Below are positions 1 to 64,000 of a stretch of DNA of 64,000 nt, piece after piece. Each line of letters opens with the position of its first letter. Positions within the stretch are counted from its first letter, which is position 1. A model generated the notes under the pieces. The model made no database searches. It was not told where the DNA came from and saw only the letters and a list, made by a program, of their open reading frames with translations. The stretch lies in IMG/VR virus record IMGVR_UViG_3300027804_002812, positions 96,001 to 160,000 of that record. The stretch is one strand, 5' to 3'. Both the position numbers and the translations under genes were made by a program. The stretch comes from a virus (taxonomy: Duplodnaviria; Caudoviricetes).

Positions 1-895
1 TTCCATTTAGAACAACTGTAAAACTTATTGATGTATTACCCGTAACATTAACTTGTGGATTATTATTTGTAAGTCCGTGGTCGGCCGATAGAGTTTGACC
101 TGATGACACAGGGAAACTTCCTGTTGGATTAGTTAATGTGATAGATCCAACGTTATCGAAGAAGCTCGTAAATGCTGCGTTTGATGTCGTGTTATTTACA
201 AATCTTGTGTTATAAACTTTTGTTGCGGTCGGAGTTGGTGTTGGAGTTGTTGTTGTAGTGTTGGTAGGAGTAACAGTTGGAGTACTTGTTGGAGTTGATG
301 TTGCAGTTGGTGTAAGTCCCACACTCGCTGTTGGAGTTGCGGTTGGAGTTGCGGTAGATGTGTTAGTTGGTGTTGAAGTTGTTGTTTGGGTTAGAGTGGT
401 TGTTGTTGTTGGAGTTGGTGTTGAAGTGGTTGTTGCTGTTGGAGTTGCGGTTGGTGTTGCCGTAGATGTGTTAGTTGGTGTTGAAGTTGTTGTTTGAGTT
501 GGAGTTTGTGTGGTTGTAACACTTGGAGTTGGTGTAGAGGTTTCAGTATTCGTAGGCGTTGGAGTTGGAGTACCGGTTTGTGTGGTTGTAACACTTGGAG
601 TTGGAGTATTAGTCGCAGTATTAGTCGGTGTTACTGTTGGAGATGGTGTTAGAGTAGGAGATGGTGTTGGAGTGTTTGTTGCCGAAATAGGAGGAAACGC
701 TCCTTGATTGACCAATGATATGACTGACTTAAATGCCGGAGCAACAGTATAGGTACCATCAATAACCCATATATTTTTAGTTTGGTTTTGTAATAATTCA
801 ACTTGATAATCCCAAAGTGAATCGTCACATCTTCTGTAACTGAAGTTAACTATTGTTGAACCTGTGTTCGTGAGTATATATTTACTACATGCCAT
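1..895 (-). CDS. Thr/Pro-repeat (mucin-like) putative virion protein, partial (runs off left edge)
   Basis: Not in the ORF track because it has no stop in the window. ATG at 895 reads [38 protein letters not shown]..., then a long TPTPT/TATPT linker and a further domain. TATTTATA lies 18 nt upstream. Confidence 0.85.
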
Positions 896-913
896 TGTTT
901 TTCTTATTTATCT

Positions 914-921
914 TATAAATA
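914..921 (-). promoter_or_regulatory. TATTTATA motif (putative phage late promoter)
   Basis: 18 nt upstream of ATG 895. Confidence 0.6.
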
Positions 922-978
922 CTACAAAGTTGTACAATTTCCCATAGTTTATCATTAAAAAAAAAAATTGTTCAATTT

Positions 979-1542
979 TCAACAAATTCCTTTGTTTATT
1001 ATTAAAGTTCCACTTAATTGAACAAAAATCGCACCATCAGAAACCGTAAAGAAGTTACCGATTGGTGGGATAGTTAACTCTCTATTTCCATAAACTCTGT
1101 CGCCAACCTCAAGTTCATGAAAAGGTATTGTTGTAAATACCGTGACATTTGCAGGATTTGCGATTTGATTTACCGATTGACAAACATTTTGATACCATCC
1201 ACCGGCGCGTAAATTTCTTTCATATACCGCAGACGGAGTAACGGATGGTGTTGGAGAGTAAGTCGGTGTTGGAGTTTGTGTAATTGATGTTGGGGTTATA
1301 CTTACGGTTGGAGTTACTGATGGAGTGATAGACGGAGTTGGTGTAGCCGTTGGACATAATCCTATGTTTGTAATGTCCAACGGCCCACTATAACTTTCTT
1401 TTACCAAATCTTCTGCACAAACATACTCTGTGTTTAATGGAGATATGGTTCCGACACTTATAATACTAGTACAACCAGTATATCGATAATATCCATTTTC
1501 AACACTATTGTAGTTTATTATTTGGTAATAGTTACATGCCAT
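979..1542 (-). CDS. Cys-containing protein with central Thr/Pro linker, putative virion decoration/fibre protein
   Basis: 187 aa with a PTATPTPSITPSVTPT... linker. Starts MAC like the adjacent gene and is in the same operon. Confidence 0.75.
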   Translation of the reverse strand: MACNYYQIINYNSVENGYYRYTGCTSIISVGTISPLNTEYVCAEDLVKESYSGPLDITNIGLCPTATPTPSITPSVTPTVSITPTSITQTPTPTYSPTPSVTPSAVYERNLRAGGWYQNVCQSVNQIANPANVTVFTTIPFHELEVGDRVYGNRELTIPPIGNFFTVSDGAIFVQLSGTLIINKGIC

Positions 1543-1543
1543 A

Positions 1544-3928
1544 TTATACTTGTGATATTGTTACAATAACTGATGGTGTTGCAGGTTTTGCGTATGGTGT
1601 TGTTTGTACTGGTTCACCTAACAACTCATAGGTAATATCTGCAGAGGCCCAAACAATTTCAAGATAATCGTTAGCATTCATTGATTCCGCAATATTCCAA
1701 GCTGCAACAAGTTTACCGTAAGCACCTTGTTTTGCAACTTGCATTTCCGTATTTGAGTTTGCTAAATCAACACCATTCTTTCTAAACCAAATCGCCACTT
1801 CATCGGTATTACTTGAGGTTTTACTTAGTTGAGCTGAGAATTGAAGGTTATAAACCCCTGTGTTTAATACCACAAATCTTGTACTTGCACTTAATACAAC
1901 ACCGCTAGACAACGTAGTAGTGTTTGCACTCATAACTTGCGGTGTATTAACAGTGCTTAATGGTTGTGTTCCACTATCAAAAAACGCCCCGTAAGATTTT
2001 GTTGTTCCTGAAGGAGATACTCCTGAAGACCCACTAGTTCCTGAAGAACCTGATGTACCTGTAGAACCGCTAGTTCCTGATGAACCAGATGTGCCTGTAG
2101 AACCTGAACTTCCTGAAGAACCGCTAGTTCCTGATGTTCCAGAACTTCCTGAAGAACCGCTAGTTCCTGATGTTCCACTAGATCCAGAAGTCCCACTAGT
2201 TCCTGATGTTCCATTTGTTCCTGATGTTCCAGAACTTCCTGAAGAACCGCTAGTTCCTGATGTTCCAGAACTTCCTGAAGAACCGCTAGTTCCTGATGTT
2301 CCAGAAGTACCACTTGATCCGTCAGTTCCCGAACTACCGCTAGTTCCTGATGTGCCAGAAGAACCATCACCACCAGCGGCCCCCTCTAAATTCACTAACC
2401 ACGTAGAATAACTTCCGGATCCAATAATGCCAGTAACATTAACAACCATATTACCATTTGATGGATTGTAACTCACTACCGTACCAATCATATGGTTTGA
2501 AAGGTCATAGGCAATAATAACGTCTTGTGCAATACTATATCCTAAATTAGTTCCAACTACAAAAGTTCCAGTACTACCTGTTTGAATTGGTAATAAAGTT
2601 GACGATGTTGTTCGATATAAGTCTCCTGCGAGACCGCTAGAACCTGACGTTCCACTTGTACCAGAAGATCCATTAGAACCTGATGTTCCACTTGTTCCTG
2701 ATGAACCAGAAGTACCTGACGTTCCATTTGTACCTGAAGTACCAGAAGTTCCTGACGTTCCATTTGTACCGCTAGTTCCACTCGATCCTGCACCACCAAT
2801 CACTCCAATTGTTCCACCTGTTATTCCAATCGTAATATTATCTGGTCTTACACCTCCAATTTTTGATATAGTCGCGGTCCCAAGATATGCTGTTTCTTGA
2901 ATACTATTGTCACCAAATTTAATTGTAGACCCACTTTGTGGTATAGTTATTCCTGATGGATTTATTATGAAAGATAATGAACCTTGATATTCATTTGGTT
3001 TTGTAGCATAAAATCTGAATTCAGTTGGAGTACTTGTCGCACTGAAGGTACCTAAAGAATACATATCCATAAACGTGTGAGGTAAATCCCCTGGAATACC
3101 GAAACCTGATTCAGTTGTCCAACCTACACCAGCAAATCTTGCAATTGGCCCTACTTTGGTATTTGTTGGAAATTGCGCGGTACCTCCCGCATGTCGACCA
3201 CCAAATTGACTAAATCGTGTGTCTCCATAACTATCGTTAACAATTCTACTTACTTGGTTATCGTGACCAGTCACGTGAATCATTCCACCAGGATTCACAG
3301 GTGGAGCAGAATACCCCCCATCATTTCCTATAATTTCAAAAACCGAAGCATTATTTGGATTTTGGTACGAAGACGTGATAAAAACTTGTCCATTGGGATC
3401 AACTCTAAAAACACCGAGATCCACTGTCTGTCCACTTATTCCTTCGACAATCAAACCACCTGATTGAACCCTCAAAAAATTAAATAAATTACTCAAGGTT
3501 ACGGTATTACCTGAAGGAGAGTCAGGTAATAGTTTCAAACTGGCATTCCCTAAAATAACATCACTCCAAGGATGTTCAACTGAACCCAAAGAATTACCGC
3601 TAAAAAAAGGTAAGAAATTTCCATTAAGAAACATATCTCCATTTCCTGGAATTATGAGTAAATTTTCATTTGTTATACCTGAAATTGTGTTACCCGATAA
3701 AACTATTGCATTTGTATAAATAGATTTTAAGGAATTCAATAAGTCCCCTATTTGGTAAGTATTGTCAGTATCAGGAATCAAATTTTGAACCATAACCCCA
3801 AAAGGGGAACTTTTCCATAAATCCTGAATGTTCATATTATAGGTTACACCACTAGCAACAATTGGAATTAACGAAGTGTTGGTTGATGCTGTTAAGTTAG
3901 GTAATCCTGATATTGGTAAATTAGGCAT
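1544..3928 (-). CDS. Collagen-like (Gly-Thr/Ser-Ser) fibre protein with C-terminal C1q/BclA-like domain
   Basis: Two uninterrupted G-X-Y blocks (GTS/GSS/GTN). The C-terminus has YGAF...GVYNLQFSAQL...NDYLEIVW, typical of C1q/BclA_C beta-sandwich heads. The N-terminus has a PISGLP...IPIV motif seen in fibre proteins. Confidence 0.75.
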   Translation of the reverse strand: MPNLPISGLPNLTASTNTSLIPIVASGVTYNMNIQDLWKSSPFGVMVQNLIPDTDNTYQIGDLLNSLKSIYTNAIVLSGNTISGITNENLLIIPGNGDMFLNGNFLPFFSGNSLGSVEHPWSDVILGNASLKLLPDSPSGNTVTLSNLFNFLRVQSGGLIVEGISGQTVDLGVFRVDPNGQVFITSSYQNPNNASVFEIIGNDGGYSAPPVNPGGMIHVTGHDNQVSRIVNDSYGDTRFSQFGGRHAGGTAQFPTNTKVGPIARFAGVGWTTESGFGIPGDLPHTFMDMYSLGTFSATSTPTEFRFYATKPNEYQGSLSFIINPSGITIPQSGSTIKFGDNSIQETAYLGTATISKIGGVRPDNITIGITGGTIGVIGGAGSSGTSGTNGTSGTSGTSGTNGTSGTSGSSGTSGTSGSNGSSGTSGTSGSSGLAGDLYRTTSSTLLPIQTGSTGTFVVGTNLGYSIAQDVIIAYDLSNHMIGTVVSYNPSNGNMVVNVTGIIGSGSYSTWLVNLEGAAGGDGSSGTSGTSGSSGTDGSSGTSGTSGTSGSSGSSGTSGTSGSSGSSGTSGTNGTSGTSGTSGSSGTSGTSGSSGSSGTSGTSGSSGSSGSTGTSGSSGTSGSTGTSGSSGTSGSSGVSPSGTTKSYGAFFDSGTQPLSTVNTPQVMSANTTTLSSGVVLSASTRFVVLNTGVYNLQFSAQLSKTSSNTDEVAIWFRKNGVDLANSNTEMQVAKQGAYGKLVAAWNIAESMNANDYLEIVWASADITYELLGEPVQTTPYAKPATPSVIVTISQV
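2018..2383 (-). repeat. G-X-Y (GTS/GSS) coding repeat, about 40 triplets
   Basis: Tandem 9-bp-unit repeats such as GTTCCTGAT/GAACCGCTA on the plus strand, encoding GSSGTSGTS... Confidence 0.95.
2623..2796 (-). repeat. G-X-Y (GTS/GTN/GSS) coding repeat, about 18 triplets
   Basis: First collagen-like block of the 794-aa protein. Confidence 0.9.
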
Positions 3929-3941
3929 TTTCTTTTTATTT

Positions 3942-3949
3942 TATAAATA
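3942..3949 (-). promoter_or_regulatory. TATTTATA motif
   Basis: 13 nt upstream of ATG 3928. Confidence 0.6.
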
Positions 3950-3955
3950 TTGTTT

Positions 3956-6391
3956 TTATGTCACAATTATGTTGAACCCATCTTCTTGTTGTATTGTAAA
4001 ATAATCTTCTTGTGCTAAAAAGATAAATCCAGTTGGAGTTGGAGTTTGTGTAAATGTCGGTGTAGGAGTTGGTGTTCCAGTGTTAGTAGGTGTTACGGTT
4101 GGTGTTGGAGTTTTGGTTGCGGTTTGAGTATTAGTTTGGGTTACAGAAGGAGTATTAGTTGGAGTTGTAGTTGATGTTGGAGTTTTGGTTGCAGTTTGAG
4201 TATTAGTTGGGGTTTGGGTATTAGTTGGGGTTACAGAAGGAGTATTAGTTGGAGTTGGTGTAGATGTTTCAGTTGCGGTTGGAGTTTGTCCAACACTTGC
4301 TGTTGGGGTAACTGTTGACGTTTGAGTCACAGTTTGAGAAGGTGTCTGAGTTGGAGTTTCTGTATTTGTTGGAGTTACTGTTGGTGTTGGAGTTTGTGTT
4401 TCTGTAGCGGTCGGAGTTTGTCCAACACTAGCGGTTGGAGTCACACTTGCAGTTTGACTTGGAGTTTGTGTTGGAGTTTGTGTATTTGTTGGAGTTGGAG
4501 TTGTACTCGAAGTTGGGGTCGGACTCGGAAGAATAACAAAACAATCAGGACATTTTGGATCTAATAATCCATATCTTGTTTTTAACAATTTGAAATTATG
4601 CCAAACTTGTGACGCATTCAACGGTTCAACATACATTCTAAACGCACTGACATCACCAATCATACTACCACCAAAATATTCTTCTAACTTAATATGTGTG
4701 GTTAGTCCTGAGTATATTGTATTATCTAAATCGTCAGTTGTTAAACATTCGGGGTCTTGTTGATACGTAATCCCACTAATAGATTCTGGACATCCTCCCG
4801 AGAATGTTAAATTATCTTTAAGACCTTGAGTACCTCCACCCAAAGAAATATTATATCCAACACCAATTTGTTTTTCTCGTTCAACATCTAACAATCTTGG
4901 AATAATTTCTTCAAAGTTCTCGGCAACCATAAACAACTTGCCGTTTACGAATATTTTGAGAGTTCCTAATCTATATTTTTTTTCTTCGGTCCAATTATCA
5001 TTGAATGTAACAATTTCAGTTGTTGCCGGATCGTAAGGTAACTCATGAGTCAGTGGAGGTTCAATCAAACTAACACTATTGTTTGCTGGTGTTGCAGTAT
5101 AAATGGTATCAACAAGAAGACCCAACCCTCCCTTCTCATAAAGGTCACACGTATCTAACCATTGATTTCTTTGAAAGACAGCATCAATTTGAACCCAATG
5201 TTCCAACTGAATATATGGAGTATTTTTACAATCGTCAAAAATTCCTCGTGTTGAACACCATTCTGTAACTGATGTTCCTGTGTGATAAGTTAATCCTGTT
5301 TGACAAGTTCCTGTTGTTTCACAACCTCCAGTTATTGTATAGGTTTTTATACATAATCTCGGATTACCACTATCACCACTTAACCTTAATGAAAGTCCAT
5401 TTGATACTCCATCATATAAAGGATCTTTTTCAGCATATTTGGCGGTTACGCTACAATTACAAGGACAACCGCAATTACAATTCGTTGAAGTACCTCCTGA
5501 TATTTGATAAACTTCTAAACAAGTCGACGCAGTATTTGCTGAACTTGAACATCCACAAGTGTGCATACAAGTTAATCCTGACGTAACTCTTGTATATCCT
5601 GTATCTTGTTTAGGTGACCCATCGGCATAATGGTAGAATTTGTTTTCCGCTCTCGAACCCATATAAAAGAACGTACCTTTATTATTAGGGTATCGATTGT
5701 TCAGTCCTACACTTGTATCTCCTGTCCATCGGTATCTTAACATGAACTCCGCAGTCCATCCTAAAGGAACTCTCTGTGGAAAAATTTGATAATCATATCC
5801 AGGTATTTTATAAAACCCTTGAAAAAACCCACCATTTAGCCGAGCAAAATATCCTACCGCACCACCATCAGTTGCATAGTTCAAATCGTAACTATAAGAA
5901 TCATCATTCCATAGTCGGTTTTGTGTTGTAGTAAATCCTGTGATAGGATGAAGTTTCATTCTCCTATCGTATTTGTATCGACTATATTTGTCTGTATTGT
6001 TTGTGTAAAGCCCTGTAGTTATTTGTATTGTCTCACCTGACATTTTTTTAACCAAGCCATTATCAATACCGGTCAAACCAACATCACATAAGTCAGTAAC
6101 CTTTGGACAAAAGTTAGGGTCAATGTCATCAGGATTCCAATAATTTTCAGAAACAATTACGTCATTATCAAAAGTACATGAACCTGATTGGCATATCGTT
6201 GTACCCGTACTATTGAAATCAAATCTAAATGGCATTCTATTTCCATCGACTTCACCTATTAATAATGGTGAAAAAATTACCTCTTGGTCATAGTCCTTCT
6301 CGTCTGAAGCCAAACAGATATCGGTAATTTCGTTGACAGGTTTAATACCCCAACGTCTAAAATTATACTGATTAATATTTTGATATGCCAT
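3956..6391 (-). CDS. Cys-rich LamG/concanavalin-like domain protein with long C-terminal Thr/Pro repeat
   Basis: LamG-like segments ([36 protein letters not shown]...QVWHNF) and many Cys. The ~160-aa TPT linker includes a 132-bp duplication (near 4281 and 4413). Ends [14 protein letters not shown]. Confidence 0.7.
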
Positions 6392-6420
6392 AAACTAATG
6401 ATAAATACCTTATGTCATAG

Positions 6421-6428
6421 TATTTATA
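6421..6428 (+). promoter_or_regulatory. TATTTATA motif
   Basis: 15 nt upstream of ATG 6444. A TATTTAT copy on the minus strand (6401-6407) serves the divergent gene. Confidence 0.6.
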
Positions 6429-6443
6429 GATAAAAAATGCGCT

Positions 6444-7265
6444 ATGATTCCTGTAGATACTGAATTTTTTTCATCACCATATTATTTCTTGATGAGAGAC
6501 AAGGGAAATAAGTATTCGTTATATTTCTCTGTTGAGAATACTTTGACCGAAGCACGTAAAAAAGATGAGGTCATTCACTTCTCAAAAGAAAAAGGTGAAA
6601 AAGTAAAAAAACATTTGAAAAAAGTTGCAAAAGAAAAGAAAATCAAAGATACAAAAACTTTGAAGACTGACTTAGAGGAACTAGTAAATTCTGATGGAAG
6701 TATGTCAAACTCCAAAATTCCAATTTTGGACCCAAGATTACATCCAAGAAAAACTATGGACCAGACTGTTTCAGCAGCACGTATCACAAACGACCCAATT
6801 TCTCGTGGATATAGAACATACTACGGAGAAAGTGAAGTTAAGGAAATCGATATGTCTGGAGCTTTTGGATACGAAGAAACTGAAGACATGGACGGTAAAG
6901 AAACCTATGAATTTTTGGTTAAAGACATGGGTATGGAACCAGATGAAGCGAAGGAAAGAACAAAACAACAAGGAAAAGATCCGTCGGGTAAAAAAGATAA
7001 AAAGTCAGAATATTACGAAGACCCCAATTTCATAACAAGAGCAACTTTATCTGAAATTCAAAAACAGAAGGCAATTAAGGTGGTTGAAGATATGTTGGCA
7101 AAAAAGAAAGATTCTAATTCTGCTGACGTTGGAAAAAAGGATACCCCAAAAGATTTAGATAATTTATCTCCAGTATTGAAAAAAAATCTTCAGTCTTTAT
7201 TGAAACAAGCTGAGAAACACGGATTTTCTAAAAAAGATTTAATTAAAATAATTCAAGGTGAATAA
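6444..7265 (+). CDS. hypothetical phage protein
   Basis: 273-aa ORF, first in the plus-strand block, preceded by TATTTATA. Confidence 0.8.
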   Translation: MIPVDTEFFSSPYYFLMRDKGNKYSLYFSVENTLTEARKKDEVIHFSKEKGEKVKKHLKKVAKEKKIKDTKTLKTDLEELVNSDGSMSNSKIPILDPRLHPRKTMDQTVSAARITNDPISRGYRTYYGESEVKEIDMSGAFGYEETEDMDGKETYEFLVKDMGMEPDEAKERTKQQGKDPSGKKDKKSEYYEDPNFITRATLSEIQKQKAIKVVEDMLAKKKDSNSADVGKKDTPKDLDNLSPVLKKNLQSLLKQAEKHGFSKKDLIKIIQGE

Positions 7266-7734
7266 CGATTTATATAATTCGGCAAAAGGCGAAATTGAAT
7301 TTCCATCAACCATGAGGGACCATATGAAAAAATGTTTCCACATGGTTAAAGGTGCCGATGAGAATACAGAAGGATTTAACCGTAACAAAGAATTACAGGA
7401 TAAAAATTTTATAGAGTACAAACAATTAAAAAGAATAAAAAACTTTTTTGACAATTTTATAGGTAATCATAAGGAACCTTCATTCATTTTGAATGGTGGT
7501 GTTGAAATGAAAAATTGGGTTAATAATGAGTTACGGAAAATGAGGGATTATACCAAAATGACCAAAACAAATAAAATGGATGCAGGAATGCAGAATCAAT
7601 TTATTAAACCTCATGAGAAAAAAGATTTTACCAATGTTAGACCATCACAACAACACGCAAACACCTTTAACAAATATGATGCGGCGGTAACCGAAAGTCT
7701 TAAAAGAATAAACGAAATAATGAAACAATTATAA
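7258..7734 (+). CDS. hypothetical phage protein
   Basis: 158-aa ORF overlapping the upstream stop. Confidence 0.8.
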   Translation: MNNDLYNSAKGEIEFPSTMRDHMKKCFHMVKGADENTEGFNRNKELQDKNFIEYKQLKRIKNFFDNFIGNHKEPSFILNGGVEMKNWVNNELRKMRDYTKMTKTNKMDAGMQNQFIKPHEKKDFTNVRPSQQHANTFNKYDAAVTESLKRINEIMKQL

Positions 7735-7736
7735 TT

Positions 7737-8030
7737 ATGGCAAACGAACTTGCAATCGATTTATCACAAGATATACCAAATGCATTGACTGCAATTGGTG
7801 ATGTGGAAAGAGCTAAATTAATCCCTAAAAACGACTATAATGCAGTTGGTAATGAATATTCATCTGTAAACAGAGACGCTGTTGCTGATGGTGATTCTAT
7901 GGGTAGAGGTACGGGAACATTTTTGGATGTTTATAATGTCAACGCTGGAACTATCACAGACGTTGTTGAAAGAAAAAATGAAATAAAAATTAACAAATTT
8001 AATTCATCAAAAACTTATCCTAACTTTTAA
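7737..8030 (+). CDS. hypothetical phage protein
   Basis: 97-aa ORF tightly packed in the operon (TAATG coupling to the next gene). Confidence 0.75.
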   Translation: MANELAIDLSQDIPNALTAIGDVERAKLIPKNDYNAVGNEYSSVNRDAVADGDSMGRGTGTFLDVYNVNAGTITDVVERKNEIKINKFNSSKTYPNF

Positions 8031-8410
8031 TGAAATTACAAGAGACACTTAAAGGTTTAATTTGTGAAATCGCTTCTGTCGATAGCGTCGTTAACGCTAT
8101 TAAAAACAAACAGAAAGTGGTTATTTATTACGATGGTGATGAACCAGGTGGTAGAGGATTAAGAGAAATTGAACCTGTGTGTTTAGGTACAAGTAAAGCG
8201 GGAAACAAAGTATTACGAGCGTGGGATGAGGAAGGTTCATCTCACACAGCCTACAAAGGAGAACAACCTTTACCGGGATGGAGACTTTTTAGATTAGACA
8301 AAATTCTATCTCTTAAACCAACTGGAGAAAATTTCACAGAAATGAAACCAAATTTCAATCCAAATGGTGACAAAAGTATGACTTCGATTATTATTATAGC
8401 AAAATTCTAA
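8030..8410 (+). CDS. stand-alone WYL-domain protein
   Basis: AIKNKQKVVIYY...REIEPVCLG...VLRAWDE...WRLFRLDKI matches the WYL Sm-like fold. No HTH domain. Confidence 0.8.
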   Translation: MKLQETLKGLICEIASVDSVVNAIKNKQKVVIYYDGDEPGGRGLREIEPVCLGTSKAGNKVLRAWDEEGSSHTAYKGEQPLPGWRLFRLDKILSLKPTGENFTEMKPNFNPNGDKSMTSIIIIAKF

Positions 8411-8412
8411 TT

Positions 8413-9036
8413 ATGGACCAATTAATGCAAAAACTTATGATATCTAAAGCCATTATGGATAAGACTGATGGTATCAAAAGAACTGATAATAGAGAAATGA
8501 ATTCCCCATCAAACATGGTGGAAACATTCAATATGCCACAAGCAAAGTACAATATACCTCAAGAATTCTTACAGGAACAACCTTCGATGCAACAAATGAG
8601 CCAACCTTATTTGTCATCACTACCAGTAGAAAATACCAAACCAGTTGGAGTTCCTACCATAGATGCAATTAAGAACTCAAGGCTTCCTGACGAGATTAAA
8701 AAACTCATGATGGAACATCCAATATCTCAACCACAACAGGCAAACCCAACTTTGTCAAGCGACTTGGTAGAAAGAGCCTCAAGATTGATGAAAGAAAATC
8801 CAAGTGGATATGTTCCAGAATCCGCAAAACCAAAACAACAAACACAGACATCCCAACCAACAGGAAATATTGACTACAAGGTTTTACAGAAAATGATTAA
8901 TGAAGCGGTCAACAATGCTCTAAAAGAGAATGGATTGTTAATGGAATCATCAGAAAAGACCAATGAAGTTTTTAGTTTCAAAGTAGGTAAACATATATTT
9001 GAAGGTAAGGTAACCAAGATTAAAAAGTTATCCTAA
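8413..9036 (+). CDS. hypothetical phage protein
   Basis: 207-aa Q/P-rich ORF. Confidence 0.75.
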   Translation: MDQLMQKLMISKAIMDKTDGIKRTDNREMNSPSNMVETFNMPQAKYNIPQEFLQEQPSMQQMSQPYLSSLPVENTKPVGVPTIDAIKNSRLPDEIKKLMMEHPISQPQQANPTLSSDLVERASRLMKENPSGYVPESAKPKQQTQTSQPTGNIDYKVLQKMINEAVNNALKENGLLMESSEKTNEVFSFKVGKHIFEGKVTKIKKLS

Positions 9037-9089
9037 CCACTTTTCTTATTTGACATAAAAACTTATACTTTGGAGTATATTCTAAATTT

Positions 9090-10310
9090 ATGTCAAAAAT
9101 TAAAGTTTTAGTTGTCCCTTCTGACCGATCTGGTGTTGGTAAATTCCGTTCGGTCGATCCACACATTTTTCTTCAAAATCAATATCCCGATGAGTTTCAC
9201 GTAGACATTGTCTATGAACCACCATACGAGGATATGAATTTTTGGACTCAATACCAAATAGTTGCTTACCATAGAAGTATTGGATCTGATTTTGATAAGG
9301 CAAACAGGTTAATCCAAATGTTAAACTCTTTAGGAGTCGTAACCGTTTGCGATATTGACGATTATTGGATGCCAGGTAAAGAACATCCTATTCACGATAT
9401 CATTCGAGTTAATAAAATTAACGAAAAGATTGTTGCCAACCTTAAGGTCTCTAAATTTGTAACAACCACTACTGAAATATTCGCCGACGAAATACGGAAA
9501 TACAATAAAAACGTTATTGTATTTCCGAACGCCATTAATCCAAACGAAGCTCAATTCAAAGAGAAAACTGAAGAATCGGACAAAGTTAGAATTGGATGGT
9601 TAGGTGGTTCATCTCACTTACATGATATTCAATTATTAGATTCAGGGTTTTCCAAACTATTACATCTCAAAGATAAAGTACAATATGTATTGTGTGGGTT
9701 TGACACTAGAGGAACTGTAACTGAAATCAATGCCCAAACAGGTGAACAAACAAAAAGAAATATTTTGCCATCAGAGACTGTATGGGCAAGATATGAAGAA
9801 ATTTTCACACAAAATTATAAAATAGTTTCAGAAGGATACAAAAATCATCTTCTAAAATATAACCAAGAAGAATACCTTGGTGATAGTGGAGAATCGTATC
9901 TCCGAGTTTGGACAAAACCAGTTACAGGTTACGCTAAAAACTATTCTAAATTTGACGTTTCCTTGTCTCCTATCAAAAACACAATGTTCAATAGAATGAA
10001 ATCACAACTCAAAGTAATTGAGGCTGGTTTCTATAAAAAAGCATTAATTGCTTCAAACATCGGACCTTACACTATTGATTTGAAACATTGCTTGGATAAC
10101 GGAAATTTTGTAGATGGAAATGCGATTTTAGTTAATGAGGCTAGAAATCATGCGGATTGGGCAAAATTCATCGAAAAATTAGTTAAGAACCCAAATCTCA
10201 TTAAGGATATGGGTGAAAGGTTGTATGAAACAGTAAAAGACAAATATGACTTGAATAACGTCACTAAGGATAGAAAACAATTTTATATAGATATTGCCAA
10301 TAAATCATGA
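9090..10310 (+). CDS. glycosyltransferase (GT-B, GT4-like)
   Basis: DIDDYW, RIGWLGGSSHLHD, NRMKSQLKVIEAG, ALIAS motifs. Confidence 0.8.
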   Translation: MSKIKVLVVPSDRSGVGKFRSVDPHIFLQNQYPDEFHVDIVYEPPYEDMNFWTQYQIVAYHRSIGSDFDKANRLIQMLNSLGVVTVCDIDDYWMPGKEHPIHDIIRVNKINEKIVANLKVSKFVTTTTEIFADEIRKYNKNVIVFPNAINPNEAQFKEKTEESDKVRIGWLGGSSHLHDIQLLDSGFSKLLHLKDKVQYVLCGFDTRGTVTEINAQTGEQTKRNILPSETVWARYEEIFTQNYKIVSEGYKNHLLKYNQEEYLGDSGESYLRVWTKPVTGYAKNYSKFDVSLSPIKNTMFNRMKSQLKVIEAGFYKKALIASNIGPYTIDLKHCLDNGNFVDGNAILVNEARNHADWAKFIEKLVKNPNLIKDMGERLYETVKDKYDLNNVTKDRKQFYIDIANKS

Positions 10311-11008
10311 TAAACATACCTTTAGACAAACTACTTTTTATTGATATTGAAACAGTTGGAATTGAGTCCAATTGGGAAACATTGAGGAAAAACAGGCCTG
10401 AACTTTCATCTATTTTTATAAATTATCTTGATTGGTTTCAAAAAAGATTTCCTGAAGACTCAACATTATCTATTGATAGTATCTTCTATAACCGTTCTGC
10501 ATTAGTTCCCGAATTTGCAAAAATTGCTTGTGTAAGTGTTGCCTTTGTCACCGACAAAGGTGAGACAAAGATGCAATCATTTAGTAACGAAAATGAAAAA
10601 GATTTGTTACAAGAAGTTCAGAAACTTTTACGTAGGGTTGGAGAATTAGGATTTTTCCTTTGTGGTCACAATGTCAAAGGATTTGATATTCCTATGTTGG
10701 CAAAAAGAATGATTATTAATGGATTATTACCCCCCAAAATATTACCAGGTCATGACACTAAACCATGGGAAATTAAGGCATTAGATACCAAGGAACTTTG
10801 GCAATACGGTGGATATGGTACGATTGCATCATTAGAATTGATGTGCGTTTCTATGGGTGTCGAATCTTCAAAAAATATGGAGATAAAAGGAAATAAGGTA
10901 CATGAAGCGTATTGGATAAATAAAGACATCAAAGGTATAGTAGAATACTGTGAAAAAGATGTGTTGGTATTGATTGATGTCATAAAGAAAATTACAACAT
11001 TAGTATGA
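10307..11008 (+). CDS. PolB-like DEDDy 3'-5' exonuclease (stand-alone)
   Basis: ExoI FIDIET, ExoII GHNVKGFDIP, ExoIII YCEKDV. Confidence 0.85.
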   Translation: MINIPLDKLLFIDIETVGIESNWETLRKNRPELSSIFINYLDWFQKRFPEDSTLSIDSIFYNRSALVPEFAKIACVSVAFVTDKGETKMQSFSNENEKDLLQEVQKLLRRVGELGFFLCGHNVKGFDIPMLAKRMIINGLLPPKILPGHDTKPWEIKALDTKELWQYGGYGTIASLELMCVSMGVESSKNMEIKGNKVHEAYWINKDIKGIVEYCEKDVLVLIDVIKKITTLV

Positions 11009-11928
11009 AAGTTTTAGTTACTGGGTCTAATGGATTAGTTGGGTCACCATTCAAAGAATTATTAGGTGAAGGTCACATATATCATACTAGACAAGATGTT
11101 GATTTGACCGATGAAAAATTAACCAAAGAATATATTACCTATCATGTTAAAAATTCGGGAGTAGATACAATCATAAATTGTGCAGCAAAAGTTGGAGGGG
11201 TTCAAGCCAACATTATGGACAATGAAAACTTTTTTTTACAAAATTATATAATAAATAATAATGTTATAAATTCGGCATTCGAAAATAACATTAAAAATTT
11301 TGTAAATTTATCCTCCACTTGTATATTTCCTGATTCAGATGTAACATACCCTCTTACTCCAGACCAAATGGATTTAGGTGCCCCTCACCCATCAAATAGA
11401 GGATACGCATATTCTAAGAGGATTTCAGGTTATCAGACAAAAATATTCAGACAATTAACAGGAAATAATTGGTTTACCGTTGTTCCGGCTAATGTTTACG
11501 GACCACACGATAATTTCCATCCTGATTATAGCCATATAATTCCAGGAATTATTCAACGAGCATACAATTGTAAACACAAAAATGAAGAGTTCATTGTTTG
11601 GGGAGATGGGTCACCTTTAAGACAATTTATTCATTCTGAAGACCTTGCAAAAAATATTTTATGGGCAATCGATAATTGGAATAATGAAACTCCATTTATG
11701 GCAGTCAACGAACTCGAATATTCGGTTATGGACATTGTTAATATCGTTACAAAAAAATTTGAGATTTACACAGATAAAATAATTTTTGACGAAACAAAAC
11801 CAAGAGGACAATTCAAAAAAACTGCAACATCAGATGTCCCTAAAGATTATGAGTACATCAACATTGAACAAGGTATTAACGAAACCATTGATTGGTTTAT
11901 TAAAAATTATGAAATAGCAAGAAAATGA
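11005..11928 (+). CDS. fcl: GDP-L-fucose synthase-like epimerase/reductase (SDR)
   Basis: VTGSNGLVG, NCAAKVGG, SSTCIFP, GYAYSKR (YxxxK), NVYGPHDNF, WGDGSPLRQFIH. Confidence 0.85.
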   Translation: MKVLVTGSNGLVGSPFKELLGEGHIYHTRQDVDLTDEKLTKEYITYHVKNSGVDTIINCAAKVGGVQANIMDNENFFLQNYIINNNVINSAFENNIKNFVNLSSTCIFPDSDVTYPLTPDQMDLGAPHPSNRGYAYSKRISGYQTKIFRQLTGNNWFTVVPANVYGPHDNFHPDYSHIIPGIIQRAYNCKHKNEEFIVWGDGSPLRQFIHSEDLAKNILWAIDNWNNETPFMAVNELEYSVMDIVNIVTKKFEIYTDKIIFDETKPRGQFKKTATSDVPKDYEYINIEQGINETIDWFIKNYEIARK

Positions 11929-12539
11929 CAAACGAAAATTCAAATGATGCCGATATTTGGAAACAAATACAAGAAACATTTAACCAAATCAAACAAGACG
12001 CAGGAGTTGAACCTGAAGAAGACTACATGAAAGAATTGGAAAATATTTTGGGAATGTCTGTTGATGAAATGAATGAATCCCACATGATAATGATGAAAAC
12101 AAAATCATTAGGTGTAGAATTAGTTCATGAAGATGCAAAAGTTCCCTCATATGCGTATCCATCAGATTCAGGTTTTGATTTACGTTCAACTGTAGAAATA
12201 AACATACCTCCATTCGGTCGAGCACTAATTCCGACAGGTATTAAACTATCAATTCCTGAAGAGCATGAAATTCAAATTAGACCTAAAAGTGGACTAGCTA
12301 TCAATATGGGACTTACAGTCTTAAATACACCTGGTACAGTCGATTCAGGTTATGTCGGAGAAATTCAAGTTATTGTTTTCAACACCAACAATCATTCTGT
12401 TACAATTTCTAAAGGAATGAAAATTGCACAAGCGGTTTTATGTCCTGTAGTAAATGGTAAATACGTTGAGTTTGAATTGGTCGATAAAGTTGGTGATAAA
12501 GATAGGGGGAATAAAGGTTTTGGGAGTACTGGATTATGA
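11925..12539 (+). CDS. dut: trimeric dUTPase with N-terminal extension
   Basis: SGFDL, RPKSGLA, PGTVDSGYVGEI, RGNKGFGSTG motifs. Confidence 0.95.
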   Translation: MTNENSNDADIWKQIQETFNQIKQDAGVEPEEDYMKELENILGMSVDEMNESHMIMMKTKSLGVELVHEDAKVPSYAYPSDSGFDLRSTVEINIPPFGRALIPTGIKLSIPEEHEIQIRPKSGLAINMGLTVLNTPGTVDSGYVGEIQVIVFNTNNHSVTISKGMKIAQAVLCPVVNGKYVEFELVDKVGDKDRGNKGFGSTGL

Positions 12540-14161
12540 TAACCGTAGGATATTCAACTAGAGAAACTAAACCTGAATTTATTGAGTATCTCAAGAAAAG
12601 TTCAGGGTTCAAAAAACTTGAAGTTATTGAGAAAGTCAATAATGGGAAAAAATCCCTTGCCCAAGTTTATAACGAAATCTTATCTGAAGCAAAGACAGAT
12701 ATAGTTCTTCTTTGCCACGATGACATATATTTTGACACACCCGCTTGGTATAGCAAACTCCTTAAACATTTCGAAAAAACCGATTTCGGTATTATCGGAA
12801 TGGCGGGTACTACTTTAATGCCATCAGGAGGAATGTGGTGGGAGAATAGAAAAAGAATGGTTGGTATTGTTAATCATGAAAAAGATGGAAAAAAATGGGA
12901 ATCAAAATATGCCGATTCTTTAGGTAATACTGTTCATGAGACTGTTATTGTAGACGGATTATTTATTGCAGTACATAAGAAAAGAATAAAAAAACCATTC
13001 AATGAAGAGTTCAATGGGTTTCACTTTTATGACATTCCATTCTGTCTCGAAAATCATTTGGAAGGTGTAAAAGTTGGTGTTATCACTAATATTAGAATGA
13101 CTCACAAGTCAATTGGAGAAACTAATCAACAATGGGAAGAAAACCGTAAAATCTTTGAGGAAAAGTATAAATCACATCTACCACTTAAATTACTTCTCAA
13201 CCCAAATAAAAGACTTAAAGTTTTAATCAGTTGTTTGTTCTTTAGAACATTCACGGGTTCAGAATTATATGTTTATGAGTTAGCAAAGAACTTAATGAAA
13301 CTAAATTGTGAGGTCACAGTCTTATCTCAAATTGGTGGGCCATTAACGGAACTAGCAAAAAAACAAGGAATTAAATGTGTTCCATTCGAACAAGCACCAG
13401 GGTTCAAATTAGGTGATGGTAAGTGGGGAGTCCAAACTGAAAATGGGATACAGACATCACAACCAAACGTAATGTATCGTATAGGTACGGTAAATTTTGA
13501 TATTATTCATATGCAACATAAACCAGTTGCTGAAAGAATGGTTCAATTTTATCCTGAAATCGATAAGGTATATTCTATACACTCTGAAGTAATAGAATTG
13601 GAAGATCCAATCAAACACGAATCAATCAAAAAATACATTGCAATCAGGCCTGAAATTAAAGATCACATTGTTGATAAATTCGAAATCGACGAAAATATGA
13701 TTGAAGTAATATATAATCCAGTTGATAATGAAAAATTCAAATCCAAATCAGTAAAAGAAGAAAATTATGTATTATTTGTTGGGACGATAGATTATCTACG
13801 TAAAGAAACAATTATGGATTTGATTGACTATACTGCGGATAATGGTAAGGAACTTTGGTTAGTTGGAGAAGATAAATCAAATTATCTTCCGGCAATCTTA
13901 TCAAACTCCCATGTTAAACATTTTCCACCAACATGGAATGTGGAACCATATGTTCAAAAGTGTTCTGAAACTGCGGGTATTCAATTAGGCCGAACGACTA
14001 TAGAAGGATGGATGTGCGGAAAACCAAGTTGGATTTATAAGGTTGATTCGGGAGGGTTCATTCTCTCAAAAGAAAAATTTAATCCTCCAACAGACATAGA
14101 AAAATATTATTCAGTAAACGTCGCAACAAAAATAAAAGAAGAATATAAAAAAGTGTTATAA
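12536..14161 (+). CDS. bifunctional glycosyltransferase (N-terminal GT2-like, C-terminal GT4-like)
   Basis: LAQVYNE...LCHDDIYF...DGLFIAV...FHFYDIPF (Glyco_tranf_2_5-like), followed by a GT-B region (GSELYVYELAKNL...GRTTIEGWMCG). Confidence 0.8.
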   Translation: MITVGYSTRETKPEFIEYLKKSSGFKKLEVIEKVNNGKKSLAQVYNEILSEAKTDIVLLCHDDIYFDTPAWYSKLLKHFEKTDFGIIGMAGTTLMPSGGMWWENRKRMVGIVNHEKDGKKWESKYADSLGNTVHETVIVDGLFIAVHKKRIKKPFNEEFNGFHFYDIPFCLENHLEGVKVGVITNIRMTHKSIGETNQQWEENRKIFEEKYKSHLPLKLLLNPNKRLKVLISCLFFRTFTGSELYVYELAKNLMKLNCEVTVLSQIGGPLTELAKKQGIKCVPFEQAPGFKLGDGKWGVQTENGIQTSQPNVMYRIGTVNFDIIHMQHKPVAERMVQFYPEIDKVYSIHSEVIELEDPIKHESIKKYIAIRPEIKDHIVDKFEIDENMIEVIYNPVDNEKFKSKSVKEENYVLFVGTIDYLRKETIMDLIDYTADNGKELWLVGEDKSNYLPAILSNSHVKHFPPTWNVEPYVQKCSETAGIQLGRTTIEGWMCGKPSWIYKVDSGGFILSKEKFNPPTDIEKYYSVNVATKIKEEYKKVL

Positions 14162-14952
14162 TGGATAGAATTATTGATTACAAAAATTTATCAAGTAAAA
14201 TCCAAGAATGGATTTTATCCTATGTAGTTAAAAACAATATTACAACTTTAGTTGTGGGAGTTTCTGGTGGTATTGATTCTGCGGTTGTATCAACGTTATG
14301 TGCAGAAACAGGACTGCCTACTTTAGTTCTTAATTTACCATTAAACTCATCCCAAAAGAACACAGAATTATCTGACAAACATATTTCGTTCTTATGTTCA
14401 AAATATGATAATGTTCATGGTTATACTATAGATTTATCAAAAACATTTCAAGAATTCAAATCTAATGTACTTTTTGAAAAAGAATTCTATTCTGAATTAG
14501 GATTTGCAAACACTAAATCAAGATTACGTATGATGGCGTTGTATCAAATCGCATCCTCAAGAAATGGGATTGTTGTTGGTACTGGAAACAAAGTTGAAGA
14601 TTTTGGAGTCGGATTTTACACTAAGTATGGAGATGGTGGAGTTGATATCTCTCCTATCGCAGACTTATATAAAACTGAAGTTAGAAATTTAGGTCGACAT
14701 TTAGGGGTAATTACTGAAATCATCAATGCGGAGCCTACTGATGGATTATGGGAAGATAACCGAGTGGATGAAGTTCAAATTGGAGCAACCTATGAAGAAC
14801 TTGAATGGGCGATGGAAAGAGGTGTAGCTAAACAAAATTACAGTGAAAAAGAATACAAGATTATTGAAACTTTTTTAAGTTTTAATAAAAAAAATAAACA
14901 TAAAATGGTTTCTATACCAATTTTTGATTTGAAAGAAAACGAAATTATATGA
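14161..14952 (+). CDS. nadE: NH3-dependent NAD+ synthetase
   Basis: VSGGIDSAV (PP-loop), NTKSRLRM, GTGNKVE, YTKYGDGGVDISPIADLYKTEV, PTDGLW. Confidence 0.9.
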   Translation: MDRIIDYKNLSSKIQEWILSYVVKNNITTLVVGVSGGIDSAVVSTLCAETGLPTLVLNLPLNSSQKNTELSDKHISFLCSKYDNVHGYTIDLSKTFQEFKSNVLFEKEFYSELGFANTKSRLRMMALYQIASSRNGIVVGTGNKVEDFGVGFYTKYGDGGVDISPIADLYKTEVRNLGRHLGVITEIINAEPTDGLWEDNRVDEVQIGATYEELEWAMERGVAKQNYSEKEYKIIETFLSFNKKNKHKMVSIPIFDLKENEII

Positions 14953-16109
14953 AGATAGGTATCATAGGTGCCGGAAGATTAGGACTCACATTTGCACTAT
15001 TATGTGAAAAAGCAGGATATGATGTTATTGTATCAGATAAACGTGAGGATTATGTTTATAACTTAAATCATAGGATTTGTAACACTAATGAACCATTAAT
15101 TCAAAAAATGTTGTTTGAAGTTAATTACTTCAGTGCAACTACAAGTAATGTTGAAATTATTGAAAACTCTGATATTATATTTACCTTTGTCGCAACTCCA
15201 TCCACTACTGACGGAAGTTATAACACGTCAGCCGTTTTTGAGGTGGTAAATGATTTTTTTGCTGCGTCCAAATTAGAAATCCCTATTTTTAATAAAAAGT
15301 TTATTGTTGGTTGTACAACTAATCCTGGTGATGTGGAACAAATCCAAAATAAACTTTCAATGTTCAGCATTCAAGTTGCATATAATCCGGAATTTATTGC
15401 TCAAGGAGAAATTGTTAAAGGGATAGAACAATCAGATATAGTTTTAATTGGAACTGAATACCAAGAACTTGCAAATGAATTGATTCAAATATATGACAAA
15501 ATACAAACCACGCCAGTTAACGCACATGTCATGTCTCCAAAGGCTGCTGAAATTACAAAAATTGGTATTAATTGTTTTTTGACAACTAAAATTAGTTATG
15601 CCAATATGATGGGAGATATTTTGACAAAATCGAATTTGAGTAATGAAATTGATTCTGTATTAAATGCTGTTGGTGGTGATAGTCGTGTTGGAAAAAAATA
15701 TATGAAATATGGATTTGGATTTGGTGGGCCATGTTTACCAAGAGACAATCGAGCTTTGGGTCATTACGCCAATGAACTTGGGTTGAAATTAAATCTACCG
15801 CTTACAGTAGATGAATTTAACAAAGAGCATGCAGAATTTATTAAGAACTTTTACATGAATCAAAATCCAAACAAAAGTGTACCATTCGTTATGAACTACA
15901 TAACATACAAGAGAGGAACAGATATTTTGGAAGAATCACAACAATTCAAATTGTGTTTGGATTTATTAGAGGAAGGGTATTACGTTAATGTGATTGAAAT
16001 CGATCCAGTAATTAAACAACTTTCCGAGTTGAGTGAACAATTTGATAATAGATTAAAATTCTATAAACCGGGAACCTCTCCTGAAGGTTATGTAATCAAC
16101 TTACAATGA
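14949..16109 (+). CDS. ugd: UDP-glucose/GDP-mannose 6-dehydrogenase family
   Basis: IGIIGAGRLG, AYNPEFIAQG, AEITKIGIN, GFGGPCLPRD with the catalytic Cys. Confidence 0.85.
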   Translation: MKIGIIGAGRLGLTFALLCEKAGYDVIVSDKREDYVYNLNHRICNTNEPLIQKMLFEVNYFSATTSNVEIIENSDIIFTFVATPSTTDGSYNTSAVFEVVNDFFAASKLEIPIFNKKFIVGCTTNPGDVEQIQNKLSMFSIQVAYNPEFIAQGEIVKGIEQSDIVLIGTEYQELANELIQIYDKIQTTPVNAHVMSPKAAEITKIGINCFLTTKISYANMMGDILTKSNLSNEIDSVLNAVGGDSRVGKKYMKYGFGFGGPCLPRDNRALGHYANELGLKLNLPLTVDEFNKEHAEFIKNFYMNQNPNKSVPFVMNYITYKRGTDILEESQQFKLCLDLLEEGYYVNVIEIDPVIKQLSELSEQFDNRLKFYKPGTSPEGYVINLQ

Positions 16110-16834
16110 TAAATTTTGTCGTCTGTGTCTGGAACGCAGAAAAATATATAAAAAATTGTATCAGAACTTTGAAGTCCCAACAAGATAGGGATTTCAAAGT
16201 TTTTATCATTGATGATGTGTCTACAGACAATACTGTAGAAATAATTAAATCATTAATTATAGATGATAATAGATTCAATTTGGTGATTAATACGGAGAAA
16301 AAATTCAAACTAAAAAATTTAGATGAGATAATCCCAACATTTGATGATGATGACATTGTGATTGAATTGGATGGTGATGATTTTTTACTCAACTCAGACG
16401 TTGTTTCTGATATTCGTAAGATTTATTCTGAAGGGGATGTTTGGTTAACAAACGGTTCATTCATGTACTCTAGTGGTAACGAAGGTTTTTCAAGTAAATG
16501 TAATCCGGATACTATTCGTAAAGATGTTTTTAGATTTTCTCATTTAAGAACATGGAAAACATTCTTATGGAAAGCAATTCCAAAAGATTATCTCAGAGAT
16601 GATAATGGAGAATATTTCATATCGGCTGCCGATGTTGCTTACACATTCTCACTTTTAGAATTAGCGGGAGAAGAAAATTATAGATTTTTACCTAAACTAT
16701 ATTACGTTTATAATGAACAGTCTCCATATAATGACCACAAACCAGGAAGTGCGACTGGAGGGGGACATCGTGAACAGGAAAGATGTTCAAATATAATACG
16801 TAATAAACCAAAATTAAAAAAATTAATTAGATGA
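16106..16834 (+). CDS. glycosyltransferase family 2
   Basis: WNAEKYIKNCIRTL, IIDDVSTDNT, ELDGDDFL, HLRTWK. Confidence 0.85.
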   Translation: MINFVVCVWNAEKYIKNCIRTLKSQQDRDFKVFIIDDVSTDNTVEIIKSLIIDDNRFNLVINTEKKFKLKNLDEIIPTFDDDDIVIELDGDDFLLNSDVVSDIRKIYSEGDVWLTNGSFMYSSGNEGFSSKCNPDTIRKDVFRFSHLRTWKTFLWKAIPKDYLRDDNGEYFISAADVAYTFSLLELAGEENYRFLPKLYYVYNEQSPYNDHKPGSATGGGHREQERCSNIIRNKPKLKKLIR

Positions 16835-17640
16835 GTAATTTTATTTCATGTAATTTGATGGGAGGATTGGGAAACCAACTTTTTCAAGCCGCTCATGCGG
16901 TTGCCCAAGGAATTACACATAATAGAGAAGTGGTTTTCATTCCTAAATCTTGGACTCCAATGCAAGGAAGACAAACAGAAAACTATGTGAGTAATATTTT
17001 TCGTAATTTGAAATTTGTAGATAACATTGATGGATTTGAAAAAGTCAGTGAAGGACCTTGGGAATTCAGTGAAGTATTTGTGAAAGACCATGATACTGTG
17101 TTTGACGGTTATTTCCAAAGTTCAAAAAATTTTAACCCACACTTTGATAGTGTTCGTGATATTTTTTCACCAACAGAAGAATTTGTTGAAGAAATGTTAC
17201 AAAAGCATCCTGAATTAAATCAAGAAAATACCTTATCTGTTCATATTAGACGAGGTGATTGTTTCATGAATCCTGACATTCACCCAATTGCAACTGAAAA
17301 ATACATCGAAAGAGCATTAAAAGAAGTTGGAGAATATTCTCATGTTTTTGTTTTCAGTGATGATAAAGAATGGGTTAAAGAAAACCTCAAATTTGAAAAT
17401 GTTACTTACATCGAAGATGAGGATTATAAGGAAATGTGGTTAATGTCCTTATGTAAAAACAATATCATTGTAAATTCAAGTTTCTCATGGTGGGGAAGTT
17501 TTTTGAACAAGAACCCTAATAAAAAAGTAATTGCTCCATCGATTTGGTTTGGTCCAAGAGGGCCTAGAAATTATAGTGACATCTATGAACCATATTGGAC
17601 GGTGCTTGAAGTAAAATATGAAGACGGATGGTTAAATTAA
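16831..17640 (+). CDS. alpha-1,2-fucosyltransferase-like (GT11)
   Basis: GGLGNQLFQ, GYFQS, SVHIRRGD, LMSLCKNNIIVNSSFSWWG. Confidence 0.9.
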   Translation: MSNFISCNLMGGLGNQLFQAAHAVAQGITHNREVVFIPKSWTPMQGRQTENYVSNIFRNLKFVDNIDGFEKVSEGPWEFSEVFVKDHDTVFDGYFQSSKNFNPHFDSVRDIFSPTEEFVEEMLQKHPELNQENTLSVHIRRGDCFMNPDIHPIATEKYIERALKEVGEYSHVFVFSDDKEWVKENLKFENVTYIEDEDYKEMWLMSLCKNNIIVNSSFSWWGSFLNKNPNKKVIAPSIWFGPRGPRNYSDIYEPYWTVLEVKYEDGWLN

Positions 17641-18446
17641 ACATGTTGTCTAGAAACTTTGCACATGACAAAGGATCTACCGCAAACAAAGCCCCTCAAC
17701 TAGTTGAATGGTGTTTTAATAGTTACGACAACCCAATTTCCGTTTATTTGGATAATGATTTGTTCAAAGGTATCGAAGACCATAAAAATGACGGTGGGTC
17801 AAAAAAGAAATTCCTTTGGATTATTGAATCTCGGAAATTTGATGGTGGAGCGATTGAAAACATTAAAAATAATTTGGATAGTGTATTAAATACATTTGAA
17901 CAAATTTGGACACATAATGATGAACTATTATCATTAGATTCAAAATTCAAGTGGACACCAGCTTACGGTAGTTATATCAAAGAATTTGGGATTCATCCCA
18001 AAACAAAAATGGCATCAATGATTACATCTAATAAGAGATGGACTCATCAACATGAAATTCGTCACGACTTTGCCATGGCTAACATAGATAAAATTGATGT
18101 TTATGGTAGAGGAATTAATGAAATACCCAATAAAGAAATAGGATTAAAAGATTACAGGTTTTCATTTGCAGTTGAAAATGATACCTATGACACTTATTTC
18201 ACTGAAAAGATTTTGGATTGTTTCGCAACAGGGACTATCCCTGTTTATATGGGTACAAAAAAAGTTGTTGAATATTTCAACCCTGAGGGAATAATTTTCT
18301 TTGATGGTACTTTCGATTTATCGTTACTAACTGAAGAATTATACCAATCAAAAATGGACGCAATAAAAGACAACTATGACAGAGTACAAAAGTACAGTGT
18401 TTTGGATGATTGGATTTTTGAAAACTATTTAATAGAATATGTCTAA
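17628..18446 (+). CDS. alpha-1,3/4-fucosyltransferase-like (GT10)
   Basis: DVYGRG...YRFSFAVEN...YFTEKILDCFATGTIPVYMG. Confidence 0.8.
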   Translation: MVKLNMLSRNFAHDKGSTANKAPQLVEWCFNSYDNPISVYLDNDLFKGIEDHKNDGGSKKKFLWIIESRKFDGGAIENIKNNLDSVLNTFEQIWTHNDELLSLDSKFKWTPAYGSYIKEFGIHPKTKMASMITSNKRWTHQHEIRHDFAMANIDKIDVYGRGINEIPNKEIGLKDYRFSFAVENDTYDTYFTEKILDCFATGTIPVYMGTKKVVEYFNPEGIIFFDGTFDLSLLTEELYQSKMDAIKDNYDRVQKYSVLDDWIFENYLIEYV

Positions 18447-19143
18447 GATTTGTTTAATAAGACAACCAGCAGGAATCGGTGATATTTTTTTCACACAAAA
18501 AATTGCAAAGTATTACATATCTAAAGGGTATACTGTTATATGGCCTGTAATTCCTCAATTCGAATTTATTAAAGATTATATCAAAATCGATAACCTAATA
18601 TTTGTTAGTGAAAATGATGATTTTCAATATAAAAACATATATAATGAGGGATATTCCAAACCAGTTCTTCTTAATTTAGATGATGTTTATCTACCAATTC
18701 AACACTTTGATAGGCATTACAATGGACCTATTATGCATGCTAAGTACAAATTATTAGATCTTGATTTTGACGATTGGGTTGAACACTTTTCTTTCGAAAG
18801 AAACTTGGAGAGAGAACAAAAGTTAATCGACCATTTCGACGCAAATGATAGAGAGTTTGTCTTAGTTAATAGAATGTTCGGTTCTCCCCCAGATTCAAAA
18901 CCATGTCCACATATGGGTCAATATGATAATTCAATTGAAATGACATATCTTGGATGGGACAATCTTTTTGATTGGATTGGTCTATTGTTGAAAGCGAAAC
19001 ATATCTACACAGTCGAAACTTCGATTCTATATATAATTAATAAATTGGGATTAAAAAATGTTACAGTTTACTCAAGACATAACCCGCCGAGTTTTCACCA
19101 AGTAGAACATATGTTCGATAAAGATTTAACTTATATAAAATGA
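18439..19143 (+). CDS. putative glycosyltransferase (GT9-like)
   Basis: N-terminal LIRQPAGIGDIFF...VIWPV and C-terminal HIYTVETS. Located in the GT cluster. Confidence 0.5.
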   Translation: MSKICLIRQPAGIGDIFFTQKIAKYYISKGYTVIWPVIPQFEFIKDYIKIDNLIFVSENDDFQYKNIYNEGYSKPVLLNLDDVYLPIQHFDRHYNGPIMHAKYKLLDLDFDDWVEHFSFERNLEREQKLIDHFDANDREFVLVNRMFGSPPDSKPCPHMGQYDNSIEMTYLGWDNLFDWIGLLLKAKHIYTVETSILYIINKLGLKNVTVYSRHNPPSFHQVEHMFDKDLTYIK

Positions 19144-19541
19144 TACACGTACCAGTTAGTGTCGGAGAGTTGATTGACAAATTGTCAATCTTGCATGTCA
19201 AAAGAATCAAAATAATTAATGAAGAAAAATTAATACTAGTTAATAAAGAATTTGAATTACTGTATAATTTATCATCAGTTTATCTAAATTCTTCTGAAAT
19301 TGAATTATTATATCATCAATTGTGTGATATAAATGCAAAACTATGGGAAATTGAAGATGAATTAAGAATATTAGAAACAAGACAATCTTTTAATGTAGAA
19401 TTTATAGAACTTGCAAGAGGCGTTTATTATACAAATGATGAAAGATTTAGATTGAAAAATGAAATAAACCAAATCACCGATTCAGAAATAAGAGAGGTGA
19501 AAGAATATGTAAATTACAAACAAAATGATACAAAACATTAA
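19140..19541 (+). CDS. DUF6165-like protein
   Basis: VSVGELIDKLSIL...LWEIED..R...ELARGVYYTNDERFRLK..IN....EVKEY. Confidence 0.7.
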   Translation: MIHVPVSVGELIDKLSILHVKRIKIINEEKLILVNKEFELLYNLSSVYLNSSEIELLYHQLCDINAKLWEIEDELRILETRQSFNVEFIELARGVYYTNDERFRLKNEINQITDSEIREVKEYVNYKQNDTKH

Positions 19542-20169
19542 AGAATCTCTTAAAAATTATTTTGAAAACGAAACAAGCATCGCTCCCAATTTGGATGTTG
19601 AAAAAGGATACTCAGAACGAGATATAGATTGGATGAAATCAAATTTAATACCTCGAATCAAAAATTTGGTGGTTGAAGGCATTTCAAAAAATTGTTTAGA
19701 TGTAGGTTGTGCTTACGGATATTTTACAAAAGTTTTAAGTGAAAATTTCGAACAAACTTATGGAATTGATTTATCCTCCAATAGGATTGAATATGCTAAA
19801 AAATACGAAACAGACACTATGAAGTTTGTTCAGTCCGATTTAACTGAGAGTTTTGTAAATAAATTTCCAGTTAAGTTTGATTTTATGTTTACCAATGCGG
19901 TTTTACCTCACATCCCATTAAGATTCAAATCAGATGTTTTCAGAAACTTAGCGGAGGTCGCAAACACAGGATGTATCTTTGTCATGTACGATGGGTTATT
20001 GTCTAACGACAATGACCAATGTGGGTTTGAAAGTTGGGATGGTAATCAAATGATTAAAGTAGTACTTGTTAGTGAAAATTGGATACGGGAAAATGCCCCT
20101 GATTGGGAAATTGTACAAATAAATAATGTCTCGTCAGGGACAGAAGAAATTATATTAAGAAAAAAATAA
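19525..20169 (+). CDS. class I SAM-dependent methyltransferase
   Basis: CLDVGCAYGYF, YGIDLS, FDFMFTNAVLPH. Confidence 0.85.
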   Translation: MIQNIKESLKNYFENETSIAPNLDVEKGYSERDIDWMKSNLIPRIKNLVVEGISKNCLDVGCAYGYFTKVLSENFEQTYGIDLSSNRIEYAKKYETDTMKFVQSDLTESFVNKFPVKFDFMFTNAVLPHIPLRFKSDVFRNLAEVANTGCIFVMYDGLLSNDNDQCGFESWDGNQMIKVVLVSENWIRENAPDWEIVQINNVSSGTEEIILRKK

Positions 20170-20823
20170 ATGAGTTTATTTGGAGCATTTTGGGACAAAG
20201 ACCCTAATCCTGTAGGGGAGAGTCAATTTGGTAATAATAAAGGATTATTTTTTAATCTAAATTGGTACCCGAAAGGGGTTTTACATATTGGAGCATGGGA
20301 TGCTTGGGAAGCAAAACAATACGCGCATTATTGTGGAGATAACTCCATATTTTTAGAAGCAAATCCAAATTCATATGAACGGTTCAAAAGTGAAATTGAG
20401 CAGTTCGGCCAAAAAATTTATAATTTAGCGGCATGGAATCAAGATGATTTAGAATTGAATCTTTATTGTCCTCCTCATAACCAAGATTCAAGTTCTTTAA
20501 TGGAACAAAATGGTGATGTACTGAAAACGAAAACAATCACAATTAAAACTTTATTTGAAAGAGAAGGTTTAGATTTTTCTAATTATGATTTATTGAATAT
20601 TGATACTGAAGGTGCTGAATTACAAGTACTTGAAGGGATTGGAGAAAATCTGAAAAACTTTGAATATATAATTATTGAAGTTACGGATTTAGGGTCAGAA
20701 TTTGATTCGAAAGTGAATGATGCAATTACGTCTCAAGGTTTTACACATGTTAGAGATAGTCATCATCATAGAAGTTCCGTAAATGGGAAAATGTTCTGTG
20801 ATAAATTATATAAAAAAATTTAA
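20170..20823 (+). CDS. FkbM-family methyltransferase
   Basis: VLHIGAW, FLEANP, LLNIDTEGAELQVLEG. Confidence 0.85.
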   Translation: MSLFGAFWDKDPNPVGESQFGNNKGLFFNLNWYPKGVLHIGAWDAWEAKQYAHYCGDNSIFLEANPNSYERFKSEIEQFGQKIYNLAAWNQDDLELNLYCPPHNQDSSSLMEQNGDVLKTKTITIKTLFEREGLDFSNYDLLNIDTEGAELQVLEGIGENLKNFEYIIIEVTDLGSEFDSKVNDAITSQGFTHVRDSHHHRSSVNGKMFCDKLYKKI

Positions 20824-21653
20824 TGAAAAGTTCGGTTATATTATCATCCAGAAACGACAATTATGGGGGTAATCTTCATAAAAGAACGACAATGGCGTTA
20901 ACATCTCTAATTGAAAATCATGATGAGGTCGTTTTTGTGGATTGGAAAACCGTTAATGGAGAAGGTGTTATATCCAATATTAAAAATAATTTACCTCACT
21001 CCAAAAAGTTAAAATGGGTACAAGTTCCTAAGGGGTTATTGAAATCCAAATATCCTGACATTGCGAATTACAATATGATAGAATCAATTGGGAGGAATGT
21101 TGGTATCAGAAGAACTGAACACGAAGTTATAGTTTCAACGAATATTGATATCATATCTACACCTTTAGATTTCAGTGTATTAGATATGAATTCATTCTAT
21201 ACAGTAGCAAGAAGAGATGTGGATGAATCATTTCATTTATCTTTTGACAACTATCAATCATTATATTCTCATCTTAGTTCTAATAAAGATTCTTTTAGGC
21301 CAAAAGAAAGGATTGGGAGTGAAGATGATAGATGGTCATTGATTAATTGTTGTGGGGACTATCAAATCGGTCATCGGGACATTTGGTTCAAAATGAAAGG
21401 GTTTGAAGAATCTGTTTTATTTGGTTGCGGAATTGATACTAATGTTATGAAGAAGGCATCATTCTATTCCGAAATAAAAGTTTTAGACCATTATATTTTT
21501 CACCTCAATCATGGTAAAAATGCTGATAGAGATGAAGATGAATCAGTGCCACCTATGTCAGACCAAAAATCAATAATAAAAAATTTTACCGAAACAACAA
21601 ATCCCGATGATTGGGGGATGTTTAATGAAGATTTACCTATAGAAATTATATGA
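20823..21653 (+). CDS. putative GT-A glycosyltransferase
   Basis: SRNDNYGG, GRNVGIRR, STNIDI, GDYQI, FHLNH. Confidence 0.6.
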   Translation: MKSSVILSSRNDNYGGNLHKRTTMALTSLIENHDEVVFVDWKTVNGEGVISNIKNNLPHSKKLKWVQVPKGLLKSKYPDIANYNMIESIGRNVGIRRTEHEVIVSTNIDIISTPLDFSVLDMNSFYTVARRDVDESFHLSFDNYQSLYSHLSSNKDSFRPKERIGSEDDRWSLINCCGDYQIGHRDIWFKMKGFEESVLFGCGIDTNVMKKASFYSEIKVLDHYIFHLNHGKNADRDEDESVPPMSDQKSIIKNFTETTNPDDWGMFNEDLPIEII

Positions 21654-22282
21654 GTACTTCCAAATCAATATTAATAGTTGGAGGTTCCGCAGGAGCTAAA
21701 ATTGCAACTAACATATTCAGGATGACACATCCTCATCATATCTTATATTATGTTGAGTGTTATGCTGATGAAATACAACTTAATAGATTATATTCCTCAG
21801 TTGAAAAATCATTAGAACATATCAATCTCCCAAATGTTGATTATTTCATTGCAACAGGAGATAACGAAATGAGAAAAACACATTATGAATTGATTAAAGG
21901 TTATACTAAAAAAGAACCGATTAATTGTATTCATCCTACATCAGTTGTTGAAACCAAATGGATAGGACATGGAAATTTAATTTGTGCTAACTCTGTAATT
22001 CACGTTGATTCGGTTATCGGTAACTGTACTATAATTAACACAAGTTCTGTAGTAGAACACGATTGTAATGTTGGGGATTTTACCCAAATTTCACCTAATA
22101 CAACTCTATGTGGTTACGTAAAGATTGGTGAAAATTGTTTTATAAGTGCCGGAAGTACAATCATCCCAAAGATAGAAATTGGGGATAACTCAATTGTAGC
22201 GGCAGGATCTGTTGTAATAAATCACGTACCACCTAATGTAATGGTTGCTGGAGTTCCATCAAAAATTAAGAAAACATTATAA
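21650..22282 (+). CDS. sugar N/O-acetyltransferase (PglD/NeuD-like, left-handed beta helix)
   Basis: FIATGDN..R, INCIHPTSVV, VEHDCNVG, hexapeptide repeats, AGVPSK. Confidence 0.9.
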   Translation: MSTSKSILIVGGSAGAKIATNIFRMTHPHHILYYVECYADEIQLNRLYSSVEKSLEHINLPNVDYFIATGDNEMRKTHYELIKGYTKKEPINCIHPTSVVETKWIGHGNLICANSVIHVDSVIGNCTIINTSSVVEHDCNVGDFTQISPNTTLCGYVKIGENCFISAGSTIIPKIEIGDNSIVAAGSVVINHVPPNVMVAGVPSKIKKTL

Positions 22283-22283
22283 T

Positions 22284-23447
22284 ATGAAAAAATTTAACAT
22301 TCCAATTTTTAGATTAAAATTTGACTTCAAATCAAAATTAAAATTCCTTAAAGGTTCATGGGACATTTTATCTTCAGATAGACCATTGGGAGAATCAAAA
22401 TATACGAAAGAATTTGAAGAACGATTTGCTAAAATGAGTGATTCGAAATTTGCATTAGCATGTTCCAATGGCACCACTGCGATTGAATTAGCACTCAAAG
22501 CAATAGATGTAAAAGGAAAAAAAGTATTAATACCCTCTAACACCTTTTTTGCAACAAGTGTTGCGGTGACAAATGCTGGGGGTATAATCGAATTATTGGA
22601 TATGGAACCAGATTCATTTTCAATTGATTTGAAAGATTTGGAAAATAAAATCACTACAGAAATAGGAGCAGTTATTATTGTACACATCGGTGGGATTATC
22701 AGTCATGACATTACTAAAATTGCAAAAATTTGTAAGAAAAATCGAGTATCTTTAATTGAAGATGCGGCACATGCCCACTTTTCGTCAAAAGGTTCACATC
22801 GAGCCGGAACTATAGGTGATATTGGAACATTTTCTTTTTTCCCCACAAAAGTTATGACAACTGGTGAGGGAGGTATGATTACCACCAACAACAAAAAATA
22901 CTATGAAAAAATGAAGTCCTTAAAAAACTTCGGTAGAGATATTAATGATGGTGGAATTATTGTTAACCCCGAAGGTAATAATTTCAAAATTAATGAGTTT
23001 ACTTCATTATTGGGTTGTATCGAACTTGATAGAGTTTATGAAAGAATAGAACAAAGGTCTCAACTTTTAAGCCGATACCAAAAAAATTTAGAAAATACGA
23101 AATACAAAGTCCTTAAACAGAATGGTGAAGGTACTTGTGCGAATTATAAAGCAATTGTAATTACCCCAATGGATGGAGATTGGCTGAAAAAATATTGCAA
23201 AGAAAAAAATATAACATTGACTGGAGAAGTATATAAAATACCTGTTCATCACCAATCTCTATATAAAGCACAATTTACCTCTGTAAATTTGCCAAATACT
23301 GATTATTATTGTAAACATCACATATGTCCACCATTATATCCTGAATTAACAATGGATGAAGTAGATTATGTCTGTGATGTATTAAAACAAGCTTTAATTG
23401 ATTATGAAGAACAGAGTCGCAAAATTAACTCAAATACGAAAAATTGA
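22284..23447 (+). CDS. DegT/DnrJ/EryC1/StrS PLP-dependent aminotransferase
   Basis: SNGTTAIELAL, EDAAHA, SFFPTKVMTTGEGG (PLP Lys). Start taken at ATG 22284, right after the upstream stop. Confidence 0.92.
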   Translation: MKKFNIPIFRLKFDFKSKLKFLKGSWDILSSDRPLGESKYTKEFEERFAKMSDSKFALACSNGTTAIELALKAIDVKGKKVLIPSNTFFATSVAVTNAGGIIELLDMEPDSFSIDLKDLENKITTEIGAVIIVHIGGIISHDITKIAKICKKNRVSLIEDAAHAHFSSKGSHRAGTIGDIGTFSFFPTKVMTTGEGGMITTNNKKYYEKMKSLKNFGRDINDGGIIVNPEGNNFKINEFTSLLGCIELDRVYERIEQRSQLLSRYQKNLENTKYKVLKQNGEGTCANYKAIVITPMDGDWLKKYCKEKNITLTGEVYKIPVHHQSLYKAQFTSVNLPNTDYYCKHHICPPLYPELTMDEVDYVCDVLKQALIDYEEQSRKINSNTKN

Positions 23448-24432
23448 AATTTTTGAGGAAGAAATTCCTAAATTAAAAGAGGGTCAATTACTCGTAGCAA
23501 TGAAATCCGTCGGAATTTGTGGTTCTGACATGCATTATTTTAAGGAAGGAGGACTCGGATCTTTCAAAAATCCATTACCTATGTATATGGGGCACGAACC
23601 ATCAGGTGTTGTTGTAGATGCCAACGGGTCAAATAAATTTAGTGATGGAGATAGGGTTGCCGTCGAGCCAGGTATGCCATGTATAACTTCTTATTGGTCA
23701 TTAAAAGGAAAACATAATTTATGTGAAAAAGGAACTTTTATGGGGGCAAATTCTCAAGGAGCTTTCGCAGATTATGTTGTCGTTGAAGAATTACAACTTG
23801 TAAAAATTCCTGATTCTATGTCTTTTAATTTAGCGAGTTTACTTGAACCACTTGGAGTTTGTCTTCACACCGCAAATTTAATTGAACCAAAATTCACAGA
23901 ATCAGCAGCCATATTTGGTGCGGGGCCAATCGGATTATGTATGTTTTCTATTTTGAAAAAAATGGGTCTTAAAGATATATACATGATTGACAAACTACCT
24001 TATAGAGTAGATTTTGCTAAAAAATTCGGTGCAAAAGAATCTTTTTTATTGGCGGAGGATTACAATAAAAAAATTAAAGAATTAACGCACGGTATGGGGG
24101 CAACTTTAACTATCGATACTGGTGGCACAACAGAATCTATTGATGGATGTATCAATGTTGCTGCGGTAAATGGTAGGGTCGCTTTAATCGGAATACCTGA
24201 AGCAGATTTTGTTTCCTATAATCCACACAGAATGAGAACAAAAGAATTAACCATAAAGAACGTACGTAGATCTAACCAAACATTGGACGATTGTGTTGTA
24301 AATTATACTGGAGATAAAGAAATAGAAAAAATAATATCACATGAGTTTGATTTTGAAAACATTCAAAAAGCTTTTGATACTGTAGCGGATTACAAAGACG
24401 AGATTCTTAAATGTATTATAACAAATAACTAA
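23404..24432 (+). CDS. Zn-dependent (sorbitol/threonine-type) alcohol dehydrogenase
   Basis: GICGSDMH, GHEPSG, GDRV, FGAGPIG. The structural-Zn site has only two Cys (PCITSYWSLKGKHNLC). Confidence 0.88.
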   Translation: MKNRVAKLTQIRKIEIFEEEIPKLKEGQLLVAMKSVGICGSDMHYFKEGGLGSFKNPLPMYMGHEPSGVVVDANGSNKFSDGDRVAVEPGMPCITSYWSLKGKHNLCEKGTFMGANSQGAFADYVVVEELQLVKIPDSMSFNLASLLEPLGVCLHTANLIEPKFTESAAIFGAGPIGLCMFSILKKMGLKDIYMIDKLPYRVDFAKKFGAKESFLLAEDYNKKIKELTHGMGATLTIDTGGTTESIDGCINVAAVNGRVALIGIPEADFVSYNPHRMRTKELTIKNVRRSNQTLDDCVVNYTGDKEIEKIISHEFDFENIQKAFDTVADYKDEILKCIITNN

Positions 24433-24435
24433 TTT

Positions 24436-25158
24436 ATGAGAAAAATATTAAGCATAGATGGTTTTAGATATAAAACTGTCGATAGATTAAATGAAATAAA
24501 AAATACTTTGAGATGGAACTCAAAGTATTTTGATGTAATTCATGTTTGGTGCCAAGAGCCTGCTGATTATGAGGCGTTCGTAGAATTTGATTCTGAAAAA
24601 ATTATTATCCATAATCTTAATCGTTCACATGGGATTTCAATGAAGGATCTTTATGATTTTACAAATGAAGTTTCTTCTGATGAAGATTATAAGTTTTTTG
24701 CAAATTCGGATACAACATTTGGTGATGAAATTTCAAATTATAACTGTGAAGAGAATTGGTTTGTATTGTTTACTAATCGATCGATGAGAGATCCAAAAAT
24801 TGGACAAAATCCCCAAGCATATCAATTATCTGAAAATGATGGATTAGTGTTATTCAACAGAGACGGAATTCTTGACCCGAGTTGGTTTCAAGATGATGAG
24901 AGTATAAAGAGTTATGCAATCAATGCTTATTGTGGTTGGTCATGGAAAACTAAGAAACCCATACAAGAAGGAGATTGTTATTTAGGAACTCAAGGAGGAG
25001 AAAATTGTTTCCTTACCAAAATTTTTGAGGCGAATTTCGATCCTAAAGCTGCAGTACTCAAATACCCAACATACCATAATCATAGGACCAGTGAAAAAAC
25101 CGATAGATTTAATACTCGGGTTGGAGGTTCATCATTATCTTATTCAAACTACTTATGA
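24436..25158 (+). CDS. hypothetical protein, possibly GT-A fold
   Basis: FFANSDTT and YHNH motifs within the glycosylation cluster. Confidence 0.45.
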   Translation: MRKILSIDGFRYKTVDRLNEIKNTLRWNSKYFDVIHVWCQEPADYEAFVEFDSEKIIIHNLNRSHGISMKDLYDFTNEVSSDEDYKFFANSDTTFGDEISNYNCEENWFVLFTNRSMRDPKIGQNPQAYQLSENDGLVLFNRDGILDPSWFQDDESIKSYAINAYCGWSWKTKKPIQEGDCYLGTQGGENCFLTKIFEANFDPKAAVLKYPTYHNHRTSEKTDRFNTRVGGSSLSYSNYL

Positions 25159-26090
25159 AAAAATTTATAATCACAACAACAATCAATAGTCCAACAGAAG
25201 CGACTATAAAATTCTGTAAAATTGCAGATAAAAAAGATTTTCAATTTGTTATCGTAGGAGATACTAAAACTCCACATGATGAATATCATAATTTGGAACA
25301 ACAATACGAGAATGTAATTTATCTCACACCAGAAATACAATCTGAATTGTATCCTGAGTTGTCCGAAATTATCGGATGGAAGACCATTCAAAGACGTAAT
25401 ATTGGTTTTGTCTACGCATATGAAAATGGTGCTGAAATTGTAGCCACCGTGGATGACGATAATATACCTTATGAATTCTGGGGTGACAACATATTACTGG
25501 ACCAAGAAATTGAAGTGGATGAATATGAAAACTTGTCATGTCCTTACTTTGATGCAATTTCAACCACAGAACATAATGACTTATGGCATAGAGGATTTCC
25601 AATTGAATATCTACAAGTAAAAAATGACATCGAATATAAAGGAAAAACTAAAATCACACCTTTAGTTCAAGCTGAGTTTTGGGATGGAGATCCTGATATA
25701 GATGCAATTTGTAGACTAAGTAAAAAACCTATCGTCAAATTCAAATCTTTTGACCCTTTCACAACAAAACAATTAACACCATTCAACTCACAGAATACAT
25801 TCCTACACAGAAGTATCCTTAAGTATTATTCAGTATTTCCATATACCGGAAGAATGGATGACATTTGGGGGGCATATGTAATGCAACACTATTTTCCAAA
25901 TTCAGTAATTTTTACAAAAGCTTCTGTTTATCAAGCAAGAAATCCACAAGATCTTGTAAAAAATTTGGAGAACGAAGTGATTGGATACAGAGGTACATTA
26001 AACCTTATTGACAACATCAAGAATTTTAGGGATTTACTTCCTGCTAAAACTGTCGAATATTTTGACATATATCAAAAATACTTTAACTAA
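25155..26090 (+). CDS. STELLO/RGP-like (DUF288/GT75-related) protein
   Basis: IITTTINSPT, VIVGDTKTP, RRNIGFVYAY...TVDDDN, DPDIDAI, RMDDIWGAY. Confidence 0.75.
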   Translation: MKKFIITTTINSPTEATIKFCKIADKKDFQFVIVGDTKTPHDEYHNLEQQYENVIYLTPEIQSELYPELSEIIGWKTIQRRNIGFVYAYENGAEIVATVDDDNIPYEFWGDNILLDQEIEVDEYENLSCPYFDAISTTEHNDLWHRGFPIEYLQVKNDIEYKGKTKITPLVQAEFWDGDPDIDAICRLSKKPIVKFKSFDPFTTKQLTPFNSQNTFLHRSILKYYSVFPYTGRMDDIWGAYVMQHYFPNSVIFTKASVYQARNPQDLVKNLENEVIGYRGTLNLIDNIKNFRDLLPAKTVEYFDIYQKYFN

Positions 26091-27184
26091 TGAAAAAAAT
26101 TGTAGTATTAGGTGGAGGAGGGTTCATAGGTGGACACCTTGCCAAAAGATTAAAAGAAGAAGGAAATCATGTACGAGTATGTGATATCAAGAAACATGAA
26201 TACTTCTTTCAAGACGAGTTTTGTCATGAATTTATTTTAGGAGATTTAACTGACCCCAAAGTTGTAGAATTAGTAATCGAAGAGGGTGTTGATGAAGTTT
26301 ATCAACTCGCGGCAGATATGGGTGGTGCTTTGTATATTTTCACAGGTGAACACGATGCGGATGTTATGTACAATTCCGCAACTATCAATCTTAATGTCGC
26401 TCGTGAAGCAGTTAAGAAAAAGGTAGGCAAACTATTTTACTCATCTTCGGCATGTATGTATCCTGAACACAATCAGTTGGATCCTGAAAATCCAAACTGT
26501 GAAGAATCTTCGGCGTATCCTGCTAATCCTGATTCAGAGTATGGTTGGGAAAAATTATTCTCTGAAAGATTATATTTGGCGTTTAGTAGAAACTATAAAT
26601 TGAATGTTAGAATTGCAAGATTCCACAACATATTCGGACCTCAGGGAACGTGGAATGGAGGTAGAGAGAAATCACCAGCGGCAATGTGTAGAAAGGCTGT
26701 CGAAACTGAAAATGGTGGGGAAATCGAAGTTTGGGGTAATGGATTACAAACTCGTTCATTTTTGTATGTTGACGAGTGTGTTGAAGCTGTTCTTAAATTA
26801 ATGGAATCTGATTTCGAAGGTCCTGTAAACATTGGTAGTGAAGAAATGGTAACAATTAACCAATTGGCTAAAATGGCAATAGAAATTGCAGAAAAAGATA
26901 TAACTATTAAAAATATTGAGGGAGAGGAATTTGTGCAGAAGTACGGTTTCAAATGTCCTTTAGGTGTTAAAGGGAGAAACTCTGATAATAAGCTATATCG
27001 AGAAAAAATTGGATGGGAGGTAAGTCAACCTCTATCAGTAGGATTACGGAAAACCTATCAATGGATTAAGTCTCAAGTTGATAAAAAACAAAATGAAACC
27101 GTATGGATTTATGAAAGTCCTGATGGGGGAGATACAGTTTATAAAAGAGAGTTAGGAAATACAGATAGACATAAAGTTAAATAA
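26090..27184 (+). CDS. GDP-mannose 3,5-epimerase-like SDR
   Basis: GGGGFIG, QLAADMGG, YSSSACMYP, YGWEK, RFHNIFGPQGTWNGGREKSPAAMCRK, closely matching GME. Confidence 0.85.
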   Translation: MKKIVVLGGGGFIGGHLAKRLKEEGNHVRVCDIKKHEYFFQDEFCHEFILGDLTDPKVVELVIEEGVDEVYQLAADMGGALYIFTGEHDADVMYNSATINLNVAREAVKKKVGKLFYSSSACMYPEHNQLDPENPNCEESSAYPANPDSEYGWEKLFSERLYLAFSRNYKLNVRIARFHNIFGPQGTWNGGREKSPAAMCRKAVETENGGEIEVWGNGLQTRSFLYVDECVEAVLKLMESDFEGPVNIGSEEMVTINQLAKMAIEIAEKDITIKNIEGEEFVQKYGFKCPLGVKGRNSDNKLYREKIGWEVSQPLSVGLRKTYQWIKSQVDKKQNETVWIYESPDGGDTVYKRELGNTDRHKVK

Positions 27185-27190
27185 CTAAAC

Positions 27191-27925
27191 ATGGGTAGAT
27201 TAACAAAACCAAAACCAACGGCAACTTTACCTAGTGAAGAGGCTCCGATTAAAAATAAAAAACAACAAATCTGTTCAATAATTAAACGAAAAACTAAAGA
27301 AAAGTTTTTATCCGAAAGTCAAAAAGAATATTACGAAAAGTTAGTTAATAACCAAATTAGTATTTGTTCAGGACCTGCTGGTGTAGGAAAAAGTTATATT
27401 GCAATGAAATGTGCAGTTGATTTATTATCCGACCCAAATACTCCTTACGAAAAAATTATCATTGTAAGACCTGCCGTTGAAGCTGAAGAAAAATTAGGTA
27501 GTTTACCAGGCGGTGTTGAAGAAAAACTTGACCCATATATTTTTCCTTCATACTATCTATTAAATAAAATAATCGGTAAAGATACTAGAGAAAAATTAAA
27601 AGAAATCGAGGCAATAGAAGTATTCGCTTTAGCATATATGAGAGGAATGAATATTGATAATTCGATTTTGATTTTTGAAGAAGCTCAAAACTCAACCCCA
27701 AGTCAAATGAAATTGTTACTAACTAGAATTGGGTTCAACTCTAAGTTTTTTATATCAGGCGATTTAGAACAATTTGATAGACACAAAGATAAAACACAAA
27801 CAGGTCTTTGGGATGCTTTGAAAAAATTTCAAAATATGGGGGACATCGGTGTTTTTGAATTCAAATCTACAGATATTGTTAGAAATCCATTAATATCTAA
27901 AATATTAGAAAAGTACGAAGAATGA
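27191..27925 (+). CDS. phoH: PhoH-like ATPase
   Basis: GPAGVGKS, RPAVEAEEKLGSLPG, AYMRG, FEEAQN, SGDLEQ.D, DIVRNPL. Confidence 0.95.
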   Translation: MGRLTKPKPTATLPSEEAPIKNKKQQICSIIKRKTKEKFLSESQKEYYEKLVNNQISICSGPAGVGKSYIAMKCAVDLLSDPNTPYEKIIIVRPAVEAEEKLGSLPGGVEEKLDPYIFPSYYLLNKIIGKDTREKLKEIEAIEVFALAYMRGMNIDNSILIFEEAQNSTPSQMKLLLTRIGFNSKFFISGDLEQFDRHKDKTQTGLWDALKKFQNMGDIGVFEFKSTDIVRNPLISKILEKYEE

Positions 27926-28521
27926 GAATAGGGATTGAACTGAATGGGGTATTAAGAGACACTCTAAAAAAAATACAACAAGAATACGAAAAATGGTACC
28001 TAAATAATCCATTCAAAGAAGAAAATGAAGAAGATAACTTTGAATACGAAGTTTTATCTGATTTAACTTCATTAGACATTTTGAAACACTTGAAATTCAA
28101 AAATGAGGAGGAATTGTACGATTTCCTTTATAAAGAACATACGATGGAAATTTTTGGGCATGCCGGATCTGTAGAACCTTCAGGTCTTTTAGACTTGAAT
28201 GAATTTTACTTGGATATGAGAGAGTCACACGATATTATCATTGTCTCAGATGAGATTGGTAAATCAAAACCCGCATCGTTATTTTTTATTTCGAAATTCG
28301 GATGCTTAGTTGAATCCGTTAAATTTTATAGCGAAAGTACAATTAATTCTCTGTGGGATTCCGTAGACATTTTACTTACCGCAAATCCTAAACTATTATT
28401 AAACCACCCACAAAACAAAATTGTAATTAAATTCAACACGAGTTATAATAATGATGTTGAATCTAATTTTCATATTTCAAGTCTTAAGGAGTTAAAAACA
28501 AAAATACAAGAAATAATATGA
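27922..28521 (+). CDS. HAD/5'(3')-deoxyribonucleotidase-like protein with degenerate motif I
   Basis: MRIGIELNGVLRD in place of IGIDxDGVL, plus FNTSYN near the C-terminus. Confidence 0.6.
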   Translation: MRIGIELNGVLRDTLKKIQQEYEKWYLNNPFKEENEEDNFEYEVLSDLTSLDILKHLKFKNEEELYDFLYKEHTMEIFGHAGSVEPSGLLDLNEFYLDMRESHDIIIVSDEIGKSKPASLFFISKFGCLVESVKFYSESTINSLWDSVDILLTANPKLLLNHPQNKIVIKFNTSYNNDVESNFHISSLKELKTKIQEII

Positions 28522-28802
28522 TACAGATATTTGGCGAAAATTATTTTATCGACTTAGATGAAATTGAAAACTATCTCGATATGAATCAAACTGACGACAG
28601 TGAAGATTCAGAGTCAGGAGTAACAGAAACAAAAATTAATATTATAAAATTCGAAATGGTCAAAATGTTATTAGACACTATTTTGAACGAACAAGAAATT
28701 GTTGACGAAAAACTTGGAATGAAATCTAATGCACAAGTAAGTATCCCATTTAGATTAGCATTCAATAGTTTATTAAATAAAAAACTTATCAATCATTATT
28801 AA
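28518..28802 (+). CDS. hypothetical phage protein
   Basis: 94-aa ORF coupled to its neighbours. Confidence 0.75.
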   Translation: MIQIFGENYFIDLDEIENYLDMNQTDDSEDSESGVTETKINIIKFEMVKMLLDTILNEQEIVDEKLGMKSNAQVSIPFRLAFNSLLNKKLINHY

Positions 28803-28803
28803 T

Positions 28804-29856
28804 ATGGAAAACCAATTTCAAGAAAAAGTAAAACAGTCCATTAAGATTTTAAGAGACAAAGAAGCCAGAATATATTTTTTAGTCCAAGATACTAAAGGTA
28901 ACGCTAAGGCTTCAGTAAGGCTCATATATCAAATGGCAAAAACATTAAAAGATAATGGATTTAATCCAATTATACTTCATGAAAAGGCTGATTATGCAGG
29001 TGTTGTTGCATGGTTAGATGAAGAGTACATGTCAATACCTCACAGAGCAATTGAAGGACAAAATTTAGAAATCTCACCAGAAGATTTTTTAGTTATTCCT
29101 GAAATTTTTGGATATGTAATGGACCAAGTAAAACAACTTCCTTGTGCCAAAATTGTTTTGACACAACAATATGCCCACATGTTAGAAACTTTACAACCAG
29201 GTCAAACATGGAACCAATTTGGGTTTTTGAAATGTATCACAACCTCAAGTAAACAGAAAGAATATATTGAAAGGGTCATGAGACAAATTTCTTTCGACAT
29301 CATTGACCCACTCATTAGTGAAGAGTTTACTCCTAAATCAAGTCCGGCAATGCCCATCATAGGAGTTCATGCAAAAGAACAGAGTGATGCGATTAATTTA
29401 ATTAAGACCTTCTATTTGAAATTTCCACAATATAGATGGTTCACGTTTAGAGACTTAAGAGGGTTGTCAGAAAAGGAATTTGCGAATTCTTTGAGAGATT
29501 GTTTTTTGAGTGTTTGGATTGACGACCATAGTGGTTTTGGTACGTTCCCACTTGAATCTATGAAATCAAATGTTCCTGTGATTGGAAAAGTTCCAAACTT
29601 GTCACCTGATTGGATGAGTGAAGAAAATGGTATTTGGGTTACAGACCAAACTTTATTACCTGATTTGGTTGCAGACTATGCTCAAAATTGGTTAGAAGAC
29701 AATATTGACCCACAAATTTTTGAAAAAATGAAGGAGACCGTTGAAAGATATACGGATAAACAAAAGTTTGAATCAACAGTAGTTTCTTTATTCGAAGGGT
29801 ATTTGACTACAAGAGCAGATTCATTCGAAAACCAAATTTCCAAAACAGAAGAATAA
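28804..29856 (+). CDS. putative glycosyltransferase (GT-B)
   Basis: GFGTFPLESMKSNVPVIG resembles the GT4 donor-binding motif. Also DFLVIPE. Confidence 0.7.
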   Translation: MENQFQEKVKQSIKILRDKEARIYFLVQDTKGNAKASVRLIYQMAKTLKDNGFNPIILHEKADYAGVVAWLDEEYMSIPHRAIEGQNLEISPEDFLVIPEIFGYVMDQVKQLPCAKIVLTQQYAHMLETLQPGQTWNQFGFLKCITTSSKQKEYIERVMRQISFDIIDPLISEEFTPKSSPAMPIIGVHAKEQSDAINLIKTFYLKFPQYRWFTFRDLRGLSEKEFANSLRDCFLSVWIDDHSGFGTFPLESMKSNVPVIGKVPNLSPDWMSEENGIWVTDQTLLPDLVADYAQNWLEDNIDPQIFEKMKETVERYTDKQKFESTVVSLFEGYLTTRADSFENQISKTEE

Positions 29857-29857
29857 T

Positions 29858-30664
29858 ATGAATAATACATTATCACTATCAGTAATACTACCTATAAAAT
29901 CCTCTAAAGCAAAAGATTTCGATGAGTATTTCGAAAAGGCAATTTTATCTCTTAAAAATCAACAAGTAGGATTTGAAGAATTAGTAATTGTTCATTCACA
30001 AGAACAATCCCTTATTGACTTATTGAACTCATATGATTTTGGGGACTTGAATGTAACAAAATTATTGTGGGACAAAGAACCAAATTACGCTAGTCAAGTA
30101 AACTTTGGTATTAAGAATGCAAAAGGGACTTGGATTTCTCTTTTTGAATTTGATGATGAATATTCATCAATATGGTTCAAAAATGTTAAGAAATATGTTG
30201 AATCATTTCCTGATGTTCAAATGTTCTTACCTGTTGTGGTAGAAACGGATGAGAAGGGATTGTTTGCAGGTTTCACAAATGAAGCAACATTCGCAGCTAA
30301 TTTCTCTCAAGAAATGGGTATCTTGACAAATGATACTTTACAAGAATATCAAAACTTCCAAACCGCAGGTTCTGTAATCAAAAAATCTGTTATCGAAGAT
30401 TTCGGAGGTTTCAAACCATCAATCAAACTAACTTTCATTTATGAGTTTTTATTAAGATTGACTTATAACTCCGTTACAGTTATGACAATCCCAAGACTTG
30501 GTTACAAACACGTAAATCTTAGAGAAGGTTCTATTTTTTGGAACTACAAATTCGGTGATAGTAAAATGATTGAGGATGAAGTAAAGTTTTGGATTCAAAC
30601 CGCAAAAAGAGAATATTTTTTCACGGACGACAGATCCATAAAATATCAATCTGAAAATGCTTAA
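29858..30664 (+). CDS. glycosyltransferase family 2-like
   Basis: LSVILPI, NFGIKNAKGTWISLFEFDDEY, YEFLLRL. Confidence 0.75.
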   Translation: MNNTLSLSVILPIKSSKAKDFDEYFEKAILSLKNQQVGFEELVIVHSQEQSLIDLLNSYDFGDLNVTKLLWDKEPNYASQVNFGIKNAKGTWISLFEFDDEYSSIWFKNVKKYVESFPDVQMFLPVVVETDEKGLFAGFTNEATFAANFSQEMGILTNDTLQEYQNFQTAGSVIKKSVIEDFGGFKPSIKLTFIYEFLLRLTYNSVTVMTIPRLGYKHVNLREGSIFWNYKFGDSKMIEDEVKFWIQTAKREYFFTDDRSIKYQSENA

Positions 30665-31410
30665 TGCAAGATTCACTCTCTGCCACAACAGAGGATGTTT
30701 TATCAAAAAAAAGAGGTAGAAAGGCAGTTAAAGAAAATTATTTTGATGTAAGAGAAGAAGAGGCGGTTAGGAAATTCCTGATTGCCGAATCTTCATACGA
30801 AAAAAATAAAATCTATAATCAATTTTTAAGGTCCCCTTTAGATAAAATGATTTCCTCAATCATTAGACGATATAAGTTATATCGTAAAGATATGGATTTT
30901 GAGGAAATTCATACAGATACACATTCCTTTCTTATGACGAAAGTCGATAAGTTTAAGCCAGATAAAAATAAAAAGGCCTATTCTTATTTTGGGACTATCT
31001 GTAAAAATTATCTGATGGGCCAAATTATAAAGGACCAAAAAGAAACTAACCGAAAAATATCATACGAAGATATTTCATCAAGTCTCGAAGAAAGACCTGA
31101 TATGTCTTATAGAATTGATGATGATGTAATCGAAACTGATTATGTTATTAATGAATATTTGACAGAATTAAAAAATTATATTGAATCCGAACAGTTAAAT
31201 GATAACGAAAAAAAATTGGGTTATGCGTTAATTGATTTGTTTGATAATTATGAAACAATTTTTTCAGGGGCAGATAATAACAAGTTCAACAAGAATGTAA
31301 TATTATTATCACTCAGAGAGATGACTAACTTAAGTACTAAAGAAATACGTAGTTCAATTAAGAGATTCAAAAAATTATATGTAGTAATTCAATCAAGAAT
31401 CAAAAACTAA
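30664..31410 (+). CDS. phage RNA polymerase sigma factor (gp55-like, late)
   Basis: KVDKFKPDKNKKAYSYFGTICKNYL resembles sigma region 2 and the gp55 NPFAYFTQI-type motif. No clear region 4. Confidence 0.65.
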   Translation: MQDSLSATTEDVLSKKRGRKAVKENYFDVREEEAVRKFLIAESSYEKNKIYNQFLRSPLDKMISSIIRRYKLYRKDMDFEEIHTDTHSFLMTKVDKFKPDKNKKAYSYFGTICKNYLMGQIIKDQKETNRKISYEDISSSLEERPDMSYRIDDDVIETDYVINEYLTELKNYIESEQLNDNEKKLGYALIDLFDNYETIFSGADNNKFNKNVILLSLREMTNLSTKEIRSSIKRFKKLYVVIQSRIKN

Positions 31411-31418
31411 TAAAAAAG

Positions 31419-31426
31419 TATTTATA
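31419..31426 (+). promoter_or_regulatory. TATTTATA motif
   Basis: 3 nt upstream of ATG 31430. Confidence 0.55.
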
Positions 31427-31429
31427 GAT

Positions 31430-31798
31430 ATGCCGAGACCTCAAAGAAAAGAAATCAATTTCACCAAAGATTCTATATTATCACTCATGCAAGAAATCTA
31501 TAACGAACTTGTTGAGCAAAGACAAACTGCAATTAGGATTCAGAATAAGATGTTAGCGATGCTAAAGGACCCATCCGATATGACTACTATTGGACCCGTA
31601 ATTGAAAAACAACAAAAAATCGTAAATGATTGTGTTGAGAAAAAACTCAATCTATCAAAATTACAGTCAAGTATTTGGGAAAAATCTAACAACAATAAAG
31701 AGGAATCGTTTTCTCTTGCAGATTTAGACGATGATTTGATACAAAATCTTATTGAGAAAGACGTTTCCAAAGATGAGGAATCTTACAAAATGAGATAA
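31430..31798 (+). CDS. hypothetical coiled-coil phage protein
   Basis: 122-aa ORF preceded by TATTTATA. Confidence 0.75.
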   Translation: MPRPQRKEINFTKDSILSLMQEIYNELVEQRQTAIRIQNKMLAMLKDPSDMTTIGPVIEKQQKIVNDCVEKKLNLSKLQSSIWEKSNNNKEESFSLADLDDDLIQNLIEKDVSKDEESYKMR

Positions 31799-31801
31799 AT
31801 T

Positions 31802-33892
31802 ATGCCATTAGATATAAATTCAGCTCAACAATCAATTCAAAGTAAAATTGACGCCTACAAAACTTACAGAGAGGTTTCACAATCAGAAAAAAGTCTTTTA
31901 GGTAAGTTGGGTAACTCCGCCACTGAGGCGACCTCCAAAATTTCAAGTCAATTAGATAAGGTTAGTGAATTTCAAAAAAGATTTCAAAGAGACCCTCCGA
32001 ATTCGATGGATCAATTGTTGGGATTTTTGGGACAAACACAAGGGAATGGTAGTGCGACACTAAAATATTTAAGATCCAAAATATTACAAGCGGCGGCACA
32101 AATCGAGCCCAAAATGGCGGATATTCTGAAAAAAGAGACGATAAATGCTCTTGGATGTTCAGTTGAACAAACATATAATGGAGTAACCTCAGAAAGTTTA
32201 TCTTTACAACCAATCCCATTAAGGCCACAACAAGAAGGTATATACATTCCTGTTAATTCAGTTGATTTTTTTTCAAATCTAAAACAATCTCCTCAAACCG
32301 GTTTCGGTAAAATTTATTACGAAAGTGAAGACCCATCTGCGGATTCAACATTTCGTCCTTACGGGGGTGCAATACCATTTCCAATGAATAAGCAATTATT
32401 CAACTTAATGACATCAGATAACAAAGATAGGTCATATAGTCAAATAAATGGAAAAAATTATGATGGTAAATCTGGTCAACCTTTGTTTGATTTACAATAT
32501 ACAAATACTAATAGTTTCGGAGTCACTGGTGATTACTACCGAGTTTTTTTAATTGACCGTGAGGATGGCCAAGGTAATATCACAAATAATGTTGGTGAAT
32601 TTATTTCTGACTATTATAGTACTATTAAAATAGTAGACTCTGTCGATATTGGTGCTCAAATTGTAAATTTAATTTCAGGGGCCATGAACACTAACGCACA
32701 AGTTGGTTTTGGAGAATTAAATAATCAAAGTAGATTTAACTTAATTGCATCAAGAATCCTTGGGTTGTGCTTTGATGAAAGAAGAGAAATTGATGTAAGT
32801 GGTGTTGCAAAAGTTGGTGAATTAGATGGAGTTGACGATTCTTTTTTTGAACTTAATGAAATTGATTTACGAAATATTGAAGTTGAAATTTCAAATGTTC
32901 AAAATGGAATTATGGAATTCGAGGATTGTGATAATATCCAATTACCTGTTGATTCTGAGGTGTTAATTGCTCAATTGATAGAGTTTAGAAATAACTTGAG
33001 TGGGGAAACCGTTGAAAGACAAGCTGAAAATATCGGTGAAATTATTGATACAATATCAGATAATCCTGCTTGGTCTTTAACGGCGCCTTCAAACTTAAAC
33101 GTTAAACTATCAATAGATAAGAATGTAATTAAAAAAATACCGTTGGCCGTTGCTGCTGGAGTGTTAACACCAAAAAATCTTCTTCCACTTTATACTTTAT
33201 TATCTGTGGTAGAATCTGGCGCGACATACACTTATAATCAAGCAGTCACTGAAATCAATCAAACTACTGCACCAATTACTGATTTCGGAAATCAAGCGGC
33301 TAATATTGGAACTCAAGGAAGTAATATTGTTAATAGTGGGGAAGATTTCTTAAAAAAATTCAAGACATTTTCAATCCAAGTTATTTCTCAAATTAATGCG
33401 GAGTTTCTTCAAGTTCTTTATGAAATATTAAAAAAAGATATTATAAATTTAGTATCTATTATAATTACTGATGTTGCGAACTCGGCTAAATTGAAACAAT
33501 ATACCATGATAATTAGATTAGCACAAATTGCGTTAGTTGTGTCTCAGTTGGTAAATGATTATCGAAAATGTAAAAGCCTTTTAGACAATATATTACTTTT
33601 ACTGAATTTAATTGGTCAAACAGCACGTATCACAATACCACAACCGTTATTGGCCTTGGCAGATTTATTACCGGGAACTTCACCTGAAAGAGCGTCAATA
33701 AATGTTATCGAAGGTCTACAAAAGGTAGGGATACCAACAGGAACTTTACCCGATGGTTCACCAAACTTAATGGGATTATACGATTTAATAAGTAAAAGGG
33801 GAAGTGAAAAAGAAGAAGCGGAAAACGGAAAAATTTTAACAACAATAAAACCTCAATCTGGAGGATTTTTGATGGTAGGTAAAAAATTTTAA
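31802..33892 (+). CDS. large hypothetical (probable tail/baseplate) protein
   Basis: 696 aa, in an operon with the spike-like gene. Confidence 0.6.
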   Translation: MPLDINSAQQSIQSKIDAYKTYREVSQSEKSLLGKLGNSATEATSKISSQLDKVSEFQKRFQRDPPNSMDQLLGFLGQTQGNGSATLKYLRSKILQAAAQIEPKMADILKKETINALGCSVEQTYNGVTSESLSLQPIPLRPQQEGIYIPVNSVDFFSNLKQSPQTGFGKIYYESEDPSADSTFRPYGGAIPFPMNKQLFNLMTSDNKDRSYSQINGKNYDGKSGQPLFDLQYTNTNSFGVTGDYYRVFLIDREDGQGNITNNVGEFISDYYSTIKIVDSVDIGAQIVNLISGAMNTNAQVGFGELNNQSRFNLIASRILGLCFDERREIDVSGVAKVGELDGVDDSFFELNEIDLRNIEVEISNVQNGIMEFEDCDNIQLPVDSEVLIAQLIEFRNNLSGETVERQAENIGEIIDTISDNPAWSLTAPSNLNVKLSIDKNVIKKIPLAVAAGVLTPKNLLPLYTLLSVVESGATYTYNQAVTEINQTTAPITDFGNQAANIGTQGSNIVNSGEDFLKKFKTFSIQVISQINAEFLQVLYEILKKDIINLVSIIITDVANSAKLKQYTMIIRLAQIALVVSQLVNDYRKCKSLLDNILLLLNLIGQTARITIPQPLLALADLLPGTSPERASINVIEGLQKVGIPTGTLPDGSPNLMGLYDLISKRGSEKEEAENGKILTTIKPQSGGFLMVGKKF

Positions 33893-33894
33893 TA

Positions 33895-34107
33895 ATGAAA
33901 GACGAAAAATTTAAGGAAATATTAGATAGTCAACTAAATCTCAAAGATTTACCAAATACAAAGTTGGTGGAATATATGGATTTATTATCATCGGATTTCG
34001 AATCAACAAAAGAATCTATAATAAAAAGCACTCTATACTTAGACAAAGTAGAAGAATTATACGACAGAGTATTAAAAGTTTATCAAGAAAGAAATAATGG
34101 AAAATAA
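33895..34107 (+). CDS. hypothetical phage protein
   Basis: 70-aa ORF coupled to the next gene. Confidence 0.7.
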   Translation: MKDEKFKEILDSQLNLKDLPNTKLVEYMDLLSSDFESTKESIIKSTLYLDKVEELYDRVLKVYQERNNGK

Positions 34108-35632
34108 CTCAATATTTTTTCAGTGTAGGGTATTAAATACTGAAGACCCAATGATGTTGGGTAGAATCAGAGGTGTTAGACTTATCGACAATTATGACGA
34201 TATCTTGAAAAGTATTAGTGACCCTCCGTGGAATGAAGAAAAAGATATATGGACATCAAGAGACCCATTTGTATTCAACGCGCTACTTCCCTATTTCGTA
34301 TATTCTGTACCTAAAGTAGACGAATTAGTTCAGGTTATTTACGTAAACAAAGATTTCCAATATCAAAATCAGTACTACGTTCAAAACACTTTTTCAAGCC
34401 CAACTGCAACGTTCAAAGAATTTTATTTCGGTGGAAATAAATTCACGGGTACGGGTATGCAAATTAAGAATCCGAAACCACTCAAAAATCAAGATGGAAC
34501 GTTTACGGACCAATCGGTTCACAAGGGAGTATTCCCACAGCCAGGAGATAATGCTCTTTTAGGTAGAGGTAGTGCTGACGTTGTTGTAAAACAAGACGAA
34601 GTATTAATAAGAGCAGGTAAATTCAAAGGAGAACAACTACAACCTAACGTCATACCTGTTGCTAATCAACAAAGAGGGTTTTTACAACTATCAAAGTTCC
34701 AAAGTACATTACAGAATTTAGAACCTAAAACGTATTTTGAACTTCAAGAAGATGTTTTACTTACAAAATATTTAATCGAATGGACTTTGGTTAATCCTGA
34801 AAACGCTCACGATAAATTTACAGGAGCCGTCTATTTGTACCAATTAAAACCTGACGTTACTATAAATTCCAAAAATATAACAGTAGATAGTGAAATCTCA
34901 GAAAATCTTAAGAAATTAGTTGCGACTGAATCATTTACGATGTTATCAAAAACACAAACTATTGAATTTATAAATAACTTCATTAATACCTGTAATCAAA
35001 GTAATGTAACCAAAAGTGGTGTAAAATTATTTACTGATAACAACGATTCAAGTAAATTTCCAATTTTTTATCGACCTAATACAATAATGTATTCAAAGTT
35101 GATCCCATCCACACCTTTAGGGTCAACAGCAACACCAATAGAAGTAAGTAACATCAGTGACATTTATAAGGGAGTAAAATTGAATCCATCACTAAAAGGT
35201 GGATATGGTTTAATTTACGCAAAAGGGAAGGTTGGAAATCCAAGAACACCGGTAAAAAAGGTGGTTAAACAACAAAAATACATTAACCAAGAGTCTTCTT
35301 ATGGGGCTTTAGGTAGCGATGTACTATTTTTAGTTTCACACAATTCACAAGTACCAGGAAAAGGTAAAATCAATTTTGATGACACTTTATATGGTATTAC
35401 TCCTGAAAAATTTGCTAATGAATTTCTTCCAAAAACTTCGAGTATGGTTAGAGGTGAGGAACTTTTGGAATTAATTAACTTGATTGTAAAATTCTTGATA
35501 ACTCATACTCACGCATATCCAGGTCTCCCTCCGATACCCGTAACTCAAGACGGAACAAACGCTCAAACAATTTTAGTCGAGCTCAATAATGCTGTTAACA
35601 AAATTCTAAGCAAAAATATTCGACTTAATTGA
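34097..35632 (+). CDS. gp5/VgrG-like baseplate hub-spike protein
   Basis: N-terminal OB-fold motif CRVLNTEDPMMLGRIRG, a GRGSADV...EVLIRAGK beta-strand repeat, and a C-terminal VRGEEL...THTH spike-tip motif. Confidence 0.65.
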   Translation: MENNSIFFQCRVLNTEDPMMLGRIRGVRLIDNYDDILKSISDPPWNEEKDIWTSRDPFVFNALLPYFVYSVPKVDELVQVIYVNKDFQYQNQYYVQNTFSSPTATFKEFYFGGNKFTGTGMQIKNPKPLKNQDGTFTDQSVHKGVFPQPGDNALLGRGSADVVVKQDEVLIRAGKFKGEQLQPNVIPVANQQRGFLQLSKFQSTLQNLEPKTYFELQEDVLLTKYLIEWTLVNPENAHDKFTGAVYLYQLKPDVTINSKNITVDSEISENLKKLVATESFTMLSKTQTIEFINNFINTCNQSNVTKSGVKLFTDNNDSSKFPIFYRPNTIMYSKLIPSTPLGSTATPIEVSNISDIYKGVKLNPSLKGGYGLIYAKGKVGNPRTPVKKVVKQQKYINQESSYGALGSDVLFLVSHNSQVPGKGKINFDDTLYGITPEKFANEFLPKTSSMVRGEELLELINLIVKFLITHTHAYPGLPPIPVTQDGTNAQTILVELNNAVNKILSKNIRLN

Positions 35633-35640
35633 TATTTATA
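35633..35640 (+). promoter_or_regulatory. TATTTATA motif
   Basis: 13 nt upstream of ATG 35654. Confidence 0.6.
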
Positions 35641-35653
35641 AGATAAAAGATAA

Positions 35654-37156
35654 ATGTCGATCTTAAGGTCTTATATAAATAAAAACAATACCATCATTTC
35701 AAACTCATATGTTAATACGGGAAGAAACCCTGTAATTGAGTTGAATTTTGGTGCTTCGGATTTAATTGTCCCAAACTTTGGTTACACAAGATTTATCTTC
35801 GATTTAGATTTATCTTTATTAGAAGAAAACATTGCGTCAGGTGTTATATCAACAGGTTGTACTTCTGCAATGACACACACCCTGAAAATGACCAACACAT
35901 CTTCATTTGACAATGAATTATTAAATTCATTTATGTCCAATGAAAGACGAAGAGCAACTTCATTTGACTTAATATTATGGAGAATCCCTAAGTTTTCAGG
36001 AACTACAGGTCAACCTCAATATTGGGATGAAGGTGTCGGTTATGACTACAACGATTTCAATATTGCACAAAATAGTGCGAATGGTGGAATTTCCCCTTTA
36101 ACGTACGTTGACAGTCGAGCATATTCCACACGACCATCTAACTGGTATCAGACGACAACTCTCTCTGGATGGTCTCAAAATGGTATTTACAACAATAAGA
36201 ATGAAGGGTCTGTAAACTATTCAGGTTTGACCATCGTTGCGAGACAACATTTCGAACTCGGAAACGAAGATTTGAATATGGATATGACCGCAGAAATTAA
36301 TGGTATTCTGAATGGTTCAATTACTGGAGTCACAGGTTGGGGTATATCATACCTTCCTCAAATAGAAAATATTACAGGTCTAACAGAAAGTTATAGTGTT
36401 GCTTTCTTTTCAAGACACACTCAAACATTTTATCAGCCATATCTATTAACAAATTACAATGACTTAATTACGGATGATAGAAATCTATTCTTAAAAAATC
36501 AGGAAAATAAGTTATTCTTATATGTTTACCAAAATGGTGATTTTGTGAATCTCGATTCAGACCCTTTTGTAAGAATTGAAGATAGAAATGGAACTGCTGT
36601 GGCGGGTATGGCTTCCTTAACAACTTGCCTAAAAACCAAAGGCGTTTATGAAGTAACCGTTCCAAATGGGTTTTCCAACTATCCAACTCCATGTATTTTT
36701 TATGATGTATGGTCAGGTCTTACAATCAATGGGCAATCTATTCCTAACGTAACAAATCAATTTACCTTACAACCATATACCTCAGGTATCCAAATCGGTT
36801 CAGTATCTAAAGAACCAGAAATATTTGGATTTGATTTCTACGGTATTCTCCAAAATGAAAAGATTCTTAATACAGATATTCGTAAGGTTGGTGTTACAAT
36901 CAAAAAGGCTTACACAGGGCAAGTACTTCTATTGGATGTTTCAGGATTCTACAGAGTTTATGTGATGGAAGGGACAACTGAAGTATTAGTACAAGATTGG
37001 ACTCCATTGAACCGAACACCAAATGAGTATTACTTCATATTCGATATGAGAGATAAAATCCCAAATCAATATTTTGTTGATATTCAAGTGAACACTTCAG
37101 GTGAAAAAGATACTTATAAGAGACAATTAACATTTTCAATCGTAAATACAAAATGA
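35654..37156 (+). CDS. probable virion structural protein
   Basis: 500-aa beta-rich N/T/S/G-rich ORF with a TATTTATA promoter. Confidence 0.55.
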   Translation: MSILRSYINKNNTIISNSYVNTGRNPVIELNFGASDLIVPNFGYTRFIFDLDLSLLEENIASGVISTGCTSAMTHTLKMTNTSSFDNELLNSFMSNERRRATSFDLILWRIPKFSGTTGQPQYWDEGVGYDYNDFNIAQNSANGGISPLTYVDSRAYSTRPSNWYQTTTLSGWSQNGIYNNKNEGSVNYSGLTIVARQHFELGNEDLNMDMTAEINGILNGSITGVTGWGISYLPQIENITGLTESYSVAFFSRHTQTFYQPYLLTNYNDLITDDRNLFLKNQENKLFLYVYQNGDFVNLDSDPFVRIEDRNGTAVAGMASLTTCLKTKGVYEVTVPNGFSNYPTPCIFYDVWSGLTINGQSIPNVTNQFTLQPYTSGIQIGSVSKEPEIFGFDFYGILQNEKILNTDIRKVGVTIKKAYTGQVLLLDVSGFYRVYVMEGTTEVLVQDWTPLNRTPNEYYFIFDMRDKIPNQYFVDIQVNTSGEKDTYKRQLTFSIVNTK

Positions 37157-37620
37157 ATAAAGTAGTAAAATTAACAGAAAAGGATTTATCACATTTAGTC
37201 AAAAGAGTTTTGAGTGAACAACAAGAATCCGAAAATTATATGTTCTTCAGTAATCTAAAACAAATTGCAAGACAATGTCAAATGTTGTTAGAAATGGACG
37301 AAGAGATGATTGACCAAATTCTACAAGATGGACATGATTGGGCTGACGACCACGTTTCAGAAGCAAAGACAAACATGGACCAAGTTTTTGACTTCATAAT
37401 GAATGAGAAGAGAAAAATGGGCCAATATGTCGATTATGAAGAAATGACCGAAGGGAGAAAGAAAACCGGAACCAAACTTTGTGCTAGAGGTTTAGCTGCC
37501 GCTAAGGGAAAGTTTAAGGTTCACCCCTCAGCTTATAGTAACGGCTACGGAGTCCAAGTATGTAAAGGTAAGATGCCGGGTTTAGACGGTAAAAAACATT
37601 GTTCAGGGGCTTATTGTTAA
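37153..37620 (+). CDS. hypothetical protein with LTExDL leader and C-terminal Cys motif (HPSAYSN)
   Basis: MNKVVKLTEKDLSHLVKRVLSE...; LCARG...KFKVHPSAYSNGYGVQVCKG. Confidence 0.75.
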   Translation: MNKVVKLTEKDLSHLVKRVLSEQQESENYMFFSNLKQIARQCQMLLEMDEEMIDQILQDGHDWADDHVSEAKTNMDQVFDFIMNEKRKMGQYVDYEEMTEGRKKTGTKLCARGLAAAKGKFKVHPSAYSNGYGVQVCKGKMPGLDGKKHCSGAYC

Positions 37621-37625
37621 AAATA

Positions 37626-37656
37626 AAAAGAAGAATTTAGGTTCTTCTTTTTTTTT
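37626..37656 (+). terminator. intrinsic terminator
   Basis: AAAGAAGAA-tttagg-TTCTTCTTT followed by a T tract. Confidence 0.75.
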
Positions 37657-37671
37657 ACCCAACAATTTTTA

Positions 37672-37679
37672 TATCTTTG
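37672..37679 (+). promoter_or_regulatory. Bacteroidota-type -7 promoter element (TATCTTTG)
   Basis: Matches TAnnTTTG. Lies after a terminator and 26 nt before ATG 37706. Confidence 0.55.
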
Positions 37680-37705
37680 TGTAGTTATTATATCTCACGA
37701 AAGAC

Positions 37706-38101
37706 ATGAAAAAATTCTTCAGAAAATTATGGTTAAAATTTTTAATAAGGATGAATCGAAAAATTCAACCAAAAGTCAATTTTGATGATAATGAAAAAAC
37801 TTCATCATCAATTTGTCGAAAATTAATAAATCATGAGGATTCCAAATTTTTGATTGCTCCTCTTTCTCAAAAAAGATACATCAAGAATGAAACTCTACAA
37901 ATGTTTGTGATAATTCAAGGAGATAGAATAAACATTACAAACCACATTTACAATTATGATATCACAATTTCATTACAAATGGGGGAAAAACTTGGGAGGT
38001 TGTTCGATAACAAAGTGGAAGAAGCAAGAATGAAATTTGAAAAGGAAATGCATAGCCAAGTACAACACTCATTGAAAAAAATTTTAGAAAAACTTATCTA
38101 A
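37706..38101 (+). CDS. hypothetical phage protein
   Basis: 131-aa ORF with its own host-type promoter. Confidence 0.75.
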   Translation: MKKFFRKLWLKFLIRMNRKIQPKVNFDDNEKTSSSICRKLINHEDSKFLIAPLSQKRYIKNETLQMFVIIQGDRINITNHIYNYDITISLQMGEKLGRLFDNKVEEARMKFEKEMHSQVQHSLKKILEKLI

Positions 38102-38789
38102 TGTTTTCTTTCAAAATTTTAACAATTAAATCCCTTAATGATTCATTTTGGGATTTTTTTGGTTTATAAGATGTCATAGTTGGTTTATTACCAGTACCAA
38201 CTTTTGGGTCTGATTTTTCTGCTCTTCTTTTCTGTGAACATGCTGATTTCTTTTGAGAGTCAGTCATGTTTGCCGCGACTCCTTTAGCACGACATTTAGG
38301 GTATCCCTTACTATCCGCTTCAGGCCTACCACAAGGGGGATGTCCTCCTCCTTCTTTCTTTCTACAAATATTAACCCATGGTCCTGAAGGTTGTTTTGAA
38401 CCTTTAGGTTTTTTCTTAGTACCAAACCAAACTGCCAAATCTTCTTTTACTATCTTTTCTTTCAAGGGTTCACCACTCATAGTTGGATTTATTGCCGACC
38501 CATCCTCATCATTTTGACCCATATAAGATTTTTTCTTTTGCATGTTAATTTTACTCATTAATTTGGTTCTTTTTTCAATTTTTTCCCTTTCTTCAGGGGA
38601 TTCAGTAAAATCTCCATCCGCCTCTTGATAGGCAAGTTGGGCATTCGTATATTTGTAAACTGGCTCTGTGAAAGGGCCAAGTTGGTCATCTTTCCATGTT
38701 TGTGGCCCGAGTACAAGTGGGCCTGAATAAGATCCGGCTAAACCTGCCCCACTTACCTCTTTGATTATTTTTCTTATAATATCTTTCAC
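38094..38789 (-). CDS. hypothetical protein with Cys motif (WVNIC...PPCGR...YPKCR...AC)
   Basis: 231 aa, GTG start, EDLAVWFG motif, IIKE and ILKE termini. Confidence 0.75.
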   Translation of the reverse strand: MKDIIRKIIKEVSGAGLAGSYSGPLVLGPQTWKDDQLGPFTEPVYKYTNAQLAYQEADGDFTESPEEREKIEKRTKLMSKINMQKKKSYMGQNDEDGSAINPTMSGEPLKEKIVKEDLAVWFGTKKKPKGSKQPSGPWVNICRKKEGGGHPPCGRPEADSKGYPKCRAKGVAANMTDSQKKSACSQKRRAEKSDPKVGTGNKPTMTSYKPKKSQNESLRDLIVKILKENIR

Positions 38790-38818
38790 AATAATAAATA
38801 TACAGTTAAATCAAAATT

Positions 38819-39043
38819 ATGGAACAAAGACAACCTATTGGATTACTATTTGGAAGTGTCGGGTATTACAGTCCTGATGACATAAATTCTATCTGTGATG
38901 ACATGAACTTAGAACAAGCATATTTTATGATAATAAAGGCTTTGGAATATTCTCACAATTCTAATATCTTTACACTTCAAGAATCCGAATTAGTTTCAAA
39001 ATCACTCAGAATATTAAACAATCATTTCACTCAAGAAAAATAA
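38819..39043 (+). CDS. hypothetical phage protein
   Basis: 74-aa ORF. Confidence 0.7.
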   Translation: MEQRQPIGLLFGSVGYYSPDDINSICDDMNLEQAYFMIIKALEYSHNSNIFTLQESELVSKSLRILNNHFTQEK

Positions 39044-39052
39044 TATAAAAAC

Positions 39053-39469
39053 ATGAAAACATTCAAAATATTTATCCTGTTAATTTTCTTTTCGTTAGGT
39101 CTTAATGCACAAGGAACTGCAATAAAAACTAAAAGATTTTTTTGGGCAGATTCTGAAGTAAATTTTAATCAACAGCTAACTGAATCAGGTAAAGAATTAT
39201 TGAATTCTACCTTAAAAATGTCCAATGTCGATTTAACCGATTGTATTGGAATAACATCTGATGAGGAATTACAATACACAAGTAGTGAATACTTAAGAAA
39301 CCGCAAGTACCAATTCATTACAATGTCTAAATATGATGATATAGTATCGTTTAATATCTACAATAATAAATCAAATGAGATATCGAATGAAAAAAAGAAA
39401 GTAATATTAACATATTCCAAAGATAATAACAACAAAATTGATGTAATTACACTACACGTAATTGAATAA
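39053..39469 (+). CDS. secreted protein with Sec signal peptide
   Basis: MKTFKIFILLIFFSLGLNA|QG has n-, h- and c-regions with Gln at +1. Confidence 0.7.
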   Translation: MKTFKIFILLIFFSLGLNAQGTAIKTKRFFWADSEVNFNQQLTESGKELLNSTLKMSNVDLTDCIGITSDEELQYTSSEYLRNRKYQFITMSKYDDIVSFNIYNNKSNEISNEKKKVILTYSKDNNNKIDVITLHVIE

Positions 39470-39471
39470 TT

Positions 39472-40584
39472 CTATTTTTTTTCTTTGGTTATAGTTGGCA
39501 TTTTGATAATCAAACGTCTGTTTGGGGCAGTTTTATTTACGTCTTTGACTTCAGGGTACTTCATCCCTTTTGCAAATTGGTCAGTTTGTCCAATACCTTT
39601 AGGGATGAAGTTCAATGTAGATATACCTGTTTCAGTTTTCAACCTATTAGCGATTGTACTTGCTCTATTATCAGATAGTTTTTGATTATAGTCTCTTTTC
39701 TGATTTTCATCACCATCAATCGACGCTGATGCAATAACTTCAACATTACCACTTACTCCTTGGTAGTTTGATTTAACTTTCTCGACAAATTTTTTGAATT
39801 CAATTTCAGCATCGGGGGTCAAAGTTGTTTTATCAAATTCAAATGGGCTTTGAATGTCCAATTTAATTTCCTCAAACTCTGGTCTTGTTGATGGTGGAGT
39901 TTCAGGTTTTATTGGTTCCACTTTGTCCCCAGCAAACGCGTATCCTATTCCTAAAACATGTTTTGGGGTATAACTTTTAGCGTATTGTATGACAACACCT
40001 TTCCTATTTTTAAGTTCTTTAAGTATCGGTTTAGACTCCGATCCGTAAGTACCATTCCAAGTCAAAATACTATAAACTGGTGTAGGTTCATCAAAATATC
40101 GTCCTAAATCATCAATAAATACAAACCAACTACCACCCACACCTTTGAAAATCTTTGTGGGGTCATATTGTGCTGGTGTAACTCTATTACAAGGACCCGC
40201 AATTGGACCATTATATTTTTCCTCTGTATCATCAATATATCCAGCAGCGTATTTCATATATAGACCGTATTTCATACCTGTCATCACATCCTCTGGAAAG
40301 TATAACCCTTGTCCCTTTGTGGGATCTATTGTTGCGGTAATTTGACTGGCGAGAGGTAATTTACGTAATTCTCCTTTATTAGTTTGAATGTAATAATCCG
40401 CTCCTTTTTTTATGATTGTGTAACTACATAATCTCCAAGTGTCTTCTCCACTTTCTTGAGCATGCATAAGGTCGGGATCGCCATATTGTTCAGACATTAA
40501 ATAAAAATTCTTTGTTGCTGATTCGTGAAGAGATAAAATTCTATTTCTTTCTTCGTTAGATATTTCCCAAGTTTGCTTAATCAT
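39472..40584 (-). CDS. OmpA-like peptidoglycan-binding domain protein (no signal peptide)
   Basis: FEFDKTTL...VEVIASASIDG...YNQKLSDNRA..IANRL...KGIGQ...NRRLII. Start reassigned to ATG 40584 because the longer start overlaps the MCP terminator and TATTTATA lies 14 nt upstream. Confidence 0.8.
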   Translation of the reverse strand: MIKQTWEISNEERNRILSLHESATKNFYLMSEQYGDPDLMHAQESGEDTWRLCSYTIIKKGADYYIQTNKGELRKLPLASQITATIDPTKGQGLYFPEDVMTGMKYGLYMKYAAGYIDDTEEKYNGPIAGPCNRVTPAQYDPTKIFKGVGGSWFVFIDDLGRYFDEPTPVYSILTWNGTYGSESKPILKELKNRKGVVIQYAKSYTPKHVLGIGYAFAGDKVEPIKPETPPSTRPEFEEIKLDIQSPFEFDKTTLTPDAEIEFKKFVEKVKSNYQGVSGNVEVIASASIDGDENQKRDYNQKLSDNRASTIANRLKTETGISTLNFIPKGIGQTDQFAKGMKYPEVKDVNKTAPNRRLIIKMPTITKEKK

Positions 40585-40598
40585 AATATACAATTTAT

Positions 40599-40606
40599 TA
40601 TAAATA
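40599..40606 (-). promoter_or_regulatory. TATTTATA motif
   Basis: 14 nt upstream of ATG 40584, just after the MCP terminator. Confidence 0.6.
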
Positions 40607-40613
40607 TCAGGAT

Positions 40614-40645
40614 AAAAAAAAAGGGACAATTTCTTGTCCCTTTTT
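40614..40645 (-). terminator. intrinsic terminator after major capsid gene
   Basis: AAAAAGGGACAA-tttc-TTGTCCCTTTTT. Confidence 0.85.
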
Positions 40646-40663
40646 ACCATATCGAAATTTCGA

Positions 40664-42454
40664 TTATCTCAATTCTCTCAAGTCGAATGTTCTAACTCCA
40701 TCAACTGTGATTCTACCGTAGAATCTGTTATTAACCATTTTCTTAGCGTATCTAGTCATGATACCTTTGATTGGTGTAAAGTTGAATGGATTGTACATTG
40801 TAGGAGTTAATTGTAGAGGTACATACGGTGCGTAGATGTAACCTGTGTCCAATAGAGAAGTTCCTTTGTGACCCATCAATACTTGGTTTGGTGGGAAGTA
40901 AGGGTCTCTATACACTTGGTAACGACCTGCTAATGTACCAACTCTTTCAATACCCATGTTGTACTGGTCCTGCTCAGGAGCCGCGTTTGATACGTGGAAG
41001 TATTCCAAGTCATCAAAGATAGCACTGATTTCAGAAGAAACAACGATCCAGTTAGCTCCACCTCTTAATGTAGATTTGTGGATTTGTGCTGAAATTTGGT
41101 TGATTGCAGTGATAAGAGTTTGGTTCCAATCTTTCTGAGTATAAGGAACTGCACTAGATCCTAATCTCTTCCATCCATTGTAATCCCATCTTAAGTTCCA
41201 AGCTGCTCCTTTTCTAAGGTCTCTCAAGATTTCTCTATCAATTTCAGCCGCAACTTGCTCAGATAACAATGCAGTTAATTCAGCTTCAGCGTCGATGTTG
41301 TGGAATGCCGCAACGTCCTGAGCCATTTCTGGAGACCACTGAGCTCTTAATTTTCTTTCAGTTACAGAAACTGTTACTGACATAAGGTCGAATGAAACTT
41401 CACCAATCTTATCTTCGAATTCCAAGTTCTTATAGATTCTATAAGTAGCTGTGAATGCGTTGTCTGCTGCAGTTGTTGAAGAGAATGTTGAACCTGTGTA
41501 ACCGTCTAATGAACCACCACAAGTAACACATACTGGTACTTGTAAATCAACTTCCAAGTAGATTTTACCTTCAGCGTCACATAAGTTGTCATACTGACCA
41601 CCATCTGTCTTACTGTTAGGGAATACCAACGTAGCGTTGTTGTTACCATACTGTACAATTCCTTTACCATATCTCTGAGTTACAACTCTGAATAAGTAAG
41701 GGTTTGAAGTGTTAGCAGAAGTGTAAACGTTTCCTGCTGCACCATAAACTGTCAAATCAGATAAGAATGCTTCGTTATCCATTGGTTGACCATCAGGACC
41801 GATTAATTTACCTGCTCCGTCAGATGCGAAACCTGACATAACTACTAATACTTTTCTGTAATCAGAAAGAGTATACGCTGAAGGAACCAATTGGTCGGCT
41901 AACCATGCAACAGTTCCAACTTGTGCTGTGATAGCAGAATATTGTCCTTTAGAGTAATCGAACAACCCAGGAGGATCCAAAGCTGGTTCGTTACCTTCGT
42001 AGAATCTATCGTAAAGATCCTTAGTGTTATTATAGTCATAACCACTGTTTGGAGTTTGACCAGCCGCAGCGTTTGGAGAACCATAAGGTGCGTAGTGCTC
42101 AGAAGTACCTGGTTGGTAAGACTGAATGTTAGGTACGAAGTAGAATAATTTACCGATAGGTAAGTTCATAGCTTGTACAGAAACGATATCGTTTGCTAAT
42201 AATTTAGAGAAAACTCTTCTTACGATAGGGAAAACAACTGTTTCAAATGCACCTGTGTCAGATGTAGATGATGCTTCGTTAATTAAGTGAGAAGCTTGGT
42301 TTTCATAAAGTTGAGCTACGTTCTCTCTCATGTGACCTTTAAGACCCTCAAGGAATCCTAATTTGTCCCATTTGTTGATTGTGTCTTCTTTAATAACTTT
42401 AAGGTGCTTAAGACCAATGTTACCAACAAGACCTGATTCTAATAATGCTCCCAT
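40664..42454 (-). CDS. gp23: T4-like major capsid protein
   Basis: VSVQAMNLPIGKLFY, RKLRAQWSPEMAQDVAAFHNIDAEAELTALLSEQVAAEIDREIL, YAPYVPL, GIMTRYA. Confidence 0.97.
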   Translation of the reverse strand: MGALLESGLVGNIGLKHLKVIKEDTINKWDKLGFLEGLKGHMRENVAQLYENQASHLINEASSTSDTGAFETVVFPIVRRVFSKLLANDIVSVQAMNLPIGKLFYFVPNIQSYQPGTSEHYAPYGSPNAAAGQTPNSGYDYNNTKDLYDRFYEGNEPALDPPGLFDYSKGQYSAITAQVGTVAWLADQLVPSAYTLSDYRKVLVVMSGFASDGAGKLIGPDGQPMDNEAFLSDLTVYGAAGNVYTSANTSNPYLFRVVTQRYGKGIVQYGNNNATLVFPNSKTDGGQYDNLCDAEGKIYLEVDLQVPVCVTCGGSLDGYTGSTFSSTTAADNAFTATYRIYKNLEFEDKIGEVSFDLMSVTVSVTERKLRAQWSPEMAQDVAAFHNIDAEAELTALLSEQVAAEIDREILRDLRKGAAWNLRWDYNGWKRLGSSAVPYTQKDWNQTLITAINQISAQIHKSTLRGGANWIVVSSEISAIFDDLEYFHVSNAAPEQDQYNMGIERVGTLAGRYQVYRDPYFPPNQVLMGHKGTSLLDTGYIYAPYVPLQLTPTMYNPFNFTPIKGIMTRYAKKMVNNRFYGRITVDGVRTFDLRELR

Positions 42455-42500
42455 TTTTAGTATTTTGTTTTGTTTGTTTTATTTGTTTATTTAATTTTGA

Positions 42501-44072
42501 TTACCCAATTTTACTCATCAAATCTTTCATTCTTAAGAATTGAGGATTCTCATAAGTTTTTGATTCAATTAGGGTAGTTGATGAACCTGTAGAAACACTC
42601 TTGTTTAATTTAGTTTCCACTGATTCGTTAATTGGTGTACTTTCAGTTTTAGACAATTCGTCTTTAATCGACTTATAAAGATTTTTAGATTCTTTCAAAG
42701 TATCTACATTATCAAATCTTCTAAGAATGTTAATTTTTTCTTTTTTAGTAGTCGAATGTTCAGTGAATAATCTTGTAGCATATGCCAAGTTTGAATTGAA
42801 GATAGCAACCTCATTAAGTTTTTCTCTGAAAACATTTAATGCTTTTCTGTATTCTTCATTTTTCTCTCTTAACGTTGCAACTTCTGATTCTGAGGATTCA
42901 ACTTTTACTCCGTTTTTACCATAAACATAATTTCTGTTGTTAGTAATACCTTTTCTAAGTCCTCTTCCTTCTTTTGAACCCATTCCATAAGTTCTAGCAG
43001 CTTCTTTGGTTTCTCTTTTTTCAAAACCTGCGTCATCTCTACGAGCCTTAGTAGTTTTAAGATCTTTTGAAGCAATTTTGCCATGTTTCATTGCCAATCT
43101 TTCATCCTCTTTGTCTTTGTATCCTTGACCTTCTTTTGTTTCTGCCTTAACAACTTTGGATTTTTGTTCCATATTTTCGCCTTTCTTGTATTCGAATTTA
43201 GCCTTTCCTGTTCCCATTGTCTTAGGACCTTCTTTTTTGTCCTCTTTGAACCCACCTGCAGCTTTATCTTTGTAAGTGAATTTAGGTCCAGAACCAATTC
43301 CAACACCTTTAGGTTTTACTGTCGATTTTGCCTCTCTAACAGCTCTTCTATGGTTGTAAGATTCGTCCAAATCTTCTTCTTCGTCTTCATCTTCGTCTTC
43401 TTCCATCATGTCTTCATCTCCTTCCATCATGTCTTCATCTTCTTCCATCATGTCTTCATCTCCTTCCATCATGTCGTCTTCCGAATCAAACTCGATTTCG
43501 TACATAACTTCTTCGTCTTGGTCCATGTCGATATCTTCAACATCTCCGTCTTTTGAGAAAATAGCATTGATTACATCTTCTGTATCAACATCCATTTCAT
43601 CGATTTCATCTACGTTCATAGTTTCATCTAATTCTTCCTCTTCCTCGGACTCACCAAGCTTAACTAAATATTCTGAATCAGTGTCAGCATCGGTTAAGTG
43701 AATGTCTTCACCGTCTTTTTTAACGATAATACCATCTTCTTCACCCATAGCTTTGAACACCTTAAGAATTTCTTCGTCTGAAGCGTCAGTTAAATCTATT
43801 GGACTTTCTTCTGAATCCATATCCATGTCCATATCAAATTCCATGTCCATTTCCATATCATCATCATTATCAACAGGCATATCGGTATCGATATCTGTAT
43901 CTAATTCAATCTCATCTTCCATGTCTTGTTCTGACAGAGATTCTTTTACTAATTGGTTGATTTCTTCCTTCATAGTTGAAGCAAGTATTCCTTTTGCGTT
44001 TTGGGCGATTGCTTCTTCAACATTTCTCATTTGAATCAACGCCTCCTGTACTAAGTTTTTATTTTCTTGCAT
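42501..44072 (-). CDS. gp22: prohead core scaffolding protein
   Basis: Highly acidic, between protease and MCP. C-terminal LNEVAIFNSNLAYATRLF...KINILRRFD..TLKE.K.LY. Confidence 0.8.
   Translation of the reverse strand: MQENKNLVQEALIQMRNVEEAIAQNAKGILASTMKEEINQLVKESLSEQDMEDEIELDTDIDTDMPVDNDDDMEMDMEFDMDMDMDSEESPIDLTDASDEEILKVFKAMGEEDGIIVKKDGEDIHLTDADTDSEYLVKLGESEEEEELDETMNVDEIDEMDVDTEDVINAIFSKDGDVEDIDMDQDEEVMYEIEFDSEDDMMEGDEDMMEEDEDMMEGDEDMMEEDEDEDEEEDLDESYNHRRAVREAKSTVKPKGVGIGSGPKFTYKDKAAGGFKEDKKEGPKTMGTGKAKFEYKKGENMEQKSKVVKAETKEGQGYKDKEDERLAMKHGKIASKDLKTTKARRDDAGFEKRETKEAARTYGMGSKEGRGLRKGITNNRNYVYGKNGVKVESSESEVATLREKNEEYRKALNVFREKLNEVAIFNSNLAYATRLFTEHSTTKKEKINILRRFDNVDTLKESKNLYKSIKDELSKTESTPINESVETKLNKSVSTGSSTTLIESKTYENPQFLRMKDLMSKIG
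43400..43475 (-). repeat. 21-bp tandem repeat (~3.6 copies) encoding EDMMEG/ED in scaffold
   Basis: CTTCCATCATGTCTTCATCT(C/T) repeated. Confidence 0.9.
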
Positions 44073-44096
44073 AGAAAAAAATTGTTTAATTTATCA

Positions 44097-44104
44097 TATA
44101 AATA
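44097..44104 (-). promoter_or_regulatory. TATTTATA motif
   Basis: 24 nt upstream of the scaffold ATG 44072. Confidence 0.6.
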
Positions 44105-44145
44105 GTACCAAAACTAAAAAAATTCATTTTACGATAGCCCCAAAA

Positions 44146-44176
44146 TAAAAAAAGTGGCCGATTGACCACTTTCTTT
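44146..44176 (-). terminator. intrinsic terminator
   Basis: AAAGTGG-ccgattga-CCACTTT with an A tract on the plus strand. Confidence 0.7.
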
Positions 44177-44195
44177 GTTTCAGTTTGATTATTGA

Positions 44196-44405
44196 TTACT
44201 CAATTACTTCGTCGATTTTACTTTCAGATACTGCAGTGATTCTCCAATCATGAGTGAATCCTTCATATTTTTTAGTCACCTTAGCTTCCACATCTGTGAC
44301 AGAGTAACCTTTAACCAGTTTCTCTTCTCTAACTTTTTTAATCTTACCTGTGTTTTCATCAGGGAAATCATACTGAATTTTTGCTACAAAATATTTTTCG
44401 TCCAT
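44196..44405 (-). CDS. DUF4494-like small protein
   Basis: YFVAKIQY...ENTGKIKKVREEKLVKGYSVTDVEAKV resembles the Bacteroidota DUF4494 N-terminal domain (from recall). Confidence 0.55.
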   Translation of the reverse strand: MDEKYFVAKIQYDFPDENTGKIKKVREEKLVKGYSVTDVEAKVTKKYEGFTHDWRITAVSESKIDEVIE

Positions 44406-44409
44406 AATT

Positions 44410-45126
44410 TTATTTTCCTAAAAAATCGTCTAATTTTCTCATTAAGTCAACCGACTTTCCAACATAGTCGTTATTTTGTTTAGATTTTATTTCTTCTTCT
44501 AAGTTTTCTTCGTACTTACTTCTATCGTCGGGATTAGAAAATAAATATGCTCCTGGTGTTGATGGAGAAGATACCAAGTCAAAACATATCAGTTCAAAAT
44601 CATCTTGTACTTCATTTCTTTCTCCAACTTTTTTTAATGAACCGACACCTCTTGATGAAATACCTAAGGTCACTCCTTGTCTCATTAAGTTAGCCGCTTG
44701 GTCTCCTTTAGTTGAAACAATACCTCTTTCATGAAACCCTGGAGATGTCAATAATTTGAGTTTTCCCATTAGTATATTTTTATCCCACCATATGTCTGTG
44801 ATGATGTGAGATACTCTGTCTAAGTCTATTAATGATGACTCAGGGTGGTTTAATTCTGATGTGGATAATCCCTTAGAAATTGCTTGCTTATATCTTTCAG
44901 ATTCTCTTTTCAAAATCCTTTCAGGATACGTTCTACCATTTCTATTTGGTGTGTCGTATTTTTGAAGAACCGCATAAAACTCAAATGGATTTCTATAATC
45001 TAAATTGGCGGCCTCTTTCAGAACATCAATATTATGGGTATCTTTTGGAGAAACCCAACCTGCATCCATTTCAATCAATATACCATGGCCAAGTTCGCTT
45101 GCCTCTAAAATTCTTAAATTTTTCAT
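44410..45126 (-). CDS. gp21: T4-like prohead core protease
   Basis: NRNGRTYP, ELNHP, RVSHII, GISSRGVGS, DFELICFDLVSSPSTPGAY. Confidence 0.93.
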   Translation of the reverse strand: MKNLRILEASELGHGILIEMDAGWVSPKDTHNIDVLKEAANLDYRNPFEFYAVLQKYDTPNRNGRTYPERILKRESERYKQAISKGLSTSELNHPESSLIDLDRVSHIITDIWWDKNILMGKLKLLTSPGFHERGIVSTKGDQAANLMRQGVTLGISSRGVGSLKKVGERNEVQDDFELICFDLVSSPSTPGAYLFSNPDDRSKYEENLEEEIKSKQNNDYVGKSVDLMRKLDDFLGK

Positions 45127-45165
45127 CTAATCTTTTAAGATAAATATACGGATTTGAATAGTTTG

Positions 45166-45603
45166 TTAGTTTTCGTCTTTTTTAGAAATTGAAAATTCAA
45201 AATATTTGTTTTGAACTACGTTATTTTTGTAGATGGATTTGACTATAGTTTTTATTGATTCTTTTAGTTCATCACACTTGAAATCCATATCACGTAGGGT
45301 ATATAGATTGATTTCCAAATTAAAAAATGATTTTTTCCCTTTAGATATTCCACTTGTCCGAAGGTCCAAATCAACAATATTTTTTTCTTGAAAAATTTTG
45401 CAATCTATTGATTCATAAACGGAATTTTTTATTTCTCGTCCCAAACCTGAGACAACTCGGTTCCAATTATCTAACTCTTCTTTTGGTGTGACCCACGATT
45501 GGATGTTTATGTAAACTGATTTTAAGTTTTTGGAATCTACTGTCCCATACTGTGACTTTATAGGATTGAACAGGTTAAGTTTGACACTTTTTCCTTTTTT
45601 CAT
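45166..45603 (-). CDS. hypothetical phage protein
   Basis: 145-aa ORF in the head module. Confidence 0.8.
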   Translation of the reverse strand: MKKGKSVKLNLFNPIKSQYGTVDSKNLKSVYINIQSWVTPKEELDNWNRVVSGLGREIKNSVYESIDCKIFQEKNIVDLDLRTSGISKGKKSFFNLEINLYTLRDMDFKCDELKESIKTIVKSIYKNNVVQNKYFEFSISKKDEN

Positions 45604-45635
45604 TAATAATGATATTATGTATGTTTATTGATGAA

Positions 45636-45664
45636 ATAATATACATAATATGTATGATTGTCAA
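45636..45664 (-). promoter_or_regulatory. sigma70-consensus-like promoter (TTGACA-17-TATTAT) with palindromic spacer
   Basis: The minus strand reads TTGACA atcatacatattatgta TATTAT. The spacer region holds ATACATA-A-TATGTAT (45641-45655). Confidence 0.4.
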
Positions 45665-45674
45665 AATTTTTTTA

Positions 45675-45682
45675 TATTTATA
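45675..45682 (+). promoter_or_regulatory. TATTTATA motif
   Basis: 14 nt upstream of the bS21 ATG. Confidence 0.6.
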
Positions 45683-45696
45683 GATATTTCTAATAT

Positions 45697-45888
45697 ATGA
45701 TAATAATAAAAATCACCCAGGGTAATCCTCTTGAGAAAGCTCTCAAGACCCTAAAGTCAAAAGTAATTAAAACAAAACAAAATCAGATTTTATTTGATAG
45801 AAAGCAATATACAAAAAAATCTGTACTTAGAAGAGCACAGATTCTGAAGGCAAAACATATTCAAAGTCTCAAAGACCAATCAAATTGA
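45697..45888 (+). CDS. rpsU: 30S ribosomal protein bS21
   Basis: MIIIKITQGNPLEKALKTLKSKVIKTKQ..L..RK.YTKKSVLRRAQILKA..IQ aligns gap-free with Bacteroidota bS21. Its position inside the head module matches known bS21 phages. Confidence 0.9.
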   Translation: MIIIKITQGNPLEKALKTLKSKVIKTKQNQILFDRKQYTKKSVLRRAQILKAKHIQSLKDQSN

Positions 45889-46578
45889 TTCTTCCAAATT
45901 TTTTAACTTCAAAAAGTTTAATTGGTCGAATTTCTCAGATTTAATTTTGTTAATCGTTTCTGAAATTTTTGTTTTCATGTCCTGAGAATCTTCGTTGTTT
46001 TGAATCTCGGTTAGTTTGGATATCGTACTTTCTCTTAATGTTTCAAATTTAGTTTCCAAAGTTTTAGTGTCTTCAGAAACTATTTGAAAAAATTCTTTTT
46101 TAGAATTTTCATCTAAATTAAGTATATAGTTATTGACGGTTTGGTTTGCCACCGCAACCATAGAACTAATTGGGATATTTATACTTTCCTTAATAGATTC
46201 TTTTGTAGAAGTAATAACTTTCAAAATATTTTTCTTTGCTTTAACTCTTTCGAGTAAATCCACTCCTTGTGTGTAAACTAAGGTATCAATATCGGAATAA
46301 CTGTTTTCAGTTTTTTCGGAAAGTGTGATTGGAAGTTTAATACTTGGCAAAACTTTGTTTAATAGATTAATCCCTTCTTCAATAAAATATTTTGCATCCT
46401 GTTCACTTAACCCTTGGGGTGAACTCAGTTGATCATATATCGCATATGCTTTAGACATAGCTTTATTATTCAAAACGTTGTGTTTGAATTCTCGTAAAGT
46501 CTTCTTGAATTCTATTTCATTTTTGTAGGATTCCAAGAGATTTTTTTCAATTAGGGATTTTACTGTTCCGAAGGTCAT
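45880..46578 (-). CDS. hypothetical protein (possible prohead core component)
   Basis: 232-aa helical ORF between portal and protease. Confidence 0.7.
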   Translation of the reverse strand: MTFGTVKSLIEKNLLESYKNEIEFKKTLREFKHNVLNNKAMSKAYAIYDQLSSPQGLSEQDAKYFIEEGINLLNKVLPSIKLPITLSEKTENSYSDIDTLVYTQGVDLLERVKAKKNILKVITSTKESIKESINIPISSMVAVANQTVNNYILNLDENSKKEFFQIVSEDTKTLETKFETLRESTISKLTEIQNNEDSQDMKTKISETINKIKSEKFDQLNFLKLKNLEESI

Positions 46579-46599
46579 TGTGTCTTTTTCAAATAAATA

Positions 46600-48453
46600 T
46601 TATGAATTTAATAACTTATTCAACTCTTTTGAAATTTCTACCAAAGAATCTTGTGCCTGACCCAAATTTATTATCTGTGACCCTTCGATTAAATTATTTT
46701 CTACTAAAATGTTAAGGTCTTTTTTTGTTGATTCAGGTGTTACTTCTGCGGGTGGAGCTTCTTCTGCTCCTCCTCCTGCCGGTGGAGTTTCCGTTCCTAA
46801 ATCGAGACCCGACGGTTCTGACCCGAATGATGGTGGTGACGCCAATTCTTCTCCTCCATCCATAGTTGTTTCCGCCCCAGCAGTTGGAGTTGAACCTGTT
46901 TGACTACCATACAATTTGTCGATATTATCAAACAAACCTGTTTTGGTTATCACAGTTGGAGTTGCTTTAAGTTCTTCTCCAACCGCTCTTTCGATTCTTT
47001 GTTGTTGTAGGTCTAAACGAACTTCATCATCAGACCAACCAAATATGTGTTTCTTAGCCCATGTAGATGAAGTTGCCTGTATTCCATTTCCTGGATCGGC
47101 AACCAAATCCTTGTATAATAATACCTTTTCTTTCCAAACATCAATCTTCAGCAAATCTGCTTGAGTTGATGGGTTTGTTAATCCAAGTGTAAAATTGGAT
47201 AATTCATCTTCGAATCCTAATAAAAATAAATGTACAATGGCAATTTTATTAAGTTCTGCCAACATACTTTTTTGGATTCTATTAATTGTACGAGCAAATC
47301 TAATGTCTTGTAACGCCAAGTTTTTACCATCGCCTACCACTTCTTCAAAACCCAAGAATGCTTTTGGTACTCGTAGAGCAGTTAACAATTTCTTCTGAAT
47401 GTATTCAATGTCGGCAATTTCAGATAAGTTAGTTGCACCTGGCAAAGTATCGATAGGTGTTGGTGCTGCAGGATCTCTTACAGGTATGAAATAATCTTGG
47501 TCAACCGCCATTTGATTGAATCTCATGTCGACATTACCTGTTTTACTATCAACAACTTGCTCTCTTTTGAATTTGTTTGCAACACGTTGTACATATGCTT
47601 CGACATCATCGTCGTTCATGTTACCCACAAAAACTTTGAATATTCTTCTCTCAGGTGCTCTCGAAGTTCTATATATTAACATAGCATCTTCACAAAGGAG
47701 TAATTGTTTCCAAATACGTCTTGCTTTTTCCAACATTGATGTTCCATAAGGAAGTTTTCTATCATCACCCAATAATCTGAAGTGAGCCATCTCCCAAGAT
47801 TGAAACTCCATGTTTTTATTTTTCCATGTAAAGTGTAATGCTTTTCTGTCTTTATCAACTTCATTTTTAACATCAACAGATATTTTACCACTGGCACCAA
47901 CTTCATGTCTTTCAATTTCTATGGTTGGTAATTGTTGACATCCAACAATTCCTTTCTCAGGGTCTAATTTAAGATACACGAAATTGTCTCCATATTTACA
48001 GGTATTCCGTGTCCACATTGGAAGATTGGTATTAACATCTAAAGCATTGTTAAACAAATCGGCTAATACCCCCTTTATTCTTTTTGATTCAGAATAAATT
48101 TGTAATATGAATCCATCTTCATTTGTTGTAGTGGATTCTTCAGCATAAATGTCTAATGCCGCAGAAATCTCAGGAGTGTATTCCATTGATTCATAATCAT
48201 ATTGGGCAGATAATCTTGTTGGTTCATAATAAATTGCTTGAGAATAAAGATTATTCTCAACTTTAGCCCATTGATTGGTAAGATAATATGTTTGTTGTGC
48301 TTGGAGTTTTTCTTTCTCGTATTCCTCTCTACTTTTGGTTCGCAGGAGTTCCTTTTTATCAAACTTGAATGTTGGATAATCTTGATTGAGAAGTGAATTC
48401 GGTCCAAATGTTTGTGACAATCTTTGCCAAACTGTCATATTTTGTTCTGCCAT
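46600..48453 (-). CDS. gp20: T4-like portal protein
   Basis: PEISAALDIYAEE, KARRIWKQL.LCEDAMLIYR..RAPERRIF.V.VGN, DYFIPVR..., IDTLPG. Confidence 0.96.
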   Translation of the reverse strand: MAEQNMTVWQRLSQTFGPNSLLNQDYPTFKFDKKELLRTKSREEYEKEKLQAQQTYYLTNQWAKVENNLYSQAIYYEPTRLSAQYDYESMEYTPEISAALDIYAEESTTTNEDGFILQIYSESKRIKGVLADLFNNALDVNTNLPMWTRNTCKYGDNFVYLKLDPEKGIVGCQQLPTIEIERHEVGASGKISVDVKNEVDKDRKALHFTWKNKNMEFQSWEMAHFRLLGDDRKLPYGTSMLEKARRIWKQLLLCEDAMLIYRTSRAPERRIFKVFVGNMNDDDVEAYVQRVANKFKREQVVDSKTGNVDMRFNQMAVDQDYFIPVRDPAAPTPIDTLPGATNLSEIADIEYIQKKLLTALRVPKAFLGFEEVVGDGKNLALQDIRFARTINRIQKSMLAELNKIAIVHLFLLGFEDELSNFTLGLTNPSTQADLLKIDVWKEKVLLYKDLVADPGNGIQATSSTWAKKHIFGWSDDEVRLDLQQQRIERAVGEELKATPTVITKTGLFDNIDKLYGSQTGSTPTAGAETTMDGGEELASPPSFGSEPSGLDLGTETPPAGGGAEEAPPAEVTPESTKKDLNILVENNLIEGSQIINLGQAQDSLVEISKELNKLLNS

Positions 48454-48480
48454 ACGTAATGTTACTATTTACCCTGATAA

Positions 48481-48488
48481 TATAAATA
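48481..48488 (-). promoter_or_regulatory. TATTTATA motif
   Basis: 27 nt upstream of the portal ATG. Confidence 0.55.
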
Positions 48489-48489
48489 G

Positions 48490-50250
48490 TTATTTAGCAC
48501 CAAATAACCAACCATATTTTTGATAATCTGCTTTACTAGCACCATTATTATTTAGGTTTGGGTCTCTACCCATTTGAGGTACCATTGGATTAAAAAATTC
48601 TGAAGTATTTTTATTCTCATTCACAACTGATGCCCATGAATTTAACATTGCCTTAGTATGGTTAACAACTTTTGTTAATGATTGAAATGATTTTTCTGCA
48701 ATATAAATTGCCATTGATAATCCCATAATACAGTCATCATGTTGACCTTTTTGGTGATCAGGTCTTCCATTTATATAGACGAAGGTATTCATCTCGTTAT
48801 ATGTCCTATGAGAATATATTTTGAATCCATGTCTAACACCTTCTTCAAATGCGGCAATAATTTGAACTCTTTTAGTATTGAAGTTAATTCCAGGAATTCT
48901 GTCATTTATCTTTGGATCCCACTTCCACTTATTAGATGTGTCAACCCCATCAACATAAAGTCCTGGTTGGTATTGTAATTCTTGCATTTTTCTTGCAGTC
49001 GAAACTCCCATACCACCAGTTATATCAATTACACAAAATGCATTGTACATTGTTCCCCATTTATATGCAATCTCAGCTAATACATCTGGAGGAATTTTTC
49101 CAACGTATTCTAATACTTGTTCTCGTTCATTAAAGTCAATAATTTGTATGGATGAAAAATCTTCTGAATCACCACGAGAAACGTCAACACCCATTACATA
49201 CTTGTGACCATTTACAGGTTCCTTGAAAATCCATAAAGCATTACCCATAAGTTTTGCTTGGGGTGTTTGTAATTGATTTTTAGCAATGTTCTGCATCAAA
49301 TCAGAATCGAATACGTTATCACCCGACCCCAAGAAATTACATTCCAATTCTTGAGCAACTTTACGTCGGTCATACTTAAGTTTCTTTACCATCCCCTCGA
49401 ACCATGATGAACAAGGTTTGTAACCCTTTTCAATATAATCCGTAACTATGCCATGGTCTCTTTCGTATGGACTATCTGTACTTAAATCAATAACGGTATC
49501 TATTGGATAATCTTCTCTGTTGAGTAAATAATGAACCAAATCATTTGTTTTGACCATATACAAATCCTTTGTATATCTAGGGTCTCTGTACCAAAACATT
49601 TCTGAGATTTTGAAATCATTCATACCTCTTAATGCTTGGTCGTAGATTTCATAATAGATTGGGTCGTATCCGTTTGGAGTTGATACCACAATAACTTTAC
49701 CACCTGTAGATAGTGATGCCATACAAGCTGACCAGAAGTCACCATCAGCCTCGATAAATGCCGCTTCATCAAAAATAAGAATAGTAGGAGTATAACCTCT
49801 CAACGCATCTTTAGATGTTGCAACAGATTTTACTTCACATCCATTATTGAGTTTGAAATGTCTTTGAGAATTTTTTTCAGCAGAAAATGCTATCCCCACC
49901 CAAGCAGGCCACTGTTCAATGAATCCCCTAATCTTATTTGCCATTTCAACTGAGGTATCCAATTTGTTGGCAATGATTAGAATCTTTTCAGGTTTTTCCT
50001 TTCTAGCAAAGGCGAGTTTTTTTGAAGACCAAGCGGCGGTCACGGTTGACACACCTGCTTGTCTATATTTTAAGGCAATATTTTCGTTGTATTTTTCGTA
50101 GTCCTCGAGTAGTGAAACTTGGTCGGGAAAAAGTTCTAACGGAACATACTTTGAAACTGTATTATCGTATGTCTGTAAATAAGTACGAAGTGCATAAGGG
50201 GTATTCCTCATACACTTCGTATATTCTATAATTAATTGTTCTTTATTCAC
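48490..50250 (-). CDS. gp17: terminase large subunit
   Basis: LKYRQAGVST, LRGYTPTILIFDEAAF, VSTPNG, QELECNF, MGVDVSRG, HDDCIM. Confidence 0.95.
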   Translation of the reverse strand: MNKEQLIIEYTKCMRNTPYALRTYLQTYDNTVSKYVPLELFPDQVSLLEDYEKYNENIALKYRQAGVSTVTAAWSSKKLAFARKEKPEKILIIANKLDTSVEMANKIRGFIEQWPAWVGIAFSAEKNSQRHFKLNNGCEVKSVATSKDALRGYTPTILIFDEAAFIEADGDFWSACMASLSTGGKVIVVSTPNGYDPIYYEIYDQALRGMNDFKISEMFWYRDPRYTKDLYMVKTNDLVHYLLNREDYPIDTVIDLSTDSPYERDHGIVTDYIEKGYKPCSSWFEGMVKKLKYDRRKVAQELECNFLGSGDNVFDSDLMQNIAKNQLQTPQAKLMGNALWIFKEPVNGHKYVMGVDVSRGDSEDFSSIQIIDFNEREQVLEYVGKIPPDVLAEIAYKWGTMYNAFCVIDITGGMGVSTARKMQELQYQPGLYVDGVDTSNKWKWDPKINDRIPGINFNTKRVQIIAAFEEGVRHGFKIYSHRTYNEMNTFVYINGRPDHQKGQHDDCIMGLSMAIYIAEKSFQSLTKVVNHTKAMLNSWASVVNENKNTSEFFNPMVPQMGRDPNLNNNGASKADYQKYGWLFGAK

Positions 50251-50273
50251 AAAATAAAATCATATTCTGATTT

Positions 50274-51548
50274 TTATGGTCTTGGGATTCCCAAATCTCT
50301 ATAAAGTTGGTCTAAATCATCATCTTCATCTTCAGATCCTTCTTCTCCTTTGAAATCATCATACTCACTCTTCGACTGTTGAGCTTGTTTCATAATTTCT
50401 TTGAATTTTGCAGTCGCCTTCCTTACTTTTGATTCATCTTCCGAAATTGCATTACCAATGATATCTAAAAATTCTTTAGCTTCTGTCTTGTAAAGAATTG
50501 AATAAAACCAAGGTACCAATCCTTTGTTCACATCGTCAAACATTTCGTCAGGTAATGCAAACCTTAATTTTTCAACAATTTCAGGACCAATTCTAAGTTG
50601 CATCGGTTCGTTTGATAAAACATCCGTTACTCCTCTAACTTGTTGAGACATTTCCGGATCTTCAGGTAATCCGTGTCTTGCAATAGATTCCTCTAACCCT
50701 TTGATTATTTCATGACACAAAATTGGGAATATTAAACCTTCCGCAACAATTTTTGTATCTGGTTCATCTTCACCGTCGCCACCTTCTTCTTCGTCTTCAT
50801 CTTTATTTTCTAACTTAACTTTTCCAGCAACACCATTTCCTGTTTGAGACATCATTTCAATCATTTGTTCCATAGAAAAATACATGAAGTCATTGATTGA
50901 CATAATTTTCAAATACGCGGGATATAATTGTGGATCAATTTCATCCAACCTTTCTTTAATTTCAGGTTTTTGAAAAATATAATGTCCCTTTTTTGCGGCT
51001 CCTTGAACAAGAGCGTTAATCATATTTCTTTTATGAATCTCCAGTTCCATCACTTCTTCGTCAGTTAGGTTTTCAACGTCAAAAGAAGGAATTTCAGGTG
51101 TCTCTTTATCTTCCTTTTTCTTTGGTTTAGTAGCTTGCATTCTGAAATCCGAAATATTGATAGGAGCTCTATTCAATAATGCCTCAATCGTAAACCAATC
51201 TGCAGGAACTTGAGTTTCTTCTAAACATGCATCAATTGCAAGTTGTTCTAATTCTTCTCTATGTCTTCCTTCAATTCTTGTTATTCCTGGAACTTTGCTC
51301 ATCATTTCTTGAAAAAGCATTCCTTGAACTTGTTGAGAGCTAATATCCTGTACTCCAGTCACTTGTTTTAACTTATCGGCAACTTTTCCGAATCTTGAAC
51401 TTACCAATCTTTGAACATCCGCAGCCCCCTTTCTCATTGCAGGATTTTTTGCATACAAACTTTCAGGACTTCCCAATTTTCGTTCTAATCTTGGGTCCAT
51501 TCTTTCGGGTCTATCCCCGTAATTTATTTGTTCTTTAATCTTCGCCAT
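50274..51548 (-). CDS. hypothetical phage protein
   Basis: 424-aa ORF upstream of the terminase. Confidence 0.8.
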   Translation of the reverse strand: MAKIKEQINYGDRPERMDPRLERKLGSPESLYAKNPAMRKGAADVQRLVSSRFGKVADKLKQVTGVQDISSQQVQGMLFQEMMSKVPGITRIEGRHREELEQLAIDACLEETQVPADWFTIEALLNRAPINISDFRMQATKPKKKEDKETPEIPSFDVENLTDEEVMELEIHKRNMINALVQGAAKKGHYIFQKPEIKERLDEIDPQLYPAYLKIMSINDFMYFSMEQMIEMMSQTGNGVAGKVKLENKDEDEEEGGDGEDEPDTKIVAEGLIFPILCHEIIKGLEESIARHGLPEDPEMSQQVRGVTDVLSNEPMQLRIGPEIVEKLRFALPDEMFDDVNKGLVPWFYSILYKTEAKEFLDIIGNAISEDESKVRKATAKFKEIMKQAQQSKSEYDDFKGEEGSEDEDDDLDQLYRDLGIPRP

Positions 51549-51552
51549 TTTA

Positions 51553-52467
51553 TTATTTCAATAAATTTAAGATAACATCAATTACTTCTTGTTTTGCATC
51601 TTCAGGAGATATTCTTCCTGCTTTAGGATCAATTTGTTCTCCTGGTCTCGGATTTTTTCCGGGATGAGAAGGTCTTGTTCTTGGTTTCGTGTCAGGTTTA
51701 GTAATTGGTTTAGTTGGTGCTGTAGTTGGTTCACCAGCTTTTGGGTCAATTTGTTCTCCCGGTCTTGGATTTTTGCCAGGGTGTGATGGTCTTGTCCGAG
51801 GTTTTGTGTCGGGTTTAGTAGTAGGTTTGACAGGTGCGGTCAATGGTGCGTTTGCTTCTGAAAGGTATTTCAATAAGTCACCCTTAGTAATTCTCGGAGG
51901 TAAGTTTCTTTCCACAATTTTTGTAATTTCTGATTCAATAAACAAAGATACAGGATTTTTTCCTTCTTCCAATTGTTTTTTTACAGATTTTACGCATCTT
52001 TCGAATTTTCTTGTTTTTTTAGGACCAACCTGTGCATGGCATATTGCCCATGGATTTGGTTGACCTGGCTTAAGGTCTGCTTCACTTTCAAACATCCCCA
52101 TACCATCAGTTTCATCACCAAATCCATCATCTGATGAAGGACCCACTTGTTTTGGGTCTTGAGTTTCAATTTCTTTATTTGGGTCGGTAGTTACTTCTAC
52201 ATCTTCATCCATTTCTCCTTCAGTAGTAACTGATATACTTCCATCAGCATTAACTTTAACCGCTTTACCTCCAGGAATAGATTGTCCTTTGGCTTTCATT
52301 GTTTGTACTTCACTTGAAGAATAAGTTCTTTGTTTAGTAATCGTATCAGTTGCTTCAGATATTAATCTACTATGTAGAATATTAATTTGGGATTCTGTCA
52401 ATTTACCAACCGTTTTTGCAGATAATCCTTTTTCAATTAATTCGAGTGCCTTATTATTAATTTTCAT
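51553..52467 (-). CDS. hypothetical protein with duplicated 39-aa Pro/Lys/Thr repeat
   Basis: LTESQI..LHSRLISE leader-like segment, NPWAICHAQ...FERCV motif, and two copies of TAPxKPxTKPDTKPRTRPSHPGKNPRPGEQIDPKAG. Confidence 0.8.
   Translation of the reverse strand: MKINNKALELIEKGLSAKTVGKLTESQINILHSRLISEATDTITKQRTYSSSEVQTMKAKGQSIPGGKAVKVNADGSISVTTEGEMDEDVEVTTDPNKEIETQDPKQVGPSSDDGFGDETDGMGMFESEADLKPGQPNPWAICHAQVGPKKTRKFERCVKSVKKQLEEGKNPVSLFIESEITKIVERNLPPRITKGDLLKYLSEANAPLTAPVKPTTKPDTKPRTRPSHPGKNPRPGEQIDPKAGEPTTAPTKPITKPDTKPRTRPSHPGKNPRPGEQIDPKAGRISPEDAKQEVIDVILNLLK
51617..51840 (-). repeat. 117-bp direct duplication (2 copies)
   Basis: Units start at 51617 and 51734. Near-identical in protein, with synonymous DNA differences. 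Confidence 0.9.
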
Positions 52468-52852
52468 AAACTACTTTTTTTTCGAATTCTAATATCAAAT
52501 CTCTTTCGTAGAGTTTGTCTTTTATTTGTTGTTCGGACATTCCAAATCTAAAAACCATTCTTTTGTGATTTTCATACTCGTCTGTTTCCCAGGCTAATGC
52601 GACCACATCATCGATTGCATCTTCCATAGAAAAAAAATCGGAGTTCTGAATCAATTCCAATTTTACATCAGTATTTCTCAGAACTCCTACTTTTTTAATA
52701 TGATGTAATTCGGGAGGACTTGGATAACCGTTAGCCGGTCTACTTTCCCAAGAATCTCCCCAAACATCAAGACTATCAGAGAAAATGAATTCGTAAAGAT
52801 TGTCTCCCTTATAATTGGGTCCTAAACCATTTACGTATATCAAATAACTCAT
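52457..52852 (-). CDS. hypothetical phage protein
   Basis: 131-aa ORF coupled to its neighbours. Confidence 0.8.
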   Translation of the reverse strand: MSYLIYVNGLGPNYKGDNLYEFIFSDSLDVWGDSWESRPANGYPSPPELHHIKKVGVLRNTDVKLELIQNSDFFSMEDAIDDVVALAWETDEYENHKRMVFRFGMSEQQIKDKLYERDLILEFEKKVVYEN

Positions 52853-54057
52853 ACTAATAATCCTTCAGGTGATATTTTTACTTGTTTTCCTTTATTTTCA
52901 AACACTAAGTTTTTCTTATTTGTTACTCCAACAATTTTTGATGAAGAATTTTCTTCTAAGAATTTTTTTGCGGATAATTCTTGTTCGATAGTTTCACTTA
53001 ATCTTACAACTTCTTTCATTTGTTTTTTAACTTCAGAAACTTTCGTGGTTTTCCCCTTGCTTTCAAGAATTTCCTTTTTTGTAATTTCAAAGTACTTAGA
53101 AATAACTTTGTCTACGGTGGATTCTCCGAAAATGCTATCGATGATTGCTCCATTTCCATATCCTTCTTCTTCCATTTCACTTTCTACAGGAATGTCCATG
53201 TCAGCTTGAATGTCTTCAACTTCACTATCATCAGTCAAATCTAATCCATTCATATCATCTCCACCCAAATCTTCAGATTCTTCATCAAATTTAGATAGTA
53301 TGTCTTCTCTATCCTCTTCAGATAATTCGTTCAAATCAAATGAAGATAATACCATGTTGATTACATACTTAATGTCCTCAGAAGTCATTCCTTGGTCAGT
53401 ATCCAAAGTTCTAATTTTTTGGGTCAATTTTCCCGTAAGTTTTTGAATAGTTTTGAACGTAACTTGTTCTTCTTCTCCAGTTGCTGGAGTTTCAATATCC
53501 ATAGATACATCTGCATCAACTTCTCCTTCAGGACCCATGTCTTCCATACCCATATCAATGTTCAACTCATCTTCTCCCGCTGGCATTTCATCATTTGGAG
53601 ATGGTGGTAAAGATGGAGCAGGAACTGCGGGTGGAGCGGCAGGTACCTCGGCAGCTGGCATTGGTTCTGCCGCTGGTTTAGGAGTTTTTAACGTAAACTT
53701 TTTTTGTTCACCGAAAAAAGAAACACCTTCCTCATTTTCATTAATTCTGTTTAACTCACCTGCAACTAAGTTTAATCTTTTGAAGGCTTGAGAATATGAA
53801 GAATAGTATTTTCTATTTTTCATTGGCTCAATATAATCTGTTTCAGATTCAGAAATGGTTTTTTTAATGATATAACCCTGTCTTTCTTTAACTATTTCAT
53901 ATTGATTACCATCTGCCAAAGAAATAGAATATTCGCTTCTTGCAGTTTCATTAATATTTGATGGAATCACCTCGTTAAAACGAGCGATTTCCATGATTCT
54001 TTTTATTTTATCTTGTCCAGTTAATTTTTCACTGCCAAGTGGTTTCAAATCTCCCAT
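52849..54057 (-). CDS. hypothetical acidic phage protein
   Basis: 402 aa with an Ala/Pro linker and acidic tracts. Confidence 0.8.
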   Translation of the reverse strand: MGDLKPLGSEKLTGQDKIKRIMEIARFNEVIPSNINETARSEYSISLADGNQYEIVKERQGYIIKKTISESETDYIEPMKNRKYYSSYSQAFKRLNLVAGELNRINENEEGVSFFGEQKKFTLKTPKPAAEPMPAAEVPAAPPAVPAPSLPPSPNDEMPAGEDELNIDMGMEDMGPEGEVDADVSMDIETPATGEEEQVTFKTIQKLTGKLTQKIRTLDTDQGMTSEDIKYVINMVLSSFDLNELSEEDREDILSKFDEESEDLGGDDMNGLDLTDDSEVEDIQADMDIPVESEMEEEGYGNGAIIDSIFGESTVDKVISKYFEITKKEILESKGKTTKVSEVKKQMKEVVRLSETIEQELSAKKFLEENSSSKIVGVTNKKNLVFENKGKQVKISPEGLLV

Positions 54058-54090
54058 ATTATGATTTATTTATATTTTTTTGTTTTTTTT

Positions 54091-55338
54091 TTAATTATTC
54101 AATCCTTGGAATCCTCCTAGTGATATTGCGTTTAGTTGAACAATAACTTCATCCCCATCTTCACTCGTCATAACAGAATAAGGCACAGTTGATCCGGATG
54201 GTGCAGTACCTCCACTAAATGAACCTAACATACCGATAGTATATTCATATTGTTGGTTTACTTCAATCACAAATCCAAGAGTTACACTTGGGGTAGGTGT
54301 GGAAGTTGGAGTTGACGCTGGAGTTCCTGTTGGTGTTGGTGTAACAGGTGCAGTTGCACTTGGTGATGCAGTGATACTTGGTGTTGGTGTTCTCGTAGCA
54401 GTATTTGTCGGTGTTGCGGTCTGTGTATTCGTAACAGTCGGTGTTGGAGTGTTAGTAGATGTGGAGGTGTTTGTAGGTGTTTGAGTTTGTGTTGCAGTAT
54501 TTGTAGGTGTTTGGGTTGTGGTTGGAGTTGGAGTTACCGCAGCAGTTCCAGTTTGAGTTGGTGTAGGTGTTTGAGTTGAGGTTGTGGTTGGAGTTGGAGT
54601 GTTTGATGCAGTAGGTGTTGGCGTAATGTCTCCAAGACATTCAACACAAGTATTCCACGGTCCGTTAAAAATTGTAACAGTTGCAGCTAATGGAGTTTCA
54701 AATCCATCACCAACTGTAAAACACTGATGACTTCCATCCGGTAATGATAAGTCATATATTTTATTATTAATTAAACTACCAATGAATTTGGCGTAAAATG
54801 CTTCTCCTCCCGCACATGGAGTTATAATATAATATGTAAACGGTAGTGGGGATTTTGTTGGTGTAACAGTATTAGTTGGGGTTACCGTAGGAGTTGACGT
54901 ATTTGTTGAAGTTACAGTTGGTGTTGGAGTTTTAGTCGCAGTATTTGTTGGTGTTGCAGTATTTGTTGGTGTTACAGTTGGTGTTGGGGTTTTAGTTGTC
55001 GTCTGAGTATTAGTAACAGTTTGAGTATTAGTTGGCGTTGCGGTATTCGTTGGAGTCTGTGTGTTGGTTGGAGTCTGTGTAGGAGTTGCAGTATTAGACG
55101 CAGTTGGTGTTGGCGTAACATCTCCAAGACATTCAACACAACTATTCCATGGCCCATTAAATATTGTTGCAGTCGCAGCTAAAGGAGTATCGATACCAGG
55201 TTCAATTGTATAACATCCGTTAGAACCCCCTCCGATGATTAAGTCGTAGATATCACCTACAATAAGATTTTCTTCTGACTTTATGTATAAAGTATTAGAA
55301 GAATTACAAGAAGACGCAATATAATAATTAAAAGCCAT
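54091..55338 (-). CDS. Thr/Pro-repeat (mucin-like) protein with duplicated Cys-containing domain
   Basis: Two copies of YYI..C...IYDL....C.T...TPLAAT.TIFNGPWN.CVECLGD, each followed by a long TPTPT linker. Confidence 0.85.
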   Translation of the reverse strand: MAFNYYIASSCNSSNTLYIKSEENLIVGDIYDLIIGGGSNGCYTIEPGIDTPLAATATIFNGPWNSCVECLGDVTPTPTASNTATPTQTPTNTQTPTNTATPTNTQTVTNTQTTTKTPTPTVTPTNTATPTNTATKTPTPTVTSTNTSTPTVTPTNTVTPTKSPLPFTYYIITPCAGGEAFYAKFIGSLINNKIYDLSLPDGSHQCFTVGDGFETPLAATVTIFNGPWNTCVECLGDITPTPTASNTPTPTTTSTQTPTPTQTGTAAVTPTPTTTQTPTNTATQTQTPTNTSTSTNTPTPTVTNTQTATPTNTATRTPTPSITASPSATAPVTPTPTGTPASTPTSTPTPSVTLGFVIEVNQQYEYTIGMLGSFSGGTAPSGSTVPYSVMTSEDGDEVIVQLNAISLGGFQGLNN

Positions 55339-55351
55339 TTAATTTTTTCTT

Positions 55352-55359
55352 TATAAATA
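55352..55359 (-). promoter_or_regulatory. TATTTATA motif
   Basis: 13 nt upstream of ATG 55338. Confidence 0.6.
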
Positions 55360-55391
55360 TATGGTTATTCACATTTATTAAGGTGTAAGTA

Positions 55392-56135
55392 TCAGTCTTC
55401 CAATTTTCTCTCAATAGAAAGTTCTTTATCGAGAGCTTTATTTGACATATCAAACAATTTTTCAATGTGTCCCGACCTTCTCAAAAACTTAAAAACCAAG
55501 TTTTCATACGAAAGTTCACCTTCTTTTTCCAAACCTGATTTTCTATAATTTTTTAATTTTTCTTTGATTGAATCTATCAATTTGATATCATCTTCCGAAC
55601 TTTCGGATTCAATTACCTTATCAATTTTTTCAGTCCAGTTTTTGATTTTCTTTTCCAAAACTGATTTATCAATCTCGTTTTCTAACTGTTTAGGTTTTGT
55701 CACCCATTCATCATTCATTACTGAATAAACACCTGTTGCGAAATGTGGCTCTTCATTATCTTGTGCATATAATTCGACATCATACCCAAATATTTTAATA
55801 TCGTGTTTGTCGTTGAATACTTGTTTCTTTAGATTATACAATTCTTTATATAAAGGAGCTTCATCTTCGAATTGTTGTAAATCTACAAGAATGTGTAAAT
55901 CAAAATCAGAATATTCCGACCAATTAAAATTAGCTAATGATCCAGTTAAAACAATATCTTCAACAAAAACATCTTCACCAAGATAATCGATGAATTTTTC
56001 GGCAATCTTCAATAAAGCGTTTTTCACCTTCGGAACCATCTTTGCTTTCTGTGGGTTCTCAGGGTTCTCCCAAATTTTTGGATTGAGAGTTTCTTGTACT
56101 GAAAAACTATTAAGGATTTTTTGAAAATTATTCAT
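55392..56135 (-). CDS. Pol-beta superfamily nucleotidyltransferase
   Basis: IVLTGSLANFNWSEYSDFDLHILVD (GS...DxD), third acidic residue in DVELY, ENLVFKFLRR. Confidence 0.8.
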   Translation of the reverse strand: MNNFQKILNSFSVQETLNPKIWENPENPQKAKMVPKVKNALLKIAEKFIDYLGEDVFVEDIVLTGSLANFNWSEYSDFDLHILVDLQQFEDEAPLYKELYNLKKQVFNDKHDIKIFGYDVELYAQDNEEPHFATGVYSVMNDEWVTKPKQLENEIDKSVLEKKIKNWTEKIDKVIESESSEDDIKLIDSIKEKLKNYRKSGLEKEGELSYENLVFKFLRRSGHIEKLFDMSNKALDKELSIERKLED

Positions 56136-56146
56136 CTAGATAAATA

Positions 56147-56389
56147 CTATAACTTCTTATACTTGAACGTCTTTGATATGTCCGTAGTAAAAAACTTTCC
56201 TTGCGACTCCGACATTCTGAATTTTGTATACACTTGGTGAGGTACATCTTCGTACTCATATTTGAATCCATTATTAAATTCTACTACAAGTTTTTTTGTT
56301 TCCGTGTCGTATTCTGTTTTTTTAATGTTGGAAGATTTTATTTCATTAATAATCTTCGTCCCCTGAATCTCTTCTTTCAGTATCGCCAT
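56147..56389 (-). CDS. KTSC domain protein
   Basis: SSNIKKTEYD...LVVEFNNG..YEY.DVP..VY..F..SESQGKFF. Confidence 0.9.
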   Translation of the reverse strand: MAILKEEIQGTKIINEIKSSNIKKTEYDTETKKLVVEFNNGFKYEYEDVPHQVYTKFRMSESQGKFFTTDISKTFKYKKL

Positions 56390-56678
56390 CTCTAAGTGGT
56401 GTTAATTCGTTTATTTTTAATAGTTGAGGCATGATAAAATCCGAAACTTCATCTTTGGTCACTTCAAATCCGTAATTCTGAAGAAACCTAACCACGTTAT
56501 TAAATTCATTATTGAATTTTTCTTGTAAACTCATCATCTTAAAAGTATATGTCGGAGGATTATCTAGTTCTGATTCACTGAATCCCATCTCCTGTAAATG
56601 TTGTCTTAATCTCAAATAAATGTCCAAGAGATCTCTTAAATGAGAAGAATATGTTAAATATTTTTCAAAAGGTTTCAT
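56346..56678 (-). CDS. hypothetical phage protein
   Basis: 110-aa ORF with TATTTATA 3 nt upstream. Confidence 0.7.
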   Translation of the reverse strand: MKPFEKYLTYSSHLRDLLDIYLRLRQHLQEMGFSESELDNPPTYTFKMMSLQEKFNNEFNNVVRFLQNYGFEVTKDEVSDFIMPQLLKINELTPLRDGDTERRDSGDEDY

Positions 56679-56720
56679 AAATATAAATATTATAAAAACT
56701 TTTTGTATCTAAAGTACCAC

Positions 56721-56755
56721 AAAAATAAAAAAACCCACCTTTGTGGGGTGGGTTA
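56721..56755 (-). terminator. intrinsic terminator
   Basis: AACCCACC-tttgtgg-GGTGGGTT with an A tract. Confidence 0.75.
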
Positions 56756-56790
56756 AATTTTAGTTACGACGTGGAGGTTGTAAAGTTTTT

Positions 56791-57309
56791 TCAAACTGCG
56801 AATCTGTCGTAAGAAACTCGTAATTTAGGGTTTCTCAAAAGTGTTTTAATTCGTTCAATGTTAGATGCTAAGTCTCCCTCAATCCATTTCAGGACTAAAG
56901 TATTTGGATTACCTTCAAAAGGTACAAATCCATTATCCTCTGCAATTTTTTTCATTTCAGGGGTTTTATATGTAAAATACACGCCTCCATTATTCCGAAT
57001 CGACAAATTATATGTCTCAATCGCAACTTTTTTTGCCGTATCATAAAATTTATCCGTATAATCAATGTGACTATACGGTCTACCGTTAAATGTTCCAAAG
57101 TTATCTCTCGAAGGTTTTTTGAATGACACCAATGAGCTTTTAACCTTTCCGAAAGATTCTTCGTTTTCTAAAGATTTAGGTTCATCTTCTTTCTTTGGTT
57201 CAACTTTTTTTGTAGGGTCGAATTCGATGTTCAAATCACTTTGTTCCTTAATAACCCGTTTTACCAATCTAACCAAATCGGATTCGGTTAATCTTATTGT
57301 TTTTTTCAT
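56791..57309 (-). CDS. hypothetical protein with LTESDL leader
   Basis: MKKTIRLTESDLVRLVKRVIKEQ. Confidence 0.8.
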   Translation of the reverse strand: MKKTIRLTESDLVRLVKRVIKEQSDLNIEFDPTKKVEPKKEDEPKSLENEESFGKVKSSLVSFKKPSRDNFGTFNGRPYSHIDYTDKFYDTAKKVAIETYNLSIRNNGGVYFTYKTPEMKKIAEDNGFVPFEGNPNTLVLKWIEGDLASNIERIKTLLRNPKLRVSYDRFAV

Positions 57310-57314
57310 TTTAT

Positions 57315-57602
57315 TTATAACTTATGGTTTACAGTACAAAAAACTTTTTTAGTTGCACCTCTCAATAATCCATCAATCTTAAGGAGAGGAGTTTTTATTT
57401 GATTATGTACTTCTTGATATTCTTCAACTTCGGAATCTTTTGGAACGAGTTTTCCGGCCTTACAAACATCATTGTAATATTTTTCTTTAAGTTTTCTATC
57501 CAATTTTAAGAATCTTACTTTGGAGTCGGTTCCTGTTTCGGCGATTACTTTTTTAACCAATCTTGTTAAATCAGATTCGGTTAATCTTATAATTTTTTTC
57601 AT
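57315..57602 (-). CDS. hypothetical protein with LTESDL leader
   Basis: MKKIIRLTESDLTRLVKKVIAE, plus IDGLLRGAT, which resembles a PG-binding-1 'DG..G..T' remnant. Confidence 0.8.
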   Translation of the reverse strand: MKKIIRLTESDLTRLVKKVIAETGTDSKVRFLKLDRKLKEKYYNDVCKAGKLVPKDSEVEEYQEVHNQIKTPLLKIDGLLRGATKKVFCTVNHKL

Positions 57603-57606
57603 ATGT

Positions 57607-57614
57607 TATAAATA
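57607..57614 (-). promoter_or_regulatory. TATTTATA motif
   Basis: 4 nt upstream of ATG 57602, just after a terminator. Confidence 0.55.
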
Positions 57615-57624
57615 TCCACAGAAT

Positions 57625-57663
57625 AAAAAAAAATCCCCACCTTTTGAGTGGGGATTTTTTTTT
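57625..57663. terminator. bidirectional-type intrinsic terminator
   Basis: AAAAAATCCCCAC-cttttga-GTGGGGATTTTTT. Confidence 0.85.
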
Positions 57664-58033
57664 ACTTTAGTTTTTTGAGTTGGTCTCGAATCTCGATTGA
57701 TTTTTCAAAATTTTGTTCTTCGATTGACTTTTTAAGTTCCTCTTCAAGTTTATCGATTTCCTTTTGGTTTGATTCCAACTTTTTAATTTGGTCTCTCAAT
57801 TCAACCGCTTTTTCAAAATCCTCATTTTCAATTGCGATTTCAAGTTGTTGTTTCAGATTTTTTGAAGTTGGGTTTGTTTTAGTGTTGTCGTAGTAATACG
57901 TAGTTATTTTCATTGTTCCATCTTCTGAAACTTTAGTTTGAGTTTTCCACTCACCGTTAGATGGGGTTAATTGATTGAACATTTCGTCGAATGTTCTAAA
58001 GATGTCGTTATAAGATCTTCTGTTACCAAACAT
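57662..58033 (-). CDS. tandem UVR (UvrB/UvrC motif) protein, McsA-like adaptor candidate
   Basis: LKQQLEIAIENEDFEKAVELRDQIKKLE and LEEELKKSIEEQNFEKSIEIRDQLKKLK. Confidence 0.85.
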   Translation of the reverse strand: MFGNRRSYNDIFRTFDEMFNQLTPSNGEWKTQTKVSEDGTMKITTYYYDNTKTNPTSKNLKQQLEIAIENEDFEKAVELRDQIKKLESNQKEIDKLEEELKKSIEEQNFEKSIEIRDQLKKLK

Positions 58034-58101
58034 AATTTTAGTTTTTTGTTTTAAGTTTATTTGTTATCTTTGTTCCAAGATTTATGCCGGTAGTGGTTCT
58101 A

Positions 58102-58114
58102 TGACAATATGTCA
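58102..58114. promoter_or_regulatory. palindromic operator TGACA-ATA-TGTCA
   Basis: Perfect 5-3-5 inverted repeat in the UVR/clpC divergent intergenic region. Confidence 0.6.
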
Positions 58115-58144
58115 GAAAAAGATATAATAAAAATAAATATTTCC

Positions 58145-58157
58145 TGACAATTTGTCA
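58145..58157. promoter_or_regulatory. palindromic operator TGACA-ATT-TGTCA
   Basis: Second copy, 43 bp from the first. Confidence 0.6.
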
Positions 58158-58212
58158 AATCATTTGGATAAGAATAAAAATTGTTATTACTTTGTAAAAA
58201 TTAAAAAACATT

Positions 58213-60225
58213 ATGAACGACTTAATGGACGACGAAGACAAAATGATGAGTAAAAAACAGAAGTCAGGAGATACCTCGACACCTGTTCTAGACAATTTCA
58301 GTAGAGATTTGAATAAACTTGCAGAGGCGGGTAAGTTGGACCCTGTCATCGGAAGAGACCGAGAGATTCTACGAATCGCACAAATTCTTTCCCGAAGAAA
58401 GAAAAATAATCCAATTATTCTTGGTGAACCTGGTTGTGGTAAAACTGCAATTGTTGAAGGTTTGGCGATGAAAATTGTCAATGGTGATTGTCCTCGTAAT
58501 CTTTTGGATAAAAGATTGGTTAACCTTGACCTAACTTCAGTTGTTGCTGGTACAAAGTATCGTGGACAATTTGAAGAAAGAATGAAGGTTATCATCGAAG
58601 AACTTCAGGCTAATCCTAACATCATCGTATTCATTGATGAAATTCATACTTTGGTTGGCTCAGGTAATTCTTCAGGTTCGATGGATGGTTCCAACATTTT
58701 CAAACCAGCACTATCTCGTGGTGAACTACAAGTAATCGGTGCAACCACTTTGGATGAGTTCAGAAAGAACATCGAAAAAGATGGGGCATTGGAACGTAGA
58801 TTCCAAAAAGTTATTGTTGACCCATCTACAGTGACTGAGACAATCCAAATTTTGAAGAATGTTCGGGACAAATACGAAACATATCACAAAGTGACTTATT
58901 CCGATGAAGTCATTGAAACTTGTGTTAAGTTGGCGGATAGATATATCACCGACCGTGAATTCCCTGACAAAGCATTCGACATCTTGGATGAAGTTGGTGC
59001 TAGAATGCAGACCGAACTTAAGGTTCCTGAGGCTATCGAAGAGTTGAAGCGTAAAGCTGCAGAACTTAAACAACAGAAGTTGGATGTAGTTAAAAAACAG
59101 AATTACGAACAAGCCGCACAACTCAGAGACAAAGAGAAAAAGTTGTTGGACAAATTGGACCAAGAAAAACAAAAATTCGAGGAACAAATGTCCAAAGACA
59201 AACAAAAGGTCGGAATGGATGATGTTTATGATGTTGTTTCAAACATGACTAAAATCCCTGTTAACAAAATGTCTACGGATGATACCAAAGCGTTGTTGAA
59301 CTTGGACAAACACATTGTTGGAACTGTCATTGGTCAGGATGCCGCGGTTATCAAGGTTGCAAAATCTATCAAGAGAAACCGACTAGGTATCAAAGATCCA
59401 AATCGTCCGATTGGTTCATTCGTTTTCTTGGGTTCAACAGGTGTTGGTAAAACTCACTTAGCAAAACAACTTGCAAAGGAAATGTTTGGAAGTGAGGACG
59501 CGCTAATCCGTGTGGATATGTCTGAGTACCAAGAGAAACATACCGTATCCAAATTGGTTGGAGCACCTCCAGGCTATGTTGGATACGAAGAAGGTGGATT
59601 GTTGACTGAGAAAGTTAAGAACAAGCCTTACTCTGTTATCTTGTTTGATGAGGTTGAGAAAGCTCACAAAGATGTATTCACCGTATTACTTCAAATCTTG
59701 GACGATGGTCACGTTACGGATAGTTTGGGTAGAAAGATTAACTTCAAGAATACCCTAATTATCTTAACATCAAATCTCGGAGTTAAAAAACTACAAGACT
59801 TCGGAACTGGTATTGGATTCTCATCAAGTACCTATGGTAACGAAGAGGCGAAGAAAGAAATCTTGATGAAAGAAATGAAGAATTTCTTTTCTCCTGAGTT
59901 TATCAACCGTATCGATGACACCATTGTTTTCAATTCTCTATCTCAAGAGGATATCAAGAAAATCACCGACATCGAACTTAAGAAGTTGATGAAGCGTCTT
60001 GACGAAATGAAGTATAAGATTACTTATGATGAATCACTTTTGAATTACCTCTCAAAAATCGGATATGATGAGGTATACGGTGCAAGACCACTCAAGAGAG
60101 CGATTCAGGATAAAGTTGAAGACTTATTATCTGAAGAAGTTCTGACCGACAAAATTATAGTAGGAAAAACCTACGTGATTAAAGTCGAAGATGAAGTAGT
60201 CAAAGTAGTCAAGAAAGGTCGGTAA
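58213..60225 (+). CDS. clpC: ClpC-type AAA+ ATPase lacking the N-terminal Clp-repeat domain
   Basis: [24 protein letters not shown]-type M domain, [30 protein letters not shown] ClpP-docking loop, YGARPL. Confidence 0.92.
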
Positions 60226-60228
60226 ATT

Positions 60229-60255
60229 AAAAAGGGGATAATTCCCCTTTTTTTT
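60229..60255 (+). terminator. intrinsic terminator after clpC
   Basis: AAAAGGGG-ataatt-CCCCTTTT plus a T tract. Confidence 0.8.
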
Positions 60256-60256
60256 A

Positions 60257-60264
60257 TATTTATA
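60257..60264 (+). promoter_or_regulatory. TATTTATA motif
   Basis: 3 nt upstream of ATG 60268, just after the clpC terminator. Confidence 0.55.
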
Positions 60265-60267
60265 GAC

Positions 60268-60876
60268 ATGAGTAATTTTTCCCGACTATTAGACAAATTC
60301 AAAAATTCATTCCCAAAAGACTTACAATCAAAAGTTGATGTAATTGAAAATTTTGTTGTGGGATATATTCAAGAAAATGACCTCAATGTAAAGTTCTTGA
60401 ATTCATGTTCCGCAGGGTTCAAAGGAGTTAGGACAAGAGACCAAATTATTATTTGTTCTCCAATCAGTATGGAAACCATAGGAGACTTTTTATATACCAT
60501 ATTTCACGAAATCAGGCATGAGCAACAGATTAGAGATTTGAAAATGTTAAATCCTTTAACGGATTTTGATTTAGAGGATTTCGAGGCTCTTTACGAACAA
60601 TACTGGAATATGGAGTTGGATGCCGATAAATTCGCAAAAGAAATGGTGGCAAAACTGGTAATCAAATTGGGGATTCCAATCGATATTGCAAAAAAATTAT
60701 TTTCGTTGTCACCATACGTTCAGCAATATCCAACCATGTCAAACATGGTTCGTGGAGGTATTCAACAAATTATTAATGACATTAAGAGAATAAAAAAATC
60801 GGGTGGAGAATATACTGATATTCAAGACCACCCGGTAGTACAAAGACACATCGATAAGTTAGAGGATTTTATTTAA
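60268..60876 (+). CDS. putative zincin metallopeptidase (HExxH)
   Basis: TIFHEIRHEQQ and downstream ELDADKFA (ImmA/IrrE-like pattern). Confidence 0.6.
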   Translation: MSNFSRLLDKFKNSFPKDLQSKVDVIENFVVGYIQENDLNVKFLNSCSAGFKGVRTRDQIIICSPISMETIGDFLYTIFHEIRHEQQIRDLKMLNPLTDFDLEDFEALYEQYWNMELDADKFAKEMVAKLVIKLGIPIDIAKKLFSLSPYVQQYPTMSNMVRGGIQQIINDIKRIKKSGGEYTDIQDHPVVQRHIDKLEDFI

Positions 60877-61508
60877 TCTATCAACTTCAATATTATCGTA
60901 TAAAAAGTTGATTTACCTTCCCACCCGTAAGAATCATAATCGACTGATTCAACTGAAAAATGTTGATTAGATAACACACGAATATCTTCTTCGGTTACAC
61001 CATCGCAGTTTTCAATTAATACAATTTTCCCATTTGGGTTTAGGTATCTATGTACAGATTCGAAAAACTTTTTATGAAATTGCATGTCATAGTCCAAAGA
61101 GATTAATTTTTCTTCACTACTTCTATAACCATTAGGTCTTTCAGTTTTGAAATGTGGGGGGTTTGATACGATAGTGTCAAACTTATTGGAGTCCTCCATT
61201 GAATCAAAACAATCGGACTGAATAAACTCAACTTTCAGATTATTAAATCGATTTGTTGTTTCTATACTATCTCGAACCTCGGGATTAATATCTGACAAAA
61301 CTAATCTATTTGCTTTATTATATTTCAATAAAGTGTAACCGATGAATCCAGGCCCTGAACATATTTCCAATACGTCCCCTTGGTCTTGAATTTTATTTAT
61401 AATATCGGATTTGGTAATGGCATTAAATCCAAAAGTAGTGCCACCTCCGTCAAACCTTTTTTCGTAGAATACTGAAAGATCGATGATATTGAATAATTCC
61501 ATAATCAA
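60873..61508 (-). CDS. class I SAM methyltransferase (HemK/MTS-like, NPPH)
   Basis: VLEICSGPGFIG, LSDINP, SDCF, DTIVSNPPHF. Confidence 0.8.
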   Translation of the reverse strand: MIMELFNIIDLSVFYEKRFDGGGTTFGFNAITKSDIINKIQDQGDVLEICSGPGFIGYTLLKYNKANRLVLSDINPEVRDSIETTNRFNNLKVEFIQSDCFDSMEDSNKFDTIVSNPPHFKTERPNGYRSSEEKLISLDYDMQFHKKFFESVHRYLNPNGKIVLIENCDGVTEEDIRVLSNQHFSVESVDYDSYGWEGKSTFYTIILKLID

Positions 61509-62338
61509 AAGGGATGAAATTGTCCTCTTGGCACCGACTTTTTGAAATGTAATTTATACCCTAACTCGTCAATCATTTTTCTTCCCATTTCTATCCCATT
61601 GAATACGTCCTCAATAACGACATATTCTTCTGGCGTATGATAATCATAATATCCAATAGAAAAATTAATACAAGAAAAATCAAATTTACTTCTCAAGGCA
61701 TAAACGTCTGTATATGGGTGAACCATATATTGCATTTGTTCATTAATCATTCCTTCAGTCAAAACCTTATCAATTTTTTCGAAGAACTCGGTACCTCTGT
61801 CAAATAACATCTGTCCAAAACATTTTTCAGTAATCATCCAATTTTCGGGGGCATCGAACTGAATACCATATCCAACATTTTCAAAAAATTTGGAATCGGC
61901 AGCTTTTGAGCCATGACATCCAGTTTCTTCTGAAACGAAGAATGCCGCTTTAAGGTATGGTAATTCTTTAAGTAAAGTTAAACAGGCAAACACACCACAT
62001 TTGTCGTCTCCTCCAATGCCTGTCGGTCTCTCGTTATCATTAAATGCTTTCAATGCTGGCTTCAATTCACCTTGGGCATTTTTCAACATCATTTCTTTTA
62101 CGTTGATTGTATCGATATGGTGAACTGTATCTGTATGTGATATTACACAAGGAAAATAAAAATCTTCAGGAAGGTCTGTTGTTCCTTGTTTGGTTGCATA
62201 GATATTCATTGTGTCATCGACATAATGTTCTATATTGTTTTCGGTTAACCAATTAACCAAAAATTCAACCATACGATGTTCTTGGTAAGTTTTTGTGGGT
62301 ACGCTCAGAACTTCTTTGAGCAAAGTTATATCTTTCAT
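61505..62338 (-). CDS. M28/M20/M42-type Zn peptidase
   Basis: SHTDTV, GGDDKCG, SEETGCHGS, QFDA, YHTPEE metal-ligand motifs. Confidence 0.8.
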   Translation of the reverse strand: MKDITLLKEVLSVPTKTYQEHRMVEFLVNWLTENNIEHYVDDTMNIYATKQGTTDLPEDFYFPCVISHTDTVHHIDTINVKEMMLKNAQGELKPALKAFNDNERPTGIGGDDKCGVFACLTLLKELPYLKAAFFVSEETGCHGSKAADSKFFENVGYGIQFDAPENWMITEKCFGQMLFDRGTEFFEKIDKVLTEGMINEQMQYMVHPYTDVYALRSKFDFSCINFSIGYYDYHTPEEYVVIEDVFNGIEMGRKMIDELGYKLHFKKSVPRGQFHPF

Positions 62339-62358
62339 TCTATAAAGATATAAATAAA

Positions 62359-63402
62359 TTAGATTTCATCCAAACTAAATAATGAAGGTTGGTATAATAA
62401 ATTGTAAAAATTTTGTTCACTTAAAGATACTGTCTTTTGTTTTAATCCTTTCGACAATGTCACTATTATTTTCATTTCAGGAAACTTAAATCCTTCAATT
62501 TTGAACCTTATTTCTTTTTTGGGGTCTTTTGGTAAAAAGTAATATTCTTCTTGTCTAAATTTTTTCAAAATTCTCGAAGTCATATCAGTGAAATCTTTGA
62601 AACTAACTCCCTCTTCTTCTCCCTCTTCTTGAATCGTATCCAAAATTTCAGTAAAAATTGTGTTTGCGACTCTGTTGAAGCCTAAAGAGTCAAACTCATT
62701 GGGGTCTTCATAAGCATAATAATCTTCTTCCCAACCGCCTGGTGCTTCTTTTCTACTAAAAATCCTTTCTAATAATTCTTTCAAAGAAATATGGAGTTCA
62801 CCTTCTTCAATATACAACGCTATCAAGTCTGCTACCGTAATTCTGAAACCTTCACTATATGCGTCAATACCCAACTCAGCAAAATACTCATCCATTTCTT
62901 TATTTATCTCTCTTGCAAGTGATGTCTTGAATGCATGATTTTTTTCGTCTACGTAATCTTCAATAACGTATTTTATTTTTTTTCCGAAATTTTCCATTAA
63001 TTTTTCAGATAACTCCTTTCTGTATTCGTCATCTTCAAAGTTGACTTTCATAGGAAGTATGGCGTTGGAAATTTCAGACAATAGCTCCTTATTTTCTTCG
63101 TCCAAAGTGTAGTAAAACCCATACCCCACCATAAAATCTTCTACTGCGGAATAGTGATCCAAAAATTCATACTCAGAATAAGGTGCATTCACCATTTGAT
63201 AAAACCAAACATCATCATCCCGCATTCCCAACATTTCTAAAAAATCTTGTTGATTGCGAAATTCAACATCAATAACACTCTGACCAGGCGTACTTCTGTC
63301 TTCTCTCATGTACGAGAATAGCTTATCAGAGGCTAAAAGTTCATCTTTGGTTATTTTGTGTTTAGCGTAATTTCTTAATGACCTGAAAGTTTCATAATTC
63401 AT
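62359..63402 (-). CDS. hypothetical acidic phage protein
   Basis: 347-aa ORF from ATG 63402 (MNYETF), with TATTTAT 7 nt upstream. Confidence 0.75.
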   Translation of the reverse strand: MNYETFRSLRNYAKHKITKDELLASDKLFSYMREDRSTPGQSVIDVEFRNQQDFLEMLGMRDDDVWFYQMVNAPYSEYEFLDHYSAVEDFMVGYGFYYTLDEENKELLSEISNAILPMKVNFEDDEYRKELSEKLMENFGKKIKYVIEDYVDEKNHAFKTSLAREINKEMDEYFAELGIDAYSEGFRITVADLIALYIEEGELHISLKELLERIFSRKEAPGGWEEDYYAYEDPNEFDSLGFNRVANTIFTEILDTIQEEGEEEGVSFKDFTDMTSRILKKFRQEEYYFLPKDPKKEIRFKIEGFKFPEMKIIVTLSKGLKQKTVSLSEQNFYNLLYQPSLFSLDEI

Positions 63403-63438
63403 ACTACAAATAAATATCAATTTAGTTGGATTCGGAAA

Positions 63439-63446
63439 TATTTATA
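63439..63446 (+). promoter_or_regulatory. TATTTATA motif
   Basis: Upstream of the tmRNA, a non-coding gene. Confidence 0.55.
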
Positions 63447-63448
63447 CT

Positions 63449-63456
63449 TACATTTG
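63449..63456 (+). promoter_or_regulatory. Bacteroidota-type -7 element (TACATTTG) for tmRNA
   Basis: TAnnTTTG 9 nt before the mature 5' end, with a TTG element ~19 nt upstream. Confidence 0.55.
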
Positions 63457-63465
63457 TACAACAAT

Positions 63466-63882
63466 GGGGGTGAAATAGAATTGATTAACGTTTGTATAAT
63501 CAATGGGCACGTAGTCAGAATTCATCTATGACTTGAATCTACGGTGAAGAAAGTAAACGGCAATACTCTTGCTAAGATGTCTGCTTTAGGTTTAACTAGA
63601 GAAGCATCTGTTGTAACTGCTTAAGAAGTAGATACAACGTCAGGTCGAATGGGCATATAACCTAGGAACAGAAGCCCTCCAAGGTGTGATACCACCCGAA
63701 GCGTATCAAAAGGTCACGTTCAGAGGACTACCTTAGTAAAAGTGAACTCGACACAGTTGTTGGTAACGATGTCAAAATAGGAACCATCTATTTCGGAAGG
63801 TATCACAAACCTTGGCCTAAACGTGTAGTCCATTTTTGATATGGCGGGTAAGACTGGGAGGCGGTATCCCACACCTCCACCA
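63466..63882 (+). ncRNA. ssrA: tmRNA (one-piece), tag GNTLAKMSALGLTREASVVTA*
   Basis: Acceptor stem GGGGGTG/CACCTCC with G3:U70, discriminator A and encoded CCA. T-stem TGGGA/TCCCA, helix CACGT/ACGTG, and an internal ORF at 63559-63624 ending in Ala-stop. Confidence 0.9.
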
Positions 63883-63884
63883 TT

Positions 63885-63920
63885 AAATAAAAAAGGGAGT
63901 CATTGACTCCCTTTTTTTTT
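63885..63920. terminator. bidirectional intrinsic terminator after tmRNA
   Basis: AAAAGGGAGTCA-t-TGACTCCCTTTT. Confidence 0.85.
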
Positions 63921-64000
63921 AGTTTCCTTTTGACGGAAATCTTGTCCATCCATTGACCCATATAGGTTTGTCTAATTCCGGTATTACCACGTCAACTTCT
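63919..64000 (-). CDS. 3' end of a gene entering from the right edge (partial)
   Basis: Reads ...EVDVVIPELDKPIWVNGWTRFPSKGN* and converges on the tmRNA terminator. Confidence 0.55.
   Translation of the reverse strand, partial: EVDVVIPELDKPIWVNGWTRFPSKGN

Follow-up and report, generated by a model that had tools for sequence, protein, structure and literature searches.

A strand-oriented TATTTAT box as the probable core of a -35-free promoter class in a T4-like phage of Bacteroidota

A heptamer, TATTTAT, stands at the head of about 90 transcription units (89 sites) in the genome of a T4-like phage, and it probably defines a class of phage promoters that dispense with a -35 element, are read by the host core polymerase together with a phage sigma factor (the product of 30664-31410 being the best candidate) and, where the start codon lies close by, yield leaderless mRNAs. 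The stretch of 64,000 nucleotides analysed here (the window) is part of a 326,291-bp genome, that of a lake phage whose hosts are Flavobacterium-type bacteria (Bacteroidota infected or predicted). Its T4-like character, already proposed from the letters of the window, is borne out by a gp23-type capsid gene and a gp20-type portal gene. Its size (326 kb) and freshwater origin fit the "bS21 phage" clade of freshwater Bacteroidota, whose bS21 and structural genes are highly expressed in lake metatranscriptomes (Chen et al., 2022; PMC9723584). As a further likeness, the bS21 gene here lies on the opposite strand inside the block of terminase, portal, protease and capsid genes.

Results

Sequence and Enrichment of the Box

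The original prediction listed 15 exact copies of TATTTATA upstream of gene starts, six TATTTAT variants and one counter-oriented copy at 57312. All 15 are present, each oriented with the next gene, as are the variants (at 6400, 38793, 45139, 46592, 56139 and 63409, the predicted minus-strand numbers having been off by one) and the counter-oriented copy, and the observation as a whole is confirmed in a stronger form than it was stated (Table 1). About 20 copies had been thought to occur by chance, a figure that did not hold: the expectation is about 8, since dinucleotide shuffles of the window give 8.3±2.8 (maximum 17) against 22 exact copies observed on both strands. Across the 326-kb genome there are 97 exact copies, 55 of which are intergenic although intergenic DNA makes up 6% of the genome, and 48 of which are followed within 40 nt by a start on the same strand. 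In an unbiased scan for 8-mers over the 40 nt that precede each start, ATATTTAT and TATTTATA came out on top (46 seen, 1.9 expected), and the proposed check against dinucleotide-shuffled upstream DNA (45 nt before starts, genome-wide) gave 47 copies of TATTTATA against 4.5±2.1. Throughout the genome, copies of TATTTATA upstream of starts always take the orientation of the gene; for the T4 orientation, TATAAATA, enrichment there is not clear (12 against 5.6 in shuffles), and these 12 sense-strand copies arise partly from back-to-back promoter pairs.

The heptamer is sharply defined, with exact copies enriched 24-fold and single-mismatch variants at most 5-fold. At the eighth base, A occurs at 48 of the 89 sites, T at 29, C at 11 and G at one; position 6 is A at every site, and the box usually reads (A/G)TATTTAT(A/T), so that the conserved core is the heptamer. 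The first few bases 3' of the box are variable, and an A-rich stretch begins at the fourth. No conserved -35 (or -33) element was found upstream of the 89 sites.

Table 1. TATTTAT-box copies and associated features in the window; fractions give relatives that keep the box.
Feature	Position	Strand	Context
TATTTATA box	914-921	-	18 nt before ATG of gene 2-895
TATTTATA box	3942-3949	-	13 nt before collagen-repeat tail-fibre gene 1544-3928
TATTTATC box	6400-6407	-	8 nt before gene 3956-6391; half of divergent promoter pair
TATTTATA box	6421-6428	+	15 nt before gene 6444
Divergent sigma-70-family protein, 248 aa, candidate box reader	30664-31410	+	sigma-2 domain and C-terminal helical domain
TATTTATA box	31419-31426	+	3 nt before ATG of gene 31430-31798 (leaderless class); directly 3' of sigma gene
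TATTTATA box	35633-35640	+	13 nt before gene 35654-37156; 27/27
TATTTATT copy, putative box	38793-38800	-	3 nt before GTG at 38789
TATTTATA box	40599-40606	-	14 nt before ATG 40584 of OmpA-domain gene; 18/18
TATTTATA box	44097-44104	-	24 nt before gene 42501-44072; 41/41, flanks diverging
TATTTATC box	45139-45146	-	12 nt before prohead protease gene 44410-45126 (phrog_207); 36/36
TATTTATA copy, lineage-specific, doubtful	45675-45682	+	14 nt before phage bS21 gene 45697-45888 (PF01165, E 2e-7)
TATTTATT box	46592-46599	-	13 nt before gene 45880-46578; 30/30
TATTTATA box	48481-48488	-	27 nt before gp20-type portal gene 46600-48453 (Pfam Portal_T4); 23/23
TATTTATA box	55352-55359	-	13 nt before gene 54091-55338
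TATTTATC box	56139-56146	-	3 nt before ATG of gene 55392-56135 (leaderless class)
TATTTATA box	56682-56689	-	3 nt before ATG of gene 56346-56678 (leaderless class)
TATTTATA box	57607-57614	-	4 nt before ATG of gene 57315-57602 (leaderless class); follows two-way terminator 57624-57664
TATTTATA box	60257-60264	+	3 nt before ATG of gene 60268-60876 (leaderless class); directly after hairpin and T-run
TATTTATA box	62349-62356	-	10 nt before peptidase gene 61505-62338
TATTTATT box	63409-63416	-	6 nt before ATG 63402 of gene 62359-63402
TATTTATA copy	63439-63446	+	19 nt before tmRNA-like RNA
Host-type box TACATTTG	63449-63456		between 63439 copy and tmRNA-like RNA

Position Relative to Genes and Terminators

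The box opens runs of genes and is missing in front of genes internal to operons; among relatives it precedes the capsid gene in 0 of 55 cases and the terminase gene in 0 of 18. In the window, the copy at 6421 heads a same-strand run from 6444 to 31410 that takes in sugar-nucleotide and glycosyltransferase genes before ending in the sigma gene, while the unit headed by 44097 begins with a gene in the position of a scaffold gene and includes the gp23-type major capsid gene 40664-42454 (Pfam Gp23), itself without a box. The copy at 55352 probably heads a unit that extends to the large terminase gene 48490-50250, which, like its neighbours, has no box of its own. Boxes also follow terminators, as predicted: a strict hairpin and T-run ends 3-12 nt 5' of the box at 14 of 89 sites, against 12 of 303 other genes. 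One such box, at 40599, comes immediately behind the capsid gene's terminator (stem 40645-40618) and had appeared to be internal to an ORF; the first ATG of that ORF falls inside the terminator, and the true start is the ATG at 40584. The "late" label attached to the box is too narrow, as the box also heads a 25-kb sugar/glycan operon and lies 62 nt upstream of the DNA polymerase gene.

The two predicted classes of distance to the ATG were recovered as gaps of 3-5 nt and 10-19 nt within a full range of 3 to 38 nt, with 6-9 nt nearly empty (3 nt, 14 sites; 4 nt, 10; 5 nt, 4; 6 nt, 1; 7 nt, 0; 8 nt, 2; 9 nt, 0; 10 nt, 1; 11-19 nt, 44). The short-gap class accounts for 29 of the 89 sites, or roughly one third. 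Its ATGs are true starts, since it is from these codons onward that paralogous small proteins have N-terminal residues in common, and the near-absence of 6-9 nt gaps would be expected if selection disfavours very short leaders.

Conservation Among Relatives

For seven box-bearing window genes, all 194 distinct upstream regions of orthologues retain the box while their flanks diverge, whereas thirteen genes without a box have one in 9 of 300. At gene 31430 both the box and its 3-nt gap persist in 19 of 19 such regions. Membership of the copy at 45675, before the bS21 gene, is doubtful: only 5 of 30 relatives have TATTTAT there, and in most its place is taken by a TTGTC...GATATTTG/C box pair.

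Flavobacterium phage immuto, a cultured relative whose capsid protein is 42% identical, contains TATTTATA 23 times against 1.0 expected; the box stands there in front of the genes for terminase, portal, sheath and fibre. As in the present phage, the gaps fall into two classes, and a separate early-type box class is present; no bS21 was found in immuto. The order of sigma gene, box and small gene recurs in immuto and in two distant contigs, and all box-carrying genomes have Bacteroidota hosts, known or predicted.

Host-Type Boxes and a tmRNA-Like RNA

A second, smaller class of units, made up of the phage tRNA genes and about 14 others, carries the host Bacteroidota box TAnnTTTG. It bears on the argument drawn from the copy of TATTTATA that precedes a tmRNA. 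A tmRNA-like RNA does lie at 63466-63882 (Rfam 38.4 bits, below the threshold of 47 bits, E = 8e-14; no call by ARAGORN), but its support for the role of the box is weak, as TACATTTG intervenes. The distance from TACATTTG to the RNA equals that of the host-type box to the phage tRNA genes, and TACATTTG is the likelier promoter.

The Candidate Sigma Factor

The protein of 30664-31410, predicted to be the sigma that reads the box, does belong to the sigma family but is not clearly a gp55, given its 248 aa, its two-domain alignment and a 51% probability (E = 1.5e-4) in hhalign against T4 gp55. It matches Sigma70_r2 and phrog_234 weakly (14 of 52 family members match the latter), and a PDB profile search favours SigA region 2 (E = 0.005) over gp55 (E = 0.38). 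All top structural matches of its AlphaFold model (pLDDT 89) are sigma factors, two-domain ones aligning along both of its halves, at Z scores of 9-11 that unrelated helical proteins can also reach. In the sequence alignment, the near-invariant residues K104, Y106, S107, Y108, G110 and T111 fall in sigma region 2.3. Profiles and model together indicate a divergent two-domain sigma, weakly gp55-like. The family co-occurs with the box: immuto encodes a homologue (E = 1e-33), and two distant members (31-35% identity) also lie beside TATTTAT boxes.

The phage has a second sigma outside the window, a full sigma-70-like protein (genome positions 281274-282071; regions 1.2, 2 and 4), whose unit is headed by the host-type box TATATTTG and which could therefore be made early. 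The candidate gene, by contrast, closes the unit headed by 6421, which counts against it as a first factor; we assume that its initial expression comes about by autoregulation and read-through. Phage RNA polymerase beta and beta' were searched for with valid controls and were not found.

Discussion

Enrichment, the strand rule, terminators and conservation support the view that the box is a signal by which a T4-like phage directs transcription in a strand-specific manner, and the first interpretation as a whole is partly supported. TATTTAT would serve as the -10-type core of promoters particular to the phage, and the units it heads include nearly all virion units; in the window the units with the box are the tail fibre, the scaffold-position gene with the capsid, the prohead protease, the portal, the terminase block, the glycan operon and small genes. 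The 8-mer would lie where the host -7 box lies, at about -12 to -5, with transcription starting 4-5 nt after it. In that register the start site of the short-gap class would fall on the A of the ATG, and the mRNA would begin at or next to the A of AUG, in keeping with the near-leaderless mRNAs originally envisaged; other sites would have A-rich leaders of about 7-16 nt without a Shine-Dalgarno sequence.

The Thermus phage phiYS40 makes leaderless middle and late mRNAs, with 5' ends mapped by experiment. Like the present phage it is large, and many of its late transcripts begin at the start codon, as is predicted here; it differs in host phylum, promoter sequence and lineage, and the 5' ends proposed here derive from gap geometry.

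The prediction had presented the box as the exact reverse complement of TATAAATA. This relation is probably a coincidence, since the core is the heptamer and the degenerate eighth base breaks it at 41 of 89 sites; read forward, the box differs from TATAAATA only at two central bases within the core. T4 late promoters carry TATAAATA followed by an AT-rich stretch, and their reader is gp55, acting together with gp33 and the gp45 sliding clamp (PMC2988020, PMC7892883). Both phages are of T4 type, with gp23 capsid and gp20 portal, and both place at -10 a box of some 8 bp built from A and T only, without a -35 and with an AT-rich stretch after it, before virion genes; both have a protein with a sigma region-2 domain, here as candidate reader. 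The non-template strand here nevertheless reads TATTTAT(A/T), and because start codons lie only 3-4 nt after the box, its register would be 1-2 nt closer than the T4 position of -13 to -6. Moreover, gp55 has 185 aa (region 2 plus a helix-loop-helix) whereas the candidate is longer and two-domain, dependence on gp45 and gp33 is a feature shown for T4, and the box here also heads non-virion units.

In the host phylum, the F. johnsoniae -7 box TAnnTTTG (TAHHTTTG) spans -12 to -5, with a weak -33 TTTG and a start site 4-5 nt downstream, a distance that agrees with the phage short-gap class (PMC6847099). Both 8-mers start with TA and share T-12, A-11, T-8 and T-6, so that the phage box fits the same register at 4 of 6 key positions, and both have weakly AT-rich upstream positions. 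The phage, however, has A at -7 (host T) and A/T at -5 (host G), and no intermediate forms connect the two boxes. While one third of phage units would be leaderless, 87% of F. johnsoniae mRNAs have leaders longer than 10 nt (PMC6847099), which weighs against the leaderless reading.

These resemblances bear on the identity of the reader, which may involve a host factor, given that every box-carrying genome infects, or is predicted to infect, Bacteroidota. In T4 middle transcription, the host sigma is re-targeted by a small phage protein. It is conceivable, if rather unlikely, that the box is a promoter read in this manner by host sigma-A, or by the sigma-70-like protein, with 30664-31410 serving another promoter class or role. 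The possible early expression of the sigma-70-like gene, the four shared key positions and the awkwardness of a cascade's first factor lying behind a TATTTATA box would suit such a reader. Against it, immuto has the same box and a homologue of the candidate, with no Sigma70_r2 match at E ≤ 1; a conserved -33/-35 element is lacking; and there is a clean divide between the box and the host class, with G as the eighth base at only 1 of the 89 sites and A without exception at position 6.

That UAUUUAU instead acts in the mRNA, as a 5'-UTR element favouring phage translation, for example on phage-bS21 ribosomes, we regard as improbable. The motif does lie near start codons in a phylum without Shine-Dalgarno use (PMC6847099), and the phage encodes a bS21 of the kind proposed to select phage transcripts (PMC9723584). 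Yet no box precedes the internal genes that are translated most heavily (capsid and terminase), the distance from box to ATG is variable, the box directly follows terminators, immuto uses it without a bS21, and at a 3-nt gap transcription of the motif would need an upstream promoter, of which none is visible. Least credible is that the copies are T4 late promoters firing antisense, or a by-product of AT-rich intergenic DNA, for although the T4 non-template box gives TATTTATA when reverse-complemented and intergenic DNA is indeed AT-rich here, local-dinucleotide shuffles do not reproduce the count, the sense-strand count of TATAAATA reflects back-to-back pairs in part, the complement fails at the degenerate eighth base, antisense transcripts would at once meet terminators and convergent gene ends, and conservation tracks the downstream gene.

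The text of Chen et al. (2022; PMC9723584) makes no mention of promoter, motif, sigma, leaderless, UTR or tmRNA, and no paper was found that describes a TATTTAT box. Relative to that account of the bS21 phages, the box, the sigma family and the leaderless mRNAs proposed here are new.

Genomic Setting

The record is a single virus sequence of 326,291 bp at 33.7% G+C, and the window corresponds to its bases 96001-160000. In addition to the capsid and portal genes, the window encodes a prohead protease and a large terminase as well as a collagen-repeat tail fibre. A bS21 gene within the head-gene block places the genome among the “bS21 phages” already published, a freshwater group with Bacteroidetes hosts (Chen et al., 2022; PMC9723584). 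By capsid protein, its closest matches are an uncultured huge phage, the Flavobacterium phage immuto, a Microcystis phage and the Rhodothermus phage RM378, and a megablast search of the INPHARED phage collection with 21 kb of sequence returned no match. Shine-Dalgarno sequences were absent from the gene starts. A full-length double AAA+ chaperone gene is also present, with no TATTTAT box directly upstream. Features discussed here are collected in the table below.

Features of the window and genome considered here, with conservation of the box (coordinates are those of the window unless marked as genome)
Feature	Position	Strand	Details	Distinct orthologous upstream regions with box
Family-B DNA polymerase gene	genome 87985-90774 (outside window)	-	TATTTATA 62 nt before ATG	
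Sigma ORF	30664-31410	+	248 aa	
Small gene 3' of sigma gene	31430-31798	+		19/19
Gene 35654	35654			27/27
Gene 39472-40584	39472-40584			18/18
gp23-type major capsid gene	40664-42454	-		
Gene 42501-44072	42501-44072			41/41
Prohead protease gene				36/36
bS21 gene	45697-45888	+	opposite strand, within head-gene block; PF01165, E 2e-7	
Gene 45880-46578	45880-46578			30/30
gp20-type portal gene	46600-48453	-		23/23
ClpB/ClpA-type double AAA+ chaperone	58213-60225	+	phrog_4871, E 4e-243; AAA_2, AAA_lid_9, ClpB_D2-small	
tmRNA-like RNA	63466-63882	+	Rfam tmRNA model end to end (1-374), 38.4 bits against a 47-bit threshold, E 8e-14	
Second phage sigma	genome 281274-282071 (outside window)	-	265 aa, sigma-70-like, regions 1.2, 2, 4; unit headed by host-type TATATTTG	

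A Conserved TATTTAT Box Upstream of Gene Starts

The original prediction located copies of TATTTATA before many gene starts, and all of its box coordinates are correct within one base. The window holds 22 exact copies, compared with 8.3±2.8 in shuffled sequence, and the whole genome holds 97, of which 55 fall in intergenic DNA (6% of the genome) and 48 lie no more than 40 nt ahead of a same-strand start. When all 8-mers in the 40 nt preceding every start were scanned without bias, ATATTTAT and TATTTATA ranked at the top (46 observed, 1.9 expected), with nine copies of the reverse complement of TATTTATA in the same scan. The positional enrichment persists when the upstream windows themselves are shuffled, a procedure that preserves their AT-richness (47 observed against 4.5±2.1); by the same measure sense-strand TATAAATA occurs 12 times against 5.6 expected. 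The conserved core is the heptamer TATTTAT, found 76 times within the 30 nt that precede starts (3.2 expected), while none of its single-mismatch variants is enriched more than 5-fold. A occupies the eighth position at 48 of the 89 sites of the genome-wide set, T at 29, C at 11 and G at one, and T is rare at the base preceding the heptamer. Other candidate signals gave little: TGACATAA near three promoter regions is not significantly enriched (eight copies, 4.7 expected), and a sigma-70 scan for E. coli-type promoters found 81 sites against 76 in shuffles. Full-text literature searches pairing the motif with promoters, late promoters, Flavobacterium phages or gp55 brought up no description of it, and the words promoter, motif, sigma, leaderless, UTR and tmRNA are all absent from the account of the bS21 phage clade (PMC9723584).

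Same-strand gene runs begin with the box, whereas genes inside the runs lack it. The box was also said to follow terminators, as it does after the capsid gene, where a hairpin and T-run (40645-40618) are succeeded by a box at 40606-40599 and the true ATG at 40584. There is no conserved -35 element, with information content near zero between -40 and -17 as counted from the box, and the sequence turns A-rich from the fourth base after it (A at 68-72% of bases 4-7 after the 8-mer among 60 long-gap sites). To compare relatives, 80 related loci with capsid proteins 80-96% identical were fetched, and counts refer to distinct orthologous upstream regions. For seven box-carrying genes of the window, every such region retains the box while its flanks diverge freely (table); for thirteen genes lacking it, the box appears in only 9 of 300 orthologous regions. 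It precedes the capsid gene in none of 55 relatives and the terminase gene in none of 18. This comparative conservation is the strongest of the several lines of evidence by which we take the box to be a promoter rather than a translation signal or a product of chance. The phenomenon is real and widespread and, judged by conservation, functional.

One copy fails the test. The box at 45675, before bS21, recurs in only 5 of 30 relatives and should be treated as doubtful. Most relatives instead carry a TTGTC...GATATTTG/C pair there, a few having TATTTAT at the position of the second element, so that the region looks like a case of promoter turnover. The pair lies about 6 nt before the bS21 ATG and would likewise give a near-leaderless message. 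Assembled contigs from four freshwater metatranscriptome runs match parts of 38.5-58.4 kb, including the capsid unit (~40.5-44.5 kb); being assembled contigs, they show neither starts, ends, strand nor level, and so permit no inference on start sites or promoter strength. Outside the window, at genome 229-238 kb on the minus strand, lies a tandem array of small paralogous genes, each with its own terminator (of the CCCCAACCCC type or a GGTGGGG hairpin), a TATTTAT box and a start 3-19 nt further on; the N-terminus M-x-x-(I/L)-I-(T/S)-E recurs in several of them.

Beyond Late Genes

The designation of the box as a “late” promoter proved too strict, as the copy at 6421 stands before a run of sugar and glycan genes some 25 kb long and another precedes the DNA polymerase gene. 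The run (6444-30664, plus strand) consists of overlapping same-strand sugar-nucleotide and glycan genes with TATTTATA at its head and the sigma gene at its end; it includes two NAD epimerases/dehydratases, a UDP-glucose/GDP-mannose dehydrogenase, a zinc alcohol dehydrogenase, and glycosyltransferases of the GT2/GT4 and GT10 (fucosyltransferase-like) families. For a phage, a glycan cluster of this extent is very large. At the polymerase gene, the distance from box to ATG would mean a leader unusually long by the standards of this phage; in T4, gp43 represses its own translation at a leader of this kind.

Host-type TAnnTTTG boxes precede about 14 other units. Three tRNA genes likewise have one, 6-12 nt ahead of the mature 5' end, and a fourth such box lies about 45 nt before tRNA-Met; the TATTTAT box is found at none of the tRNA genes. 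The tmRNA-like RNA, which begins GGGGGUGA, ends CCUCCACCA and is followed by a terminator, was not called by ARAGORN, and its apparent tag frame has an unusual ending (...SVVTA). A box before this RNA had been offered as an argument for a transcriptional role, but a host-type TACATTTG lies 9 nt before the 5' end, between the RNA and the TATTTATA two bases further upstream, and the latter is for this reason weak evidence for anything.

A Modified Host Box or an Inverted T4 Promoter?

The T4 late promoter reads TATAAATA on the non-template strand and TATTTATA on the template strand (PMC7892883), and the phage box was originally described as its exact reverse complement. This likeness is probably coincidence, since on the non-template strand the box is TATTTAT plus a degenerate eighth base, and 41 of the 89 sites are consequently not the T4 complement at all. 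Read in the same direction, the T4 late box differs from the phage box only at two central bases, and the two promoters have in common the want of a conserved -35 element and an AT-rich stretch just after the box. However, the T4 type requires non-template TATAAATA or a near variant such as NATAAATA, whereas the 89 sites read TATTTAT(A/T/C). T4 late promoters are read by gp55, with gp33 and the gp45 clamp as activators; a search for the gp45 C-terminal family, whose control performed poorly, gave no match here.

The box can also be compared with that of the host. In Flavobacterium johnsoniae the -7 box TAHHTTTG occupies -12 to -5, and transcription starts 4-5 nt after it (PMC6847099). Placed in this register, the phage 8-mer matches T-12, A-11, T-8 and T-6, four of the six near-invariant positions (T-12, A-11, T-8, T-7, T-6, G-5) of the Bacteroidota sigma-A box TAnnTTTG (PMC6847099), and differs at -7 (A for T) and -5 (A/T for G). 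As -7 is always A and -5 is G at only one of the 89 sites, the phage box falls outside the host class. The fit to the host -7 box in register and spacing nonetheless appears to us a more economical description than a T4 complement.

Spacing bears on the same comparison. Two classes of gap between box and ATG had been predicted and are clearly present: from the 8-mer to the ATG, gaps of 3, 4, 5, 6 and 7 nt occur at 14, 10, 4, 1 and 0 sites, those of 8, 9 and 10 nt at 2, 0 and 1, and those of 11-19 nt at 44. In the host register, the transcription start would coincide with the A of the ATG at a 4-nt gap and fall within one base of it at gaps of 3 and 5, and the scarcity of gaps of 6-9 nt is consistent with selection against very short leaders. 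In T4 the late box is set about one helical turn upstream of the start site, at -13 to -6 (PMC2988020), a register that would place the start inside the ATG at gaps of 3 and 4; the register here should therefore be 1-2 nt tighter, and the start codons 3-4 nt beyond the box point to one nearer -12/-11 to -5/-4. The short gaps themselves appear sound: 19 of 19 relatives retain the 3-nt gap of gene 31430, and paralogous small proteins have N-terminal residues in common when counted from the ATG after the box, which implies that these starts are real.

A Candidate Sigma Factor

Neither a beta nor a beta' subunit of a phage RNA polymerase was found in the genome by searches with valid controls, so the phage depends on the host core enzyme; the T7-type polymerase family PF00940 gave no match, nor did its control. 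The original prediction assigned reading of the box to the sigma ORF (30664-31410). Its identity as a sigma-family protein holds, and it may belong to the gp55 family. The protein weakly matches Sigma70_r2 and, at E 1e-3, the gp55 family phrog_234, and phrog_234 is matched by 14 of 52 family members (best E 7.5e-6). An alignment of these 52 gave 51% probability against T4 gp55 in hhalign (E 1.5e-4, 84 columns), and in a PDB profile search it matched SigA region 2 at E 0.005 and gp55 (7d7c_F) at E 0.38. Searching the genome with T4 gp55 alone gave no match, nor did phrog_12791. The AlphaFold model has a pLDDT of 89, and its top 50 Foldseek and VIA matches are all sigma factors. Residues 25-126 superpose on sigma region 2 (93-98 residues, rmsd 2.6-3.0 Å, Z 8.9-9.6) and the whole model (25-248) aligns with two-domain sigmas at Z 9-11 (182 residues of sigma-E 6jbq_F at Z 9.0), bearing in mind that Z below about 13 can arise by chance among helical proteins. 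Near-invariant K104, Y106, S107, Y108, G110 and T111 align with SigA region 2.3. The model thus predicts a sigma-2 domain fold with region 2.3-type conserved aromatics, by which the protein would belong to the sigma-70 family. By contrast with this ORF of 248 aa, whose full model aligns with two-domain sigma factors, gp55 has about 185 aa, combines sigma region 2 with a helix-loop-helix, carries a clamp-binding tail at its C-terminus and lacks region 4.

The family is extensive, with 1,174 clusters (50% identity) at E≤1e-3 and no named domains, and a single sigma query retrieves thousands of near-identical proteins. In INPHARED, tblastn with the ORF gave no match at E 1e-3, though a profile search finds a homologue in immuto. 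That phage has both the box and the homologue (E 1e-33; no Sigma70_r2 match), a co-occurrence that favours the sigma ORF as candidate reader. Several points count against a firm assignment: the sigma gene ends a unit that is itself headed by a box (6421); the phage encodes a second sigma, in a unit headed by a host-type box; and all box genomes examined infect, or are predicted to infect, the same phylum. For early expression of the sigma gene, a host-type TAnnTTTG inside the glycan operon was sought, and only scattered intragenic matches were found, none of them convincing.

Directly 3' of the sigma gene is a small gene (31430-31798) with counterparts in immuto and in two further contigs (L089 and L090), making four divergent lineages. 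Its product measures 116-134 aa where complete, the L089 copy being cut by the contig end, and has no family match. TATTTAT lies between the two genes in three of the four lineages (it is absent in the P0208 contigs), and within this clade the gap is constant at 3 nt. The small protein could be a partner of the sigma factor, such as a co-activator or an anti-sigma.

Distribution in Distant Relatives

Although the capsid protein of immuto is only 42% identical, TATTTATA occurs there 23 times before starts (1.0 expected), including those of the terminase, portal, sheath and fibre genes, and the gaps are again bimodal, at 1-4 nt and at least 10 nt with none at 5-9. A separate box class, TATATTTAG, precedes small early-region genes. 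At 72000-78000 of the immuto record these genes are each preceded by GTTGC, about 15 nt and TATATTTAGGTATCAATAATTAAAA, and ATATTTAG occurs 18 times genome-wide (0.7 expected); the repeated element is likely an early promoter class with one inserted A relative to the plain host consensus. The box is present, too, in two distant contigs that encode sigma relatives at 31-35% identity. RM378 is without it, and by eye the starts of its late-region genes tend to follow ATTTAA or TATTTAA; its annotated sigma, considered as a family member, proved unrelated to the 30664-31410 family by hhalign.

Implications

A phage-specific promoter with a -10 element only and a phage sigma is of a known kind. What is new is the box, the unnamed sigma family and a large, putatively leaderless class in a phylum whose translation initiation is unusual. 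It is conceivable that T4-like Bacteroidota phages replaced gp55, gp33 and the clamp with an autoregulated, ECF-like two-domain sigma reading a re-tuned host -7 box, that a third of late messages are leaderless, and that phage bS21 re-programs ribosomes toward leaderless and short-leader mRNAs, though we consider this scenario unlikely to hold in all its parts.

The box offers a simple, testable rule for transcription units in abundant and widespread freshwater and marine Bacteroidota phages, and a cultured pair is available in Flavobacterium sp. LMO8 and immuto, a phage with the same box. The box shows how a phage promoter may arise by a two-position change of the host box with the register kept, and it draws attention to a large sigma family that has no name in Pfam or PHROGs. 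A large leaderless class is predicted in a phylum that does not use Shine-Dalgarno sequences and in which bS21 hides the anti-Shine-Dalgarno, and this prediction bears directly on the role of the phage-encoded bS21.

Follow-up and report, generated by a model that had tools for sequence, protein, structure and literature searches.

A conserved block of soluble sugar-making and sugar-adding genes, and a separable GT60 module, in an uncultured T4-like jumbo phage

Organization of the gene block

The source genome is that of a 326,291-bp uncultured T4-like jumbo phage, of which a 64,000-nucleotide stretch (the window) is described here. Positions 9090-30664 of the window are occupied by a tightly packed run of about 21 kb encoding soluble sugar-making and sugar-adding enzymes. 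Every gene of this block lies on the + strand, with intergenic gaps of -50 to +6 nt (over 9090-31410) and many 4-nt overlaps, confirming as a single run the co-directional glycosylation cluster reported in a preliminary description of this DNA.

Six of the block genes encode glycosyltransferases (GTs) identified by profile. The gene at 9090-10310 encodes a 406-aa GT-B fold enzyme (phrog_7162 "glycosyltransferase", E 1e-44; weak Glyco_trans_1_4 match) with 66-85% identity across 14 related contigs. The 541-aa, two-domain product of 12536-14161 joins an N-terminal GT2_5 domain (PF13712, E 3e-30) to a C-terminal GT4 domain (PF13439, E 2e-10), and GT2 enzymes are encoded at 16106-16834 (PF00535, E 1.5e-16) and 29858-30664 (PF00535, E 1.5e-6, above cutoff). 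The GT11 gene (alpha-1,2-fucosyltransferase family; 16831-17640; PF01531, E 1e-23) shows 31-33% identity to three cyanophage GT11 genes, and the GT10 gene (alpha-1,3-fucosyltransferase family; 17628-18446; PF00852, E 5e-11) shows 35-45% identity in 19 phage records, chiefly large cyanomyoviruses. Three further products are GT-like by language-model embedding leads only: a GT-A-like, GT2/GT7C-like protein with no Pfam match (20823-21653; Atlas features 0.99 to viral GT2/GT7C clusters), a putative STELLO/RGP-like GT (25155-26090; Atlas features 0.99 to viral PF03385/PF03214 clusters) and a putative GT-B enzyme of GT1/GT4 type (28804-29856; Atlas features 0.98-1.0 to PF00534/PF13692 clusters). 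Against the earlier estimate of about ten GT-like genes stand these six profile assignments and three leads; its "GT9-like" label was reproduced by no tool.

The two GDP-sugar epimerases proposed earlier are a GDP-mannose 3',5'-epimerase (GME; 26090-27184; PDB 2c59, E 4e-96), with 53-58% identity in 37 cyanophage or marine virus records and a product that would be GDP-L-galactose, and a GDP-L-fucose synthase (Fcl/GMER-type; 11005-11928; PDB 4e5y, E 2.5e-61; NF047922, E 1e-54, below cutoff), with no orthologue in the 14 related contigs. The dehydrogenases, aminotransferase, acetyltransferase and two methyltransferases of the same description were all found by profile. An NDP-sugar 6-dehydrogenase, UDP-glucose dehydrogenase-like (UGDH; 14949-16109; TIGR03026, 203 bits, above cutoff), is 51% identical to a cyanophage UGDH. 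The methyltransferases (19525-20823) belong to the class I SAM-dependent (19525; PF08241/PF13847) and FkbM (20170; PF05050/TIGR01444) families. They are followed by a NeuD/PglB/VioB-family sugar N-acetyltransferase (21650-22282; TIGR03570, 170 bits, above cutoff), a DegT/PseC-type sugar aminotransferase with an uncertain TTG start (22245-23447; PF01041, E 9e-86) and a threonine-dehydrogenase-like, Zn-dependent medium-chain dehydrogenase (23398-24432; PF08240/PF00107; NF003808, E 2e-55, below cutoff), which shows 81-91% identity among relatives.

Non-glycan genes, overlooked in the preliminary description, are scattered through the block (10307, 11925, 14161, 27191 and 27922). They encode a PolB-type 3'-5' exonuclease-like protein kept in relatives (10307-11008; PF10108, E 2e-13), a dUTPase (11925-12539; PF00692, E 2e-27), an NAD+ synthase (NadE; 14161-14952; PF02540, E 3e-48) and, within 27191-28802, PhoH (27191; PF02562, E 3e-62) and a weakly NT5C-like protein (27922), together with a 94-aa ORF. 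NadE is a core gene common with cyanophages; its S-SCSM2R counterpart (48% identity) is equivalently placed beside UGDH. The remaining genes are two small conserved ORFs that together span 18439-19541, one of 234 aa with no family match (18439) and one for a DUF6165 protein (19140; PF19662, E 7e-11), and a variable 240-aa ORF (24436-25158), which is present in 3 of 14 relatives and had no matches. Housekeeping genes of early type, namely those for dUTPase, PhoH and the exonuclease, surround the block genes, and a TATTTAT motif stands in front of no gene within 9090-30664.

Membrane machinery and sugar supply

A Kyte-Doolittle scan detected no transmembrane (TM) segments in the block, and a scan of the whole 326-kb genome detected no protein with more than four. 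The PF02397 initiating transferase was absent in a whole-genome search, and no flippase, polymerase, ABC permease or Gtr-type membrane component was found across the genome, so that the lack of export and lipid-carrier genes described for the window is borne out and extends to the entire phage. Bacteria, too, routinely use soluble, TM-free GTs when they assemble O-antigen and capsule on their undecaprenyl carriers; the missing membrane genes are consequently compatible with use of host machinery. The enzyme set is indeed soluble, but calling it self-contained was an overstatement: no sugar-1-phosphate nucleotidylyltransferase was found in the genome, and the sole GMD-like match is distant from the block and below cutoff, so the primary NDP-sugars must be host-derived.

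Ser/Thr-rich proteins and the GT60 module

The window does encode the five Thr/Ser-rich proteins noted previously, all on the - strand, four of them with TP tracts and one collagen-like. The Thr/Pro-rich protein at 2-895 extends beyond the window start (334 aa in full; S+T 0.42-0.43) and has a TATTTAT motif upstream. A small TP-tract protein (979-1542) is followed by a collagen-like (G-T/S-S)n fibre protein (1544-3928; PF01391, E 7e-23), which matches tail-fibre PHROGs mainly via its repeats. The 811-aa product of 3956-6391 consists of a conserved 620-aa N-terminal module and then a TP tract of about 170 aa; the N-terminal module is common to its relatives, which are 663 to 1415 aa long and in many cases carry a LamG domain at the C-terminus. 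The fifth protein (54091-55338; TATTTAT motif at -21) is TP-rich and has a small Cys-containing domain in two copies; its gene adjoins ORFs that have no annotation and lie upstream of the terminase, portal and capsid genes. This promoter-like motif is common to the S/T-rich genes and to portal, protease and scaffold-like genes, and the S/T-rich proteins are putative virion components.

Directly downstream of the TP-rich genes, just beyond the window start and outside the block coordinates, lies a GT60 polypeptide-GlcNAc-transferase gene (PF11397, E 1e-66). This GT60 module and the S/T-rich genes are kept in each of the three related contigs that extend over this region. Tracts of the form (Thr-x)8 are present in 4/4 GT60-bearing genomes and in 0/13 without GT60 (Fisher p = 4e-4, ignoring relatedness). 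Seven of these 13 GT60-less, tract-less genomes carry the block core (GME, GT10, NadE, UGDH, GT11), which indicates that the block needs no such substrates. Conversely, XacN1, Xoo-sp13 and CM1 possess GT60 and tracts and gave no match in the phage collection to GT10 or GME, the two core genes searched, suggesting that tract substrates need no block. Mel-JY01 also has a protein of the GTS collagen-like type, with no GT10 or GT60 match in the phage collection. The preliminary description had linked the block to the TP and GTS repeat proteins and proposed comparing their co-occurrence; that comparison found the seven phages that keep the core and lack the (Thr-x)8 tracts, largely the pattern that had been named as speaking against the link, and the link is not supported. 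The distribution of the predicted genes instead ties the Thr/Pro-rich proteins to the neighbouring GT60 module rather than to the 21-kb block.

A second island in the same genome contains GT7+LamG fusions beside a 1706-aa Ser/Thr/Gly fibre. GT60 enzymes form GlcNAc-alpha-O-Thr on mucin-like proteins (PMC9472816), and XacN1 virions yielded glycoprotein signals (PMC5852040). With GT60 beside TP-rich genes and a homologue in XacN1, the phage very probably glycosylates proteins.

Conservation of the block

Synteny of the block extends to 14 related contigs, with conserved order and 55-93% amino acid identity. Its core shows 31-56% identity to large T4-like cyanomyoviruses, which infect unrelated hosts; S-SSM7, S-T4 and S-SCSM2R are among the cultured cyanophages that carry it. 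The block is homologous to the "LPS/CWSM" clusters of cyanophages, first described in 2005 (PMC1079782; see also PMC12801897), and so belongs to a kind already known. The major capsid protein (MCP) shares 30-32% identity with those of cyanophages; its closest counterparts, at 42-45%, are from an uncultured huge phage and from Microcystis and Flavobacterium phages. As far as can be told from this comparison, the host is not a cyanobacterium.

Possible function of the block

The best reading, held with a little less than even confidence, is lipid-independent glycan assembly on phage-supplied protein acceptors. The block could represent a conserved, operon-like set of soluble enzymes acting in the cytoplasm of the infected cell without a lipid carrier. 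Judging from the enzyme families, its inputs would be host GDP-mannose, UDP-glucose and UDP-HexNAc. GME would convert GDP-mannose to GDP-L-galactose, Fcl would yield GDP-L-fucose in this genome only, and UGDH would produce a UDP-uronic acid while NadE replenishes NAD+. DegT and the NeuD-type acetyltransferase would form an N-acetylated amino sugar, for which the Zn-dehydrogenase may supply the keto intermediate. About nine GTs would then join the sugars, the GT10 and GT11 "fucosyl" transferases probably using GDP-L-Gal, and the two methyltransferases would cap the glycan. The methylated, acetylated, fucose/L-galactose-containing glycan envisaged earlier fits these enzymes. The acceptors would be supplied by the phage and are most likely surface-exposed virion proteins; the likeliest route here is that the block extends O-GlcNAc primers placed by GT60 on Thr residues of the TP tracts. 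The solubility of all products, the genome-wide lack of export genes, the synteny of the block, the GT60 module and GT7/LamG island near Ser/Thr-rich genes, the XacN1 glycoproteins and the sharing of the TATTTAT motif may be cited for this reading; the occurrence of the core without tracts, and of GT60 and tracts without a GT10 or GME match, speaks against it. Of the virion O-glycosylation originally proposed, the soluble, carrier-free character and a very probable glycosylation of proteins find support; the tie between the block and the repeat proteins does not.

The main rival, which we consider unlikely though less so than the others, is host-envelope remodelling. Here the soluble GTs would act at the inner membrane face on host undecaprenyl-linked precursors of O-antigen, capsule or glycoprotein, host flippases would export the altered glycan, and the altered surface would block superinfection or keep progeny off debris. 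LPS is the usual substrate of bacterial GT10, GT11 and GT25 enzymes, the core is present in phages without mucin-like tracts, and the block's metabolic, early-type neighbours and missing TATTTAT motif also favor this explanation. It is the classical reading of the homologous P-SSM2, S-SCSM1 and S-SCSM2R clusters, but in the cited papers surface remodelling was put forward as a hypothesis, never demonstrated experimentally for these clusters (PMC1079782; PMC12801897). Against it, the genome is devoid of an initiating transferase, flippase, polymerase or Gtr-type component, and it carries protein-glycosylation hallmarks (GT60, GT7-lectin fusions) beside Ser/Thr-rich proteins. In addition, the core is kept in phages whose hosts are very different and should not have the same envelope acceptors, so a phage-borne acceptor fits better than a strain-specific host glycan.

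It is improbable, but conceivable, that the block has no single product and is a syntenic stretch of independent auxiliary cassettes held together by genome architecture only. Such cassettes (GME/GT10/GT11 for L-galactose, the amino-sugar genes, the NAD and nucleotide genes) would act on separate or redundant targets, host proteins or soluble glycans among them. The interspersed housekeeping genes, the variable presence of Fcl and the 240-aa ORF between close relatives, and the restriction of what is common to cyanophages to the five-gene core are consistent with this, as is the finding that the amino-sugar genes, GT2_5+GT4 fusion and STELLO-like gene had no match in the compared S-SCSM2R cluster region. 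However, gaps of at most 6 nt, many 4-nt overlaps and an order kept across 14 contigs argue otherwise, and the adjacency of NadE to the NAD-consuming UGDH in both lineages suggests functional coupling.

DNA hypermodification, in which the GTs would attach single sugars or oligosaccharides to a hydroxylated base of the phage DNA, on the model of T4, RB69/DLP3 or MT/TET/GT systems, and the interleaved nucleotide-metabolism genes (dUTPase, exonuclease, NT5C-like) would belong to a DNA pathway, is very improbable. DNA glycosylation does occur in T4-like phages, which add up to three sugars and encode NDP-sugar genes of their own (PMC13326640), but the sole thymidylate-synthase homologue here is a canonical ThyA (52% identical to E. 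coli ThyA; L143, C146, D169 and N177 retained) and hence neither a dCMP hydroxymethylase nor a D169N 5hoC synthase by the criteria of the same work (PMC13326640). The genome contains no Tet/JBP dioxygenase, a Pfam scan matched no block protein to the alpha/beta-GT family, and no known DNA glycan comes near to requiring nine or more GTs, two methyltransferases and an acetamido-sugar pathway. Known DNA-glycosylation routes, raised earlier as an alternative, are accordingly unsupported.

Comparison with known systems

Chloroviruses and Mimivirus glycosylate their capsids or fibrils autonomously, without ER/Golgi or lipid carriers. Virus-encoded soluble GTs and sugar-nucleotide enzymes, including an aminotransferase, an N-acetyltransferase, a methyltransferase and fucose-type sugars, make the block similar to these systems by analogy rather than membership; virus realm and host domain differ. 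PBCV-1 is the glycosylation precedent cited in PMC5852040.

Among phages, virion O-glycosylation in mycobacteriophages involves 2-4 GT genes within the structural operon, and the C-termini of capsid and tail-tube subunits were shown to carry glycans (Freeman et al. 2023, as cited in PMC12619734). As that account presents them, they share with our phage soluble phage-encoded GTs, methyltransferases (in some clusters) and a presumed cytoplasmic modification of virion structural proteins. In contrast, the present 21-kb block encodes sugar-nucleotide tailoring enzymes of its own, has candidate targets only, and lies outside the structural operon in an unrelated lineage.

The GT60 module of XacN1 (ORF334-330) has the same order of GT60 (46%), 293-aa (28.5%) and HtrL-type (41%) genes as found here, and many (Thr-x)n tract proteins are likewise present; in XacN1 they adjoin tail-sheath genes. 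The module lies outside the block coordinates in our phage, and in XacN1 it occurs with no GT10/GME match, which shows that the two modules are separable.

The cyanophage LPS/CWSM clusters share the T4-like myovirus backbone, co-directional NDP-sugar epimerases with many soluble GTs, the NadE-UGDH adjacency, and FkbM and other methyltransferases; GME (56%), GT10 (43%), NadE (48%), UGDH (51%) and GT11 (31-33%) are orthologous, and export genes are reported for neither. Relative to these clusters, the block described here has in addition the DegT/NeuD/Zn-dehydrogenase amino-sugar set, the GT2_5+GT4 fusion, the STELLO-like gene and the GT-B genes. The phage further differs from the tested cyanophages in its GT60 module and mucin-like tract proteins, and in a host that, from the MCP comparison, seems to be non-cyanobacterial.

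Gene Content and Layout of the Block

The block, a run of soluble sugar-nucleotide enzymes and glycosyltransferases (GTs) spanning 9090–30664, is encoded entirely on the + strand, with gaps of −50 to +6 nt between neighboring ORFs. Profile searches identified a GT2_5 + GT4 fusion (12536; genes are named by start position), a GT2 (16106), a GT11 (16831), a GT10 (17628), and a further GT2 (29858), and the gene at 9090 matched a PHROG glycosyltransferase (E = 1e-44). For three others, only protein-language-model neighbors point to a GT-like nature: a GT2/GT7C-like gene (20823), a STELLO/RGP-like gene (25155), and a GT1/GT4-type gene (28804). The sugar enzymes comprise a GDP-mannose 3′,5′-epimerase (GME; 26090) matching the Arabidopsis GME (PDB 2c59, E = 4e-96), a GDP-L-fucose synthase (Fcl; 11005; PDB 4e5y, E = 2.5e-61), an NDP-sugar dehydrogenase above the TIGR03026 cutoff (14949), a DegT aminotransferase (22245), a NeuD/PglB/VioB-family acetyltransferase, likewise above cutoff (21650), a Zn-dehydrogenase (23398), and two methyltransferases (19525 and 20170). 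The searches thus confirm the composition that the preliminary description had given the run, from GTs, two GDP-sugar epimerases, and dehydrogenases to aminotransferase, acetyltransferase, and methyltransferases. Interleaved with these genes, and unmentioned there, are a PolB-type exonuclease, a dUTPase, an NAD synthase (NadE), PhoH, and an ORF with a weak match to NT5C. PDB sequence searches with ORFs 18439, 24436, and 30664 gave no match, and neither did PHROG searches for most of the unknown ORFs. At least 14 profile-confirmed GTs are encoded in the genome, six in the block, three in the GT60 block, four in island 1, and one at 241.9 kb; among marine phages, a count of 13 GTs has been reported as possibly the highest (PMC12801897).

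The block was also described as lacking membrane machinery, and this holds beyond its borders. A hydropathy scan found no transmembrane segment in the block; the sole stretch flagged, residues 30–48 of the NAD synthase, falls inside that protein's Pfam match and is not taken for a membrane segment. No ORF in the whole genome has more than four predicted transmembrane segments and no PF02397 initiating transferase is present, so the block does not match a Wzx/Wzy- or ABC-dependent O-antigen or capsule locus. The term "self-contained," by contrast, proved too strong. The genome encodes no sugar-1-phosphate nucleotidylyltransferase, and its single GMD-like gene lies far away, at 322.7 kb, and scores below cutoff; the primary NDP-sugars must therefore come from the host.

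Lineage and Conservation of the Block

The virus record (326,291 bp) is rated complete by CheckV, and the window, its bases 96001–160000, carries the markers of a T4-like myovirus: a gp23-type major capsid protein (40664–42454, − strand; PF07068, E = 4e-72), a gp20 portal, a T4-type TerL, and a prohead protease. An OmpA-domain protein (39472–40650, −) directly adjoins the major capsid gene; the window also encodes a ClpB-type double-AAA+ chaperone (58213–60225, +) and a small WYL-domain protein (8030–8410, +). Relatives of the capsid protein are encoded in more than 597 IMG/VR stretches, the best 80 being 80–96% identical, which indicates that the lineage is abundant in the environment. The nearest deposited phages by capsid (42–45%) are an uncultured 484-kb phage, Microcystis phage Mel-JY01, and Flavobacterium phage immuto. 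Pfam matches of the scanned window ORFs include no photosystem family (e.g., psbA). Assignment to a "moraphage" lineage finds no support in the available portion of PMC12619734.

A search with the methyltransferase at 19525 recovered 14 related viral contigs. Nearly every gene of the block, including those for dUTPase, NadE, and PhoH, occurs in them in the same order at 55–93% identity. The fucose synthase alone has no ortholog in any of these contigs, and only three of the 14 carry the 240-aa ORF (24436). Given this synteny, and with GC content flat across the window (about 0.30–0.39), the block is a stable part of the genome of this lineage rather than a recent island.

A megablast search of the block against isolated phages gave no match. 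At the protein level, 19 phage records contain GT10 homologs (35–45% identity); most of them belong to large T4-like cyanomyoviruses and three to huge uncultured phages. GME homologs (53–58%) occur in 37 cyanophage or marine virus records. Five block genes, GME, GT10, NadE, UGDH, and GT11, form a core shared with cyanophage "LPS/CWSM" clusters; in tblastn against the cluster of cyanophage S-SCSM2R they reach 56%, 43%, 48%, 51%, and 31–33%, respectively. In both lineages NadE adjoins an NAD-consuming dehydrogenase; it is thus likely to function within the module. The cyanophage GME orthologs (S-SSM7, S-T4, S-SM2, S-CAM9, and others) are annotated as "UDP-glucose 4-epimerase" or as generic epimerases; their similarity to solved GDP-mannose 3,5-epimerases suggests that they probably form GDP-L-galactose.

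Ser/Thr-Rich Proteins as Candidate Virion Proteins

The five Ser/Thr-rich proteins of the window (2–895, 979–1542, 1544–3928, 3956–6391, and 54091–55338) were found as previously described. The heptamer TATTTAT, oriented, lies 11–27 nt upstream of 84 of the 378 ORFs of the whole genome, whereas the reverse-complement control gave 29. This promoter-like motif stands before the genes for portal, protease, and scaffold-like proteins and before six of seven Ser/Thr-rich ORFs, the exception being the small 979–1542; examples in the window stand at 6421–6428, 31419, 35633, 44097, 48481, and 55352, and it is absent inside 9090–30664. TATTTAT is a candidate late promoter of the lineage. The T4 late motif, TATAAATA, is also enriched, but the true oriented motif here is the different TATTTAT. 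Scans of 6000–40000 for sigma-70 promoters and terminators showed neither to be enriched over shuffles.

The collagen-like protein (1544–3928) matches tail-fiber PHROGs, mostly via its repeats. Its C-terminal domain has no match in a PDB sequence search, and a search with its N-terminus returned only eight unnamed proteins. In the 811-aa protein (3956–6391, −), the N-terminal 620 residues are 80–98% conserved among the 120 best of more than 1100 metagenomic proteins. The relatives vary in total length from 663 to 1415 aa and often carry, beyond the TP tract, a distal C-terminal Laminin_G_3 (LamG) domain. The family combines a conserved anchor with an exchangeable tip, as receptor-binding fibers typically do. 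An AF2 prediction of its N-terminal 625 residues, from a 16-sequence alignment at 80–98% identity, gave a mean pLDDT of 25.8 and no usable model. From such features of their sequences and promoters, we infer that the Ser/Thr-rich proteins are virion proteins.

The GT60 Block and Island 1

A GT60 gene (genome 94550–95869, minus strand) lies directly downstream of the TP-rich genes and matches PF11397 with an E value of 1e-66 (226 bits, cutoff 21). Together with a GT25, a 293-aa ORF, and an HtrL-type 558-aa protein, all on the − strand, it forms the GT60 block (genome 91264–95869) just before the window start. A precedent for its activity exists in Trypanosoma cruzi, where GT60 enzymes produce GlcNAc-alpha-O-Thr on mucin-like proteins (PMC9472816). 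The PF11397 domain and the Thr-rich tracts characterize this neighboring module, not the block itself, and the enzyme is a predicted polypeptide alpha-GlcNAc transferase. The GT60 block and three to five Ser/Thr-rich ORFs are kept in all three related contigs that reach that far.

The order of the GT60, 293-aa, and HtrL-type genes is preserved in the cultured jumbo phage XacN1 (46, 28.5, and 41% identity, respectively), in whose virions two or more glycoprotein signals were detected (PMC5852040). No Ser/Thr-rich ORFs occur within 12 kb of the XacN1 GT60, and its tract-bearing ORFs (369, 370, and 372) come just after the tail-sheath genes. Adjacency of GT60 and substrate is consequently not universal, although co-occurrence at the level of the genome holds.

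The second glycan island, island 1 (genome 566–27000, −), encodes two DegT proteins, a DUF5672 protein, a GDSL enzyme, an NDP-sugar dehydrogenase, a GT25, a radical-SAM enzyme, and a GT2_4, as well as two eukaryote-like GT7 (beta4-GalT-type) + LamG lectin fusions. It adjoins the gene for a 1706-aa Gly/Ser/Thr fiber protein that is 51% Ser/Thr. The two modules speak for protein glycosylation by this phage. Both the GT60 block and island 1 directly adjoin Ser/Thr-rich genes; the block starts 2.7 kb from such genes, on the opposite strand and with five unrelated ORFs between.

Thr Tracts Co-Occur with GT60 and Not with the Block Core

Tracts were defined by a DNA pattern for eight alternating Thr codons, (Thr-x)8. 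The genome studied here, which has both GT60 and the GT10/GME core, contains 190 matches at seven places, all on the strand of the Ser/Thr-rich genes. XacN1, Xoo-sp13, and CM1 have GT60 and no core, with 122, 64, and 3 matches, respectively. S-SCSM2R, S-T4, S-SSM7, S-SM2, S-SRM01, LR756501, and LR756504 have the core and no GT60, and LR756508, Mel-JY01, immuto, Kaldavass, XbC2, and S-RIM2 have neither; each of these genomes has zero matches. Tracts thus occur in four of four genomes with GT60 versus none of 13 without it (Fisher p = 4e-4, uncorrected for relatedness, with about two to three independent lineages). No such association was seen with the block core (one of eight genomes with it versus three of nine without; p = 0.58). 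Mel-JY01, in which neither GT10 nor GT60 was matched, likewise has the collagen-like G-T/S-S type.

The block and the GT60/tract system therefore separate in both directions. The preliminary description had the block glycosylating the repeat proteins, and named relatives that keep the cluster and lack those proteins as evidence against this link. Such relatives are largely what the comparison reveals, in the form of seven core-bearing genomes without tracts, and the three phages with tracts and no core complete the separation.

Proposed Pathway and Possible Targets

The enzyme families of the block, their tight coupling, their conservation, and the absence of membrane machinery are observed directly and form the basis of the pathway proposed here. 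Host GDP-mannose would be converted to GDP-L-galactose, which the GT10 and GT11 enzymes probably use as their actual donor, since GME is conserved and none of the 14 related contigs yielded an Fcl. UDP-glucose would be oxidized to a uronic acid, with NadE supporting the NAD supply, and an acetamido sugar could arise from the DegT protein and the acetyltransferase. About nine GTs would then build a glycan, capped by two methyltransferases, on an acceptor supplied by the phage. The most economical acceptor in this phage would be GT60-primed TP tracts; in the cyanophages it would have to be something else.

A protein of the virion is, at somewhat below an even chance, our favored target for the block. 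Remodeling of the host envelope is less likely but the main alternative. Host-surface modification, like DNA modification, has been offered for the related cyanophage clusters as a hypothesis only (PMC1079782, PMC12801897), and the genome lacks the machinery of an O-antigen or capsule locus. Improbable, given the tight coupling of the genes, is that the block comprises unrelated cassettes or serves other targets. DNA hypermodification is very improbable: the base-hydroxylating enzyme that glycosyl-hypermodification calls for was not found in the genome, which has no Tet/JBP domain (PF12851) and whose single thymidylate synthase homolog, 52% identical to E. coli ThyA, keeps L143, C146, D169, and N177 and so is, by the residue criteria of PMC13326640, neither a dCMP hydroxymethylase (N177D) nor a 5-hydroxy-dCMP synthase (D169N). 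This homolog (genome 183361–184419) carries two large insertions, of ~34 and ~27 aa, and one smaller insertion; its active site is fully canonical.

If virion protein is the target, a bolder and on balance doubtful proposal is a eukaryote-like mucin glycosylation in three parts, carried out in the bacterial cytoplasm and yielding a virion glycocalyx. GT60 would place GlcNAc on Thr in the TP tracts of fiber proteins, and the block and island 1 would extend these primers with L-galactose/fucose, uronic acid, an acetamido sugar, and methyl caps. Orthology of the block core to the cyanophage "LPS genes" would then mean that those clusters, unexplained for 20 years, likewise serve virion glycosylation and not the host surface.

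The role of big phage sugar-gene clusters has been a question since 2005. In this genome the neighbors of such a cluster are GT60, an initiating enzyme specific for proteins, and mucin-like fiber proteins. With TP tracts tracking GT60 and not the core of GT10 and GT11, one loose idea has become two that can be tested. Large phages of the T4 type abound in marine and fresh waters, and virion glycosylation, if it occurs, would bear on host recognition, particle stability, grazing, stickiness, and the annotation of "auxiliary metabolic genes."

Comparison with Known Systems

In kind, the block is already known. Like the T4-like cyanophage LPS/CWSM clusters, it belongs to a T4-like myovirus and carries the orthologous core in a co-directional run; the "LPS genes" of P-SSM2 (Sullivan 2005, PMC1079782) and the "cell wall synthesis and modification" genes of S-SCSM2R (PMC12801897) are clusters of this type. 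The annotated clusters of S-SCSM2R and S-SSM7 comprise epimerase, GT10, NAD synthase, UGDH, and GT11 genes with further GTs, and by annotation S-SSM7 shows the same core genes and order. One slot of the cluster holds a methyltransferase in S-SSM7 and a hypothetical gene in S-SCSM2R. In the S-T4 cluster, which has epimerase, GT10, methyltransferase, and GT11-type genes, neither NadE nor UGDH is annotated. A wcaG motif is annotated upstream of the S-SCSM2R cluster, whereas an Rfam scan of the window gave no match, wcaG included.

Phage virion glycosylation has been demonstrated in mycobacteriophages (Freeman et al. 2023, as cited in PMC12619734) and is indicated in XacN1. With the mycobacteriophage type the block shares phage-encoded soluble GTs; co-occurrence of a GT set with its substrate across phages, which is a mark of that type, is seen for GT60 but not for the block core. 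What is new relative to these systems is the size and composition of such a block outside the cyanophages, its coexistence in one genome with a GT60 mucin-type module and a third island, and the comparative result that sets the modules apart.

What the first reader, a model, noticed from the sequence alone, without database searches (positions are those of the whole stretch)
45697..45888. Phage bS21 with His at position 54 and no Shine-Dalgarno: possible unlocking of the host anti-SD
Seen: bS21 lies antisense within the head module, has a TATTTATA motif and no SD upstream, and reads KAKH54IQ. Established: bS21-encoding freshwater phages with late expression are known. In Flavobacterium ribosomes, bS21 (including Tyr54 in KAAY54IQ, from my recall of the sequence), bS18 and bS6 sequester the anti-SD, and host rpsU is autoregulated through a strong SD. 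Inference: the phage variant escapes autoregulation and may remodel the anti-SD pocket, changing initiation selectivity late in infection.
Basis: partly seen in the sequence, partly recalled or inferred. Interest (0 to 1): 0.7.

Follow-up and report, generated by a model that had tools for sequence, protein, structure and literature searches.

The report
Known phage bS21; His54 is ordinary
This 326-kb freshwater phage carries its own copy of ribosomal protein bS21, as already published for its phage group, and the histidine at position 54 is a common variant that alternates with tyrosine, so it gives no sign of a new way to reprogram host ribosomes.

Summary
Window 45697..45888 (+) is a 63-aa bS21 gene, antisense inside a T4-like head module. 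TATTTATA ends 14 nt before the ATG, there is no SD, and the protein reads KAKH54IQ against KAAY54IQ in F. johnsoniae bS21 (PDB 7JIL).

It is already published. Chen et al. 2022 (PMC9723584) describe this phage group, the reverse-strand placement, the late expression and the Tyr/His/Phe variation at residue 54, which they read as conservative.

My tests agree with that reading:
- His and Tyr are each in 59 of 119 close homologues.
- They swap at least five times on a 58-locus tree.
- His54 is the only bS21 in 7 of 247 sampled cellular Bacteroidia.
- SD-like sequences in the phage are below background, so a freed anti-SD would have nothing to read.

Escape from SD-based autoregulation is plausible: 76 of 80 Flavobacteriaceae rpsU genes carry an SD of at least 6 nt. 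It only applies if the host is of that type.

TATTTATA is the phage's main late-type promoter box. Before bS21 it occurs only in this genome; relatives mostly have the host-type TATATTTG. The scan had noted this motif before in other bS21 phages.

One new detail: codons 37-49 encode, on the opposite strand, a conserved terminator-like hairpin behind the upstream late gene.

The parts
45697..45888 (+). Phage rpsU: 63-aa ribosomal protein bS21
   Evidence: ORF. Pfam PF01165 30.6 bits against cut-off 27. Gapless alignment to F. johnsoniae bS21 7JIL_z, E 2.4e-8. 778 homologues.
45856..45858 (+). Codon 54, CAT = His. It is the position of Tyr54, which stacks on A1534 in the F. johnsoniae 30S subunit.
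   Evidence: PMC7797042. Relatives carry CAT/CAC or TAT/TAC.
45675..45682 (+). TATTTATA, the phage's own late-type promoter box, ending 14 nt before the bS21 ATG. It overlaps a degenerate host-type -7 box, TATATTTA, at 45673..45680.
   Evidence: Top-enriched 8-mer upstream of genes: 42 of 172 upstream regions, 15-fold. 44 copies lie 3-38 nt before a start codon. Before bS21 it occurs only here and in L002; relatives read TATTTGTG, TATTTGTA, TATTTGGA and similar.
45659..45673 (.). TGTCAAAATTTTTTT, the most conserved block of the divergent intergenic region. On the - strand it holds TTGACA of a sigma-70-like TTGACA-N17-TATTAT site (45664..45636).
   Evidence: Conserved in all 27 upstream haplotypes of the relatives. 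The - strand site matches 11 of 12 positions. Function not tested.
45806..45845 (-). Terminator-like element on the antisense strand of bS21 codons 37-49. It is a 12-pair hairpin (45845..45816) followed by a T-rich tail, starting 35 nt after the stop of the - strand 232-aa gene.
   Evidence: Found by the scan. Free energy -13.2 kcal/mol against a mean of -4.4 (sd 2.35) for synonymous-codon shuffles; 0.5% are as low. Kept in 27 of 29 haplotypes of relatives and shortened in two. Third-position changes in codons 39-49 average 0.82 against 3.7 elsewhere, p = 2.5e-4, and the one freely varying third position (codon 44) lies in the loop. None of 80 cellular rpsU genes is as stable there.
45880..46578 (-). 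232-aa hypothetical head-module gene, convergent with bS21 and overlapping its last 9 nt. It may be the 'bS21_CN' neighbour of Chen et al.
   Evidence: No Pfam or PHROG match. PMC9723584 section 13. The identification with bS21_CN is an inference.
45166..45603 (-). 145-aa hypothetical head-module gene, divergent from bS21
   Evidence: No Pfam or PHROG match.
46600..48453 (-). T4 gp20-type portal protein. Its TATTTATA box lies at 48481..48488 on the - strand.
   Evidence: PF07230 E 4e-77. The box is strictly conserved in relatives.
44410..45126 (-). Prohead core serine protease (gp21 type)
   Evidence: PF03420 E 4.6e-22 and phrog_207 E 1e-41.
42501..44072 (-). Acidic 523-aa scaffold-like protein. 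Its TATTTATA box lies at 44097..44104 on the - strand. The gp23-type capsid gene 40664..42454 follows it.

Best explanation
This is an ordinary member of the published freshwater, Bacteroidota-infecting 'bS21 phages' (Chen et al. 2022).

The 63-aa protein is a working bS21 homologue of the Bacteroidia type. Its conserved C-terminal helix, with an aromatic residue at 54 and Ile55, is built to bind the 30S platform and keep the 3' tail of 16S rRNA tucked away. Ribosomes carrying it should therefore stay blind to SD sequences, like host ribosomes. Any bias towards phage messages would come from the diverged N-terminal helix, not from residue 54.

His54 is a tolerated alternative to Tyr54 (CAT versus TAT, one transition). 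It has arisen and reverted repeatedly in this phage clade and in cellular Bacteroidia.

The gene has no SD because nothing in this phage does. As a side effect its translation is independent of the SD/anti-SD loop that throttles host rpsU in Flavobacteriales. A phage protein that keeps the anti-SD sequestered would also hold host rpsU repressed.

In this genome a single G-to-A difference from its relatives gives bS21 the phage's late-type TATTTATA box, with a leader of about 10 nt.

The opposite strand of codons 37-49 probably carries the intrinsic terminator of the converging portal/232-aa late transcript.

Shown here: gene identity, context, residue statistics, motif statistics, and the conserved hairpin with suppressed synonymous change. 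Inferred, not shown: incorporation into ribosomes, retained anti-SD sequestration, promoter use and terminator function.
For: Identity and context:
- establish the gene and its head-module setting.
- The group, the strand arrangement and the Tyr/His/Phe variation at residue 54 are already described in PMC9723584.

His/Tyr variation in the phages:
- His and Tyr are each in 59 of 119 close homologues, plus one Cys.
- In IMG/VR loci the counts are 34 His and 41 Tyr.
- At least 5 changes are forced on a 2.2-kb tree of 58 loci, and the outer clades are all Tyr.
- The count is again 5 on a tree built from the flanks only. That rate is similar to other variable sites (6-8 changes), but residue 54 is the only freely varying site in helix 39-56 and it is confined to His or Tyr.

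His54 in cells:
- 2 of 80 Flavobacteriaceae loci carry it, in a normal rpsU-xerC context and as the only bS21 in the genome.
- Bergeyella porcorum carries it.
- 7 of 401 Bacteroidia genomes match the His54 pattern against 240 for Tyr54. The 7 fall into at least four sequence types.

SD usage:
- 4.6% of 373 crude phage genes have an SD core against 9.1% background.
- SD-like matches are below background at every length.
- 76 of 80 Flavobacteriaceae rpsU genes have an SD of at least 6 nt.
- The phage has no bS18 or bS6, so only one of the three pocket proteins is replaced.

Promoter box.

Hairpin.
Against: - No experiment shows that any phage bS21 of this group enters Bacteroidia ribosomes.
- No Y54H mutant has been measured. 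Y54A gives about 3-fold de-repression of SD reporters (PMC9976891), so the position matters and a partial effect of His cannot be excluded.
- His54 is rare in cells (about 3%) but frequent in this phage clade (about 50%). That difference could reflect selection rather than drift.
- Recombination, rather than repeated mutation, could produce part of the His/Tyr pattern.
- The host is unknown, so the autoregulation argument may not apply to it.
- The gene calls used for the SD and motif statistics are a crude longest-ORF set.
- The RNA data available to me gave neither strand nor transcript ends.
Confidence: 0.75

Rival explanations
1. One reading: His54 stacks less well on A1534 than Tyr, or only in one protonation state. 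Ribosomes carrying the phage protein would then partly free the anti-SD and change which mRNAs initiate late in infection.
For: - Residue 54 matters: Y54A raises SD-reporter output about 3-fold in vivo and in vitro (PMC9976891).
- His54 is enriched in this phage clade (about 50%) relative to cellular Bacteroidia (7 of 247).
- No Y54H measurement exists in the papers read.
Against: - Very close relatives differ only by His or Tyr at residue 54, and the state flips at least 5 times at the rate of other freely varying sites.
- His54 serves as the sole housekeeping bS21 in several cellular lineages.
- Phage genes are depleted of SD-like sequences, and late leaders are only 3-18 nt long, so a freed anti-SD has no phage target.
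- Freeing the anti-SD would boost host rpsU translation.
- Ile55 and the rest of the helix are kept.
Confidence: 0.08
2. The His/Tyr alternation is adaptive host matching: each variant fits the 16S tail or bS18/bS6 pocket of a different host lineage. On this view the variation is neither neutral nor an unlocking device.
For: - The variation is confined to two residues at an RNA-contacting position, inside an otherwise invariant helix.
- Cellular lineages also differ in His or Tyr.
- Chen et al. predict several Bacteroidetes classes as hosts.
Against: - The rate of change is no higher than at unconstrained sites.
- No host assignments are available to test for an association.
- A1534 and the anti-SD are near-universal in sequence (established knowledge), so it is unclear what would need matching.
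Confidence: 0.12
3. The protein does not act in host ribosomes at all. It could be packaged in the virion, or have a role outside the ribosome. In that case much of the reported 'late expression' would be antisense read-out of the converging late transcript.
For: - Chen et al. raise virion packaging as a possibility.
- Their RNA mapping was not strand-resolved, and they report bS21 as 'transcribed together' with an opposite-strand neighbour.
- If the antisense terminator works, the - strand transcript would cover about 43% of bS21.
Against: - The protein keeps the full bS21 fold signature and the Bacteroidia-specific C-terminal helix under purifying selection.
- A pelagiphage bS21 enters E. 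coli ribosomes (cited in PMC9976891).
- In this genome the gene has its own late-type promoter box at the usual spacing.
Confidence: 0.05

Closest known systems
bS21 of the freshwater Bacteroidetes 'bS21 phages' (Chen et al. 2022, ISME Commun 2:31, PMC9723584)
   Same: - Genome size class: 326 kb here, up to 331 kb there.
- bS21 sits on the reverse strand between portal and prohead protease in a T4-like head module.
- The protein is 63 aa.
- Residue 54 is aromatic, with His as a reported variant.
- Freshwater origin of the relatives and of the RNA libraries.
   Different: Nothing essential differs. Details not in that paper, by my searches of its main text:
- His54 is about as frequent as Tyr in this subclade and flips repeatedly.
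- The late-type TATTTATA box before bS21 is found only in this genome.
- There is an antisense terminator-like hairpin inside the ORF.
I could not establish whether this exact genome is one of their 47.
Flavobacterium johnsoniae bS21 (rpsU; PDB 7JIL chain z; Jha et al. 2021, McNutt et al. 2023)
   Same: - The best match among solved structures, with a gapless alignment over residues 1-61.
- The same C-terminal signature, K51-A52-x-aromatic54-I55-Q56, which contacts A1534 and the 16S 3' tail.
   Different: - His replaces Tyr at 54.
- K41 replaces P41.
- The N-terminal helix has diverged: KSKVIKTKQNQ in the phage against KRKFDKTGTVR in the host.
- The phage gene has no SD, whereas host rpsU has an extended SD used for autoregulation (PMC9976891).
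- The gene is phage-borne, with a phage promoter box.
Pelagibacter phage HTVC008M bS21 and other viral bS21 genes (Mizuno et al. 2019, as cited in PMC9976891)
   Same: A T4-like myovirus that encodes bS21, the ribosomal protein most commonly found in viruses. Incorporation into ribosomes was shown in E. coli for that protein.
   Different: - The host phylum differs (Alphaproteobacteria), and the Bacteroidia-type helix with an aromatic residue at 54 is not expected there.
- It was not among the tblastn hits of this protein in the phage collection. Only four uncultured huge phages matched, at 44-50% identity.
T4 late promoters (TATAAATA, read by gp55 with gp33 and the clamp)
   Same: A single conserved 8-bp A/T box precedes the virion genes, with no -35 element and very short leaders.
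   Different: - The box reads TATTTATA on the sense strand, which is the reverse complement of the T4 box.
- The factor that reads it is unknown.
- No gp55-like gene was looked for here.

Membership tests
Ribosomal protein bS21 (Pfam PF01165 / TIGR00030) | Profile match above the curated cut-off | tested here: met
   PF01165 scores 30.6 bits against a cut-off of 27. TIGR00030 scores 25.7 against 28.95, just below its cut-off. The whole-genome scan gives 29.5 bits, over the cut-off.
Ribosomal protein bS21 (Pfam PF01165 / TIGR00030) | Full-length, gapless similarity to a bS21 seen in a ribosome structure | tested here: met
   7JIL_z (F. johnsoniae), residues 1-61 to 1-61, E 2.4e-8. 9i5v_9, residues 1-59, E 1.4e-4.
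Ribosomal protein bS21 (Pfam PF01165 / TIGR00030) | Physical presence in 30S subunits | not testable with these tools
   This needs ribosome purification from infected cells, or heterologous expression.
Bacteroidia-type bS21 (anti-SD-sequestering) | Signature aromatic residue at position 54 followed by Ile/Val55, in a C-terminus less basic than in other phyla (Jha et al. 2021) | tested here: met
   The phage reads K51-A52-K53-H54-I55-Q56. His54 is also found in cellular Bacteroidia: 7 genomes against 240 with Tyr in one sample, and 2 of 80 Flavobacteriaceae loci. Tyr itself is absent here.
Bacteroidia-type bS21 (anti-SD-sequestering) | Actual sequestration of the 16S 3' tail, that is, SD-blind ribosomes | not testable with these tools
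   This needs reporter assays or cryo-EM. No Y54H data appear in the papers read.
Bacteroidia-type bS21 (anti-SD-sequestering) | Extended SD upstream of rpsU (the autoregulatory loop of Flavobacteriales) | tested here: not met
   The phage gene has no match of 4 nt or more in the last 20 nt. 76 of 80 Flavobacteriaceae rpsU genes have at least 6 nt. This is a feature of the host gene's regulation, not of the protein family, and most other Bacteroidia lack it.
'bS21 phages' of Chen et al. 2022 | bS21 on the strand opposite to flanking TerL, portal, protease and MCP genes in a large freshwater phage genome | tested here: met
   The same context is seen in 58 or more IMG/VR relatives.
'bS21 phages' of Chen et al. 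2022 | Bacteroidota host | tested here: inconclusive
   Indirect evidence only. The closest solved and cellular bS21 proteins are from Flavobacteriia. The start regions are SD-less and A-rich. The portal's nearest cultured relatives include Flavobacterium and Rhodothermus phages, but also a Microcystis phage. No CRISPR or host test was run.
Late genes of this phage (TATTTATA promoter class) | Sense-strand TATTTATA 3-38 nt before the start codon, conserved in relatives | tested here: inconclusive
   The motif is present at 14 nt in this genome. It is not conserved before bS21 in relatives (1 of 27 haplotypes), unlike before the portal and scaffold genes.

The most novel reading that the evidence does not exclude
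His54 may be functionally different from Tyr54. As a weaker or protonation-dependent stacker on A1534, it would make anti-SD sequestration leaky or tunable in ribosomes carrying the phage protein. The repeated His/Tyr flips in this phage clade would then reflect selection on how tightly the host's anti-SD is locked.
Probability: 0.07. Interest if true: 0.65.

Novelty: already known. Interest (0 to 1): 0.25.

Why it matters
Phage-encoded bS21 is the leading example of a virus supplying a part of the ribosome itself. Bacteroidia ribosomes are a special case because bS21 helps hide the anti-SD.

If His54 opened that lock, a phage would be switching the host's mode of start-site selection. The evidence here points the other way: His and Tyr look interchangeable, and the phage has no SD sequences to exploit.

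What remains useful:
- a clear, cheap experiment (Y54H in F. johnsoniae);
- a caution that published 'late expression' of bS21 was not strand-resolved, while a converging late transcript probably ends inside the gene;
- the observation that the gene's promoter class seems to differ between close relatives.

Tried and rejected
- my first His54 DNA pattern was mistyped (119 letters instead of 120; checked), so its zero result is void. It was repeated correctly.
- a 48-sequence alignment was too diverse for the search for related loci. It was replaced by a 6-sequence alignment.
- RNA evidence: only assembled contigs of freshwater metatranscriptomes were on offer. One 438-nt contig spans 45516..45953. 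It gives neither strand, ends nor level, so it says nothing about the promoter or the terminator.
- Possible link between cellular His54 and lack of an SD on rpsU: all 7 His54 genomes lack an SD, but so do most Tyr54 Bacteroidia outside Flavobacteriales. Rejected.
- Idea that codon 54 is a hot spot of change: its 5 changes are within the range of other variable sites. Rejected.
- Host-type TAnnTTTG boxes are only weakly enriched upstream of genes in this genome: 19 sense against 13 control. I therefore cannot say that the relatives' TATATTTG is a working promoter.
- PHROGs has no family matching this bS21.
- There are no tRNA genes in the window.
- Structure and complex prediction were not used. 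The question concerns a protein-rRNA contact, which those tools cannot model.

Full report
**What is there**

Window 45697..45888 (+) is a 63-codon ORF. It matches Pfam Ribosomal_S21 above the curated cut-off (30.6 against 27 bits). NCBIfam TIGR00030 falls just short (25.7 against 28.95).

Its best match among solved structures is chain z of 7JIL, the F. johnsoniae 70S ribosome. The alignment is gapless over residues 1-61.

The window lies in a 326,291-bp IMG/VR virus record that CheckV rates as complete. All neighbours are on the - strand and form a T4-like head module:
- portal, 46600..48453;
- a 232-aa ORF, 45880..46578, which overlaps the end of bS21 by 9 nt;
- a 145-aa ORF, 45166..45603;
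- prohead protease, 44410..45126;
- a 523-aa acidic scaffold-like protein, 42501..44072;
- gp23-type capsid protein, 40664..42454.

The phage has no bS18 or bS6 gene.

**Already published**

Chen et al. 2022 (PMC9723584) describe 47 genomes of closely related freshwater phages of up to 331 kb. In them bS21 sits on the reverse strand among TerL, portal, protease and MCP genes. The predicted hosts are Bacteroidetes, and bS21 is reported as transcribed together with the structural genes.

They also state that 54 of 61 phage bS21 proteins have Tyr54 and 7 have another aromatic residue (His, once Phe). They read this as keeping the stacking on A1534. McNutt et al. 2023 (PMC9976891) showed that Y54A raises strong-SD reporters about 3-fold. 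They speculated about phage bS21 replacing the host protein, but did not test Y54H. Two 2026 papers from the same field mention neither phages nor residue 54.

The core of the finding is therefore known. What could still be tested was the reading that His54 unlocks the anti-SD.

**Residue 54 in the phages**

- Among the 119 closest full-length homologues in the 5.8-billion-protein collection, 59 have His, 59 have Tyr and one has Cys.
- In 75 scorable IMG/VR loci the counts are 41 Tyr and 34 His. The codons are CAT/CAC and TAT/TAC, so a single transition separates the two states. Some proteins differ only at position 54.
- On a maximum-likelihood tree of 2.2 kb around the gene (58 loci), the two outer clades are all Tyr. 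An inner clade of 42 loci starts with His, and Tyr reappears several times. Well-supported branches force at least 5 changes.
- On a tree built from the flanks alone the count is again 5. That is no more than at other freely varying positions (6-8 changes at residues 7, 12, 35, 57, 58 and 61) or at synonymous sites (up to 10).
- Residue 54 is nevertheless the only position that varies freely inside the conserved helix 39-56, and it varies only between His and Tyr.

This is the pattern of two interchangeable residues under a shared constraint. Recombination could contribute to it.

**Residue 54 in cells**

- Among 134 cluster representatives (50% identity) related to the phage protein, 102 have Tyr, 5 others have His and about 3 have a reliably aligned Phe. 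One His cluster is the annotated bS21 of Bergeyella porcorum, on a 2.2-Mb chromosome.
- Of 80 named Flavobacteriaceae-type rpsU loci, 78 have Tyr and 2 have His. Both His loci are marine single-cell genomes. In each the gene sits between a Na:alanine symporter and a XerC-like recombinase and is the only bS21 match in the genome.
- A strict DNA pattern for the bS21 frame was run on one evenly drawn sample of 401 Bacteroidia genomes. It matched 7 genomes with His at codon 54 and 240 with Tyr, so His accounts for 2.8%.
- Off line, the two patterns recovered 2 of 2 His and 78 of 78 Tyr among the 80 loci.
- The 240 include two genomes flagged as unpublished (G183, G097). Without them the count is 238. 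No other claim rests on them.
- The 7 His proteins fall into at least four sequence types, and one is a close relative of Tyr-bearing proteins.

His54 is thus uncommon in cells, but it recurs and is sufficient as the sole bS21.

**SD sequences**

A crude set of 373 longest-ORF genes covers 94% of the genome. Only 4.6% have GGAG, GAGG or AGGA at -20..-4, against 9.1% at random positions. G is depleted upstream of starts, and A is enriched at -13..-11 and at -3. Matches to the anti-SD complement are below background at every length.

The missing SD before bS21 is therefore the rule in this phage, not a special feature of this gene. It does contrast with host rpsU in Flavobacteriaceae, where 76 of 80 loci have an SD of at least 6 nt. 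Most other Bacteroidia rpsU genes sampled lack an SD whether residue 54 is Tyr or His.

It follows, by inference, that translation of the phage gene cannot be throttled by the anti-SD loop. A freed anti-SD would find no phage message to bind and would instead boost host rpsU. A phage bS21 that keeps the tail sequestered would hold host rpsU off. This logic favours retention of sequestration.

**The TATTTATA motif**

It is the most enriched 8-mer in sense-oriented upstream regions, present in 42 of 172 regions (15-fold). Of 97 copies in the genome, 55 are intergenic, although only 6% of the genome is intergenic. 44 copies lie 3-38 nt before a start codon, in two clusters at 3-5 nt and 10-18 nt. 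With the last base free (TATTTATN), 90 genes have it.

It precedes the portal, the scaffold-like protein and a collagen-like tail fibre. Before the portal and scaffold genes it is strictly conserved in the relatives. It is therefore very probably the late promoter box of this phage group. Earlier notes of this scan say the same for other bS21 phages.

Before bS21, however, the box occurs only in this genome and its twin contig, which is 1 of 27 upstream haplotypes. Relatives read TATTTGTG, TATTTGTA, TATTTGGA, TACTTGTG or unrelated sequence, and many then have TATATTTG, the host-type -7 box TAnnTTTG. Here a G-to-A difference breaks that box and creates the late box.

What is conserved upstream of bS21 in all clades is TGTCAAAATTTTTTT and AGATATTT. 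On the - strand the first of these forms a TTGACA-N17-TATTAT site. Which promoter drives bS21 remains open.

**An overlapping element inside the gene**

The terminator scan found a 12-pair hairpin followed by a T-rich tail on the - strand at 45845..45816. It begins 35 nt after the stop codon of the converging 232-aa gene and lies on the antisense strand of bS21 codons 37-49.
- Its free energy is -13.2 kcal/mol. 2000 synonymous recodings using the phage's own codon usage average -4.4 (sd 2.35), and only 0.5% are as low. The sense-strand version is weaker (-8.1), because two G-U pairs become C-A mismatches.
- It is kept in 27 of the 29 haplotypes of the relatives, including the most distant clades, and is shortened in two. 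One change turns a G-U pair into G-C.
- Third-codon-position changes on the tree average 0.82 in codons 39-49 against 3.7 elsewhere (Mann-Whitney p = 2.5e-4). The one third position there that varies freely (codon 44, 4 changes) lies in the loop.
- None of 80 cellular rpsU genes is as stable over the same codons (mean -6.4, minimum -12.6).

I read this as the intrinsic terminator of the portal/232-aa late transcript, at about 55% confidence. It matters for the literature. Chen et al. mapped RNA reads without regard to strand and noted that bS21 and an opposite-strand neighbour appear 'transcribed together'. A - strand transcript ending at this hairpin would cover about 43% of bS21.

**Verdict**

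The gene, its context and the His54 variant are already described. The proposed unlocking of the anti-SD is not supported, and several independent lines make it unlikely, although no Y54H measurement exists. Escape from SD-based autoregulation is a fair inference for hosts whose rpsU has an SD. The lineage-specific late box and the embedded antisense terminator-like hairpin are small new details.

Noticed in passing
window 45806-45845 (- strand): Conserved hairpin plus T-run on the antisense strand of bS21 codons 37-49. Synonymous change is suppressed across it. It is probably the terminator of the converging portal/232-aa late transcript, embedded in a coding sequence on the other strand.
   Followed up: yes
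whole genome G000; in the window at 914, 3942, 6421, 31419, 35633, 44097, 45675, 48481, 55352, 56682, 57607, 60257 and 62349: TATTTATA (more loosely TATTTATN, before about 90 genes) is the dominant promoter-like box. In about 30 genes it ends only 3-6 nt before the ATG, which implies leaderless or nearly leaderless late mRNAs. In about 45 genes it ends 10-19 nt before the ATG.
   Followed up: partly
window 45636-45664 (- strand): A near-perfect sigma-70-type TTGACA-N17-TATTAT site sits in the divergent intergenic region, facing the 145-aa gene. The TTGAC(A/T) and TATT(A/T/C)T parts are kept in distant relatives. This is odd for a phage of Bacteroidota, whose main sigma factor reads TTTG / TAnnTTTG.
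   Followed up: partly
window 45673-45682 versus L003-L081 upstream regions: A single G-to-A difference turns the relatives' host-type -7 box TATATTTG into the phage late box TATTTATA. This is a possible switch of promoter class for bS21 in this lineage only.
   Followed up: partly
window 42501-44072 (-): A 523-aa, extremely acidic, repeat-rich protein (runs of D/E/M) lies just upstream of the capsid gene and is probably the scaffold. In four freshwater metatranscriptome assemblies its region has by far the highest summed contig depth of the 6 kb laid. The low-complexity repeats may attract other organisms' contigs.
   Followed up: no
window 39472-40650 (-): A 392-aa protein with a C-terminal OmpA-family (peptidoglycan-binding type) domain lies directly downstream of the major capsid gene.
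   Followed up: no
L116, L132, L162-L168 (cellular Bacteroidia): Cellular lineages whose only bS21 has His54 include marine Flavobacteriia single-cell genomes, Bergeyella-like genomes and others. They offer natural test cases for whether His54 ribosomes are still SD-blind.
   Followed up: partly
phage records LR745206, LR756501-LR756503: The only matches to this bS21 in the GenBank phage collection are four unannotated uncultured huge phages of 635-735 kb, at 44-50% identity.
   Followed up: no
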